Shown here: piece after piece, positions 1 to 32,000 of the stretch | Numbering within the stretch: position 1 is the first letter of the stretch | Layout of the letters: each line of letters starts with the position of its first letter | Source: Mucisphaera calidilacus | GTDB lineage: Bacteria; Planctomycetota; Phycisphaerae; Phycisphaerales; Phycisphaeraceae | Direction of reading: 5' to 3' | Length of the DNA stretch: 32,000 bases | NCBI RefSeq assembly: GCF_007748075.1 | Contig: NZ_CP036280.1 | Coordinates: forward strand, 390,001 to 422,000 | Notes under the pieces: model-generated | The model's input: only the letters and a program-made list of their open reading frames with translations | Databases searched by the model: none | What the model was told of the DNA's origin: nothing | Program-made: the position numbers and the translations under genes

Positions 1-3000
1 CGTCACCATCGACGTCGACGCGGCCAACGGCATCTTCGCACTCACCGAGACCAGCTTCATCCGTGGCGACGCCAACCTCGTCGCAGGGGCCAGCCCCGTT
101 GCCATGAGCAGCCTCGACATCAACTCAGGCGACATCGCCGACATCGCGGGCGTCATCGACTTCGCCGACGACAACTCGACCGTCAGCATCGAGACCACCA
201 ACGGCATCATCAACGTCTCGGGCAGCATTGATGCCGGCGACACCCTCACCCTCAACGGCAACACCTCAGGCAACGTCACCACGCCCGTCAGCGTGCAGAT
301 CACCAAACTCGTCTACGAGACCGTCAAGCAGACATTCCCCACCGACGACGGTGGGAACGCTCAGTTCACCATCGACCAATCCGGCAACCCGATCGACGAC
401 TTCGGCTTCCTCCTCAGCATCAACCTCGGCGGTCAGGTTGAGCTCGAACTCGATGGCGTCACACCCAAGCGGCAGCTTGACGCTGAGAACAACCCGATCC
501 TCGGCGACGGCCCTGTCTACCTGACCATCGACGGCGACGACAACCCCGTCACCGTTGACAAGCAAGGGCGCAAGCTCGAACTCCAGGGCAACGGCGACTA
601 CAACCTCGTCGACGAAGCCGGGCAACTCCTCGACGAGGCCGGTTTCGTCATCGACATCGACGGCGTGCGCCTCGACGCCAACGGCGACCGGATCAACGTC
701 TTCGGCTACCGCGTCGATGCCAACGGCAACTACCTCAACAGCACCGGTCAGACCGTCAACCTCTACGGCCAGCGTGTCGACGCCAACGGCAACCTGCTTG
801 AGAACGACGGTGCCGACAACTGGTCCGGCAACCTCGTCAACAGCGCCGGCTACCGCGTCAACAGCGACGGCCTCCTCCTCAACGCTTCCGACGGCCTGCT
901 CAACGGCGTCGGAGCTATCCGTGGTGCTGTCGATATTGGCGGAACCGACTACCTCACCGACCCGTACGGCAACCTCATCGACGACAACGGCGAACTCCTC
1001 GACGAGGCCGGCTTCCTCATCAATGAACGCGGCCAGCGCATCAACACCGACGGCACGCCGCTCTCGCCCATCGACACGCCGGTGCTCGGCGGCAACCGAG
1101 TCGCCGTCGACCCGCTGACTCTCGAGGACCCTGTCGCCGGCAACGGCACCATCGACGGCGGCGCACCCGTCACCGGAGCAGCGCCCAAGGGCACCACCGG
1201 GCACGTCGTTGTCGACCTGCCCATCCGCCAGAGCGGTGGCGTTGTCAACACCTCCGCACCCGACAGCCAGATCATCATCACCGGCACGACGGATATCGAG
1301 ATCAGCGGCATGGTCGGCCGGGCCTACATGCAGGCCGAGGAAACCGCCGTCGACACCGGCAGCGTCAGCATCACCTCGACCACCGGCGAGGCTTACATCC
1401 GCACCGATGCGCTCGTCAACGCTCAGGACGACATCAGCATCACCGCCGAGAATGTCTGGGCCCTCGACGAGTCGGTCGTCATCACTCGTGCTGACCATAG
1501 CACCACCAGCCTGGTTGCTACCGGCTCCGGCGATGACGGCAAGATCTTCATCGCACGCAGCGAGATCTACTTCTTCCGCGCCCTCGTCTCCGCTGCAGGG
1601 CAGGTCCACCTCCAGGGTAAGGACATCAACGTCTGGGGCACCATCACGGTCACCGGCGACTACGCCGATCCCGCCGAGACCACGCGATCCGCCGCGCACC
1701 TCGAAGCCGACCGGCACATCCTCGTCCGTGGCGAGATCCTCAGCTCCGGCCACGCCGACCTCGACGCCGGCCTCGCTGATATCACCGGTGCCATCGTTGT
1801 CGCCGCCGAGGGCAAGATCGCCGCCGGCTTCGAGTCTGACATCCCGGCCGACATCACGCTCGATACGCCCGGCGAGGTTTCGATCCAGTCGTACGACGAC
1901 GAAGCCAACGACGACCTCCAGTTTGCGGCGCCCTTCGTCTCCTACGAGCCCACCTTCGTCGACGTCGTCACCGGCTTCCGCCGCGTCGAGGACGGCTTCA
2001 TTCTTCGGCCTGTCTATTACTGGATCCCGACCATCACCACCGAGCAGATCGGCTACGACGAGGTGAAGGTTGGTAGTGAGTTCGGCTCCATGGAAGTCCG
2101 CCTCGAGCAGGACGGCTACGTCTACCTGGATGAGGACGGCAAACGGGTCTTCCGCGAGTACTTTGTCGAGGGCGTCGATTACAACGTCTCCGACCTCAAC
2201 TGGGACGGCAAGTACAACACCGGTGTCTTTGACTACTACGTCCTCGACGAACTCAACGGGTTCCAACTCCTCGACGAGATTGACGGTCTCGACACCGTCA
2301 TCGATCTCGTCTCCGACCTTGTTCGTGAGGATATTGGGCCGATCGTGACCTTCGCTCAGGGCGCAACCGCCGGCACTTTTGTCGGCAATCTCACCGGGTC
2401 GCCACTCGATATCCTCACGGGTGAGCCTCTGAATTTCCTCGTTAATACCTTCGACGCCTACTCCGAGGCGGACATTGTGGCCGCAGCCCTCACGGTCGCC
2501 GACACCCTGGCGATCATGAACAACGACCTCTACGTCTTCACCGACGGCATCTACACTCAGACGCCGACGAAGGCCTGGTCGGACCTGACCGACACCGAGC
2601 GTCTCAACGCCATCCTGGATTATTACGACGGCTTCAATCCTGCCGAGGACTCCGCCCGCAAGCTCTTCGACGTGAAGATGCTCTCAGGCTTCAAGAAGAC
2701 GGTCTCCACGGGTATCCCGCCGATCTTCACGCTGACCAACGCCTACGACGGCCTGTCGCGAGCCGATATCCTCGCCACCGGCTCGAACCTCACCATCGCC
2801 GACAACGCCACCTTCCAGTTCGTCGCTAATGGCGACGCGGACGCCGACACGATTACGCTGCTCAACGGCATCATGGCCACGAGCAGCTTCGCGCCGACAC
2901 TCGATGGCCTGATCTTTGAGCACGCGGGGTCCCAGCAGTTCGTCGCCGGATCGTTCATCGATAACGTGTTCCAGGCGACGCAGCTGCCGTTCAACCCGGG

Positions 3001-6000
3001 CATCCTTGGTCTCGACATCACGACGCACGAGACCACCAAGACCTACTTCGACTTCTGGATCGATCCCGATTACGCGCCCGAGGGTCTCACCCAGCAGCAG
3101 TATGTCAACGAGTTCCTCCCGGCCACCGAGATCCTCGCCGACTACGGCAACGACATCGACGCCCTCATCGCCGACACCTTTGTCGCCGGCCTCGACTACA
3201 ACGCCGGTTACGGCGACCCCAACAGCGATGATTACATCGCCAGCCTGTTCGAGCGCATGGACCAGATCCTGCTCGACCTCAACTACGAGAAGATCTACTC
3301 CGCCGACCGCGGCCTCGGCCAGATCAACCGCAACTTCGAGGGCACGCCGACCGTCGCGCTCTGGGACGTCGACGCATCATCCCAGGCTCGTGTTTACCGC
3401 GACGTCACCCTCGACGACGGCACCGGCATCAGCCTCCGTGCGCCGCAGGAGTGGTGGGACAACTACACCGTCACCGCCGTCGGCAACAACCGCACTGACC
3501 CCGACAGCAAGACGCTTCAGTACGTCGGCAATGTCGAGACCTACGACGAGACCGTCGGGCAGGTCCGTGAGGTTGCCCAGCTCCTCTACACCCAGGAGTG
3601 GTCCGCCTACACCCTCGGCCAGCCCTCCAACCCCGACCCGGGCGACCGCTGGTACACCGACATCATCCGCGACGCCGACGATGGCATCTCCGGACACAAT
3701 CCCGGCGGCTGGGTCGTCGATTACCTCCCGACGGCGTCGACCAACTGGGACGAGCCGCTGACCGCCTTCCAGCAGTACAGCATCAACGACGGTCGCGAGC
3801 ACAACGCGCTTGCCCTGCCCTTCATCTCGGATATCTACACCGGCTTCTACGAGATCGGCACGCTGGCCGTCGCCGAAGCCGATATCCAGCTGATACAGGG
3901 CGCTACCCAGCTCTACGACTCGCTCTTTGCCGAGAACATCATTGCGAGCGCCCTCAACCTCAACACCGTTGACAAGTCGGTCAAGGTCCCGTGGGAGATC
4001 GACTGGGACCGCAACGACCGCGGTTCCGTCGACGGGAATGGCAACACCTCCGGGTTTGAGTCCAACTGGCAGTACGGCGTCGATATCAACAACAACCTCG
4101 TCTACGGCCAACGCAACATCGGCAACAACCTCCTGCCGGTCGAGCAGGGCGTCAATCTCGAGGAACTCTCCAATTCATCACGCTACATCTACGACACGGC
4201 TGAGGGACGTATCTACCAGGGACGTGCCTATTACCTCACCAACGGAACCTATACCTGGGACGAGGCCCGCGACCTGCCCAACCAGTACGACTGGCTCAGC
4301 GACTACCACCTCGTCAACATCAACGACGCCTCCGAGAACGCCTACGTCGACGGCCTGACCGGCGAGTCCATCTGGCTAGGCGGCTACAACGTCAACGGCA
4401 CGTCGCACAACTCCTGGTACTTCGACTGGGACGCCGGCGGACGCATCACCCACTACAGCGGCTACAGCAACTTCCACCCCTCCGAGCCCAACAACCTCAA
4501 CGACGAAGACCACCTCCAGATGTGGAACGGCGGACTCTGGAACGACCTCGACGGGTCCAACCGGCTTCGCGCCGTCCTCGAACGCGAACCGCAATGGGGC
4601 GATATCACCGACTTCAACGAGACCTTCCGCGACTACATCTACAAGATGACCACCGACTGGAAGGACATCGAGGACATCCGGTCCGACATTACCTATCGCG
4701 TCTTCACCCAGGACCACGACATCTCCGGACGGCGCCCGCGTTATGCCACCGTCGAGAGCACCGTCCCCGTGATCAAGCTCGAGGCGGTGACCAACTGGAG
4801 CTACGAGCCCATCACCCAGCAGGCCGTCCAGTACACCAGTTCCACCGTCAACCCCGACGGTCCGGTTGACCTCACCATCTTCGACCTCGACACGCTGACC
4901 GCCTCGGGAGACGTCATCATCACCGCAGGCGATGACGCCCTGATCGACGGCAGCATCACCGCCAGCGACGCGGGTGGCGAGATCGTTATTACCTCCGCCA
5001 ACGGCAACCTCACCGTCGGCAAGGACACGCCCGTCAACCCGACCCTTCGCGACGTTGTCAATCTGACGGCCGCCGAGGCGATCGAACTCAACGCCGACAC
5101 CGGCGACGTCACGGTCGGCGAGACCGTCACGCTCATCATCACCGGCGACGAGGCCGACGGGCTCGCCGAGTCCGGCAGCCTTACCATTGATGCCGAACAG
5201 GCCGTCACCCTCGACGCCATCGTCGACGCAGCGGGCGAGATCCTGGTCTCCGCCGGTGCCGACATCACCATCACCAGCCAACTCACCGCCGGCTCTACCA
5301 TCACCGCCATTGCCGGCGACGATTTCTCCGGCAGCGGCTCGGTCATTCTTGAACCCGCCGTCACCGACGAGAGCATGTTCTCTGTCGGTGCTCGTCTCAC
5401 CGCGACCGACAGCGATGGCGCGATCACCCTCATCGCGGGCACTTTCTTCGGCGACATCACCCTCTATGACTCCACCCTCTCAGCGCACACCGTGACGCTT
5501 GAAGCCCAGGGCGGACAGATCACGCAGACAGGCGACGAGGCGACCGTTCCCGGCAATCCGACAGCAGCGCTGCCTGATTCCGCGGGTCAGATCATCGCCA
5601 ACACCCTGTACGCCACCGCCGAAATCGGCATCGATCTCAACAACACTTCCATCGCACAGGTCGACGCTGTCGTCAGCGGCGCAGGCGACCTGCTGCTCCA
5701 TGATTTCATCAGCACCGATGAAACCCTGCCGTTCGACACCGACGGGCTTGTGGTTCTCCGCCTCGAGACTGCAGATGGCTCCATCGAACTCGTTACCTCC
5801 GGTGACACTACCCTCGACAACATCCGGTCCCTCACCGACAGCCCCGACAACGACATCACCATCACCGTCAACACCGACGGCACCGGGACGCCCGAGACCG
5901 GCCTCGGGCTCATCCAGACGACCGGCCAGGGCGAGCTGCTGATCAGCGTGCAGGGCGGCCTGACCCACACCGGCGATCGTATAGCCGCCGACAGCCTCAC

Positions 6001-9000
6001 CATTGAGGCGCTCGGGACCGTCGACATCGCTACCAGCCTCGCGTCGATCACCGTCGATATGACGGGCCCCGGCAACCTGATCATTGACAACGACAGCCCC
6101 GACCTCACCCTCACCGACGTCTCCGTGCTCAACGGCGATATCCATGTCACCACCACCGGTGACCTCACCGCCCAGTCCATCACCCTGATCGCCGACTGGT
6201 ACGTCGGCCCCGATCCCGAGAACCCGACCCAAACGCTCTCCAAGCCCAACACCATCACGCTCGAGACCGCAGCCGGCAGCGACGGCGACATCACCGTCGT
6301 CTCGATCAACGGCGGCGCTTACGCCAGCACGGACACCGAGGCGAACCTCGTCCGCCTCGACATGCTCAACGCCGTTCTCCGCCAGATCGACACCGCGGAC
6401 ATCCCCGCCGAGTTCATCACTGAAGAGGCCCCCGAGGGCGAACCGGCCGTCAGCGTGATCGAACTCACGCTCGCCGAGGCCGAAGAACTCGCGGCCATCG
6501 TGCTCAACAGTTTCGCCGACGACGGCGCGCCCGACGCCATGACCGCCGCTGTCGCGCAGACGATCTACAACCGTGTCCTCGCCCTCGTTCAGTCCGTCTA
6601 TGCTGAGGACGCCACCGGTCAGGCCGATCTGCCGCCGGGTGTGAGTCTCCTGCTCTCCGACGCCGACGCCGACACCACCCAGGACGCCATTGACGAGACG
6701 CTCGCGCTCCTCACGCTCAGCAAGCCGATCTCCTCCTTCACTGCGGTCCAGCTCATCGCCGACGGCGAGGTCACCGGCCAGGACGACAACGACCCCGATA
6801 TCACCGGCGGATCGCTCATGATCCACGCCGGGGGCAGCATCACCGGTCTCAACACCGCCGTCGACAGCCTGGTTGACATCTTCTCCGACCGCGGAACCAT
6901 TGTCAGCATCAACGACAGCGATGGCATCGGCGCGGCCACCCCGGGTCTTCTCGCCTCCGTCATCAATGCGCCCCTCGCCAACACCAGTATCAACAGCATC
7001 GGCGGGCTTGTGGTCGGAACCGCCGTCGGCTCCAACCTCAATCTTGCCACCTCGCTCGGTGACATCTTCGTCACCAGCAGCGGCGAGGCCATGGCACTCA
7101 CCGCCTCCGGCAACATCAACGTCTCCGCACGCAACATCACCCTCAGCGGGCACGTGGATACGGCAGGGCGGCTCTCGGTTAACGCTCTCCAGACCCTCGA
7201 CACCTTCGGGCAGGCCGTCACCGTCAAGGCCAACGAGCTCTTCGTCAACGCCGGCCACGCCATCAATCTGGGCGGCGACCTCGCCGGCCTCGAAACCCTC
7301 GACCTCACCAGCCTCGACGACGTCAACATCCTCGACGGATCGACCGACAGGCCGGGTCTCAACGTCGCGCCGCGTACGCAGTCCCTCCAGTACCTCCTCC
7401 TGCAGGACCTCAACACCAACGCCAGCCAGCAGGCCGCGCTGGAGCGAGCCATCGTCGACCTCGAACTCGCCGTCGCTCAACGGCAGCAGGGCCAGCAGGA
7501 CGCCCTCGATATCCTCGATGCATCCAACCTCAAGACACTCCTCGGCACGCCGCTAGCGCTGCAGCAGATCCAGCTCGTTTCGCAGCTCACATCATTCGAA
7601 AACCTCATCACGCAGCAGGCCGAGATCCCGCTGCTCATCACACAGCTGCCCGAGTACCAGACCCTGCTCAGCACCCGTGCCACGACACTCGACAGCCTCG
7701 AGGGAGCCCAGTCGCAGCTCATTAACGACACCGAACGACTCATCACGATCGACGGCAACCTCGATCAGCTCACGCTCGATCTCGCGGACGTGAACAGCGA
7801 GATCGAAACTCAGCAGAGCCTGTCGACCGGACTCACCGGAGTACTCGACGATATTCTCGCTGAGATTGCTAATCGACCGAACTTCGACGAACCGACCGGC
7901 TCGGGCGAGGGGGCAGGCGTCTTCGATCTTGACGCGCTGCAGGCTATCGACCTTGCCGCACTCACCGACTCGCAACTCGCCGCCCTTCGTGACGACGTCA
8001 CGGCGAGCCGCAATCTGGTCAACGGTCAGCTCGACGAGCTGTTCGCCGACCGCAACCGCATCCAGTCGCTCATCAACGCCCCGCAGGGCCAGATCGGTGT
8101 GGTCCAGATCGAGGTTGATGGTTTCCAGCAGATCATCGACACCGCGCCCGCTCAGATCGACGCGCTGAATCTTGAGATCAACCATCTCGACGGCGCCATC
8201 ACCCAGTCCGAGATCGTCATCGAGCTTGCCAACAACCCGATCGACCAGCTGCTGCCCGAGATCAAGAGGCTTCAGCCTTATCTTGACTTGTTCTCGAAGG
8301 AGTATCAGGGCTTCTACACCGATACCTTGGAGAGAGACCTATCCGATGAGATCGCGGCTCTCCAGACCGAGATCAACAGCATGCAGATCTCGATCAACCT
8401 CCTCAACAACATCTTCGAAGTCCCCTTCGAAGACATCGGCCGGCTCATTCTCGACAATCTCTTCGAGCACGCCGACGTCCTGACTCCCGAGTACCGCCAG
8501 ATTCTCAACGACTACTTCGAGATCACAGGCGGCAAGCCCTACAAGGACATCAGCCCCGAACTCGCTGCGGTCTTCAGCCAGGCACGCAAGGACGCCAACC
8601 GCGAACGTGGCATCCTCCAGGAAATGCTCCCCGGTAGGATCAAAGATCTGCAGACGCTCCAGAGTCAGCAGGAAGAGCTCGAGCCCGACTTCCGCACCCT
8701 CGCGTACGCCCTCGGCGAAGTCGAACTCCAGCAGCTCAACAAGGATCTTTCTGCTGCGACCAACCAGCGTGATGACCTCCAGCGTGACCTCAACATCGCC
8801 ATCGAGAGCCTCCCCGGGGCTCAGAGCAATCTCAATAATCTCGTCGCCGAACGCGGTCAGCTCAACACCACCATCGCGGGTCTGAACAGCGACATCCTCG
8901 GATTCACCACGACACTCGACAACCTTGTCGTCCAGGAAACCAGCCTTCATCAGCAGATCGACGACAACATCCAGCTTGTCAGCAGCAGCCGCCTGAACCT

Positions 9001-12000
9001 CGGCTCCGACCTCCTCAGCGACCAGTCGATCCAGCTCGACAGTCTCGGTCAGATTTTCGAGGCTCAGATTCTTCAGACCAACGACGTGATCGCTGATACC
9101 GTCGACGCCTATCGTGACAATCTCGGTGCCGACAAGGCTCAGCTCGAGCAACTCAAGGCTCAGCTCAACAGCCTCAAGACCACCGGCAACAGCATCGCCG
9201 CCCAGTTGCAGGCCGCGCAGAACGCCACCGGCGGCGCCACCAGCATCCGCATCGACGCCGGCGGTTTTACCTCCGAACAGGACCTGAGCAACTTCAACCT
9301 GAACCTGCAGAACGCCAGCAGCGAGGAAACGCTCGATGAGGGCGACCCGATTCTCCGCGAGGCGAACTCCGGCTATCAGGTCTACCGCAACGTGGATACC
9401 GAGGAGCTCTATTACCGCGCCGCGGACGACGTCGAGAACGGCGACACCAACAACCGCGGCGACGACGCCTTCTATCTGTGGCGTGACTCCGTGGAACGCG
9501 ACCCTCAGACCGAAGAAGCCTTCTACACCGACCGCGCCACTGGACTTCAGTACGCCTGGCAGCAAGGCGTTCTCGATGACTTCTACGCCTTCGATTTCTC
9601 CTACTCGCGATCCGTCCTCGTTGACACAACTTCCGAGACCCGCACCGAGACGCGGCCCGACGACGGTACCTCCTACACGATCACCCTCAATCACCCGCTC
9701 TTCGAAGTGACCGACCAGCACGGCCGGCTCCTCATCGACGCCGACGATCCCGACACCTTCATCAGCGGTTTCGAGGACACGCAGTCAGCCGCCGACCACA
9801 TGTTCGTCACCCGCGAGCTCACGCCGGGTCAGCGCGAAGTCGTTTCCCTGACGCATGCCCTCCAGGACGCCATCGGCGGCGATGTCACGATTCACATCCT
9901 CGCCGAGGGTGAATCACTGCCGAGCCTGAGCGAGGGCGACGTCGTTGTCCGCCTGCTCAACTTCAACCCGGTGTTCCGACAGGTCCCCGCGAACGAGATC
10001 AGCTACACCAACCCCGACACCTACACGGACCAGGTGGTCGAGGAACTTCCCGACGACTATCAGGAATACAAGCACAACGGACAGGTTCTCGAGCCCGTCA
10101 TCATCGAGCAGCAGGGGGTCCTCGGCGTCACCGCGCAGAGCGTCTCCACGACCGACTTCATCTACTTCTTTGGCAGCCGCATCGACGGCCTGAATTCTGA
10201 ACTCAACCTCAGCACCGACGACCTCCGCATCCAGACCATCGACACCATTACCTCCGCTGCGCAGCTCGCCGGCTCCACCGTAGCGCGACTCGTCGCCGGC
10301 AACGCCATCGATCTGCTCGAGGGCGCACAGATCAACGGCGGCGACGTGATCCTCAACGCCTTCAACGGCCAGATCACCGGTCTCGAAGCCCTCGTCTCGG
10401 GTGATGATGTCGAAGCGAGCGCATCGGGCGGCATCCAACTCGGCACCGACGCCAGCACACTCCTGCTCTACGACAACAACGGCGACATCGTCATCCTCAA
10501 TACCTCCGCCTCCAGTAGCCCGATCGAGGTCAGTGAGGCCTTCACCAGCGGCAACGTCCAGATCGTCGCCAACAACCAGATCATCATCGACGAGATCGAG
10601 GGCGCCACCATCCTCGCCAACAGCACCGGCGCCGGACTCACCCTCCGCAGCTTCATCGACGCGACAGGCAACGTCTTCCTCGCAGCAGCACGCGACATCG
10701 ACGACGATCAGGCCGGCTCGCAGGTCAACGCCTCGTTCATCGCCGTCTCTTCCGGTCTCAACTTCCTCGCCAACACGCAGCAGTGGTCCGGGGAAACCAG
10801 CACCTTCACCAATTACAACCTCCTGCTCACTCAGGACATGATCGACTCCGGCGAGTTCAGCAACGTCGACATCAACGGCGATATCTTCATCGACGACAAC
10901 CTCGTCAGCACCCAGGACATCAATCTGTCCGCCAGCAACATCCGTTTCGGCAGCAACGCGGCCCTGAGCACCGCCGGTGATCTCGTTCTCAACGCGACGC
11001 AGTCGCTGATCCTGCCCGCCGTTCAGGCCGCCACGCTGGACCTCGACGGCCTCGGCGGCATGAGCCCGACCATCGCCGGCCGCGGTCTCACCCTCAATGC
11101 GCCGGTCATCCTCAACGCTGAGCGTAACCTGCTCGCCGCCGACACCCTCACGCTCGAAACCCTCGACGGCCTCGGGCTCAACCTCGACGCGCGTCGTGTC
11201 GACGCCATCCTCAACGGCCTGGGAAGCCTCGACCTCAACAGCCTCGGATCCGTGGAGCTTGGCGACATCCAGATCGCGCAGGGCGGCATCAACGTCGACG
11301 CTACCGGCAACATCATCGCTCGCAACATCAGCCTCGACCAGAACCGCTACGACGCCGGCGTCTCCCTCAACACCGAAGGCGAACTGCTCATCGATCAGCT
11401 CGTTCTCGGCGTCTGGAACACGCTCGAACTCAACGGCACCGCGGCCAACCGCAACCTCAGCAACACCCTCGACCTCAACTTCAGCGACGCGCCGCCCACC
11501 GATGTCACCGCCGGCGAGGAACTCTTCCTCGATCTGGTCGCGCTCGATCCGACACGCGTCTTCGCCGCCGAGTCCGGCCAACTCACTCTCGAGATCAACC
11601 TCGGTGACGGCACGACCCGGACCTTCAGTCTCAACACGGCCACCGACACCACGACCGAACGCCGATCCAACCAGACCCTGACCTCATCCCTTGCTGACAA
11701 CACCTTCGGCCAGACCCTCGCCGTCGGTGACGTCAACGGTGACGGCTTTGACGACCTCGTCGTCGCTCAGCAGGATTTCAGTTTCGGCCGTCTCGTCTTC
11801 GAAGACTTCGGCCGGGTAAACGTCTATCACGGCGACACCAAGGGGCTCAGCAACACACCCAGTCAGGCTTTTAACGGCAATACCCGGTTCAACGGTTACG
11901 GCACGTCCGTTGCTGTTCTCGACCTCAACGGCGACGGCTACGACGACATGATCGTTGCCGAACCCGGTTACCAGGGCTTCGTTACCGAGCAGACCGTCAA

Positions 12001-15000
12001 TGCCGACGGAACTATCTCAACGACCACACGCTCCGTCAACGGTGCCTACCACACCTATCTCGGTTCGGCGGGTGGTCTATTCCTCGCCGAAGACCCCATC
12101 ATCGTCGAGAATCTCAAGACCGTCGTTAACGCGGGTGACGTCAACGGCGACGGCCTCGAAGACCTTCTCGTGACGCGCGTCTTCGACGACGGCAAGACCA
12201 ACCAGACCAGTATTGACGTCTACTTCGGCGGCGACAGTCGTCCGAACCCAGAGGCAGCCTGGACTTACGACGCGACCGCCGACGGTCTCACGCAGGCCCT
12301 CAGCGCCCGGGGCAACGGTGACCTCAACGGTGACGGCTACGCCGATATCGTCATCAGCCCTGCGACCGGACCGGACGCCAAGGCAGTTGTCTTCTTCGGC
12401 TCACCCACGGGCCCGGACCTTGTCCCGACGACCTACACCGCCCCCGCTTACGCGGGCAACGACCCGACCACCGACGCCATCTTCGCTGGTGATCTCAACA
12501 ACGATGGCATCGACGACCTCGCCATCAGTGCAGGCTCTGAGAAGGGCGGCATCGTCTACGCCTACCTCGGCTCCGCGGGCGACATCAGCACCGACCAGCC
12601 CTGGATGACCTACACCGCCCCCGCAGGCACCAGCGGTTTCGGCTTCAACCTCCAGGCCGTTGGCGACAGCAACCACGACGGCTTCAACGACCTCGTGATC
12701 GCCGCGCTCGACAACAACGGCGACCGTGTCAACTATCTCGCCCTTGGTGGCAGTGACGCGACGCGACCACAGCTCCTAATCCTCGAAACGATCATTGACA
12801 GCCCCAACGCCAGCACACCCGAACGCCTCGTCACACCCGCCGCCGACTTCACGGGCGACGGTCACTACGACTTTGCTGTAACGGGCGGCACGCGTGGCGA
12901 ACTGGGCAGTGTTGATATCTACTACAGCCAACTCACCAACCTGTTCCCCGCCTTCCTCGACAGCGTTGAACTCGTACACAGCTACGCCACACCGGGTAAC
13001 TACAACATCACCGCACGCCTGCTCGATGGCGACGACAGCGTCGGCTCGCTCGCGCACCGTGTTACCGTCAGTGAAGACGTCACCGGGCCTGTCGCCACGC
13101 TGATCCGTCCGGCCAGCAACAGCCTCAGCCTCACCGATCCGGGCTTCGTCGATATCCGCTGGACAGCCGACCTCGGCATCGACAGCAAATCCATCGGAAC
13201 CAACGACATCACCATCGACGGCGTTTCCATCGACCGCGTCGAGTCACGCGGCGGCGGTGTCTACCGCTACCACTACGCCGACGACGCCGACCAACTCCCG
13301 GGCGGCGAGAACATCGTGAATCAGGCCGCCGGTGCCGTCACCGATGTGCAGGGCCAGCCCGCAGAGGCACGGCAGGTCGATTCCTTCTCCATCGGCACCC
13401 TTGCCGTCAGCATTCAGGGCCAGACCAGCATCGATCAGGGCGAGAACGCAGGCTTCACCGCCAGCGTCACCGATCTCACCAACGCCGGCCAGTACACCTA
13501 CGCATGGGACTTTGGCGACGGCACCGGGTTAACCGGCTCCGACACCGTTCAGCACACCTACGACAACAACGGCACCTATGCCGTCAGCCTCACCATCACC
13601 AACGGCGCCGGCCAGATCGCTTCCACATCCCTCACACTCACCGTCAACAACCTCGCCCCAACGATCGAAAGCCTTACCGGTGATACCGCTGGCGACGAGG
13701 GGCAGACCCTCAGCTTCGACGCCTCTGCCAGCGACCCCCAAGGCGGCAGCCTCACCTACACATGGGACTTCGGCGACGGCTCACAGGGACAGACCGGGCT
13801 CAACCTCACCAGCCCGTCGCACACCTACACCGACAACGGAAGCTACACCGTTTCTCTCACCGTTACCGACGGCCAGGGTGGCTCCGACAGCCAGACACGC
13901 AGCGTCACCATCAGCAACGTCGCGCCGACCATCCTCCAACTCAACGCGCCCGCCACGACCCAGCAGGGCAAGCTCATCACCCTGACCGCCCTCGCCTCAG
14001 ACCCCGGCGACGACACGCTTACCTACACGTGGGACCTCGGCGACGGAACCACCTACAGCGACTACACCGAGAACGACGTCTTCCACATCTACGAGACCCC
14101 GGGCACCTACACCGTCCAACTCACCGTGACGGACGACGATGGCGACAGCGTCTCGACCCTGCGAACCATCACCGTCGACAACGTTGCTCCCACTGTCGCA
14201 CCGATCGGCGGCACCACGACCGGCGTCGAGGGTGGCAGTTTCTTCTTCGCGAGCTTCGCCGAGGACGCGGGCAACTATTACACCTCACTTGACTACACGT
14301 GGGACTTCAACGACGGCACCGAGCCTGTCACCGGCCCGGATCTTTCTTCCGTCCAGCACACCTTCGTCGACGACGGGATCTACACCGTTTCTCTTACCGC
14401 TACCGACGCCCAGGGCGCGTCCACCACACGCACGCTGAACGTCACTGTCAGCAACGCGGCGCCCGTCATCAGCAACATCCAGTTCCCCGGATCCGCCACC
14501 CAGAATCAGTCGGTCACACTCACCGCCGACTTCACCGACGTCGGATTCGACGACAGCCACACCGCCACCATCGACTGGGGCGACGGCTCGACCTCTCAAG
14601 CGGTGGTGACGCCGACCATCGACGGTGCGGGCAGCCTTGCCGCCGATCACACCTACGACGTGCCCGGCAGCTTCAACGTCACCATCACCCTCAATGACGG
14701 ACGCGATGACGCCGTCGACGAGACGGCCATCACGATCACGCCAGCGGTCGTGCCGACGATCACCGGGACCGCCGTCAACAACGGCGACCCCCAGCGATCC
14801 GAGATCTATGTCATCACTGTCAACTTCAACACACCGGTTCACCTCGAGCCCAACGCGATTCGCGTGACCACACTCGGCAACGATGACGTCAGCGGCAGCG
14901 TCGCGCTCTCACCCGACCGCACCTCCGCAACCTTCTTCCTCGCACAGTCACTGGCCAACGGCACCTACAGGTTCATCGTTGACGCCAACCTCGTCACCGA

Positions 15001-15631
15001 CGATTTCGGCACACGCCTGGATGCCGGGTTGAGCCAATCCGTGATCAAGCTCGCGGGCGACTTCGACGGCAGCGGAACGCTCGGCAGCCCCGACCTCGAC
15101 CTGCTCTACAGCGGTTCCAGCGAGCAGAGTTATCTCGACCTCGACCGTGATCAGGACGTCGACGGACAGGACGCCGTTCTCTGGGCGACCGGATCGAGTT
15201 ACTTCAACACGCTGCCCGGTGACGCCAACCTCGACCGCACCGTCAACCTCCTCGACCTGAGTGCTCTGGCCAGCAGCTTCAACAGCACCACCTCGCGATG
15301 GACGCAGGGCGACTTCAATGGCGACGGAAGAACCAACCTTCTCGACCTCAGCGCTCTGGCCAGCAACTTCAATCAGGACGCCGAAGAACTGCCCGCTCCG
15401 CCGCCGATCACTCCCAGCACGCCCGGCCGTGTCGCGCAGACCCAGTACGACCAGCAGAGCGCTCAGCGATGGGGAGAGTCTCGTCGTCACACCGCCAGAC
15501 AGGACCTGCGTCTCTACGACGCCGATCAGGGTGTGCTTGGCGACGACAGAGACGACGACGTCTTCAGCACACACACGGCTTTGCCGGTCAACCCCGAATC
15601 CACCAGCCTGCAGCGTCTCGGGCTGCGTTGA
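1..15631 (+). CDS. Giant secreted/cell-surface mosaic adhesin-like protein, 5'-partial (>5,175 aa visible)
   Basis: One uninterrupted frame (phase of nt 2) runs from the left edge to TGA at 15629-15631. The 34 codons before the first ATG (104) have no stop and read VTIDVDAANGIFALTETSFIRGDANLVAGASPVA, the same repeat style as downstream, so the gene continues upstream. C/G-ending codon usage throughout. Modules are listed separately. Confidence 0.93.
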   Translation, partial: VTIDVDAANGIFALTETSFIRGDANLVAGASPVAMSSLDINSGDIADIAGVIDFADDNSTVSIETTNGIINVSGSIDAGDTLTLNGNTSGNVTTPVSVQITKLVYETVKQTFPTDDGGNAQFTIDQSGNPIDDFGFLLSINLGGQVELELDGVTPKRQLDAENNPILGDGPVYLTIDGDDNPVTVDKQGRKLELQGNGDYNLVDEAGQLLDEAGFVIDIDGVRLDANGDRINVFGYRVDANGNYLNSTGQTVNLYGQRVDANGNLLENDGADNWSGNLVNSAGYRVNSDGLLLNASDGLLNGVGAIRGAVDIGGTDYLTDPYGNLIDDNGELLDEAGFLINERGQRINTDGTPLSPIDTPVLGGNRVAVDPLTLEDPVAGNGTIDGGAPVTGAAPKGTTGHVVVDLPIRQSGGVVNTSAPDSQIIITGTTDIEISGMVGRAYMQAEETAVDTGSVSITSTTGEAYIRTDALVNAQDDISITAENVWALDESVVITRADHSTTSLVATGSGDDGKIFIARSEIYFFRALVSAAGQVHLQGKDINVWGTITVTGDYADPAETTRSAAHLEADRHILVRGEILSSGHADLDAGLADITGAIVVAAEGKIAAGFESDIPADITLDTPGEVSIQSYDDEANDDLQFAAPFVSYEPTFVDVVTGFRRVEDGFILRPVYYWIPTITTEQIGYDEVKVGSEFGSMEVRLEQDGYVYLDEDGKRVFREYFVEGVDYNVSDLNWDGKYNTGVFDYYVLDELNGFQLLDEIDGLDTVIDLVSDLVREDIGPIVTFAQGATAGTFVGNLTGSPLDILTGEPLNFLVNTFDAYSEADIVAAALTVADTLAIMNNDLYVFTDGIYTQTPTKAWSDLTDTERLNAILDYYDGFNPAEDSARKLFDVKMLSGFKKTVSTGIPPIFTLTNAYDGLSRADILATGSNLTIADNATFQFVANGDADADTITLLNGIMATSSFAPTLDGLIFEHAGSQQFVAGSFIDNVFQATQLPFNPGILGLDITTHETTKTYFDFWIDPDYAPEGLTQQQYVNEFLPATEILADYGNDIDALIADTFVAGLDYNAGYGDPNSDDYIASLFERMDQILLDLNYEKIYSADRGLGQINRNFEGTPTVALWDVDASSQARVYRDVTLDDGTGISLRAPQEWWDNYTVTAVGNNRTDPDSKTLQYVGNVETYDETVGQVREVAQLLYTQEWSAYTLGQPSNPDPGDRWYTDIIRDADDGISGHNPGGWVVDYLPTASTNWDEPLTAFQQYSINDGREHNALALPFISDIYTGFYEIGTLAVAEADIQLIQGATQLYDSLFAENIIASALNLNTVDKSVKVPWEIDWDRNDRGSVDGNGNTSGFESNWQYGVDINNNLVYGQRNIGNNLLPVEQGVNLEELSNSSRYIYDTAEGRIYQGRAYYLTNGTYTWDEARDLPNQYDWLSDYHLVNINDASENAYVDGLTGESIWLGGYNVNGTSHNSWYFDWDAGGRITHYSGYSNFHPSEPNNLNDEDHLQMWNGGLWNDLDGSNRLRAVLEREPQWGDITDFNETFRDYIYKMTTDWKDIEDIRSDITYRVFTQDHDISGRRPRYATVESTVPVIKLEAVTNWSYEPITQQAVQYTSSTVNPDGPVDLTIFDLDTLTASGDVIITAGDDALIDGSITASDAGGEIVITSANGNLTVGKDTPVNPTLRDVVNLTAAEAIELNADTGDVTVGETVTLIITGDEADGLAESGSLTIDAEQAVTLDAIVDAAGEILVSAGADITITSQLTAGSTITAIAGDDFSGSGSVILEPAVTDESMFSVGARLTATDSDGAITLIAGTFFGDITLYDSTLSAHTVTLEAQGGQITQTGDEATVPGNPTAALPDSAGQIIANTLYATAEIGIDLNNTSIAQVDAVVSGAGDLLLHDFISTDETLPFDTDGLVVLRLETADGSIELVTSGDTTLDNIRSLTDSPDNDITITVNTDGTGTPETGLGLIQTTGQGELLISVQGGLTHTGDRIAADSLTIEALGTVDIATSLASITVDMTGPGNLIIDNDSPDLTLTDVSVLNGDIHVTTTGDLTAQSITLIADWYVGPDPENPTQTLSKPNTITLETAAGSDGDITVVSINGGAYASTDTEANLVRLDMLNAVLRQIDTADIPAEFITEEAPEGEPAVSVIELTLAEAEELAAIVLNSFADDGAPDAMTAAVAQTIYNRVLALVQSVYAEDATGQADLPPGVSLLLSDADADTTQDAIDETLALLTLSKPISSFTAVQLIADGEVTGQDDNDPDITGGSLMIHAGGSITGLNTAVDSLVDIFSDRGTIVSINDSDGIGAATPGLLASVINAPLANTSINSIGGLVVGTAVGSNLNLATSLGDIFVTSSGEAMALTASGNINVSARNITLSGHVDTAGRLSVNALQTLDTFGQAVTVKANELFVNAGHAINLGGDLAGLETLDLTSLDDVNILDGSTDRPGLNVAPRTQSLQYLLLQDLNTNASQQAALERAIVDLELAVAQRQQGQQDALDILDASNLKTLLGTPLALQQIQLVSQLTSFENLITQQAEIPLLITQLPEYQTLLSTRATTLDSLEGAQSQLINDTERLITIDGNLDQLTLDLADVNSEIETQQSLSTGLTGVLDDILAEIANRPNFDEPTGSGEGAGVFDLDALQAIDLAALTDSQLAALRDDVTASRNLVNGQLDELFADRNRIQSLINAPQGQIGVVQIEVDGFQQIIDTAPAQIDALNLEINHLDGAITQSEIVIELANNPIDQLLPEIKRLQPYLDLFSKEYQGFYTDTLERDLSDEIAALQTEINSMQISINLLNNIFEVPFEDIGRLILDNLFEHADVLTPEYRQILNDYFEITGGKPYKDISPELAAVFSQARKDANRERGILQEMLPGRIKDLQTLQSQQEELEPDFRTLAYALGEVELQQLNKDLSAATNQRDDLQRDLNIAIESLPGAQSNLNNLVAERGQLNTTIAGLNSDILGFTTTLDNLVVQETSLHQQIDDNIQLVSSSRLNLGSDLLSDQSIQLDSLGQIFEAQILQTNDVIADTVDAYRDNLGADKAQLEQLKAQLNSLKTTGNSIAAQLQAAQNATGGATSIRIDAGGFTSEQDLSNFNLNLQNASSEETLDEGDPILREANSGYQVYRNVDTEELYYRAADDVENGDTNNRGDDAFYLWRDSVERDPQTEEAFYTDRATGLQYAWQQGVLDDFYAFDFSYSRSVLVDTTSETRTETRPDDGTSYTITLNHPLFEVTDQHGRLLIDADDPDTFISGFEDTQSAADHMFVTRELTPGQREVVSLTHALQDAIGGDVTIHILAEGESLPSLSEGDVVVRLLNFNPVFRQVPANEISYTNPDTYTDQVVEELPDDYQEYKHNGQVLEPVIIEQQGVLGVTAQSVSTTDFIYFFGSRIDGLNSELNLSTDDLRIQTIDTITSAAQLAGSTVARLVAGNAIDLLEGAQINGGDVILNAFNGQITGLEALVSGDDVEASASGGIQLGTDASTLLLYDNNGDIVILNTSASSSPIEVSEAFTSGNVQIVANNQIIIDEIEGATILANSTGAGLTLRSFIDATGNVFLAAARDIDDDQAGSQVNASFIAVSSGLNFLANTQQWSGETSTFTNYNLLLTQDMIDSGEFSNVDINGDIFIDDNLVSTQDINLSASNIRFGSNAALSTAGDLVLNATQSLILPAVQAATLDLDGLGGMSPTIAGRGLTLNAPVILNAERNLLAADTLTLETLDGLGLNLDARRVDAILNGLGSLDLNSLGSVELGDIQIAQGGINVDATGNIIARNISLDQNRYDAGVSLNTEGELLIDQLVLGVWNTLELNGTAANRNLSNTLDLNFSDAPPTDVTAGEELFLDLVALDPTRVFAAESGQLTLEINLGDGTTRTFSLNTATDTTTERRSNQTLTSSLADNTFGQTLAVGDVNGDGFDDLVVAQQDFSFGRLVFEDFGRVNVYHGDTKGLSNTPSQAFNGNTRFNGYGTSVAVLDLNGDGYDDMIVAEPGYQGFVTEQTVNADGTISTTTRSVNGAYHTYLGSAGGLFLAEDPIIVENLKTVVNAGDVNGDGLEDLLVTRVFDDGKTNQTSIDVYFGGDSRPNPEAAWTYDATADGLTQALSARGNGDLNGDGYADIVISPATGPDAKAVVFFGSPTGPDLVPTTYTAPAYAGNDPTTDAIFAGDLNNDGIDDLAISAGSEKGGIVYAYLGSAGDISTDQPWMTYTAPAGTSGFGFNLQAVGDSNHDGFNDLVIAALDNNGDRVNYLALGGSDATRPQLLILETIIDSPNASTPERLVTPAADFTGDGHYDFAVTGGTRGELGSVDIYYSQLTNLFPAFLDSVELVHSYATPGNYNITARLLDGDDSVGSLAHRVTVSEDVTGPVATLIRPASNSLSLTDPGFVDIRWTADLGIDSKSIGTNDITIDGVSIDRVESRGGGVYRYHYADDADQLPGGENIVNQAAGAVTDVQGQPAEARQVDSFSIGTLAVSIQGQTSIDQGENAGFTASVTDLTNAGQYTYAWDFGDGTGLTGSDTVQHTYDNNGTYAVSLTITNGAGQIASTSLTLTVNNLAPTIESLTGDTAGDEGQTLSFDASASDPQGGSLTYTWDFGDGSQGQTGLNLTSPSHTYTDNGSYTVSLTVTDGQGGSDSQTRSVTISNVAPTILQLNAPATTQQGKLITLTALASDPGDDTLTYTWDLGDGTTYSDYTENDVFHIYETPGTYTVQLTVTDDDGDSVSTLRTITVDNVAPTVAPIGGTTTGVEGGSFFFASFAEDAGNYYTSLDYTWDFNDGTEPVTGPDLSSVQHTFVDDGIYTVSLTATDAQGASTTRTLNVTVSNAAPVISNIQFPGSATQNQSVTLTADFTDVGFDDSHTATIDWGDGSTSQAVVTPTIDGAGSLAADHTYDVPGSFNVTITLNDGRDDAVDETAITITPAVVPTITGTAVNNGDPQRSEIYVITVNFNTPVHLEPNAIRVTTLGNDDVSGSVALSPDRTSATFFLAQSLANGTYRFIVDANLVTDDFGTRLDAGLSQSVIKLAGDFDGSGTLGSPDLDLLYSGSSEQSYLDLDRDQDVDGQDAVLWATGSSYFNTLPGDANLDRTVNLLDLSALASSFNSTTSRWTQGDFNGDGRTNLLDLSALASNFNQDAEELPAPPPITPSTPGRVAQTQYDQQSAQRWGESRRHTARQDLRLYDADQGVLGDDRDDDVFSTHTALPVNPESTSLQRLGLR
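583..1065 (+). repeat. About 14 short degenerate repeats, G-x-(R/L)-(V/I/L)-(D/N)-x-(N/D)-G, every 9-12 residues (beta-hairpin-type; YD/Rhs-like or cell-wall/glucan-binding-repeat-like, unresolved)
   Basis: Translation reads DEAGQLLDEAGFVIDIDGVRLDANGDRINVFGYRVDANGNYLNSTGQTVNLYGQRVDANGNLLEN ... NSAGYRVNSDGLLLNASDGLLNG ... DPYGNLIDDNGELLDEAGFLINERGQRINTDG. Confidence 0.5.
1232..1900 (+). repeat. Beta-helix-like repeat array 1 (haemagglutinin/autotransporter-passenger-style degenerate repeats)
   Basis: Runs such as IIITGTTDIEISG, GSVSITSTTGEAYIRTDALVNAQDDISITAENV, QVHLQGKDINVWGTITVTG and GAIVVAAEGKIAAG. Alternating hydrophobic/polar pattern with G/D/T/N turns. Confidence 0.5.
4205..4590 (+). 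other. C-type lectin-like domain with EPN and WND motifs, lacking all canonical cysteines
   Basis: YYLTNGTYTWDEARDL ... HLVNINDASENAYV ... IWLGGYN ... WYFDWDAGG ... YSNFHPSEPNN (EPN = 4484-4492) ... EDHLQMWNGGLWNDLDGS (WND = 4538-4546) matches the CTLD consensus order. No Cys is present. Confidence 0.7.
4870..7350 (+). repeat. Beta-helix-like repeat array 2, interrupted around 6300-6760 by a helical A/L/E-rich insert
   Basis: Repeats such as SGDVIITAGDDALIDGSITASDAGGEIVITSANGNLTVG, GDVTVGETVTLIITG, GEILVSAGADITITSQLTAGSTITAIAG, GDIHVTTTGDLTAQSITLIA and SGNINVSARNITLSGHVDTAGRLSVNA. Confidence 0.55.
7379..9235 (+). other. Segmented coiled-coil region of about 615 aa (Q/L/E/D/N-rich heptad-like sequence)
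   Basis: From QSLQYLLLQDLNTNASQQAALERAIVDLELAVAQRQQGQQDAL through LEQLKAQLNSLKTTGNSIAAQLQAAQNA. Glycine and proline are far sparser than in the flanking repeat arrays, clustering mainly at short breaks such as NRPNFDEPTGSGEGAG and TGGKPYKDISPE. Composition shifts abruptly relative to the flanking G/D/T-rich arrays. Confidence 0.65.
10120..11490 (+). repeat. Beta-helix-like repeat array 3
   Basis: LNLSTDDLRIQTIDTITSA, GAQINGGDVILNAFNGQITG, GNVQIVANNQIIIDEIEG, NIRFGSNAALSTAGDLVLNATQSLILP and GGINVDATGNIIARNISLD. Confidence 0.5.
11684..12935 (+). repeat. Seven FG-GAP/VCBS-type repeats (integrin-alpha-like 7-bladed beta-propeller)
   Basis: Seven Ca-binding-type loops at roughly 180-nt spacing: GDVNGDGFDDLVVA (11726), LDLNGDGYDDMIVA (11921), GDVNGDGLEDLLVT (12134), GDLNGDGYADIVIS (12313), GDLNNDGIDDLAIS (12488), GDSNHDGFNDLVIA (12662) and ADFTGDGHYDFAVT (12841). 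Each is followed by a (V/I)Y(H/F/L)G-type strand. Confidence 0.8.
13401..14743 (+). repeat. Five tandem PKD domains
   Basis: Five units of about 87 aa, each with (Y)TWDFGDG / TIDWGDG and H(T)Y...G.Y.V.LT(V)TD motifs, separated by N(V/L/A)AP(T/V)I linkers. Example: YTWDFGDGSQGQTGLNLTSPSHTYTDNGSYTVSLTVTDGQGGSDSQTRSVTISNVAPTI. Confidence 0.85.
15052..15375 (+). repeat. Dockerin-like EF-hand repeats (two pairs) at the C-terminus of the giant protein
   Basis: GDFDGSGTLGSPDLDLLY, LDRDQDVDGQDAVLW, GDANLDRTVNLLDLSALASSFN and GDFNGDGRTNLLDLSALASNFN. Same cassette as in four downstream proteins. Confidence 0.7.
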
Positions 15632-15784
15632 TGCCGTGCCCGGCAGGCATGAGGAGTCGTGACGGCGAAGCCGCTTGTGATCTCGGTCTGTCGGCCGCCA
15701 TCGACAGCGATGACTTTATTGATCTGATCACCCGACCCCTTGGACCATCCTTCATGGGCCTCGCCCTGTTCAATAATCGCAACG

Positions 15785-18700
15785 TCATTGGTGGCCAATC
15801 GGTCGGGGTGGTGAGGCGTTCAGGTCCCAAGCCTCAAGCGTAAATCCCCAGTCACCTCCGCCTTGACTGATCCGAGTGACAAGCTCATGGACGCCGGCTG
15901 CGAGATCAAGCGTGACCCTGTCCTCTCCGGGTGTGTACGCGCGTGGACGCTCGGCATCAACGACCTTCCGTCCGTCGAGCCAGACAACCATGCCGTCATC
16001 TGAGCCGCCGATCAACGCAACGCGTGTCGGCTCGCGAAGCGTCAAGCGCGTCCGGGCGTAGGCAATCCGGTCGCCGGATTCGGTCAGCCTCTTCAAATCA
16101 ATCCATGAGCCCTTGTCGCTCCCGGGCAGACGCTGCCACCGCTGCCCGCGGATGCTTTCTGGCAGTGATCGCCGGCCAACGATGGCCTGCTCGATCTCGC
16201 TGATGCCCCGGACTTCATTGATCGTCCCAATCGCGAACGGGCCGATGACCTCCCAATCGAGCCTTGGGGTGACCAGCGGCCGCGTTGAAGCAGCCACTCG
16301 ATCAGAGGCAAACGCTTGAGGGCGAGACAAAGCGTCACGGAGCCCGGTAGCGGGCCGACCATCCGTGGCGGTGATGCGTGCGACCAGTCCCCATCCCCCC
16401 TGGCCCTGCGCAACCTTGATGACGATACGGTTGACACCTTCCCTGAGTTGAACCGGGAGGATGTTCTGATCAGGCAGCGCGGGGCGGTCGAAACTCTCGG
16501 CGAACACGTTCTCGCCGTTCACCCAGACCGTAAGCGTGTCGTCACTGCCCAATCTCAGTTCAACAAGCCGCTCACGATCACTATGGACAAATGCCTGGGC
16601 ATAGGCTGCGGTGTTGTGCCGCTCGCCGAGCAGAGCCGAGAAGTCGAGACCGTTCGTCGCCGCGATGATGAGCGGGTCAACACGTTCCCAACGAACGGGT
16701 CCATCGGGCGTCGCGAACCGCGCGGATGCGGACGGCTCCCACTGTGGAGGATGTGTCGCTGCGAACGCCGCCGACTTGGACTCAGCCGGGAAGGGTCCCG
16801 CGATGATCCATTGAGGCGAACGAACCAGAACCGCTTCACCAGAGGTGTTCCAGCCACCGGGTCCCTCGACGCTCAGCGTCACCCTGCTGTCGCCGATGAC
16901 TCCACCCGCTTCATTGATCTCCATGCCCCAGGTGATCTCGCGGGACTCCCGGGCCTGCAGCCGCATACGCCTTCGTGGCTCTTGAACGCGAACTTCCGAA
17001 GGTGCTGCGATGGACAGCTCCAGAGCGAGCGGATCACCGGTCCTGTTCATGAGTGTCGCTCGGAGCTGGTGATCACCGCTCGTCACGACCTCGCCAACAG
17101 GATCGCGGATTTCGAGCGCGAGCATATCAGACCAGTTCACGCTCCCACGCAGAAGAACTGTCCCGTCGTAACTCAACACGTAGACCTGCCGCTGGCCCGA
17201 CAACGTGCCGGGGTGCGTAGGTGTCAGATCGGCGATCAGACGGTCGCCACTTTTCGATACCACGCCGTCGTGCACGACGTCCGGCTGGTTTTCGGCCCAC
17301 CATCGCAGGCTGAAACGTGACGGTTCGACGGAAGACTCAAACCCTATTACGACCGGGCGGCCGACCAGATTGCCGCTGGCCGGTGCGTCGAGATCACCAA
17401 GCTCTGGAACCGACCCCCACAGGGACGATGGGCTTACGTGCAGGTCTCGGATCGGGGCGTCGGCGTGCCATGTCCCAAACGGCTGTCCCCGGACGCTTCT
17501 GACCGTCAGCTTCGCACCCTGTCGCAGAAAGAGGGGCGGTTGATCGAGTGCCAGCGGGACGTTGAAGGTGCCCGGGCCGGTGAACACCAACGGTTGTTGT
17601 GCGTGCAGCCACTGACCCGGCGGGAAGGTAACAGCTCGCTGCGTGGCGCCCTGCTCCATGACGGGGGCGACGAGCAGGTCTGGCCCCAGCATGTACTGTG
17701 TCGCCAGCCTGGCGTCCGGGTGAGGTGTTCCAGCAAAAAACATCGGGCGCATGATGGGCATGCCTGTTTCTGCAGCCTCCGCGCCCAGTTCAAGGAGTGT
17801 TGGCATCAGACACAGTCGCAGGTGGGCCAGCCGACGATACGCATCGACAGCTTCAGGTCCGAAGTGCCAGGGTTCCCGAGGGTCGATGCCATGGAACTGC
17901 ATGAAGGGGCTGAGTGCTCCGAGTTGCAACCAGCGGATGTAGAGTTCAGGCGTCGCCGTCCCATAGTAACCGCCGATGTCGTGTCCCCAATAGGGCATGC
18001 CGGATAATGAGGATGACAAACCCGCGGTAATAAGCCTGCACAGCTGCGACCACTCGGCTCCCTGATCCCCCGCCCACAAGCCCGGAGCCTTCTCGATGCC
18101 GAGGCTCCCGCTGCGAGACCACAGCATGCCGTCGACTCCTTCCTCGCGAAGCACGTCGTAGGTGGCACGGTTATACGCGGTGGAATACGCGTTATGCGCC
18201 TGCCAGCCGGGTGTGTCCTCGTGCCCGAGTCGGTCATCCGGCTTGATCGCCTCGCCGTCATCCGCCTTGAAACCCGAAATACCCATGCGCACGACCGGCC
18301 GCAGCATTTCTTTCCAGAGGTCAACGCCCTCCGGCTTGAGGAAATCAACGTTCCCGAAGCCCGCGAGCCACTCCTCGCGCAGACTCACCCCACCGCCAGG
18401 ATCGCGCACCAGCAGGCCCTGCTCGGCGGCTTTCGTGAACCATGGCGAAGAGGGATGGAGTATCGGCACCTGCCAGAGCACCACACGAACACCCTCCCGC
18501 GCACAACGATCCAGGAAGCCCTTCGGATCTGGCCATCGCTCCTGAGAGAATCGGTTGAACGACCCGCTCTCGCTGCGGCCCTTCCATGCCTCGAGAACAA
18601 TCACGCCGAAGGGAAGATCACGCTCACGCATGCCGTCCATGGCCGCCTCGGCCTCGTCCTGAGTCTCATAACTGTTCTTGCTGATCCACGGTTGATAGGC

Positions 18701-19411
18701 CCAATCCGGAGCCGGCTCCAGGCCGCCGATCATCCGTGTACGGTCGGCGATCAGTTGCGGGATCGTCTCGGCAAAGCCGACCACGAAGGATGCCGATGTG
18801 CCCGCTCGGCAGTAGCGGTTCCATCCATCGCCCAGACGGTTCAGATCAAAATGCCCCTCAGGGTTGTCGTCTGCAAGGAAGCTGTAGCCCCCAGAGGCGT
18901 AAACGACCGGCGAGACGTAGTAGCTGTCGGAACCCTCGCCGCCCTGGCCCGGTGCATCGACGATCCACATCTCGACCCTGTGTCCGGCTAGATTGAGGCT
19001 GTCGAAACGCTCGCCAAAACCGTACAGCGCTTCGTCGCGACCGGCCTGCCAGGCGATTTCAAGCCCGGGCACGGAGGCACGCCCGTACGACCCGAGTTTG
19101 CTGAACCTGACCCTCCAAGCGGGTGCGCCCTCAGACCGGAGTGTCAGTAACTGATCACGGGGATCGAAACTGGCAGCAATCCCCGGCGAGACCTGCCGGC
19201 TGATGCGCGTTGCGGATGGCTGGGTGATCTCGGCACCCTCCTCCAGATGAATACGGATCATGTTGCTGAGCTCATCATCCACCGTGCTGATACGGATGGT
19301 GATCCCGTCTCGCGTCACAGCAAAGTGCTGGGCATCGTCTTGGGCATTGACCACAACAGGGCTGATAAAGGCGTAAATAACTATCATGAATATACTTATA
19401 GTTAGTTTCAT
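15785..19411 (-). CDS. Glycoside hydrolase family 31 (alpha-glucosidase/alpha-xylosidase-type) with signal peptide and a C-terminal extension of about 550 aa
   Basis: N-terminal signal MKLTISIFMIVIYAFISPVVVNAQ. GH31 boxes: LYGFGERFDSLNLAGHRVEMW, GISGFKADDGE (nucleophile box, 18251-18274), LWAGDQ (acid/base box, WAGDQ = 18062-18076) and YWGHDIGGY (17966-17989). Convergent with the giant gene and divergent from the LacI gene. Confidence 0.85.
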   Translation of the reverse strand: MKLTISIFMIVIYAFISPVVVNAQDDAQHFAVTRDGITIRISTVDDELSNMIRIHLEEGAEITQPSATRISRQVSPGIAASFDPRDQLLTLRSEGAPAWRVRFSKLGSYGRASVPGLEIAWQAGRDEALYGFGERFDSLNLAGHRVEMWIVDAPGQGGEGSDSYYVSPVVYASGGYSFLADDNPEGHFDLNRLGDGWNRYCRAGTSASFVVGFAETIPQLIADRTRMIGGLEPAPDWAYQPWISKNSYETQDEAEAAMDGMRERDLPFGVIVLEAWKGRSESGSFNRFSQERWPDPKGFLDRCAREGVRVVLWQVPILHPSSPWFTKAAEQGLLVRDPGGGVSLREEWLAGFGNVDFLKPEGVDLWKEMLRPVVRMGISGFKADDGEAIKPDDRLGHEDTPGWQAHNAYSTAYNRATYDVLREEGVDGMLWSRSGSLGIEKAPGLWAGDQGAEWSQLCRLITAGLSSSLSGMPYWGHDIGGYYGTATPELYIRWLQLGALSPFMQFHGIDPREPWHFGPEAVDAYRRLAHLRLCLMPTLLELGAEAAETGMPIMRPMFFAGTPHPDARLATQYMLGPDLLVAPVMEQGATQRAVTFPPGQWLHAQQPLVFTGPGTFNVPLALDQPPLFLRQGAKLTVRSVRGQPFGTWHADAPIRDLHVSPSSLWGSVPELGDLDAPASGNLVGRPVVIGFESSVEPSRFSLRWWAENQPDVVHDGVVSKSGDRLIADLTPTHPGTLSGQRQVYVLSYDGTVLLRGSVNWSDMLALEIRDPVGEVVTSGDHQLRATLMNRTGDPLALELSIAAPSEVRVQEPRRRMRLQARESREITWGMEINEAGGVIGDSRVTLSVEGPGGWNTSGEAVLVRSPQWIIAGPFPAESKSAAFAATHPPQWEPSASARFATPDGPVRWERVDPLIIAATNGLDFSALLGERHNTAAYAQAFVHSDRERLVELRLGSDDTLTVWVNGENVFAESFDRPALPDQNILPVQLREGVNRIVIKVAQGQGGWGLVARITATDGRPATGLRDALSRPQAFASDRVAASTRPLVTPRLDWEVIGPFAIGTINEVRGISEIEQAIVGRRSLPESIRGQRWQRLPGSDKGSWIDLKRLTESGDRIAYARTRLTLREPTRVALIGGSDDGMVVWLDGRKVVDAERPRAYTPGEDRVTLDLAAGVHELVTRISQGGGDWGFTLEAWDLNASPPRPIGHQ
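15788..16810 (-). repeat. Two tandem beta-sandwich (jelly-roll/galactose-binding-like or PA14-like) modules at the GH31 C-terminus
   Basis: Module 1 (about 16372-16810): WIIAGPF...VRWERV...AAYAQAFVHSDRERLVELRLGSDDTLTVWVNGENVF...LREGVNRIVIKVAQGQGGWGLVARI. Module 2 (about 15788-16255): WEVIGPF...QRWQRL...IAYARTRLTLREPTRVALIGGSDDGMVVWLDGRKVV...LAAGVHELVTRISQGGGDWGFTLEA. Fold family not resolved. Confidence 0.5.
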
Positions 19412-19483
19412 GGCATGGTTGTCCGGTTTAGGCGTCGCTCAGAGTACCAATGGGTCAGAAAAAACGGTTTCGAGTCACTTGAC

Positions 19484-19530
19484 TAAATGCATTTATCATA
19501 TAGGCTAGAGAAGATAAGTAAAAGCATTTA
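19484..19530. promoter_or_regulatory. Candidate operator pair in the GH31/LacI divergent promoter region
   Basis: Perfect 12-bp palindrome TAAATGCATTTA (19484-19495) and a one-mismatch copy TAAAAGCATTTA (19519-19530), 35 bp centre to centre. A third GCATTT sits at 19540-19545. The first site abuts a TTGACT hexamer (19479-19484). The region is 35-42% G+C by hand count. Confidence 0.4.
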
Positions 19531-19582
19531 GTTGCCTCGGCATTTGTTTTCTTACTACATCTCAATCACTCAGGCTCGCAGC

Positions 19583-20665
19583 GTGACACAAGCAACCCGT
19601 ACAACAGGAAAAGGCGAAAAGCCGGTCACCACGCTGTCCGCTCTGGCTCGTCACGTCGGCGTTTCACCAACGACCGTCTCTTTCGTGCTCAACGGCAAGG
19701 CCGCTGAGCGGAAAATCTCTGTCGAGACGGTTCAGCGTGTCCTCGCCGCCGCGAAAGACGTCAACTACACCCCCAATGCACTCGCACGCGGTCTCCGCCA
19801 GAAGAAGACGCACGCCATCGGCGTCGTGTTCCCGCACCTCCGCAACGACTGGGCCCACCTGATCATGCGCGGCGTCGTGGAGGAACTCGGAGCTTCGGAG
19901 ACCGTCCCCATGATTGTCTGTCATCACGGCGACGCCGAACTCGAAGCGCGACTGCTCCGTTCGCTGGTCGAGCGACGCGTCGACGGCATCATCTGCAATC
20001 CGCTACGCAACGGCATGGACCGGTACCGCGACGTTGTCCGCCGTGGGGTTCCGTTGATCTTCCTCGGCGACGCCCCCAAGGGACTCGACGAGATTCCCTG
20101 CTCGGCGTGGGATCCCGCTGCCGTGCACCTGGCCGTGGAACACCTGCTGGCGTTGGGGCATCGACGCATCGTCTATCTCGGGAGCCGTGATAATCGCGTG
20201 ATCTCTGAGGCCCGGCGGCATGTCTTCTGGGACAGCCTCAGGCAAGCCGGATTGTCGCCTTCCCGTCGCGACATCATCCTGAGCAGCACGTCCGAGGACG
20301 TGGGCGATGGACCGCTGGAGTTGCTCCGCGGTGAGAACCCACCCACGGCGTTCTTCGTCGAGTACGACGATCAGGCTGTCAGCCTGTACCAGCTCCTCGA
20401 TGACGCCGGCGTAGCGTGTCCCCGTAACGTCTCGATCGCCACCATGGGTGGTTCGCCTCGGAGTGTGTCCGCGGGTTGCTGTCTGACGACCGTCTCAGCC
20501 CCGGTGGTCGATGAGGGACGCGCGTGCGCACAACGACTCATGAGCATGATCGATGAACCCGAGCACAAGCCCGAACGGGCGTATGTGCACGGCGGATCGC
20601 TTCTCGTCGGACAGACCACGGGGCCTGTCGCGAACTCGAAACCCGGATCCCGAGGGACACCATGA
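19583..20665 (+). CDS. LacI/GalR-family transcriptional regulator
   Basis: [26 protein letters not shown]...[38 protein letters not shown] followed by a periplasmic-binding-protein-like sugar-binding core. Start uncertain: GTG 19583 is preferred. The TTG 19532 in the ORF track would add an AT-rich extension that overlaps the candidate operator. Confidence 0.85.
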
Positions 20666-21462
20666 AACGCACGAACGGATTCACCCTCATCGAACTTCTT
20701 GTGGTGATCTCGATCATCGCGCTGCTGATCGGTATCCTGCTGCCCGCACTAAGCGCCGCAAGGAACACGGCACGATCGGCGGCATGCCTCTCGAACCAAC
20801 GCCAGTTGGGCATCGCACTGGTGAGTTACACGATCGACCACGACGGCTACTTCCCGCCGGTGCGCGACTGGGCACTGCTGTTCGGTGGCGTCGGTGAAAC
20901 CTCGCGTTTTCAGGACGGCGCCCAGACGGGGACGCCGATCGATGCAGCGAGCGCCCCCCGACCGCTGCTCGACGCCGGCTACCTCGGCGACAGCAAAGGC
21001 TCCGAGTGCCCCGCTGACATCGGTGATCCCGAGTTCGACGGCACGACGGATCCCGTCGAGAACACCTTCGAGGCCTACGGCAGCAGCTACCGGGCGATCA
21101 TCGAAGTGGACATCCGCCAGCGGGTCCTGCCCGGGCGTGATCCCGTAGCGCTCTACGGCGTGGACTACATCGGTTGGCGTCCGACGGGCTACGGCGGAGC
21201 CTACAACGACGTGGCCCCCAGGCGGATGGACGATTACGACCGAAATCTCAGCGTCAAGATCGTCGCTGGAGACTGGAACTGGCTGCCCGATGAGGTCTGG
21301 GCAGACACCCCCAAAGCCAGGTGGCACGGCTCGGGCGAGCGGGCTAACAACATGATGTACGCCGACGGACACGCCGCTTACTACCGGTTTACGGCTGAGT
21401 ATGAACAACGCTTTGCCACCAATGTGTTCGCCCCCGCTGATCCCAATTTGGGTTACTGGTAA
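20662..21462 (+). CDS. Prepilin-type N-terminal cleavage/methylation domain protein (pseudopilin-like, HX9DG/DUF1559-like)
   Basis: [53 protein letters not shown] is the classic GFTLIE prepilin leader plus hydrophobic helix. C-terminal [21 protein letters not shown] is an H-X12-DG variant. Its ATG overlaps the LacI stop (ATGA at 20662-20665). Confidence 0.85.
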
Positions 21463-21515
21463 TACTGACCTGATCACATTTGTGTGCTTTACTTTGCTGG
21501 ATGGAGAATATCGAC

Positions 21516-23483
21516 ATGTCCAATCAAGGCCTGACCTTCACGACGCTCATGCTGGTTGCCGCCGCTCTCGGCGGGCAGACCCATACACACGCCGCCACCA
21601 TCGGCAGCGACGACGCCGGCCGGGCGAGCTATGTCGCCAGCGGCTGGTTCGATGGCCAGAACGACGGCGTCGGCTTCGGCCCCTGGAAACTCCTCTCGGA
21701 CGCCACCGGCGGCGGATTCGCAGGCTTCTACAGCGCCGACAATCTCGGGGGAGTCGACAACATCGGCGTCGAACAGACCCCGCCGCTGCCCTATGCCAAC
21801 CCCGCCGCCGAGGGACGCGTCTGGGCCAGCTACGCCAACAAGGGCGACGGCATCGACCGCGCCACGGCCTTCCGATCGCTCGATGAATCGCTGGACGGCC
21901 TCGGCGACAGCTTCTCGGTCAGCTACGAACACGGGTTCGTCAACGGTGCCGCAGGCGTTGCCCTCAGGACCGCCAATATCAGTGACCTCGCTGAGGATTA
22001 CGACGCCGGAGCAAGGGCACAGTTCCAGTTCAGCGGTGGCAACGGCGTCTACGCTCTGATCGACGACGCGGGAACAGTGGAACTCGACGGCTCCGCCGGC
22101 CTGCCGTTTGTCCCCTTCACCTTCTTCGGCGTGGACCTGACTTACACCATGACCGGTCCCGACACCTACGATCTTCAGATCACCAAGTACAACGCCGAGG
22201 CAGGGTCAGGCGGCTCGGCACCCGATGTCTTCAACAAGACCACGCACCCGGCGCTGGGCGGGCGCAGCCTCGCGGGGACCGGTACGATCGACTCGGTCGC
22301 GCTCTATCAGGAAGACGTGGAGAAGCAGAGCGACGGCTTCTTCAACAATCTCAACTACACTACCTCCACCGGTAACGGTGCCGACAACGCCGCCAACTAC
22401 TTCGGCCTCTGGTTCGAGGGCGACAACTTCGGCAACGGATTCGGGCCGTGGGTGTTCACCTCCGAAACCGACGGCGGCTTTGCGGGCAATTTCATCCAGG
22501 CAGGGGCCGGCAACGGCGTCGATAACGCCGGAACGCCTGCCCCCGACGGATCTGTCTGGGCCAGCTACGCCAATCAGGGCAACTTCGCCGACAAGGCCGT
22601 GCAGTACCGAAACCTGAACCATCTACTTGGCGAGCCGAACGACACCTTCTCCGTCTCCTTGGAGAACGGGTACGTCGATCCCGGCGGCCGCGTGGGCATC
22701 TCGCTGCTGGACGGATCGGTCCAGCCCGACGTGACGCCTGATGACTACGCCAGCAACGCTCTTTTCCAGTTCTTCTTCGAGGGCGGCAACGAGACTTACA
22801 CCCTGATCGATGCCAGCGGCGAGATCGACACAGGCGTCAATTTCTCGTTCTGGGGCGTCGACCTCGATCTTGTCATGACCGGCATCGGAACCTTCGACCT
22901 GACCATCACGCGCTACGGCGAACCCAACGACGCCGAGCCCGAGATCACTACGCTCAGCGACCTGACCCTCGCGACGACGCCCGGCACCGGCATGATCGGC
23001 TCTCTGGCTTTCGTGAATGTGGACGCACCCAATCAGAGCGACGTCTTCTGGAATCATCTCACCTACGCCACCGACCAAGGCGGCGGCCTCGAGGGTGATT
23101 TCAACAATGACGGAATCGTCGATGACATGGACATCGATCTTCTGCGCGAGAACCTCGGCGACCCGGCGTTCGACCTCGACGGCAATGGCGTCGCCGACGC
23201 TGACGACATGATCTACATCGTCGAAACAATCATCGGTTCCCGTCTGGGCGACGCTAATCTCGATCGGACGGTCGATCTGCTGGACCTCTCGGCGTTGGCG
23301 TCGAATTTCAACAGCGCCGCCGGTTGGGCGGGCGGCAACTTCAACACCGACGCCGCGGTTGACCTGCTGGATCTCTCAATTCTTGCGGCCTCGTTCGGTC
23401 AGTCAGCGACCGTTCCCGAACCGGGTGCCGCCGTTCTGTTAACGCTCGGGCTGGCAGGTGTGGCCCGGAGGAAACACGGATAA
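21516..23483 (+). CDS. PEP-CTERM surface protein: signal peptide, two copies of an unrecognised ~230-255-aa module, dockerin-like repeats, PEP-CTERM anchor
   Basis: GGAGAA lies 7 nt upstream of ATG 21516. Signal MSNQGLTFTTLMLVAAALGGQTHTHA. Module copies at about 21603-22363 and 22378-23070. Dockerin-like GDFNNDGIVDDMDIDLL ... GDANLDRTVDLLDLSALASNFN ... GNFNTDAAVDLLDLSILAASFG. VPEP (23412-23423) plus hydrophobic helix plus RRKHG. The ORF-track start 21480 is probably too early. Confidence 0.85.
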   Translation: MSNQGLTFTTLMLVAAALGGQTHTHAATIGSDDAGRASYVASGWFDGQNDGVGFGPWKLLSDATGGGFAGFYSADNLGGVDNIGVEQTPPLPYANPAAEGRVWASYANKGDGIDRATAFRSLDESLDGLGDSFSVSYEHGFVNGAAGVALRTANISDLAEDYDAGARAQFQFSGGNGVYALIDDAGTVELDGSAGLPFVPFTFFGVDLTYTMTGPDTYDLQITKYNAEAGSGGSAPDVFNKTTHPALGGRSLAGTGTIDSVALYQEDVEKQSDGFFNNLNYTTSTGNGADNAANYFGLWFEGDNFGNGFGPWVFTSETDGGFAGNFIQAGAGNGVDNAGTPAPDGSVWASYANQGNFADKAVQYRNLNHLLGEPNDTFSVSLENGYVDPGGRVGISLLDGSVQPDVTPDDYASNALFQFFFEGGNETYTLIDASGEIDTGVNFSFWGVDLDLVMTGIGTFDLTITRYGEPNDAEPEITTLSDLTLATTPGTGMIGSLAFVNVDAPNQSDVFWNHLTYATDQGGGLEGDFNNDGIVDDMDIDLLRENLGDPAFDLDGNGVADADDMIYIVETIIGSRLGDANLDRTVDLLDLSALASNFNSAAGWAGGNFNTDAAVDLLDLSILAASFGQSATVPEPGAAVLLTLGLAGVARRKHG

Positions 23484-23565
23484 TCAGGCCCCTACGCCTG
23501 CCGGATAACCCGATTCGCGACTGGCTTCTATTCACCCTTTCCTGATCACTGGAGGAGAAAGCATC

Positions 23566-24345
23566 ATGAATCACACGCAACTCACCATCACGCTCCTGAC
23601 AGCCCTGGGCATCGGCACCGCCTGCGCCTCTGCAGCGGATGTCGGCTTCGACGACGCGAGCGCCGCGGCGTACAGCGACGGCTGGGACAACTTCGACGAC
23701 GGTAACACCGGCGGCGGCCCCGGCATGGGCGGCTGGGTCTTCGGCGGCAACGCGGTCAGCGGCACGACGGTCGACATCGCCAGTTCTGCCGGCTTGGGCG
23801 GCGGTGTCGCCGCGATCGATACGGACGGCAAGGCGTTCAAGATCCATGACACCTCGGGTGGCTTCGTCGACGTCTTCCGCTTCTTCGATCCTGAGGGTCT
23901 CGACGCGGGCCAGGTCTTTACCATGGAGATGGCCGTGAACTTCCGTGGCGGCTTCAAGGGCATGGACCTCCGTGGCACCGACACCAGCACCATCTTCAAT
24001 CTCAACGTGGGTGGTGACGATTACACCGTCGGTCAGGCCACGACCGGCAGCGGCAGCCTCGGCAACGCCTACAGCAACGATACCCGTTTCACCCTCGAAT
24101 TCGTACAGACGACACTGGCAGGCGGCGAATGGACCGTGACGCGATCCGGCGGCATCGACGACGTCGATACCGGCACCTATACGGGCCGAGCCGGCAGCAT
24201 CAAGCTCTACAGCGGCAGCCAGGGAAGCTTCGGCGAGGACGCCATCTACTACAACAACTTCTCGGTCACACCGATCCCCGCGCCCGGCGCCGCAGCCTGC
24301 GGCCTGCTCGGACTCGGCGGGCTGGCCCTCAGACGTAACCGCTGA
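23566..24345 (+). CDS. Small PEP-CTERM surface protein carrying one divergent copy of the same module
   Basis: GGAGGAG (23551-23557) precedes the ATG. Signal MNHTQLTITLLTALGIGTACASA. Module at about 23635-24270 (AAYSDGWDNFDDGNTGGGPGMGGW ... IYYNNFSVT). IPAP (24274-24285) plus GAAACGLLGLGGLAL plus RRNR. Confidence 0.85.
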   Translation: MNHTQLTITLLTALGIGTACASAADVGFDDASAAAYSDGWDNFDDGNTGGGPGMGGWVFGGNAVSGTTVDIASSAGLGGGVAAIDTDGKAFKIHDTSGGFVDVFRFFDPEGLDAGQVFTMEMAVNFRGGFKGMDLRGTDTSTIFNLNVGGDDYTVGQATTGSGSLGNAYSNDTRFTLEFVQTTLAGGEWTVTRSGGIDDVDTGTYTGRAGSIKLYSGSQGSFGEDAIYYNNFSVTPIPAPGAAACGLLGLGGLALRRNR

Positions 24346-24357
24346 GCCTCCTCCTGA

Positions 24358-24392
24358 CCGGAGCGGGTGCTGACGCGCCCACTCCGGTTTTT
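24358..24392 (+). terminator. Rho-independent terminator-like hairpin between the small module gene and the GH66 gene
   Basis: CCGGAGCGGGTG (24358-24369), 6-nt loop, CGCCCACTCCGG (24376-24387). This gives 10 Watson-Crick pairs, one G-U pair and one C/A mismatch, followed by TTTTT (24388-24392), 13 nt after the TGA stop. Confidence 0.55.
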
Positions 24393-24424
24393 AGCTGTGG
24401 CCGAGTCATCGTGAGGTCGTCCGG

Positions 24425-27349
24425 ATGAAACCAAGCGTGTGCAGACTGCCGGTCATTATCGTCACGGCCCTGTTCTGTGGTCACGCAGATGCTGCGATGA
24501 CACTCGAAGGCAGCGCGGCACGGTACGACCCCGGCGACCCGATCAACCTCCGGCTCGACACACCCGCCCAGGTGACCAACGCGACCGCTGAGGTTACCTA
24601 CCGATATCTTGGCGACGTTGTGGCCACGCAGCAGTTCGAAGTCAACGGATCCGAGGCCACATGGCAGTGGCTTGCACCGGACGATGATTTTCGCGGCTAC
24701 ACCGCGGAGGTTCGCCTCTACGAACAGCAGACGCTGATCGATAGCGGCTCCATCGCCATCGACGTCTCGTCCGACTGGGCGAAATTCCCTCGCTACGGCT
24801 TTCTCTCGGACTACAGCTTCCTATCAGCCAGCCAAATGGACGCTGTGATCGATGACCTCAATCGCCATCACATCAACGGCCTGCAGTTCTACGACTGGCA
24901 CAGCACGCATCACCGCCCGCTGGAGGGCAGCGTCCAGAATCCCGCCTTCAGCTGGCGCGATATCGCCAACCGACGCAACTACCGGACCACTGTCGAAGGC
25001 TACATCGAACGCGCCCGGGACCGAAACATGGTCACGATGGCCTACAACCTTCTCTACGGCGTCAACGAGGCCGCGGGTGCTGCTCAGGATGGCGTCTCCC
25101 CCGACTGGTTTCTTTACCGAGACAGTCAGCAGGGCAGCAAGGACATCCACACCCTCCCCGCGGGATGGAAGAGCGATGTCAGCCTCGTCGACCCTTACAA
25201 CGCCGGTTGGCGCGAGCACATCGCTCAGGAAACAGCCAGAGCCGCAGAGGCTTATGGCTTCGACGGTTGGCACGTCGATCAACTCGGAGATCGTGGTCAG
25301 GTCTACGCCGCCAACGGCCGACCCGTTGATCTCGAACCCGCCACGGGGGCTTTTGTTTCGGCCATGGCATCGCACCCGGATCTTGTCGGCCAGCGTTTCG
25401 TCGCCAACGCCGTTAACCAGTACGGCCAGGCCGCGCTCGCCATCGCACCGGTTGACTTCCTCTACACCGAGGTCTGGAACCCGAACGAGCACTACAACGA
25501 TCTTGCCGGCGTCCTCATGGACAACCACGAGCTCTCGGGCGGGCAACTCAACTCCGTGCTCGCGGCTTACATGAACTACGACCATGCCGATCAGCCGGGT
25601 GCCTTCAACACCCCCGCCGTGCTCATGACCGATGCCGTCATCTTCGCCTTCGGCGGGGCCCACATCGAACTGGGCGAGCACATGCTCGGCAAGGAGTACT
25701 TTCCCAACAACACCCTCGCCCAGGACGCCACCCTCCGCCAGGCAACCCGCGCTTACTACGACTTTCTGGTCGGCTATCAGAACCTGCTCCGCAACGGAGG
25801 AACGTTCCACACCCACAGGCTGACGTCGCCGACCCATCCGATGTCCGATTGGCCGGCACAGCAGGGGCGTGTCGCGGCCCTCAGCAAGACCGTCGGAGAA
25901 CACGAAGTCTTCCACCTGATCAACTTTCTGGACGCGGCGCACATGAACTGGCGCGACACCAACGCGACCCAGCCCCAGCCGCTGCGACGTGATGACATCG
26001 TGCTCGAGACACACACGCAACGCCGTCTCAACAAGGCCTGGTTCGCGACACCCGATGATTCCAACGGGCTGCCGAGCGACGTTGCCTTTCTTCAGTCGCC
26101 CAACGGTTTCGTGCGTTTCACCGTCCCGTCGCTTGAGATCTGGACGATGGTCGTCGCCGAGGGTGATGCGCCTCGTGGGCACGACCAGGCGAACGATCCC
26201 GCTTACGACCACGGCTGGACCGACGGGTCAGACGGCGGACACGGTTTCGGCCCGTGGTCCCTGCGGGCCACATCGACGGCCGGGGGGTTCGCCGGTTTCT
26301 TCCGCCCGGATGACGCCCAGGACTCACGCGGCCTCGACAACACGGGCTCGGATCATGCCTCGACCGGCGTGACACTCGCCAGCTTCGCCAACAAGGGATC
26401 GGGGATCGAGCAGGCCACGGCCCTACGCACCCTCGACGAAACACTCGACAGCGCAGGCGACACGTTTCGGGTCACCTTTGAGCACGGGACGATCACCGGA
26501 CAGGTAGGTTTCACGCTCCGCGAAGTGAGCACGGCAGAGGTGCCCTCCGACTACGCCATCGGATCACGCTTCCAGCTGCTGGCGCTGGCAGGCAGCGCGA
26601 ATTACCAGATCCTCGACGCGGACGGAATCTTTGACACCGGTGTGCCCCTGACGGACCTGGGCATCACCGCCCAGGTGCGGCTGATCGACCTTCACACCTA
26701 CGACCTCACTCTCTGGCGGTACGAAACACCCCGCGACTTCGACCCCGTGGCCCACACCTTCACGGGCCGCAGCCTCGCCCTGAGCGACCCGATCGTTGGC
26801 TTCGCACTGTTTCAGCACGATGCTGCCGGCGGACTGATCCAGGACGATGTCTTCTGGAATCACATCAGCTACACGCTTGGCGAAGCATCCCCCAACGACC
26901 TCAACGCCGACGGTGTCGTCGACCTCGATGATCTCGATTACCTCGTCGGCCATCAATTCGATTACAACGGTGATGGCTACGACGCGAGCGACGTCAGCGA
27001 TTTCGCCTCCGAGGTGCTCGGTCTACGCATCGGTGATGTCAACGCCGACGGCAACATCGACTTGCTCGATCTGTCCCTGCTCGCCAGTCATTTTGACCTG
27101 CCCGGGACCCTCTGGTCACAGGGCAACCTCAACGGTGACGCTGCTGGAACCGATCTGCTCGATCTGTCCCTGCTCGCCAGCAACTTCGGCTCCTCGGCAA
27201 TCCTGCCCGAACCGACATCCGTCCTGGCAATGGGACTCGTCATCTTGGCACGATCACGACGATCTCGCGCATCAGCATCAAATCCAGGCGAAAAACGCAT
27301 CATCCCAGACGGCCAACGACACGCTCGGTCTTCCTGTTTTCACAACTAA
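24425..27349 (+). CDS. GH66-like endo-dextranase/cycloisomaltooligosaccharide glucanotransferase-family enzyme fused to the unrecognised module, dockerin-like repeats and a PEP-CTERM anchor
   Basis: Signal MKPSVCRLPVIIVTALFCGHADA, then an Ig-like N-domain. GH66-type boxes from memory: DVSSDWAKFPRYGFLSDY (FPRYGF = 24785-24802), HINGLQFYDWH (24881-24898), GFDGWHVDQLG (candidate nucleophile D285, 25277-25279) and FLYTEVWNP (candidate acid/base E349, 25469-25471). Module at about 26178-26875. Dockerin-like repeats at 26889-27197. ILPEP (27200-27214) plus helix plus RSRRSR. Confidence 0.7.
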   Translation: MKPSVCRLPVIIVTALFCGHADAAMTLEGSAARYDPGDPINLRLDTPAQVTNATAEVTYRYLGDVVATQQFEVNGSEATWQWLAPDDDFRGYTAEVRLYEQQTLIDSGSIAIDVSSDWAKFPRYGFLSDYSFLSASQMDAVIDDLNRHHINGLQFYDWHSTHHRPLEGSVQNPAFSWRDIANRRNYRTTVEGYIERARDRNMVTMAYNLLYGVNEAAGAAQDGVSPDWFLYRDSQQGSKDIHTLPAGWKSDVSLVDPYNAGWREHIAQETARAAEAYGFDGWHVDQLGDRGQVYAANGRPVDLEPATGAFVSAMASHPDLVGQRFVANAVNQYGQAALAIAPVDFLYTEVWNPNEHYNDLAGVLMDNHELSGGQLNSVLAAYMNYDHADQPGAFNTPAVLMTDAVIFAFGGAHIELGEHMLGKEYFPNNTLAQDATLRQATRAYYDFLVGYQNLLRNGGTFHTHRLTSPTHPMSDWPAQQGRVAALSKTVGEHEVFHLINFLDAAHMNWRDTNATQPQPLRRDDIVLETHTQRRLNKAWFATPDDSNGLPSDVAFLQSPNGFVRFTVPSLEIWTMVVAEGDAPRGHDQANDPAYDHGWTDGSDGGHGFGPWSLRATSTAGGFAGFFRPDDAQDSRGLDNTGSDHASTGVTLASFANKGSGIEQATALRTLDETLDSAGDTFRVTFEHGTITGQVGFTLREVSTAEVPSDYAIGSRFQLLALAGSANYQILDADGIFDTGVPLTDLGITAQVRLIDLHTYDLTLWRYETPRDFDPVAHTFTGRSLALSDPIVGFALFQHDAAGGLIQDDVFWNHISYTLGEASPNDLNADGVVDLDDLDYLVGHQFDYNGDGYDASDVSDFASEVLGLRIGDVNADGNIDLLDLSLLASHFDLPGTLWSQGNLNGDAAGTDLLDLSLLASNFGSSAILPEPTSVLAMGLVILARSRRSRASASNPGEKRIIPDGQRHARSSCFHN

Positions 27350-27425
27350 TGATCCGATCAGCGGGAGATGACCGGTCCGGCCGCCGGATCGTCACCAGAT
27401 CATTGACGTCGCACCTAACTCTTGC

Positions 27426-27439
27426 TACTTTATAAAGTA
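27426..27439. promoter_or_regulatory. Perfect 14-bp palindrome TACTTTATAAAGTA in an AT-rich island upstream of the propeller-like gene
   Basis: Read directly from the sequence. TTGACG (27403-27408) lies exactly 17 nt upstream of the palindrome start. AGGAGGA (27470-27476) precedes ATG 27483. The region 27411-27470 is about 35% G+C by hand count. Confidence 0.35.
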
Positions 27440-27482
27440 AGTTCTAACGCTAATTTAACCCATCTTGACAGGAGGAAGAAGT

Positions 27483-28523
27483 ATGCGATCTCTAGCCCTT
27501 TGTTGCGCGGTGGCCGGTCTGTCGTCTGCGGCGCTCGCAGCCGATTACGTGGAAGTCGCCAGCCATGAGGATCTCTTTGGTGCGGGCTCAACCATGTTCA
27601 CACGCTCGGTCGTTACCGATGGCGCGTCCACGCTCTACGTCTTCGGCGCGGATAACAACCCGCTGGGCTTCGAGGTGATCAAGTACGACACCACGACCAG
27701 CACCGCGACCAAACTCGCCGACCTTACCAGCTTCGTCAGCGATATCCCGAGCTTCTCCCCGGACGACCCCTTCCCAGGCTATGGCTTCGGCTACGTCGCC
27801 GCGACGAACGAGCTGCAGCTGATCGACGGCGCTTCCAGCGCCATCTATCGCTTCGACGCCAGCACGGGTGACGCCTATGAGTATCTCTCGAACGCGGCCA
27901 TTGCCGCGCACACGGGACTCGCCAGCGCCGACCTCGTGAACTACTCCGGCACCACGGTCGACGGCGAAGCGGTCTTCTTTGAAGACGATTCCAAGAGCAT
28001 CCTCATCAGCTCATCGGCGGGCAGTGTCTCGACGCTGGTCTCGGCCACGGAACTCGTCGATGCCACCGGCGGCAACGACGTCCGTACCGGACTCACCTCC
28101 GACGGCCAGGGCAACTACTACTGGGGACAGAACAGCACCGACGTCATCTACAAGTATGACGGCAACACCGTCTCGCCCTTCATCGCCATCGGCGCTGTCG
28201 GCGGAGACAGCTTCTCAGGTGACATGTTCTACGCACCCGACGGTCTCATCTACGTCCGCATGCGTACCGGCGGCGCGAACGCCCTCTGGTCTTTTGACCC
28301 CGCGGCTGTCGATCCCACCGCGAGTCTGACCCAGATCCTCTCGGGCAGCCAGCTCGCGGACGGACCTCTCGGAAGCAACTTCATCAGCGAGATCAGCTGG
28401 TTTGAGGGGCAGCCCGGCTTCCACCGTATCTCCACCAGCCTCGGCTACTACGCCGTCCCCGCCCCGAGCACCTTCGCCCTGGCAGCGATTCTCGGGATGG
28501 CCGGCCTCACCCGCCGTCGCTGA
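27483..28523 (+). CDS. PEP-CTERM surface protein, beta-propeller-like repeats, unknown family (paralogue of 29359-30708)
   Basis: AGGAGGA lies 6 nt before the ATG. Signal MRSLALCCAVAGLSSAALA. Repeated strands: ELQLIDGASSAIYRFDASTGD, GEAVFFEDDSKSILISS, GNYYWGQNSTDVIYKYDGN and DGLIYVRMRTGGANALWSFDP. VPAP (28455-28466) plus helix plus RRR. Confidence 0.8.
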   Translation: MRSLALCCAVAGLSSAALAADYVEVASHEDLFGAGSTMFTRSVVTDGASTLYVFGADNNPLGFEVIKYDTTTSTATKLADLTSFVSDIPSFSPDDPFPGYGFGYVAATNELQLIDGASSAIYRFDASTGDAYEYLSNAAIAAHTGLASADLVNYSGTTVDGEAVFFEDDSKSILISSSAGSVSTLVSATELVDATGGNDVRTGLTSDGQGNYYWGQNSTDVIYKYDGNTVSPFIAIGAVGGDSFSGDMFYAPDGLIYVRMRTGGANALWSFDPAAVDPTASLTQILSGSQLADGPLGSNFISEISWFEGQPGFHRISTSLGYYAVPAPSTFALAAILGMAGLTRRR

Positions 28524-28554
28524 TCCCTCCGGACCATTAGCTTGACCGCCAATC

Positions 28555-28589
28555 AAAAACCGTCCCGCTTCGTGCGGGGCGGTTTTTTT
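28555..28589. terminator. Bidirectional rho-independent terminator shared by convergent genes
   Basis: AAAAA, then ACCGTCCCGC (28559-28568), loop TTCGT, GCGGGGCGGT (28574-28583), then a T-run (7 T in total, 28583-28589, the first being the last stem base). The 10-bp stem has one G-U pair. It lies between the stops at 28523 (+) and 28612 (-). Confidence 0.85.
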
Positions 28590-28611
28590 GCTGTTCGCAA
28601 AAGAGGTCTGC

Positions 28612-29325
28612 TCAGTTGTCTTCCATCACCCGGAAGCCCGTGGAGAGGTCAAGGTAGATCTCGTTGACGCCCATGCCCGAACGCCCGTCGCTCTGGTCGC
28701 TGCGACGGGTAGCGCCGCGGTGATAGAGCGTCTGCGGGCGGAAGAAATTGCGATTATCCGGCGTGCCGCTGTAGGGGCCGCCGGCGCCTGAGGTCGGGGA
28801 GAAGTAGACGTTGCTCGGCGCGGGCCTGAGATTCCAGTTGTCCGCGATCCAGAAACCGGAATTGTCGTCGTCAGCGAGGTAATTGCTCTGATCCTGCGTG
28901 AAAGGGTCGGAGGCATTGACGATGTAGGTGTTGCCGTGGTCGTTGTCGACGATGTCGTAGGTGTTCAGCAGGCAGATGTACACCGCGCTGTCGGCGGCGA
29001 TCAGGTCAAGATCATCGAAGAGCGCCTGCAGGCCGAAGGTCTCCGGCCCGTTGCTCGGTGTGACCGGGGTGCTCTCACGCCCGGGAGCGACGCGAAAGTT
29101 CGCTCCGCCCAGTGACTCTCTCGACGGCATGGTGTAATTCGGGCTGTCGTTCTGATACACGCCGCCGGCGATGCCGATCTGACGAAGGTTGTTCATGCAC
29201 TGAACGTGCTTGGCACTCCTGCGGGCGCTGCCCAGCGCGGGCAGCAGGATGGCGATCAGTAACGCGATGATGGAGATCACCACAAGCAATTCGATCAGCG
29301 TAAAACCTTGTCGTGGATGTTGCAC
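28612..29325 (-). CDS. Prepilin-type N-terminal cleavage/methylation domain protein (pseudopilin-like), second copy
   Basis: GTG start with GGAG 5 nt upstream. [54 protein letters not shown]-terminal [15 protein letters not shown] is an H-X10-DG variant. It begins 33 nt downstream of the preceding gene on the same strand. Confidence 0.85.
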
Positions 29326-29358
29326 CGAAACTCCGTGGTCTGGTCTGAGTGCGCGTAA

Positions 29359-30708
29359 TCAGCCTGAACGCCGGACCGTCAAGACGGCAAGACCGATCAT
29401 ACCCGTGATCAGTGTACCGGGTGCCGGCACCGAATCACCCGAGCTGAAGTTGGCGGCCAGGATCGACAGGTCCAGCAGGTCGACGAGGCCGTCGCCATTG
29501 AAGTCACCCTCCGACGTGGCGTAGGGCGTGTCACTCCCGTCGAAGTTCGAGGCCAGGATCGACAGGTCCAGCAGGTCAACCACGCCGTCCTCGTTCGCGT
29601 CACCCGGCAGGACATCGGGGACGTCGAGTGTAATCCCGTAGATACCATCGTTGGCCACGAAGCTCGTCCATGTCAGCTTCGCCCCGTACACGCTGAAGTC
29701 GTTGATGTTCTCGCTGCTCATGCCGCCCGCCAGCAACTGACTGGTGTCCAGCACGCGTTCGAGCGTCTCGATCGGGTCGTCGGGGTCGAAACGCAGCAGG
29801 GCGTCGTTGCCCCGCTCGTAGAGGTAAAGCAGGCCATCCGCACCCAGGATCAGGTCATTGAAAGCGGCGTAATCAGCCCCGAAAAACGGGTCCGAACGCG
29901 ACACCGGCACGATCTCCTCCTGCGGGAGGGCTTGGCTGAGCGTCCCGTCGCTGGCACGCTGGTAGATGCTGCCTCGCGCGTTGTTGCTCGACGTGAACGA
30001 GCTGCCGCTCAGCGTCCAGAAGAAGTTGTCGTTGTCATCGAATGCGAGCCCGCCACTCACGTAGCTGCTCAGCGAGGCGTCGCCCACGATGCCCTGCAAC
30101 TCCGCCTTGGTCAGGAAGACCGACAACGCGCCCTCGGTGGTGACCTTGATCACCTGGTCAGAACGATCCTCGTAGAGGTACATGTTGCCCGCGGCATCAA
30201 ACGTGGATTCGCCACGGACCTGCAACTCCGTCAGCCCCGTCAGGGCCAGGATGTCCGTCGCCGTGATGAGTGTCGAGAGGTCACCGGTCGTGGTGTCGGC
30301 ACGGTAGATAGCGTCGGTCGACTGGTCGAGAAACTGCAGGCTGCTGCCTAGAACCCGCGAGCGGCTCCCGGGCAGGATCGAGCTGTTCCCGGTGTAGGCC
30401 AGCCAGTCTGCCGCAGAGACAAGCGTCGTCTTGACCGGGCTGTCGTCGAGGCTCTCGAGCTTCGTAATCTGCATGTCGAACGTCGGCGTGATACCGCTCT
30501 CGACGTCACGCAGGATGAAGTAGCCGCTGTCGCCGGCGAAGGTGTGTGTCGACGCGTAATTGAAGTTCGAGGCCGTGCGGATACTGCCGATACTCCAAAG
30601 CGTGTCGTAGTTGGCCTCGGCCGACTGCGACGGCAGCAGGCACGCCAACGCGAGCAGCAGTGATCCGAGTGTCAGGCGGTTGCGGTGTGTGTGGGTGAGC
30701 ATCATCAT
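29359..30708 (-). CDS. PEP-CTERM surface protein, propeller-like repeats plus dockerin-like pair (paralogue of 27483-28523)
   Basis: GGGAGG (30709-30714) is followed by three consecutive ATGs (30708, 30705, 30702), so the exact start is uncertain. Signal MMMLTHTHRNRLTLGSLLLALACLLPSQSAEA. SLQFLDQSTDAIYRADTTTGD, GNMYLYEDRSDQVIKVTTEG and DGLLYLYERGNDALLRFDPDDP align with the + strand paralogue. GDANEDGVVDLLDLSILASNF...GDFNGDGLVDLLDLSILAANF (29434-29604). SVPAP plus helix plus RRSG (29362-29433). Confidence 0.8.
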   Translation of the reverse strand: MMMLTHTHRNRLTLGSLLLALACLLPSQSAEANYDTLWSIGSIRTASNFNYASTHTFAGDSGYFILRDVESGITPTFDMQITKLESLDDSPVKTTLVSAADWLAYTGNSSILPGSRSRVLGSSLQFLDQSTDAIYRADTTTGDLSTLITATDILALTGLTELQVRGESTFDAAGNMYLYEDRSDQVIKVTTEGALSVFLTKAELQGIVGDASLSSYVSGGLAFDDNDNFFWTLSGSSFTSSNNARGSIYQRASDGTLSQALPQEEIVPVSRSDPFFGADYAAFNDLILGADGLLYLYERGNDALLRFDPDDPIETLERVLDTSQLLAGGMSSENINDFSVYGAKLTWTSFVANDGIYGITLDVPDVLPGDANEDGVVDLLDLSILASNFDGSDTPYATSEGDFNGDGLVDLLDLSILAANFSSGDSVPAPGTLITGMIGLAVLTVRRSG

Positions 30709-30889
30709 CCTCCCAGCAAAATAAAAGTAATTCCAAGCCTCTCTGACCGGCTCGAAACAGGCCATGCCTCCGTACCTGACAAGCTATCAGTATGCGGTGT
30801 ACGCGGCCGTCATGTCGACAGAATTATGACATGATAATTGCATCTTAATAGCACAATATTAAACAATGATCGATGTTCCGTCAATGTCA

Positions 30890-32000
30890 TTATGGATGCG
30901 ATGACGCCTCTTGCCAACGCCCGTAATGCGGATAATCCATCGGGCGAATCACCTTGCCGCCGATTCGCAAGGACGTAAAACGACTGGGAGGCAGCACGCC
31001 GGCCTCGGCCATCTCAAGACTGAGCCGCTCAGACCGTTCGGGCCTGATCTCCCGGGCCGCATCGATGACGTACAGCCAGTCGCTCGAAGGCTGCGCGGGC
31101 CTGAGTGCCTCAGCGAAGGAAAGGGCCGATTCTGCCAGCGAGGCCGTCGGGCTGACGTGCCGCTGAATCGACGTCGACAGCAGGCAGGCAAGCCGCAAAC
31201 GGCTAGGTTCGCCCCCACGAACGGGCTGATCCGGATCAGCAAGCCGATCTAGAAGCAGGGTTCCCAGCTGCTCCGTGGCAGCCGGAGGCAGAGCATGCAA
31301 CAGCAACTCGGGATCTGCGGGCAGCACGCGAGGGTGTGTGCTGTTGAGCAAACGCCCCAAACGCTCCTCCACCACCTCCCATTCGCCCCGAAGGGTCGCG
31401 AGCCGGGTCTCCAGACGCAGGAGTTCTGAGGCGGCCAACGAGGCAGATGCGATCTCGGTCCAGCGGCCGATCTGATCAAGCAGTTGCTGCTGCCTGTCCG
31501 GTGTCAAAGCGGCTGCATGATCAGAAAGCAGCCTAAGGAGGGTCGACGACGGCACATCGACCGGCGTAGGTTGCAGGATCATCCCCAAGTCATGGGTATC
31601 GATCGGCTCGGGCACAGAGATCACCCTCGGCGTCAACCCTGCCCGCTGACGCGCGAGTAACCAGCGTTTGAGTAATTCAGCCCGCTCGGGCCTGTTCAGC
31701 GGGAGGACCTTCAGCAGCTGAGCGATCCGAGCGTCATCCGGTGCGTTGCTCGCTCGCCCCAGCCATGCGGCCAGCGACTCGCCAGCCGCAGCATCCGGGG
31801 TTTCCAGCCTCGACGCCGTGGCAGCAAGCAACCGCAGGTCAAGCAGGTCCGGCTCGTCCTGCTGAGCGATGCGCGCGGTGAGTTCTTCCACGAGTTCTTG
31901 GGTCCGTCCCGCTGCAACGGCCGCGTCGGCCAGGCCCTCGATCAGCCCCGGGACATCGTTGCGGTCCGGCGTCGCCGTCGAGAGCCGCGCCTGGTACAGC
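30890..32000 (-). CDS. Hypothetical protein, A/L/R-rich and probably helical, possibly 5'-partial
   Basis: Long minus-strand ORF with high-GC codon usage ending at 30890. The ORF-track start is GTG 31891, but the frame has no stop between 31892 and the right edge, so the gene may start outside the window. No recognisable motif. Confidence 0.6.
   Translation of the reverse strand, partial: LYQARLSTATPDRNDVPGLIEGLADAAVAAGRTQELVEELTARIAQQDEPDLLDLRLLAATASRLETPDAAAGESLAAWLGRASNAPDDARIAQLLKVLPLNRPERAELLKRWLLARQRAGLTPRVISVPEPIDTHDLGMILQPTPVDVPSSTLLRLLSDHAAALTPDRQQQLLDQIGRWTEIASASLAASELLRLETRLATLRGEWEVVEERLGRLLNSTHPRVLPADPELLLHALPPAATEQLGTLLLDRLADPDQPVRGGEPSRLRLACLLSTSIQRHVSPTASLAESALSFAEALRPAQPSSDWLYVIDAAREIRPERSERLSLEMAEAGVLPPSRFTSLRIGGKVIRPMDYPHYGRWQEASSHP

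Follow-up and report, generated by a model that had tools for sequence, protein, structure and literature searches.

A conserved family of giant proteins, free or nearly free of cysteine, with a C-type lectin-like domain in Planctomycetota-type bacteria, a candidate group of surface adhesins

Planctomycetes are rich in giant genes with predicted roles in adhesion and carbohydrate binding (PMC5177795). The giant proteins of Omnitrophota, which are PVC-related megaproteins with dockerin-type and beta-helical segments and large unannotated stretches, are encoded near secretion and carbohydrate genes (bioRxiv 10.1101/2023.11.21.568195), and in both groups functions have been proposed from domain predictions (PMC5177795; bioRxiv 10.1101/2023.11.21.568195). 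RTX adhesins, such as LapA of Pseudomonas fluorescens, MpIBP of Marinomonas primoryensis, FrhA of Vibrio cholerae and AhLap of Aeromonas hydrophila, each form a fibre from one chain, with modules for sugar binding in a distal position (PMC12077191). Dockerins that occur without cellulases have also been described from planctomycetes (PMC6461901).

We examined a giant gene whose 3' part occupies the left side of the window (the whole 32,000-nucleotide stretch of DNA analysed). It resembles the giant genes of PMC5177795 in its length above 15 kb, its Planctomycetota-type context, its adhesion and carbohydrate-binding modules and its largely unannotated sequence; those genes are grouped by size (>5 kb) and not by homology, whereas the gene reported here belongs to one colinear family. 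The Omnitrophota proteins, which we set beside this family by description, carry their own signal peptides or C39 domains at the N-terminus, a region that in the window copy lies outside the window, upstream of its left edge. We consider the window protein to be, with a probability of roughly 0.6, an exported, calcium-dependent fibrillar surface adhesin of a Planctomycetota-type bacterium. To our knowledge, no planctomycete giant gene has been functionally characterised, and we know of no established exit route for proteins this large from planctomycete cells.

Reading frame, composition and module map

The reading frame is open at the left edge of the window, as the original prediction stated, and runs without interruption to a TGA at 15629-15631, its first in-frame stop. 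The predicted minimum of 5,175 aa had been counted from the first ATG at position 104; since relatives already align from residue 1, the true minimum is 5,209. Family relatives go on upstream for another 1,597 residues or more, and one family locus, of the L004 type, sums to about 14,000 residues and 42 kb. The 5,209 residues in the window are thus the C-terminal part of a much larger protein, which has at least about 6,800 aa and may reach about 14,000 aa. A scan of genome contigs for the upstream sequence returned just one weak Verrucomicrobiales match. The chance of meeting no stop over 5,209 codons at 63% GC was estimated from base composition at about e^-147. DNA repeats within the gene did not exceed about 85% identity, and assembly collapse or expansion is therefore unlikely.

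The predicted lack of cysteine held on a computed recount (0 in 5,209 aa), while the two other forward frames contained 73 and 110 TGY codons. Across ten neighbouring ORFs, 27 cysteines occurred in 5,141 aa (0.53%), which gives a probability of about 1e-12 for none in 5,209; cysteine depletion in the window protein is non-random. The most frequent residues were D (10.4%), L (10.1%), T (9.9%), G (9.2%), A (9.0%) and N (6.2%), with R at 3.2% and K at 0.94%. The dominance of Asp, Thr, Gly, Asn and Leu over sparse Lys and Arg was thus recovered, with the minor exception that Ala ranks above Asn. The label "hyper-acidic" fits the pI of 4.05 (net charge -560) but does not distinguish this protein, since the secreted proteins encoded nearby are equally acidic (pI 4.05-4.7).

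The features of the gene are as follows (window positions, strand, residues, description and evidence):

2..15631, + strand: giant gene, 3' part, open at the left edge of the window; 5,209 codons plus TGA, no cysteine
2..301, + strand, aa 1-100: tail of a beta-strand array whose start lies to the left of the window (homologue alignment)
611..1066, + strand, aa 204-355: heptapeptide repeat, some 20 tandem copies of G-x-x-(hydrophobic)-(D/N)-x-x (21-nt period)
1199..1921, + strand, aa 400-640: beta-strand array 1, predicted, solenoid-like (short serial strands in AF2)
1907..2119, + strand, aa 636-706: "junction" module, DDLQFAAPFVSYEP...WIPTITTEQ... (most conserved in the family)
2150..4201, + strand, aa 717-1400: predicted globular region, family-specific, with no known relative
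4214..4591, + strand, aa 1405-1530: C-type lectin-like domain (EPN/WND site)
4859..6301, + strand, aa 1620-2100: beta-strand array 2, predicted (colinear in P0002, P0003, L002, L004 and L006)
6779..7372, + strand, aa 2260-2457: beta-strand array 3, predicted (AF2 strands, pLDDT 50-66)
7373..9313, + strand, aa 2458-3104: segmented alpha-helical, heptad-periodic, coiled-coil-like region (periodicity, AF2 helices)
9314..10186, + strand, aa 3105-3395: conserved domain with YAWQ... and VEELP... motifs
10199..11491, + strand, aa 3400-3830: beta-strand array 4, predicted
11684..12931, + strand, aa 3895-4310: seven FG-GAP repeats, integrin-alpha-type propeller (Pfam)
13409..14716, + strand, aa 4470-4905: five PKD domains (Pfam)
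15053..15376, + strand, aa 5018-5125: dockerin-like region (Dockerin_1 match at aa 5072-5122, nt 15215-15367)
15377..15628, + strand, aa 5126-5209: hydrophilic C-terminal tail of 84 aa from LPAPPP, relatively Arg-rich

Next to the left edge of the window, the array tail at aa 1-100 aligns from aa 602 of P0001, aa 1598 of P0003 and aa 1125 of the L004 ORF. What had been described as hairpin repeats corresponds to a 7-residue (21-nt) repeat at aa 204-355 with a periodicity of z = 4.9 and a weak DUF3659 match. Beta-strand arrays were likewise present, at least four instead of the three beta-helix-like arrays proposed, with the fold itself predicted. Array 1 reached a pLDDT of 60-75 in part, and together with the junction module it recurs in over a hundred further large proteins without a Pfam match. 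Array 2 gave no PDB or Pfam match, and a profile of the array 4 region matched in the PDB, marginally, only the putative adhesin 3ljy (E = 0.03). The very long coiled coil was supported by significant heptad periodicity (z = 6.6) and AF2 helices over aa 2458-3104, with weak SMC matches; the helical region spans about 650 aa in the window copy and about 1,000 aa in the Thermoguttaceae relative P0002.

Segment-wise AlphaFold, proposed as a check, was usable for secondary structure and two short beta arrays, but both models were poor overall, with a mean pLDDT of 34.8 for aa 401-1600 (4-sequence alignment) and 38.7 for aa 2251-3450 (2-sequence alignment). Foldseek against the PDB with the poor model of aa 401-1600 gave no match at E <= 0.001. 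PDB sequence searches with aa 1-1400, 1561-2460 and 3081-3900, outside the lectin-like domain, found no match. About 3,700 residues of the window protein match nothing known; this portion of each copy, and the beta-array/junction module of more than 100 other large proteins, are structurally and functionally dark.

The C-terminal modules were all found as predicted. The integrin-type propeller matched Pfam FG-GAP above threshold in 7 stretches (E = 2e-32) and contains six D-x-N-x-D-G-x-x-D calcium loops in aa 3910-4222. The PKD domains matched PKD_4 above threshold in 5 stretches (E = 5e-83), with copies 60-75% identical in DNA. The dockerin-like repeats scored 27.5 bits against a Dockerin_1 cut-off of 22.9 and comprise two 22-residue calcium-loop/helix segments, 75% identical in DNA. 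This dockerin is 47% identical to that of a 468-aa protein encoded in the window, which carries a Sec signal and a full PEP-CTERM anchor. A PEP-CTERM/exosortase anchor was also considered for the C-terminus of the giant protein and rejected: LPAPPP is followed by the hydrophilic tail, and no transmembrane helix was found after the dockerin in any frame, so the tail is not such an anchor.

The lectin domain and the colinear family

The lectin-like domain of the original prediction is a genuine C-type lectin-like domain (CTLD), with PDB and exhaustive HMMER matches over its whole length. It matched solved CTLDs by phmmer (E = 1e-4), and the family lectin profile matched CD23 (E = 1.8e-9) and dozens more CTLDs, including MBP and the mannose receptor. 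The HMMER searches yielded 312 relatives. HMMER matches of the window query in this region include Pfam Lectin_C proteins, while Pfam Lectin_C itself gave no match on the window protein even at E <= 5. The EPN motif was confirmed at aa 1495-1497 (nt 4484-4492), with WND at aa 1513-1515 (nt 4538-4546), and the EPN/E/WND residues of the calcium/sugar site were conserved in 6 out of 6 family members examined; WIGL-like and W-x-W-x-D-G motifs were also present. The domain thus shares with mannose-binding-type CTLDs (MBP-A, CD23, DC-SIGN; Lectin_C) a full-domain alignment and the EPN, Glu and WND of calcium site 2, but differs from them in the absence of both canonical disulfides and in falling, taken alone, below the Lectin_C threshold. 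The canonical cysteine positions are all replaced (the aligned residues are H, G and L). We rejected this as a novelty, since about half of the unrelated bacterial CTLD matches also contain no cysteine.

The window protein is one of a colinear family with at least 7 members from Thermoguttaceae, Phycisphaerae and metagenomes, six of which (P0002, P0003, L005, L006, L002 and L004) align colinearly along thousands of residues. Every member is acidic and free of cysteine or nearly so: none in 3,373 aa of P0002 and in 3,992 aa of P0003 (Phycisphaerae), 1 in 2,721 aa of L005 and 6 in 5,331 aa of L006. The conserved body comprises the beta-strand arrays, the heptapeptide repeats, the family-specific globular region (45-50% identity among members over aa 1043-1348), the CTLD and a helical stalk of about 650 aa. 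The C-terminal cassette differs among members: an FG-GAP propeller and PKD/cadherin-like Ig domains are followed by either dockerin-like modules or RTX. L006 ends in HemolysinCabind repeats (E = 3e-43) and a tail, the upstream part of L004 has internal RTX-like nonapeptides, and L005 has dockerin-like modules with a small dockerin-bearing secreted protein encoded immediately downstream. The combination of FG-GAP, PKD/cadherin and dockerin recurs in relatives, and the claim that such module types are rarely seen in one polypeptide is overstated.

Comparison of the C-terminal tails of the window copy, L005 and L006 showed no clear common signal feature, and the 6.5 kb beyond L006, which hold no ORF, gave no match in Rfam. 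The true N-terminus was reached in none of the family members; a Met of P0007 was considered for it and rejected, as the frame runs on upstream through two frameshifts. The family is unannotated in every source searched. What is new here is its definition as a colinear family with named modules, which turns an anonymous giant ORF into a conserved family with a lectin domain whose sugar site is intact, a heptad-periodic stalk, a propeller and an exchangeable C-terminal cassette.

A calcium-dependent fibre and its export

The extracellular-type mosaic and the conserved EPN/E/WND site make a glycan-binding attachment fibre, as had been suggested, the best reading of the window protein. The chain would cross the envelope unfolded, which would explain selection against cysteine, and would fold outside the cell on calcium bound at the loops of the propeller, at the dockerin and at the lectin site. 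The product would be a long fibre whose lectin domain may bind mannose/glucose-type sugars, while the variable C-terminal cassette may bind other partners or dock to a cohesin-type protein.

Such a protein would be close to RTX adhesins, which are likewise acidic, cysteine-free, calcium-dependent single-chain megaproteins with a long fibrous or repetitive body, sugar- and other ligand-binding modules and a variable C-terminal region (PMC12077191). The likeness extends in L006 to a strong RTX block followed by a tail, and because one family member ends in this way, the export lead we tentatively favour for the family is a type I-like, C-terminus-directed route, which we regard as possible. The window copy itself differs from RTX adhesins in several respects. 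Dockerin-like modules stand in place of RTX nonapeptides, with no GGxGxD nonapeptide in 5,209 aa and no HemolysinCabind match, and its body consists of beta-arrays and a coiled coil instead of tandem identical Ig extenders. Type I C-terminal signals (the last ~60 aa) are rich in D, L, T, V, I and F and poor in R, K, E and P (PMC8861453), whereas the last 60 aa of the window protein hold 10 K+R+H and 11 D+E and contain Arg and Pro, an atypical composition. The ten ORFs that follow the giant gene over 16 kb of the window include no type I secretion gene, whether for an ABC transporter, a membrane-fusion protein or a TolC-type protein. Among the open-literature papers searched, none ties Planctomycetota to RTX/type I adhesins.

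The RTX and dockerin endings nevertheless offer a concrete lead on how giant planctomycete proteins are exported. A broader proposal, which we hold to be doubtful, is that a Planctomycetota-wide family of megaproteins of about 7,000-14,000 aa is the phylum's counterpart of RTX adhesins, with an interchangeable C-terminal calcium-binding export/anchor cassette (an RTX beta-roll in one lineage, dockerin in others), the dockerin having been co-opted as a calcium-driven folding ratchet or as an anchor of C-terminus-first export. If so, the megaprotein could be a major component of unexplained surface fibres or of the holdfast in these bacteria.

Alternative schemes and the neighbouring locus

A rather unlikely alternative is a surface scaffold exported through Sec, cellulosome- or "planctosome"-like, in which an N-terminal signal peptide would lead the protein across the inner membrane and a type II-like or other system outward, and the C-terminal dockerin would plug into a cohesin-bearing anchor or recruit enzymes. 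A C-terminal Dockerin_1 above threshold, the Sec signal and PEP-CTERM anchor of the second dockerin protein in the window, and the dockerin-like modules of L005 with the small secreted dockerin protein immediately downstream all point this way, as does the non-cellulolytic cohesin/dockerin complex proposed for Planctomycetes (PMC6461901). With cellulosomal and "planctosome" dockerin-cohesin systems the window protein shares a type I dockerin signature, a duplicated calcium-loop/helix, at the C-terminus; here, however, the dockerin sits on a protein longer than 5,000 aa and not on an enzyme, an 84-aa tail comes after it, and no window ORF has a Cohesin match. Omnitrophota giant genes lie beside type II-like secretion loci (bioRxiv 10.1101/2023.11.21.568195). 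In our window, N_methyl/DUF1559 pseudopilin-like genes were found nearby. Genes of this kind are very abundant in these genomes, so their adjacency is weak evidence. Total cysteine avoidance would also be less expected of a folded type II substrate that transits the periplasm.

The original prediction linked the protein functionally to the neighbouring alpha-glucan locus, as a glycan-attachment fibre that would hold the cell on dextran/alpha-glucan while GH31 and GH66 degrade it. The arrangement was as described: a GH31 gene adjoins the giant gene convergently, with 153 bp between the stop codons, and genes for GH66 and a LacI regulator come after it. EPN-type CTLD sites can in principle accept glucose, and Omnitrophota giant genes lie near carbohydrate-import genes (bioRxiv 10.1101/2023.11.21.568195). 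However, convergent genes are transcribed separately, the locus carries a LacI regulator of its own, and the lectin domain, about 3,700 residues from the C-terminus, is conserved whatever the gene context. In L005 and L006, the members with readable 3' flanks, neither GH31 nor GH66 adjoins the homologous gene, and the link is therefore unsupported; we regard such coupling as very unlikely. Two over-readings are corrected here, the link to the glycoside hydrolases and the view of acidity and a cysteine-free lectin domain as unique traits.

Two-partner secretion, in which the window protein would be a TpsA-type or contact-dependent exoprotein with a filamentous-haemagglutinin-like beta-helix, directed by a TPS domain at its N-terminus to an Omp85-type TpsB pore, is highly improbable. 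Several long beta-strand arrays and the lack of cysteine, which many TpsA proteins share, agree with it, as do marginal Foldseek matches with HpmA and HxuA in their TPS domains (E = 2-3), but these are not significant and come from a poor model. In the L004 homologue, the pieces further upstream (3,569, 881 and 1,722 aa) have no recorded Pfam match, so no Haemagg_act domain is present there; Fil_haemagg matched nowhere in our Pfam scans, and the C-terminal propeller, PKD domains and dockerin are unlike TpsA.

Finally, a non-functional ORF (a pseudogene, a chimeric assembly or an ORF called too long) has a negligible chance: frameshifts break the homologous loci L002, L003 and L004, but these are on contigs with long-read-assembler-style names and are probably indel errors, whereas the window copy runs uninterrupted for 15.6 kb without near-identical repeats, keeps lectin site residues conserved across the family and is colinear with intact ORFs of three independent assemblies (P0002, P0003 and L006).

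Domain architecture of the giant protein

Pfam matches were confined to the last quarter of the giant protein. The modules listed below are numbered in residues counted from window base 2.

Modules of the giant protein
aa 1-100 (+), tail of an upstream beta-strand array
aa 400-640 (+), beta-strand array
aa ~1405-1530 (+), C-type lectin-like domain (CTLD; PDB sequence and HMMER matches)
aa 1620-2100 (+), beta-strand array
aa 2260-2457 (+), beta-strand array
aa 3400-3830 (+), beta-strand array
aa ~3895-4310 (+), seven FG-GAP repeats (Pfam)
aa ~4470-4905 (+), five PKD domains (Pfam)
aa 5072-5122 (+), Dockerin_1 (Pfam)

The integrin-type propeller, PKD domains and dockerin-like repeats of the original prediction were all recovered by Pfam, and D-x-N-x-D-G-x-x-D calcium loops were found in 6 propeller blades. 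Residues 1-3900 matched no family in Pfam or NCBIfam and, except for the lectin-like domain, no PDB sequence; each copy of the protein holds ~3,700 dark residues.

The predicted lectin-like domain with an EPN motif proved to be a full-domain CTLD homologue. It matched CD23, mannose-binding protein and the mannose receptor over the full domain (E = 1e-4), a four-sequence family profile reached E = 1.8e-9 and matched C-type lectins by the dozen, and an exhaustive HMMER search (1.84 billion representatives) tied it to strong Pfam Lectin_C members. EPN (aa 1495), the next Glu and WND (aa 1513) lined up with the calcium-site-2 residues and were kept in 6 out of 6 family members examined, while all canonical Cys positions were substituted. 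A Cys-free lectin domain was rejected as a unique trait, since EPN/WND and a lack of Cys also occurred together in roughly one of every two unrelated bacterial CTLD matches.

The proposed hairpin repeats correspond to a real repeat, identified here as ~20 heptapeptide units (G-x-x-hydrophobic-D/N-x-x) at aa 204-355, with a DNA period of 21 nt (periodicity z-score 4.9 vs shuffles). The region proposed as a very long coiled coil (aa 2458-3104) was rich in helix-forming residues, showed heptad periodicity (z = 6.6, 0 out of 2,000 shuffles) and contained helices of up to 68 residues in an AlphaFold2 model that was poor overall, but its longest Pro/Gly-free runs were <=37 residues; thus, it is a segmented coiled-coil-like stalk and not a single rod. 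The beta-strand arrays number at least four instead of the three predicted. Segment-wise AlphaFold2 gave secondary structure, with serial short strands (pLDDT 50-75) in two of the arrays, but both models were poor overall (mean pLDDT 34.8 and 38.7) and Foldseek with such a model was uninformative, so a beta-helix fold stays a reasonable guess.

This domain evidence supports the predicted lectin-bearing adhesion fibre. Fibrillar adhesins of the RTX type are already known as a kind, and Planctomycetes are known to carry giant surface genes (PMC5177795). What is new is an unannotated family, conserved in two classes, that combines a heptad stalk, a lectin domain free of disulfides, the dark residues and a swappable RTX/dockerin end.

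Reading frame, composition and full length

No stop interrupted frame 2..15631 (+) between the window's first base and a TGA at 15629-15631 (5,209 codons). The frame is open at the left edge, as stated originally, but the minimum of 5,175 aa had been counted from the first ATG at 104; the real minimum is 5,209 aa, because relatives align already from residue 1. A computed recount confirmed 0 Cys in the translated 5,209 aa and gave 10.4% Asp, 10.1% Leu, 9.9% Thr, 9.2% Gly, 9.0% Ala, 6.2% Asn, 3.2% Arg and 0.94% Lys, with a net charge of -560. The pI of 4.05 bears out the hyper-acidic character, but not as a distinguishing trait, since neighbouring secreted proteins also had pI 4.05–4.7. Composition does not explain the missing Cys, because the two other forward frames of the gene contained 73 and 110 TGY codons, and ten neighbouring ORFs carried 27 Cys in 5,141 residues (chance of zero Cys in 5,209, ~1e-12). 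The internal DNA repeats of the gene were all diverged (identity <=85%); therefore, assembly collapse or expansion, raised as a check, is no concern. Over the gene (window 1-15000) we also observed a GC skew of ~-0.2 and an AT skew of ~+0.15, vs ~-0.05 and 0 elsewhere (16000-32000), presumably because a protein so rich in Asp, Thr and Asn biases codon and amino-acid composition.

Window residue 1 aligned to residue 1598 of P0003, a relative itself truncated at both ends, so the full protein is predicted to have at least about 6,800 aa. In P0003 (aa 1-1300) and the relatives P0004, P0005 and P0007, the part upstream of the window was built from an unannotated domain of ~120 aa repeated in tandem; its motif is ...T(L/V)D(I/L)T(I/V)...N(T/S)...DL(V/I)DDIN.AL..., and these repeats may correspond in function to the extenders of RTX adhesins. 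Locus L004 (1-25169; ENA ERZ21869602 ctg93666l) had consecutive same-strand gene calls of 3,569, 881, 1,650, 1,722 and 6,357 aa. The last two were joined by a frameshift, the homologous peptide continuing through in the downstream frame, and the 1,650- and 1,722-aa calls were continuous via two further frameshifts. At the 3,569/881 and 881/1,650 junctions, gene calls and open frames overlapped without sharing a frame, as more frameshifts would produce. The five L004 calls look like one gene of ~42 kb and ~14,000 aa. RTX-like nonapeptides were found inside its upstream part.

Family members and their C-terminal cassettes

A word-index search of 5.8 billion proteins recovered very few relatives, none of them annotated.

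Family members and their cysteine content
P0002, Thermoguttaceae MAG, 3,373 aa seen, 0 Cys
P0003, Phycisphaerae SM23_30, 3,992 aa seen, 0 Cys
L002, L003, L004, ENA contigs, fragmented, Cys not counted as one chain
L005, JGI contig, 2,721 aa seen, 1 Cys
L006, JGI contig, 5,331 aa seen, 6 Cys

The window protein was colinear with the members over thousands of residues (26–55% identity), and acidity and zero or near-zero Cys were common to all; where ENA gene calls did contain Cys, these few residues sat in obviously out-of-frame stretches. The exhaustive HMMER search returned 312 proteins at E <= 1e-3. In particular, aa 405-740 (the first beta-strand array and the conserved junction module after it) shared ~30% identity with >50 other large fragments (P0027-P0151). 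The proteins sharing this module were Cys-poor, with no Pfam match in 5 out of 5 scanned, and make up a broader dark superfamily of giant proteins with beta arrays. P0004 (1,199 aa) is labelled 'Halobacteria archaeon' at NCBI; given its 3.6-kb contig and 61% identity to the Phycisphaerae protein, a bacterial contig was probably mis-binned here, and the sample may have been hypersaline.

The FG-GAP propeller was present in every member readable there, and the family diverged after it.

Cassettes after the propeller
Window: five PKD domains, Ig-like stretch, dockerin-like modules, 84-aa tail
L005: cadherin-like domains, two dockerin-like segments, a PKD
L006: cadherin-like domains, He_PIG, strong RTX block (HemolysinCabind E = 3e-43, six stretches), ~130-aa tail

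RTX blocks are a hallmark of type I secretion substrates, and RTX adhesins are Cys-free. They are also acidic megaproteins that fold on calcium and carry sugar-binding modules distally (PMC12077191). The family resembles them in acidity, size and lack of Cys. Given these shared traits and the RTX features of L006 and L004, C-terminus-directed export, in which the chain would leave the cell unfolded and Cys would be avoided, may be the most attractive explanation of the complete Cys avoidance. For the window copy it is no more than a lead, because no RTX motif was found there, its tail has more Arg and Pro than usual in type I signals, and the 16 kb downstream held no transporter genes.

Neighbourhood of the giant gene

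Genes beside the giant gene
within 15785-27349, GH31 (-), 1,208 aa, convergent with the giant gene
within 15785-27349, LacI regulator
within 15785-27349, GH66, 974 aa (Glyco_hydro_66 E = 1e-174)
20662-21462 (+) and 28612-29325 (-), two prepilin-type N-methylation (N_methyl) proteins, one with DUF1559
21480-23483 (+) and 27465-28523 (+), two other acidic ORFs with weak PEP-CTERM matches
29359-30765 (-), 468-aa protein with Sec signal, dockerin and full PEP-CTERM signal (VPAP, transmembrane helix, RR)

N_methyl/DUF1559 pseudopilin-like proteins typify genomes of the Planctomycetota type, and their presence here supports that taxonomic placement. An exosortase system is apparently present in the organism, which couples dockerin with PEP-CTERM. 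After the dockerin of the giant protein, LPAPPP matches in position the VPAP...TM...RR signal of the 468-aa protein; a PEP-CTERM anchor was rejected there, as no transmembrane helix followed in any frame.

GH66 with GH31 is associated in CAZy with the use of dextran-type alpha-1,6-glucan, and GH31, LacI and GH66 together point to dextran or isomalto-oligosaccharide use, not to a starch-type glucan. The giant gene does adjoin and converge with GH31, with 153 bp between the stops. The functional link proposed on this adjacency is unsupported, because the orientation is convergent, the locus has its own regulator and the neighbours differ in L005 and L006, the two relatives with visible 3' flanks. 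The 6.5 kb downstream in L006 (15998-22538, Ga0123519_10000277) contained no + strand ORF >=80 aa and no Rfam match. Finally, L005 encodes directly downstream of the giant gene (8479-9198) a 239-aa protein that has a signal peptide and is dockerin-like at its C-terminus (Dockerin_1 sub-threshold), a possible partner protein.

Follow-up and report, generated by a model that had tools for sequence, protein, structure and literature searches.

What system is formed by a nine-gene stretch of Mucisphaera calidilacus, a marine planctomycete of the Phycisphaerae, in which GH66, GH31 and LacI-family genes stand beside two pilin-type genes and module and prop genes, and what would a pilin-type protein do in it? 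In other planctomycetes, gold-labelled dextran binds pili-like fibres and uptake is energy-dependent (PMC5394234); the players have yet to be identified (PMC12673574). M. calidilacus is without the crateriform structures where fibres attached in published work (PMC8882080). We analyzed the nine genes within a window of 32,000 nucleotides, the whole stretch of DNA under study. A previous, sequence-only reading had treated them as a single locus. They are instead two separate conserved cassettes, as prop1, pp2 and prop2 form a cassette of their own, which two other genomes have with no GH66 alongside.

15785-27349, cassette 1: GH31 gene divergent from LacI, pseudopilin, modA, modB and GH66
15785..19411, minus strand, GH31 alpha-glycosidase, 1208 aa (Pfam and YicI alignment)
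19412..19582, divergent control region with a TTGACT box and palindromes O1 and O2
19532..20665, plus strand, LacI-family regulator (Pfam HTH, Peripla_BP_1/3)
20662..21462, plus strand, pp1, 266 aa, type IV pilin/pseudopilin-like with N_methyl
21480..23483, plus strand, modA, likely start ATG 21516, 655 aa
23566..24345, plus strand, modB, 259 aa, with signal peptide, one divergent module and PEP-CTERM-type end
24425..27349, plus strand, GH66 endo-dextranase, 974 aa (Pfam and PDB match)
27465-30765, cassette 2: prop1, pp2 and prop2
27465..28523, plus strand, prop1, 352 aa, PEP-CTERM protein
28555..28587, terminator-like hairpin with runs of A and T on either side of a 14-bp stem
28612..29325, minus strand, pp2, 237 aa, pilin-type, N_methyl 8e-9
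29359..30765, minus strand, prop2, 447 aa (annotated form), with dockerin pair and PEP-CTERM-type end

The gene prop1 is co-directional with GH66, no terminator lies between the two, and the hairpin, which is bidirectional, separates the convergent prop1 and pp2. In L014 and L015, prop1 orthologues (41-45% identity) are convergent to prop2-pp2, the pp2 orthologues are 65-69% identical, and no GH66 is found near the prop1 orthologues. Orthologues of prop2, whose family comprises 10 proteins, share 54% identity. None of the other GH66 loci examined has cassette 2. The sequence-only reading had called prop1 and prop2 propeller-like paralogues; the paralogy stands (29% identity, E 3e-16), and the propeller fold is putative, a Pfam search for it having given no hit.

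Cassette 1 carries the enzymes. With GH66, GH31 and LacI in place, the reading of an alpha-1,6-glucan locus holds. The GH66 assignment was borne out by a profile match to PF13199 (E 1.3e-174), and among solved structures FjGH66 (8iu8, E 7.4e-155) comes closest. Its motifs FPRYGF, LQFYDW, GFDGWHVDQLG and YTEVW lie at residues 121, 153, 278 and 347, and the residues proposed earlier as the catalytic pair, D285 and E349, spaced by 64 residues, do align with Asp293 and Glu355 of FjGH66 (PMC10316084). Alignments with CITases split into two stretches, consistent with the enzyme having no CBM35 insert. A catalytic region (~25-580) is followed by a lectin-fold module (~584-817), dockerin-type loops, a PEP-CTERM segment (927-946) and a 28-residue tail. 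GH31, likewise as predicted, has its three boxes, KADDGE, WAGDQ and WGHDIGGY (residues 382, 446 and 475), and matches the Pfam TIM barrel (1.3e-68) as well as the N- and C-terminal GH31 domains; both catalytic Asp are present, D384 and D449 aligning with the Asp of ‘KTDFGE’ and ‘WGGD’ in E. coli YicI. About 570 additional C-terminal residues are without family assignment. The GH31 N-terminus resembles a signal peptide and there is no C-terminal anchor, and the protein is presumed to be a periplasmic exo-acting enzyme.

We compared eight GH66 loci: the LacI type (this locus, L001, L008 and L010), the ECF type (L006, L007 and L011) and L009. The six-gene order of cassette 1 is kept in L001, L008 and L010, which belong to a Mucisphaera sp. 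and two more distant genomes (44-76% identity), with GH31 orthologues at 50-57% and LacI orthologues at 55-74%. A core of GH66, a modA-type module, a modB-type module and one pseudopilin is present in 8/8 loci under three regulator types: LacI, ECF sigma/anti-sigma and two-component. It is accompanied by ECF sigma/FecR and GH97 in L006, L007 and L011, and stands under a two-component system in L009 (type C). This bears on whether pilin-type and PEP-CTERM genes are simply so numerous that their proximity to GH66 is meaningless. DUF1559-type genes are among the largest planctomycete families (PMC4807772, PMC2754498) and two lie in this window alone; against this, each of the eight cassettes includes a single N_methyl gene, whichever of the three gene orders and three kinds of regulator it has, the pilin is orthologous within each locus type (49-74% or 71-72% identity), and the LacI frame runs into that of pp1 (the LacI stop and pp1 start share ATGA). 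Chance adjacency is contradicted by synteny over the eight loci, and we regard it as very improbable.

Upstream of LacI, the AT-rich divergent region described previously was recovered. The LacI ORF (HTH 7.4e-12, Peripla_BP_3 1.1e-24) opens at TTG 19532, and GTG 19583 is the likelier start; with the latter, the spacer to GH31 is 171 bp, with a GC content of 43% versus 62.6% for the window. A TTGACT box (19479-19484) overlaps palindrome O1, ACTAAATGCATTTA (19482-19495), and a second copy, O2, is TAAAAGCATTTAGT (19519-19532), giving two occurrences of the motif in the window versus 0.01 expected. The form TTGACTAAA[TC]GC[AT]TTTA is kept upstream of LacI in L001, L008 and L010, and a TTGACT-overlapping palindrome precedes LacI in 4/4 LacI-type loci, a conserved operator-like element.

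Between the regulator and GH66 lie proteins built from an uncharacterised domain of ~235 residues, of which there are four copies per locus. The modA product, the same protein as one deposited at NCBI for M. calidilacus, comprises a signal peptide, two tandem ~235-aa modules of the lectin-fold type, dockerin-type Ca loops and a PEP-CTERM end, and modB aligns with the module profile over 202 columns (hhalign probability 94%, E 8.7e-8). The AF2 model of modA (pLDDT 86, pTM 0.87) predicts a ConA/L-type-lectin fold: the module matches L-type lectins, calreticulin, CBM11 and Cip1, at low TM-scores of 0.35-0.49. The ConA-like fold houses enzymes too. In this locus the module is part of the GH66 protein, and in metagenome contig L012 it is joined to GH31; L009 has a modB-like domain on a GDSL hydrolase (1.5e-49), and Trp, Tyr, Asp and Asn columns are conserved in the module alignment. 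We regard the module as a candidate new carbohydrate-binding module.

We next considered where these proteins would act. Five of the nine were said to end in PEP-CTERM-type anchors, and the motif, which we defined as [VIL]P[EA]P followed by a hydrophobic stretch and then RR, is present in modA, modB, GH66, prop1 and prop2. Pfam PEP-CTERM scores in the window are sub-threshold (19.1 and 16.8 versus 20.7 bits), and the orthologues have canonical VPEP; the end of modB reads IPAP here and is a canonical PEP in modB orthologues. Three of the anchored proteins, the number given earlier, have dockerin-type Ca-loop pairs, namely modA, GH66 and prop2, and Pfam Dockerin_1 is significant for prop2 only (4.8e-8). 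Across the seven LacI and ECF-sigma loci, GH66, modA and modB bear PEP-CTERM ends, the GH66 of L011 excepted, and in the loci compared GH31 and GH97 never do. Dextran utilisation via anchored surface proteins is, as far as sequence can indicate, well supported.

None of the eight loci contains SusC/D, extending the earlier claim for this one, and by Pfam and gene list the genes filling the window include no transporter, exosortase, cohesin, ATPase or secretin, again as claimed. The lack of a transporter in the window says little, because in L007 the cassette is immediately preceded by a gene for an MFS-type symporter, and in L008 and L011 an ABC permease or MFS gene stands further out, beyond one large unrelated gene. 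The enzymes might alternatively serve not nutrition but the remodelling of an alpha-glucan in the cells’ own matrix, or the release of cells from it. PEP-CTERM sorting is linked to exopolysaccharide-producing bacteria, and all three displayed proteins have such ends. Strain Pan265 forms a viscous colloid as it grows, its cells embedded in extracellular matrix (PMC8882080). We find this quite improbable, given that a sugar-responsive LacI repressor, exo-acting GH31 or GH97 and the adjacent sugar-transporter-type gene of L007 are the signature of a catabolic locus, and that glycosyltransferase and glucansucrase genes are absent in or next to all eight loci.

The remaining component is the pseudopilin. 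The call of pp1 and pp2 as pseudopilin-like was sound: N_methyl exceeds the Pfam cut-off in each (7.3e-8 in pp1, 8e-9 in pp2), and both share the class III signal G|FTLIELL with Glu at +5. In the AF2 model of pp1 (pLDDT 83, pTM 0.83), residues 9-59 form a helix, the predicted alpha-1, which is ~50 residues long. The head of ~200 residues is DUF1559-like, and in it C42, D119, H222, D235 and H237 are invariant. The model has no fold match in the PDB (best E 0.58), and with no structural relative for the head, any binding site would be conjectural. Sequence relatives number 225 among 1.84 billion representatives, just 2 of them at E<1e-30. Its orthologues are 49-74% identical versus 51-60% for GH66, which makes pp1 as conserved as the enzymes. 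We take it to be an integral component that selection maintains in the system. Given that the prepilin cleavage site and Glu+5 are kept, pp1 most likely enters a type IV filament, a pilus or pseudopilus, with machinery encoded elsewhere.

The same features weigh against the idea that pp1 is not a filament subunit at all but an inner-membrane-tethered periplasmic solute-binding or sensing protein, passing isomalto-oligosaccharides to a transporter or signalling protein elsewhere. In its favor, what the pilin type follows is regulator and exo-enzyme (LacI and GH31, ECF/FecR and GH97, two-component) and not the surface proteins, and in type B loci the pilin gene comes right before the sigma/anti-sigma pair. 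In known systems, however, it is filament assembly that the prepilin cleavage motif and Glu+5 serve, and both show conservation of 90% or more, for Glu+5 across 40 pp1 relatives; nor does the pp1 model have a periplasmic-binding-protein fold. Pfam files DUF1559 as SBP_bac_10 and such proteins have been called solute-binding (PMC2754498, PMC4807772), but we found no experimental basis for the label, and the PF07596 match in pp1 is sub-threshold and limited to the first 35 head residues. We consider this account improbable.

A filament subunit could also act outwards, in a co-induced T2SS-like pseudopilus that moves the folded PEP-CTERM cargo (GH66, modA and modB) through the outer membrane or keeps it on a fibre, with no part in glucan capture or import. 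The pilins of the three locus types are non-orthologous, alignable over only the N-terminal ~60 residues, unlike modA, modB and GH66, which are orthologous between types. This argues against a pilin head specific for dextran or for these partners, since conservation would be expected of such a head, and fits a generic pilin job for orthologous cargo. Moreover, in loci that use PEP-CTERM, each pilin-type gene lies no more than 1-2 genes from a PEP-CTERM protein, in what is a biased sample, and this adjacency extends to the glycosidase-free cassette 2 (prop2-pp2-prop1) and, in L007, to a GH99 cassette that is unrelated; the pp1 N-terminus scores highest against the major pseudopilin GspG, yet sub-threshold. 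On the other hand, L009 retains a pilin-type gene although none of its proteins has a PEP-CTERM end, we know of no precedent for pseudopilins encoded in cargo operons, and a generic job leaves unexplained why each genome keeps divergent paralogues by the tens to hundreds (R. baltica has 74; PMC2754498). We judge the export role possible, if doubtful. The role we prefer, tentatively and as one that may well be wrong, is that of a co-induced filament subunit aiding capture of glucan or its fragments and their passage across the outer membrane. Against it, a surface-anchored endo-dextranase would cleave outside the cell, leaving less need for polymer import, and the missing crateriform structures of M. 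calidilacus and the transporter-type genes near the L007, L008 and L011 cassettes count the same way.

On balance, we somewhat favor cassette 1 being a LacI-repressed dextran (alpha-1,6-glucan) utilisation locus that combines surface proteins with a pp1 filament. Without inducer, LacI would occupy the two palindromes overlapping the divergent promoters. Induction would lead to export of three Sec-signal proteins with PEP-CTERM ends, processed presumably by an exosortase encoded elsewhere. The glucan binders would be modA, with two modules, and modB, with one divergent module, filling the role of the SusE/F-type surface glycan-binding proteins of Bacteroidota; GH66, with its own module, would cleave dextran at the cell surface, and the unanchored GH31, with its signal peptide, would trim isomalto-oligosaccharides in the periplasm. 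Co-translated pp1 would join a type IV filament and help to capture glucan and pass it across the outer membrane, a role resembling that of the DNA-binding minor pilins of competence and of the dextran-binding fibres on other planctomycetes. We found no published description of such a locus in the literature. The cluster offers a concrete genetic handle on how planctomycetes without the usual uptake machinery handle polysaccharides.

Although the sequence-only reading had treated the sugar-related genes of the window (62.6% GC, filled by eleven large ORFs) as one nine-gene locus, comparison with related genomes divides them into two cassettes:

15785-19411, minus strand: GH31 gene, left-hand end of the first cassette (15785-27349)
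19583-27349, plus strand, after the divergent spacer: genes for a LacI-type regulator, a pilin/pseudopilin-like protein (pp1), a protein with two ~235-residue modules (modA), a protein with one divergent module (modB) and the GH66 enzyme (24425-27349)
27465-30765, both strands, convergent: second cassette, with the paralogous 'propeller-like' genes prop1 and prop2 and a second pilin-type gene (pp2)

The products of modA, pp1 and prop2 match NCBI proteins of Mucisphaera calidilacus at 100% identity; looking up the exact GH66 sequence retrieved nothing, and the start chosen for it is probably not the annotated one. Relatives were sampled by scanning one genome per species, which yielded a Mucisphaera sp. 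MAG, and by collecting contigs that code for modA homologues, which yielded six more loci. The MAG keeps the order GH31, divergent from LacI-pp-modA-modB-GH66, at identities of 57, 74, 74, 70, 76 and 60%, respectively, and prop1, pp2 and prop2 are absent from its locus. The six genes follow one another in this order in two further loci as well, L008 and L010 (44-67% identity); we call these LacI-containing loci type A. Three loci (type B: L006, L007 and L011) run modB-modA-(GH97)-DUF1559 pseudopilin-small ORF-ECF sigma-FecR anti-sigma-GH66(-GH97), and one (type C: L009) has two GH66 genes and a pilin-type gene together with genes for a sensor kinase and response regulator, a GDSL hydrolase and a module protein. 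Eight of eight loci thus unite GH66 with one pilin-type gene and with modules of both the modA and the modB type, spanning three kinds of regulator and either GH31 or GH97 as partner enzyme, so the neighborhood around this core of the first cassette is conserved and not a chance adjacency.

The single nine-gene locus had to be abandoned, as prop1, pp2 and prop2 travel separately from the GH66 cassette. Two other genomes carry prop2-pp2 with a convergent prop1 (54% identity for prop2, 65-69% for pp2, 41-45% for prop1), adjoining a VWA/TPR giant gene and with no GH66 there. The last ORF of the window matches the C-terminus of this ~2740-aa giant, so that the second cassette and its neighbor cover 27465-31891. 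Within the second cassette the pilin-type gene is the most conserved member, and no glycosidase lies nearby. The proposed paralogy of prop1 and prop2 was borne out (29% identity, E 3e-16); the bodies of both, of modB and of the last ORF returned nothing from Pfam at E up to 10. Positions 104-15631 on the plus strand form a single ORF for 5175 aa. Nothing in Pfam matches its first 2500 residues; beyond them come four FG-GAP repeats, five PKD domains and a dockerin pair, and there is no PEP-CTERM end. Over exactly this ORF the GC skew is strongly negative (-0.16 to -0.22), and it is close to zero in the rest of the window. A single gene of more than 5000 aa, at 13,493 aa, is mentioned in the description of M. 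calidilacus; the ORF may therefore be a second giant gene, or it may be annotated with a different start.

Locus L007 carries another cassette of the same style 5′ of its dextran genes (1-7310), consisting of genes for a PEP-CTERM protein, a DUF1559 pseudopilin, GH99, a 240-aa PEP-CTERM protein, a GDSL hydrolase with a PEP-CTERM end and an MFS-type symporter. This second cassette suggests that the design of pilin, PEP-CTERM proteins and glycosidase is general in these genomes.

The identity of the GH66 enzyme, proposed from motifs, was upheld by Pfam, with PF13199 matching over essentially its whole length (positions 4-546 of 546; 1.3e-174, 582 bits against a cut-off of 23.7). Its closest solved relative is the Flavobacterium johnsoniae dextranase FjGH66 (8iu8, 7.4e-155), in which Asp293 and Glu355 are catalytic (PMC10316084). 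The candidate pair D285 and E349 aligns with the FjGH66 motifs HIDQLG and YTEVW, and the spacing of 64 residues, against 62 in FjGH66, is accounted for by a 2-residue insertion. CITase was rejected as the first-choice identity: the Bacillus and Paenibacillus CITases, which bear a CBM35 insert, align to the window enzyme only as two separate stretches, while dextranase-type chains align end to end. For this reason an ordinary endo-dextranase is the better reading of the sequence. The NCBIfam equivalog for the Bacteroides endo-dextranase BT3087 (NF052487) scored 628.5 bits, under its cut-off of 730, making the two enzymes relatives at the family level only. The M. calidilacus enzyme continues for 28 residues beyond its PEP-CTERM motif and basic cluster (27203-27349), whereas its orthologues stop within a few residues of that cluster, the sole exception being L011 with its diverged C-terminus.

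The GH31 assignment also held. All three GH31 Pfam domains matched (barrel PF01055, 1.3e-68), the motifs lie at residues 382, 446 and 475, and both catalytic aspartates, Asp384 and Asp449, align with those of the YicI motifs KTDFGE and WGGD. YicI (1e-65) and FjDex31A (3.5e-53) both match, and substrate specificity is not readable from the sequence. Residues ~640-1208 (15785-17500, minus strand) match no family apart from a faint PA14 hit (E 0.022); this C-terminal half contains two similar stretches, …WIIAGPFP… and …WEVIGPFA…, is kept in the MAG and L008 and is shortened in L010. When we searched it for the module found in modA, there was no match at E 0.01.

Regulation of the first cassette was approached through its divergent spacer. 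The regulator has the PF00356 HTH and PF00532/PF13377 effector domains expected of the LacI family to which it had been assigned, and the AT-rich region described upstream of it is likewise real: from GH31 to the probable GTG start of LacI it measures 171 bp at 43% GC (window 62.6%). The spacer holds a palindrome twice, TAAATGCATTTA and TAAAAGCATTTA, following the pattern TAAA[AT]GC[AT]TTTA, for which 0.01 occurrences are expected by chance. A TTGACT box coincides in part with the first copy, and a promoter-like site directed toward GH31 overlaps the same palindromes on the opposite strand. At the corresponding place 5′ of LacI, the MAG, L008 and L010 have TTGACTAAA[TC]GC[AT]TTTA. We regard the palindrome as a candidate LacI operator at a regulated promoter. 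The LacI stop overlaps the pp1 start (ATGA), and no terminator-like site occurs between LacI and GH66; the only strong one in 19300-31000 is a hairpin at 28555-28587, between convergent prop1 and pp2, with a 14-bp perfect stem and runs of A and T on its flanks. This layout fits a putative autoregulated operon, LacI-pp1-modA-modB-GH66, with a co-regulated divergent GH31.

Type B loci have four genes in direct succession (L006 12128-15842, L007 11920-15556, L011 14109-17794): first that of a canonical DUF1559 pseudopilin, then a small ORF of 102-163 aa without family assignment, then the genes for an ECF sigma factor and a FecR-like anti-sigma factor. The anti-sigma factors have a large periplasmic part that belongs to no family and in which the module found in modA gave no match at E 0.01. 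In Bacteroidota, anti-sigma factors of the FecR-like type receive their signal from a TonB-dependent transducer. No such transducer is present at L006, L007 or L011.

The putative binding proteins of the cassette are built from the ~235-residue module, which has no Pfam match and occurs twice in modA and once in GH66; modB, linked to it by hhalign (probability 94%, E 8.7e-8), is a divergent version. An AlphaFold model from a 24-copy alignment (pLDDT 86, pTM 0.87) predicts an autonomously folding all-beta sandwich. Its best fold matches in the PDB are L-type lectin domains (ERGIC-53, VIP36, Emp46p), calreticulin, CBM11, Cip1 and sialidase lectin-like domains, with E-values down to 5e-6, yet with TM-scores of just 0.35-0.49. 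Few members of the family exist in the collections covered: 16 came from a word-indexed search of 5.8 billion proteins, and a metagenome scan with the module profile gave only two short, distant contigs. A 1407-aa metagenome protein (L012, 66-4289) joins GH31, DUF5110, Calx-beta and the module (~1083-1282), which shows that GH66 proteins are not the only enzymes to carry it. In L009, the N-terminal half of a GDSL/SGNH hydrolase (5030-6466) is a modB-type domain (1.5e-49). Given the tandem repeats, the fusion to two alpha-glucan-active enzyme families, the conserved aromatic and acidic columns and the lectin fold, the most economical reading is that the module binds glucan, a function we predict from model and alignment. 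It resembles ConA-like lectins and CBMs in its predicted curved beta-sandwich, and CBMs also in being appended to glycoside hydrolases and repeated in tandem; it differs in having no sequence similarity to any Pfam family and in its low TM-scores. It may be the founder of a carbohydrate-binding family.

Surface attachment had been proposed from PEP-CTERM-type ends, and here the motif stood while the family score fell short. Five window proteins finish in [VIL]P[EA]P, a hydrophobic stretch and RR, but the Pfam PEP-CTERM scores of 19.1 and 16.8 bits lie just under the cut-off of 20.7. The M. calidilacus motif is often PAP instead of PEP, and the orthologues have canonical VPEP. These ends share with PEP-CTERM/exosortase sorting the [VIL]PEP motif, hydrophobic helix and basic cluster on proteins secreted by a Sec signal; they stand apart in their cargo, which belongs to a catabolic locus and comprises a glycoside hydrolase and lectin-like binders. 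No exosortase gene lies within the 32-kb window. An indirect hint comes from a cluster for N-acyl amino acid synthase in the M. calidilacus genome (PMC8882080), a type of gene reported to be linked to exosortase systems according to the title of a reference cited in PMC12078418. The L009 proteins lack PEP-CTERM ends and share another C-terminal pattern (...YFRLVKP, ...FYRILLGP), perhaps another sorting signal. Dockerin-like pairs had been reported in three proteins, and Ca-loop motifs are indeed present in modA, GH66 and prop2, although Pfam Dockerin_1 supports prop2 alone (4.8e-8; the giant protein of 104-15631 scores 3.5e-6), leaving modA and GH66 by motif only. The paired EF-hand-like Ca loops recall cellulosome dockerins, from which they differ in preceding a PEP-CTERM anchor instead of closing the protein and in the lack of a cohesin in the window.

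The pilin-type gene is likewise a constant member of the cassette. That pp1 and pp2 are pseudopilin-like was corroborated by PF07963 N_methyl (32.1 and 35.1 bits against a cut-off of 21.2); the prepilin sequence reads MKRTNG/FTLIELL, and both have G/FTLIELL and Glu+5. A word-indexed search with the pp1 head retrieved only itself and one orthologue, so an exhaustive search was needed; among 1.84 billion representatives it found 225 relatives, of which two are close and the remainder are short prepilin-type proteins at 30-40% identity. Across 40 relatives of pp1, conservation reaches 90% or more in the cleavage region and at Glu+5, and C42, D119, H222, D235 and H237 are invariant. The AF2 model (pLDDT 83) has an alpha-1 helix at 9-59 (~50 residues, pLDDT >95) and a compact head mostly above 80; against the PDB it gave no meaningful fold match (best E 0.58), and the head resembles no solved pilin.

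Pseudopilins of the eight loci form three unrelated groups that track locus type: 256-266 aa and 49-74% identical in type A, 326-338 aa, canonical DUF1559 and 71-72% identical in type B, and 274 aa in type C. Between groups just the N-terminal ~60 residues align, whereas types A and B have orthologous modA, modB and GH66; inside one locus type, conservation of the pilin equals or exceeds that of the enzymes. The type B proteins carry DUF1559 (PF07596), to which pp1 scores 22.8 bits (gathering score 23.3; profile positions 2-35 only) and pp2 18.5 bits. The DUF1559/H-X9-DG family is massively paralogous, restricted to PVC bacteria and of unknown function (PMC2754498; PMC4807772). Its prepilin N-terminus followed by a head ending in His...Asp-Gly-His is shared by pp1 and pp2, which differ from it in being short (237-266 aa), in matching PF07596 below cut-off and at the head start only, and in forming small orthologous groups tied to specific cassettes.

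The pilin-type protein is, on this evidence, a selected member of the dextran system with conserved assembly signals, and for both reasons we take pp1 to be a probable subunit of a type IV filament, which would be built by machinery encoded elsewhere. With type IV filament pilins (reviewed in PMC4471445; PMC10191384) it shares the class III signal peptide, Glu+5 and long alpha-1 helix; a tethered periplasmic protein for binding or sensing is a less likely alternative, against which these conserved filament signals argue. The window encodes no prepilin peptidase, assembly ATPase, platform protein or secretin and, as had been noted at the outset, no transporter, exosortase or cohesin. Type IV filament machines can accept alternative subunits, a retractile filament can pull polymer through the outer membrane, as with the competence pilus minor pilin ComP, and pilin genes can be induced by polysaccharide, as in the Vibrio chitin-regulated pilus. 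Unlike ComP or the Vibrio pilus, pp1 has a head with no solved structural relative, no machinery genes nearby and a place inside a catabolic operon.

We propose that the first cassette would be a dextran utilization locus with a division of labor like that of Bacteroidota (PMC10316084) and different hardware. The anchored binders modA and modB and the anchored endo-dextranase GH66 would act at the surface, the unanchored GH31 in the periplasm, and LacI would sense a product. For the filament subunit, capture or inward transfer of glucan is the role we slightly favor, though it is less likely than not; there is a precedent in planctomycetes, where dextran-gold binds pili-like fibres and CCCP abolishes uptake (PMC5394234). 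Almost as likely is that pp1 works outward, in transport or display of PEP-CTERM cargo. In the sampled loci that use PEP-CTERM proteins, a biased set, each pilin-type gene lies at most two genes from one coding for such a protein, the GH99 cassette of L007 included. Several observations tell against asserting uptake strongly. Pilins of different locus types are not orthologous to one another, and a dextranase predicted to be anchored at the surface would cut the polymer outside the cell. In L007 the gene immediately upstream of the cassette codes for an MFS-type symporter; in L008 and L011 an ABC permease or MFS gene is found on the far side of one large unrelated gene. In addition, M. calidilacus lacks crateriform structures (PMC8882080).

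A substrate-specific polysaccharide utilization locus for dextran is, as a kind, already known. The planctomycete cassettes share with FjDexUL (PMC10316084) and the Bacteroides thetaiotaomicron dextran utilisome (PMC13450635) a GH66 enzyme predicted to be a surface endo-dextranase, downstream GH31 and/or GH97 enzymes that have a signal peptide but lack a surface anchor, proteins predicted to bind glucan at the surface, a regulator of their own and, by prediction, work divided between surface and periplasm. They differ in predicted anchoring by PEP-CTERM-type ends instead of lipoprotein signals, in binders built on an unrelated lectin-fold module instead of SusE/F-type domains, in a LacI (or ECF sigma or two-component) regulator instead of SusR, and in the pilin-type gene as a constant member. 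No SusC-like TonB-dependent transporter or SusD-like lipoprotein is encoded in the window or the seven related loci. This architecture, with no SusC/D and with PEP-CTERM-type ends on enzyme and binders, a new lectin-fold module and a constant pilin-type gene, appears to be new; within a literature search of incomplete coverage, we found no description of an arrangement linking DUF1559, pseudopilins, prepilins or PEP-CTERM with polysaccharide use in PVC bacteria.

How PVC bacteria acquire polysaccharides without SusC/D has been an open question since 2017, when dextran uptake and fibre binding were shown; a 2025 review still lists the players in uptake as unknown (PMC12673574), and according to a 2024 survey no planctomycete CAZyme cluster had been functionally characterized (PMC11131199). 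For the same substrate, the locus offers a small, conserved, regulator-defined candidate set in a cultured strain, Pan265 (DSM 100697), a Phycisphaerae planctomycete from a shallow hydrothermal biofilm (PMC8882080), and supplies an enzyme of predictable activity, a directly testable candidate operator and a constant pilin-type member. A more general idea, which we consider rather unlikely as it stands, is that DUF1559-class pilin-type proteins of PVC bacteria would be dedicated subunits, one per polysaccharide cassette, for a type IV filament machine that the cassettes have in common and that carries glycan through the outer membrane. If true, DUF1559-class subunits would hold in PVC bacteria the place of the Bacteroidota SusC/D pairs, and the dextran cassette would be the first defined example, for a substrate with which fibre binding and energy-dependent uptake have been seen. 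The locus gives a first functional context to the DUF1559-class family, among the largest unexplained gene families in these genomes.

Follow-up and report, generated by a model that had tools for sequence, protein, structure and literature searches.

We found in the window (the whole stretch of DNA analysed, 32,000 nucleotides of the Mucisphaera calidilacus genome) a protein module of about 230 residues that occurs four times, in three consecutive genes for secreted proteins. The module is a previously unannotated domain family. It is probably a new CBM-like or lectin-like module, secreted and non-catalytic, which binds carbohydrate; in this locus it would serve to catch dextran, or some other alpha-glucan, on the cell surface. 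The binding is deduced from the predicted fold, the fusions to glycoside hydrolases and the sugar-gene neighbourhoods, which support the CBM-like reading given in an earlier note on this DNA.

Gene cluster and encoded proteins

The cluster is composed of a LacI gene, a pilin-like gene, ORF A, ORF B, ORF C and ORF D, all on the + strand and in this order, with a GH31 gene diverging from it. The LacI-family sugar-responsive regulator (19532..20665, + strand; Pfam LacI HTH 45 bits, Peripla_BP_1 and Peripla_BP_3) heads the co-directional genes, and its stop codon overlaps by 4 nt with the start of the following ORF (20662..21462, + strand), which encodes a prepilin-type N-methylation / DUF1559 pilin-like protein (Pfam N_methyl 32 bits, NCBIfam pseudopilin-type N-terminal matches, and DUF1559 at 22.8 bits, slightly under the Pfam cut-off of 23.3). 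The GH31 glycoside hydrolase (15785..19411, - strand; 1208 aa) contains a signal peptide, a GH31 TIM barrel (Pfam E 1e-68) and N- and C-terminal GH31 domains. Its C-terminal extension of about 570 aa is of unassigned family and gave no match in a PDB sequence search.

ORF D (27465..28523, + strand; 352 aa), the last gene, also belongs to an unassigned family and no relative was found by PDB search; with its PEP-CTERM-like tail (Pfam 16.8 bits) it is the fourth consecutive protein of this kind, here without the module. A strong bidirectional hairpin terminator at 28555..28587 (14-bp stem with 8 GC pairs, T-run) closes the cluster, and upstream of it, as far as the LacI gene, no + strand terminator-like site was listed; the cluster is probably co-transcribed. 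The cluster is syntenic with that of a Mucisphaera MAG (83% identity), the closest match seen among GTDB representative genomes; this MAG also keeps the start ATG of ORF A at 21516 and the upstream GGAGAA.

The three module genes differ in composition. ORF A (21516..23483, + strand; 655 aa) encodes a signal peptide, two tandem modules, dockerin-like repeats and a PEP-CTERM tail, and contains no catalytic domain. ORF B (23566..24345, + strand; 259 aa), of which orthologues were found in loci L004 and L002, encodes a signal peptide, a single divergent module and a PAP-type C-terminal tail. ORF C (24425..27349, + strand; 974 aa) encodes a signal peptide, a GH66 domain, the module, dockerin-like repeats and a PEP-CTERM tail, followed by about 26 extra aa.

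The fusion of one module to a GH66 enzyme, proposed in the earlier note, was clearly recovered: PF13199, the dextranase / cycloisomaltooligosaccharide glucanotransferase family, matched ORF C residues 32-577 (24518..26155, + strand; Pfam E 1e-174) over profile positions 4-546 of 546, and the module occupies residues 585-818. This GH66 domain matched PDB 8iu8 with E 7e-155, and the solved GH66 relatives all stop at about residue 580 of ORF C. With the NCBIfam endo-dextranase equivalog ORF C scored 628 bits against a cut-off of 730, so that its activity could be either that of a dextranase or that of a CITase.

The tail of ORF A (VPEP, a hydrophobic stretch and RRK; 23409..23480, + strand) scored 19.1 bits with PF07589 (cut-off 20.7) and 14.8 bits with TIGR02595 (cut-off 16); its orthologue P0003 reached 24.2 bits, above the PEP-CTERM cut-off. 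The PEP-CTERM-like tail of ORF C (LPEP, a hydrophobic stretch and RSRRSR; 27203..27277, + strand) is sub-threshold at 12.8 bits with PF07589 and its motif is readable in the translation, and ORF B gave no match to the PEP-CTERM HMMs, its PAP-type tail being seen by eye in the sequence only. The description of three consecutive PEP-CTERM proteins is right as to the visible VPEP/LPEP/PAP, hydrophobic and RR elements, but the HMM scores are below the curated cut-offs. No exosortase gene was found within the 32-kb window; the module proteins may be displayed at the surface by an exosortase.

Dockerin-like, EF-hand-like Asp-rich repeats were located downstream of the module in ORF A (residues ~527-624; 23094..23387, + strand; Pfam Dockerin_1 11.6 bits, sub-threshold) and in ORF C (26897..27184, + strand; 16 bits, also sub-threshold). 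The orthologue P0003 clears the Dockerin_1 cut-off with 27.7 bits, and two other proteins of the window have clear dockerin domains. From this arrangement the module might be a cohesin analogue, serving as receptor for the dockerin-like repeats of the region and assembling enzyme complexes at the surface. However, Dockerin_1 was not a recurrent partner in the 60 and 45 family members scanned, no cohesin was among the 50 Foldseek matches listed for the predicted structure, and the GH13/MFS/LacI neighbourhoods of stand-alone members were without dockerin genes. We rejected the cohesin analogue as extremely unlikely, since dockerin does not recur in the family and the listed matches contain no cohesin.

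Homology of the four copies

The four copies are all in frame and on the + strand: copy 1 in ORF A residues 30-283 (21603..22364; E 1e-112 for this HMM envelope), copy 2 in ORF A residues 288-519 (22377..23072; envelope E 4e-98), copy 3 in ORF B residues 24-236 (23635..24273; located by the family HMM and hhalign) and copy 4 in ORF C residues 585-818, C-terminal to GH66 (26177..26878; envelope E 9e-104). The earlier note had reported the same fourfold repeat. Its coordinates were right overall, except that the codon-exact starts of copies 2 and 4 are 22377 and 26177 and not 22378 and 26178, and the third and fourth entries in its list of opening blocks were swapped relative to its coordinate list.

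Through pairwise BLASTP, copies 1 and 2 showed 41% identity over 245 aa (E 1e-44), copies 1 and 4 showed 36-37% identity (E 6e-45), and copies 2 and 4 showed 36% identity (E 4e-37). The copy in ORF B gave no significant pairwise match with the others (best E 0.013-0.37), but the local family HMM recognised it with 49.1 bits (E 6e-15 to 8e-15, covering hmm 4-229), and hhalign aligned it to the 45-sequence alignment with 98.3% probability (E 1.9e-14, 230 aligned columns). Copy 3 is divergent: pairwise BLASTP fails, but the profiles match over the full length. The profile built from 178 domains of 150 representatives matched copy 1 with E 1e-54, copy 2 with E 1.5e-58 and the ORF C copy with E 1.3e-61, and the family-profile matches of all four copies span hmm ~4-229. 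On this sequence evidence the four copies are homologous, three by pairwise BLASTP and ORF B by profile.

The failure of ORF B in pairwise BLASTP might also be explained by a chance or compositional resemblance among Gly/Asp/Thr-rich secreted proteins. The probability of this is practically nil: the other three copies align at E 1e-37 to 1e-45, the 49 bits of ORF B compare with at most 9.7 bits for the top family-HMM score of 2000 composition-preserving shuffles, and the hhalign match, more than 1100 homologous clusters and a confident AlphaFold model also refute it.

ORF B kept 31 of the 69 well-conserved family positions, and the other copies kept 48-50 of them. Positions D6, A8, Y13, W17, G24, G26, W30 and N222 are common to all four copies, and so is the signature D-x-A-x4-Y-x3-W ... 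G-x-G-(F/M)-x2-W together with a C-terminal (F/Y/W)-N strand. All four copies also retain the aromatic residues at columns Y13, W17, W30 and Y142, where no less than 91% of the family has an aromatic one. Four acidic columns are shared by 71% or more of the family, and ORF B lacks three of them (E99, D146 and D218). GGFAG and WAS(Y/F)AN had been listed as blocks of the four copies, but are absent from ORF B. The family HMM revealed no fifth copy in the six frames of the whole window, and ORF D and the giant ORF were ruled out as further copies because neither matched it.

A previously unannotated domain family and its partners

With Pfam-A, the module remained without a match both in the proteins of the window (E<=1) and in 45 stand-alone members of the family (E<=5), and NCBIfam gave none apart from the PEP-CTERM tail models. 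PDB sequence search, profiles included, found no meaningful relative (only ICOS at E 0.35), the source databases name the members "hypothetical protein", and a full-text literature search found no description of the module. The module is hence indeed unrecognised, as claimed before, and no known family covers it in the Pfam and profile searches that had been suggested as a check.

Exhaustive HMMER search found 1105 clusters (50% identity) at E<=1e-3, of which 620 reached E<=1e-10. Word-indexed protein searches returned 2 matches with copy 1 and 4 with the 45-sequence profile, which reflects the limit of the index and not rarity, and a genome scan with the family alignment returned 5 loci. The members are stand-alone, in tandem, or terminal in large secreted proteins. 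In the best 149 representatives the module stands alone 52 times, is only in tandem 9 times, and lies N-terminally, internally or C-terminally in larger proteins in 33, 30 and 25 cases, respectively; 44 of these representatives contain 2-6 copies. A PEP-CTERM HMM match at E<=5 was detected in 12 of the 45 stand-alone members.

At least five glycoside hydrolase families are fused to the module (GH66, GH31, GH13, GH57 and GH5). The fusions comprised two GH66 and one GH31 among 60 representatives, and ten GH13, seven GH5, four GH57 and one CBM48 among 45 metagenome ORFs; as the metagenome sample was limited to the best 80 matches to a single subfamily, these counts are not phylogenetically independent. 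The resolved architectures were GH13-Ig-module, GH5-cadherin-module and module-GH5. For several representatives the contig ends too soon to give a gene neighbourhood. Elsewhere, P0002 has an MFS_2 gene and two GH13 genes as neighbours, P0023 an ABC sugar transporter, two GH13 and MFS_2, and P0042 a GH57/GH13 giant; P0017 and P0033 adjoin MFS_2, a CBM48/GH13 protein lies 15 nt downstream of P0036, and a LacI gene lies 12 nt upstream of P0022. In L008 three modules are followed by a GH13-like protein, the L007 locus contains GH1 and GH5+CBM6, and the L005 locus has no CAZyme neighbour. The co-occurrence with CAZymes, which the earlier note had proposed to look for, was found as GH fusions and, in independent lineages, as GH13/GH57, sugar-transporter and LacI neighbours of stand-alone copies. 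Since the partners include alpha-glucan (GH13, GH57, GH66, GH31) and beta-glycan (GH5, GH1) enzymes, no single ligand follows from them.

Other partners are not CAZymes, including S53 pro-peptidase domains (five), phosphoesterases (two) and one esterase, and further members are adhesin-like giants with PKD, FG-GAP, HYR and TSP3 repeats. Together with the many members that end in the module after Ig-like spacers without any other anchor (it lies within 80 aa of the C-terminus in 25/149 representatives), they would agree with a generic envelope attachment or adhesion domain, which tethers enzymes and adhesins to the cell's own surface polymer, EPS, a protein or another surface and does not target a substrate as a CBM does. 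We consider this possible, though unlikely. The module proteins of the window all have a putative PEP-CTERM-type anchor, which would make a second anchor redundant; a stand-alone secreted module with its own PEP-CTERM tail (the 12/45 above) would have nothing to tether; and the adjacency of GH13/GH57, sugar-transporter and LacI genes is unexpected for a generic anchor.

Predicted fold and proposed function

Through AlphaFold modelling of window positions 26162-26880 (copy 4) with the 45-sequence alignment, we obtained a model with pLDDT 91.4 and pTM 0.90, which superseded an earlier run with 5 sequences (pLDDT 72); the Foldseek lists from both runs agree. The model confidently predicts a ConA-like beta-sandwich (jelly roll) of about 230 residues, and so the structure prediction and Foldseek comparison proposed in the earlier note led to a fold assignment. 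The best 50 Foldseek matches include VIP36, ERGIC-53, Emp46/47, calreticulin, galectin-8, YesU, GH16 glucanases and CBM4. The best neighbours are nearly all carbohydrate-binding or carbohydrate-active, and the closest solved structures have TM 0.4-0.54 and about 10% identity, a likeness at fold level only. Had the sequence and structure searches confidently placed the module in a characterised family of non-glycan function, this would have spoken against glycan binding; they did not.

The GH16 beta-glucanases among these matches, the four conserved acidic columns, and stand-alone members that adjoin transporters as if they were the sole extracellular function of the locus, might indicate a ConA-fold enzyme, i.e. 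a GH16-like glycanase/transglycosylase or a polysaccharide lyase beside GH66, GH13 and GH5. However, the GH16 motif E-x-D-x(x)-E is absent in the four copies and in all 178 family domains, where the conserved acidic residues are isolated, and lectins rank above enzymes in the Foldseek order. The 2-6 tandem copies and the attachment to true catalytic domains are traits of binding modules, and ORF B, with three of its acidic positions lost, is still conserved in orthologous loci. An enzyme is therefore very unlikely, and a GH16-like one was rejected for absence of the catalytic motif.

The L-type lectins (VIP36, ERGIC-53/LMAN1, Emp46/47) and the calreticulin lectin domain, which are non-catalytic glycan binders, share with the predicted module the ConA-like curved beta-sandwich of ~220-250 aa, and were the best Foldseek matches (E ~1e-4, TM 0.41-0.54, with 0.41-0.51 for VIP36, ERGIC-53 and Emp47; fold level only). 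They differ in sequence (~10% identity, and no Pfam lectin model matched the 45 members at E<=5) and in setting, as the module is found in bacterial surface proteins with PEP-CTERM tails and GH fusions. The stand-alone bacterial ConA/galectin-like proteins YesU/DUF1961 (PDB 1oq1) and SO2946 (PDB 2a5z), of ~220-240 aa, are of the same fold class and ranked high in both Foldseek runs, but have no sequence relation to the module. As these proteins have no established function themselves, they are uninformative on the mechanism of the module.

Like the module, the beta-jelly-roll CBMs (for example CBM4, CBM6/35 and CBM66) are located N- or C-terminally on glycoside hydrolases via Ig-like spacers, often in tandem, and also in enzyme-free proteins; CBM35 is present in Paenibacillus GH66 enzymes. 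In the Foldseek lists CBM4 and CBM66 stand further down, the module is larger than most CBMs, and no Pfam CBM model matched it in the window proteins or the 45 family members. Because the L007 locus contains both the module and a classical CBM6/35, the module is distinct from the latter. It has the discrete fold appended to CAZymes of a CAZy CBM, and with the binding deduced we call it "CBM-like" only.

The likening to SusD/E/F suits the SusE/F-type surface binders, by analogy, but not SusD, which has a different, helical fold. SusE and SusF are enzyme-free surface proteins with one to three glycan-binding beta-sandwich domains, and their genes lie beside those for the regulator and glycoside hydrolases in a locus for alpha-glucan use; ORF A and ORF B appear similar in both respects. 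They differ in that SusE and SusF have an N-terminal lipid anchor in place of the C-terminal PEP-CTERM-type tail and an adjacent SusC/SusD pair, while the window ORFs that were scanned included none of SusC/D type. As SusE/F are of another sequence family and phylum, the likeness would be one of function, not of membership.

Polysaccharide binding is the most likely function because the family recurs fused to or beside sugar-degrading enzymes, and the multi-copy architecture (2-6) is typical of binding modules; we infer that the module binds glycan, with an alpha-glucan or dextran as ligand. The aromatic columns retained in all four copies and the synteny of the cluster also count in favour of this reading. 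ORF C would be a cell-surface GH66 dextranase whose appended module holds alpha-glucan near the catalytic domain. ORF A with two modules and ORF B with one divergent module would serve enzyme-free glycan capture, anchored by their PEP-CTERM tails, a role that in Bacteroidota belongs to surface glycan-binding proteins of the SusE/F type, and the released oligosaccharides would be processed by the secreted GH31 and transporters. On the other side, ConA-like folds also have non-glycan functions, and the non-CAZyme fusions, the L005 locus and the loss of three acidic positions in ORF B are further counter-points.

Planctomycetota and Verrucomicrobiota play a major part in degrading complex polysaccharides. 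We might speculate, although this is quite unlikely, that the module founds a new and widespread alpha-glucan CBM family, that the anchored enzyme-free proteins form the glycan-capture layer of the polysaccharide utilisation loci of PVC bacteria, the functional counterpart of SusE/F/SGBP, and that they may hand polymers to the flanking DUF1559 pilin-like proteins. Such a hand-over would agree with the hypothesis that Planctomycetes take up whole dextran molecules in a "fishing-rod" manner (PMC12078418); polymer uptake via pilin-like proteins in PVC bacteria is described only as a hypothesis there. Surface polymer capture is a gap in PVC biology, for which the module is a concrete candidate. 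With a tandem pair, a single divergent copy and a copy fused to an enzyme, the locus has natural variants of three kinds and is a ready test system. Should the binding be confirmed, the module would define a CBM family not described so far and add to the affinity modules for dextran or alpha-glucan, and thousands of soil, peat and aquatic metagenome proteins now called "hypothetical" would be better annotated.

Organisation of the gene cluster

Three consecutive genes on the + strand carry the module: ORF A (21516-23483, 655 aa, with an ATG start at 21516), ORF B (23566-24345, 259 aa) and ORF C (24425-27349, 974 aa). The sequence GGAGAA upstream of the ORF A ATG is kept in the closest genome. 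As read from the translations, all three proteins have signal-peptide-like N-termini, and their C-termini combine a (V/L)PEP or PAP motif with a hydrophobic stretch and a cluster of Arg residues. With the Pfam and TIGR models for PEP-CTERM, ORF A scored 19.1 bits against a curated cut-off of 20.7, ORF C scored 12.8 bits, also below the curated cut-off, and ORF B gave no match. The proposed fusion of the module to a GH66 enzyme was confirmed: a full-length GH66 domain spans residues 32-577 of ORF C (PF13199, E 1e-174), and the module follows after residue ~580. The best solved relative of this GH66 domain is 8iu8 (E 7e-155), and the solved GH66 structures all end at about query residue 580, directly ahead of the module. 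In ORF C the stop comes ~26 residues (27278-27349, +) after the PEP-CTERM-like tail (LPEP...RSRRSR), an uncommon position for a sorting signal of this type. The protein has 974 aa versus 962 aa in the Mucisphaera orthologue, both lengths being taken from the first possible start codon.

A LacI-family gene (19532-20665) and a DUF1559/N-methyl pilin-like gene (20662-21462, +), overlapping by 4 nt, stand first; ORFs A, B, C and D come next, with intergenic gaps of 53-115 nt. ORF D (27465-28523, +) carries a fourth successive PEP-CTERM-like tail (VPAP...RRR, 16.8 bits, sub-threshold) and contains no module, family match or PDB match. It is the final gene ahead of a strong terminator hairpin at 28555-28587, and no terminator-like site on the + strand was listed ahead of this hairpin; we infer that the cluster is co-transcribed. 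A GH31 gene with a signal peptide (15785-19411) is located divergently across a 120-nt gap. We read the locus as a sugar-regulated system that breaks down dextran or alpha-glucan outside the cell.

Beyond its GH31 domains, the GH31 protein continues for ~570 aa to its C-terminus (15785-17500, -), a long extension with no Pfam match and no PDB sequence match. By eye, two similar repeats can be seen in this extension, one ending in ...GGWGLVARI and the other in ...GGDWGFTLEAW; it may be another unannotated beta-sandwich. A giant single ORF (104-15631, +, 5175 aa) shows strong negative GC skew along its length; its C-terminal half contains four FG-GAP, five PKD and a dockerin type I domain, and its first ~3000 aa have no Pfam match. 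Apart from a clear dockerin type I domain (33.5 bits), a 468-aa protein (29359-30765, -) carries no annotation, and a 333-aa ORF (30890-31891, -) has no Pfam match.

Pilin-like genes (prepilin-type N-methylation/DUF1559) flank the cluster on both sides, at 20662-21462 (+) and 28612-29325 (-), and they occur again near module genes in the loci L002, L007, L008 and L095. Since these phyla contain very many genes of this family, chance may account for the adjacency. The adjacency could nevertheless bear on the hypothesis of pilin 'fishing-rod' uptake (PMC12078418).

Homology of the copies and extent of the family

All four stretches reported in the earlier note were confirmed to translate in frame. 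The two copies in ORF A and the one in ORF C are clearly homologous: BLASTP aligns them over 226-262 aa at 36-41% identity, with E-values of 4e-37 to 6e-45. The divergent ORF B copy was not detected pairwise against the others by BLASTP and matched a 5-sequence profile weakly (hhalign 64%). The family profile, built of 178 domains from 150 family representatives, matched it end to end with 49 bits (E ~1e-14, hmm 4-229), while the top score of shuffled ORF B (n=2000) was 9.7 bits; the 45-sequence family alignment gave an hhalign probability of 98.3% (E 1.9e-14, 230 columns). ORF B retains 31 of the 69 well-conserved positions, the N-terminal D/A/Y/W/G/G/W signature among them; of the four conserved acidic positions it has lost three. 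The GGFAG and WASYAN blocks listed in the earlier note are missing from ORF B. The family profile revealed no further copies among the other ORFs or in any frame of the window. Chance resemblance of the copies was refuted.

The module was rightly called unrecognised, since no Pfam-A, NCBIfam or PDB sequence model covers it. Pfam-A left the module unmatched at E<=1 in the proteins of the window and at E<=5 in 45 stand-alone relatives; NCBIfam matched the PEP-CTERM tails only, and profile searches of all PDB sequences found no match. Members are annotated at source as 'hypothetical protein' and the GH66 fusions as 'dextranase', and full-text literature searches turned up no account of the module.

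When 1.84 billion representatives were searched exhaustively with HMMER, 1105 clusters matched at E<=1e-3, of which 620 passed E<=1e-10 and 92 passed E<=1e-30. The best 149 representatives include 52 stand-alone proteins (<=350 aa) and nine with tandem modules and nothing else; in larger proteins, which reach 3913 aa, the module is N-terminal (33), internal (30) or C-terminal (25). Two to six copies are present in 44 of the 149. T9SS sorting tails (Por_Secre_tail) were found in 4 of 60 scanned representatives. Among named genomes, relatives occur in one Mucisphaera MAG, one Phycisphaerales MAG and several MAGs of Verrucomicrobiia. The Mucisphaera MAG (Phycisphaerae; the genus is placed in Phycisphaeraceae, Planctomycetota) shows 83% identity and retains the gene order GH31, LacI, pilin-like gene, A, B, C.

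Predicted fold

Structure prediction followed by Foldseek, as suggested in the earlier note, placed the module in the ConA-like lectin/glucanase fold class. The AlphaFold2 model of ORF C residues 580-818 (45 sequences; pLDDT 91.4, pTM 0.90) is a sandwich of ~14 strands. ConA-like matches in the PDB were VIP36, ERGIC-53 and Emp46/47, together with calreticulin (TM up to 0.54), YesU, SO2946, GH16 glucanases, galectin-8 and CBM4; at E ~1e-4, TM 0.36-0.54 and ~10% identity, these matches assign the modelled domain a fold class and not family membership. It is improbable that the module is itself a ConA-fold enzyme: the GH16 catalytic motif was found in 0 of 178 family domains, the module is repeated in tandem, and acidic positions are lost in ORF B. 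A role as dockerin receptor would be still harder to credit, as dockerin co-occurrence is not family-wide and no cohesin was present among the 50 Foldseek matches listed.

Genomic context and proposed function

Stand-alone or tandem members repeatedly adjoin genes of sugar metabolism. P0002 neighbours MFS_2 and two GH13 genes; P0023 is embedded among the genes of an ABC sugar transporter, and two GH13 genes and MFS_2 are also nearby; P0036 has a CBM48/GH13 protein 15 nt downstream; P0042 adjoins a GH57/GH13 giant, P0017 and P0033 adjoin MFS_2, and P0022 has LacI 12 nt upstream. Locus L007 contains GH1, GH5+CBM6 and DUF1559, L006 a GH5 fusion, a second GH5 and LacI, and L005 no CAZyme among the neighbours. 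In L008 (3336-6424, Phycisphaerales MAG) three successive stand-alone module proteins are followed by a 1001-aa GH13-like protein, an expanded form of the ORF A/B layout. On the metagenome contig L002 an ORF A orthologue is in two pieces (9992-11852; 378 aa and 223 aa), a frameshift or assembly error; an ORF B orthologue lies upstream, and downstream come first a sigma-70/anti-sigma-like pair and then, at 4.5 kb, a GH66-module gene. When the 144 genes at most two positions from a module gene were scanned together, Alpha-amylase and DUF885 were commonest (five each), then TPR families and LacI (four each).

Fusion partners among 60 representatives were GH66 (two), GH31 (one), the non-GH domains PKD, HYR, FG-GAP, TSP3, BACON, fn3 and T9SS tails, and one each of GSDH, S53 pro-domain and phosphoesterase. 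The 45 fusion ORFs in the best 80 metagenome loci, whose counts are not phylogenetically independent, contained GH13 (ten), GH5 (seven), GH57 (four), CBM48 (one), S53 pro-domain (five), phosphoesterase (two) and esterase (one), plus Ig-like spacers. Resolved architectures were GH13-Big_5-Flg_new-module, GH5-cadherin-module, module-GH5, S53-module and phosphoesterase-Ig-module. Alpha-glucan metabolism (GH13, GH57, GH66, GH31, CBM48) is the dominant theme, with GH5 and GH1 in the minority.

The terminal position of the module in non-CAZyme hydrolases and adhesin-like giants would suit a generic envelope anchor or adhesion module; however, the module-bearing proteins of the window already have putative PEP-CTERM anchors of their own, and stand-alone members specifically adjoin GH13, transporter and LacI genes, and we regard this explanation as unlikely. 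On balance we favour a non-catalytic glycan-binding domain, with a moderate confidence that covers the whole proposed mechanism. In ORF C, a GH66 enzyme anchored at the surface, the module would serve to concentrate polymer at the active site; the bivalent ORF A would be an enzyme-free capture protein on the same surface, and so would the divergent ORF B, perhaps for another ligand or register. These proposed roles resemble those of the Bacteroidota proteins SusE/F, which differ in fold family and lack the PEP-CTERM type of anchoring proposed here. The aromatics Y13, W17, W30 and Y142 (family profile numbering) are conserved and present in all four window copies, and they are candidate sugar-stacking residues; in ORF C the invariant aromatics are Y594, W598, W611 and Y727. 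Conserved acidic columns include 99 and 146 (D731 in ORF C).

The resources searched contained no description of the sequence family or its size, of its enzyme-free form with PEP-CTERM anchoring, or of its association with alpha-glucan loci in PVC bacteria. Its fold is of an already known kind, as is its functional logic, that of a CBM or surface glycan-binding protein, and the family holds no mechanistic surprise. With its predicted binding, the family makes a solid candidate for a new CBM family, and it offers a way into the question of how Planctomycetota and Verrucomicrobiota capture polymers.
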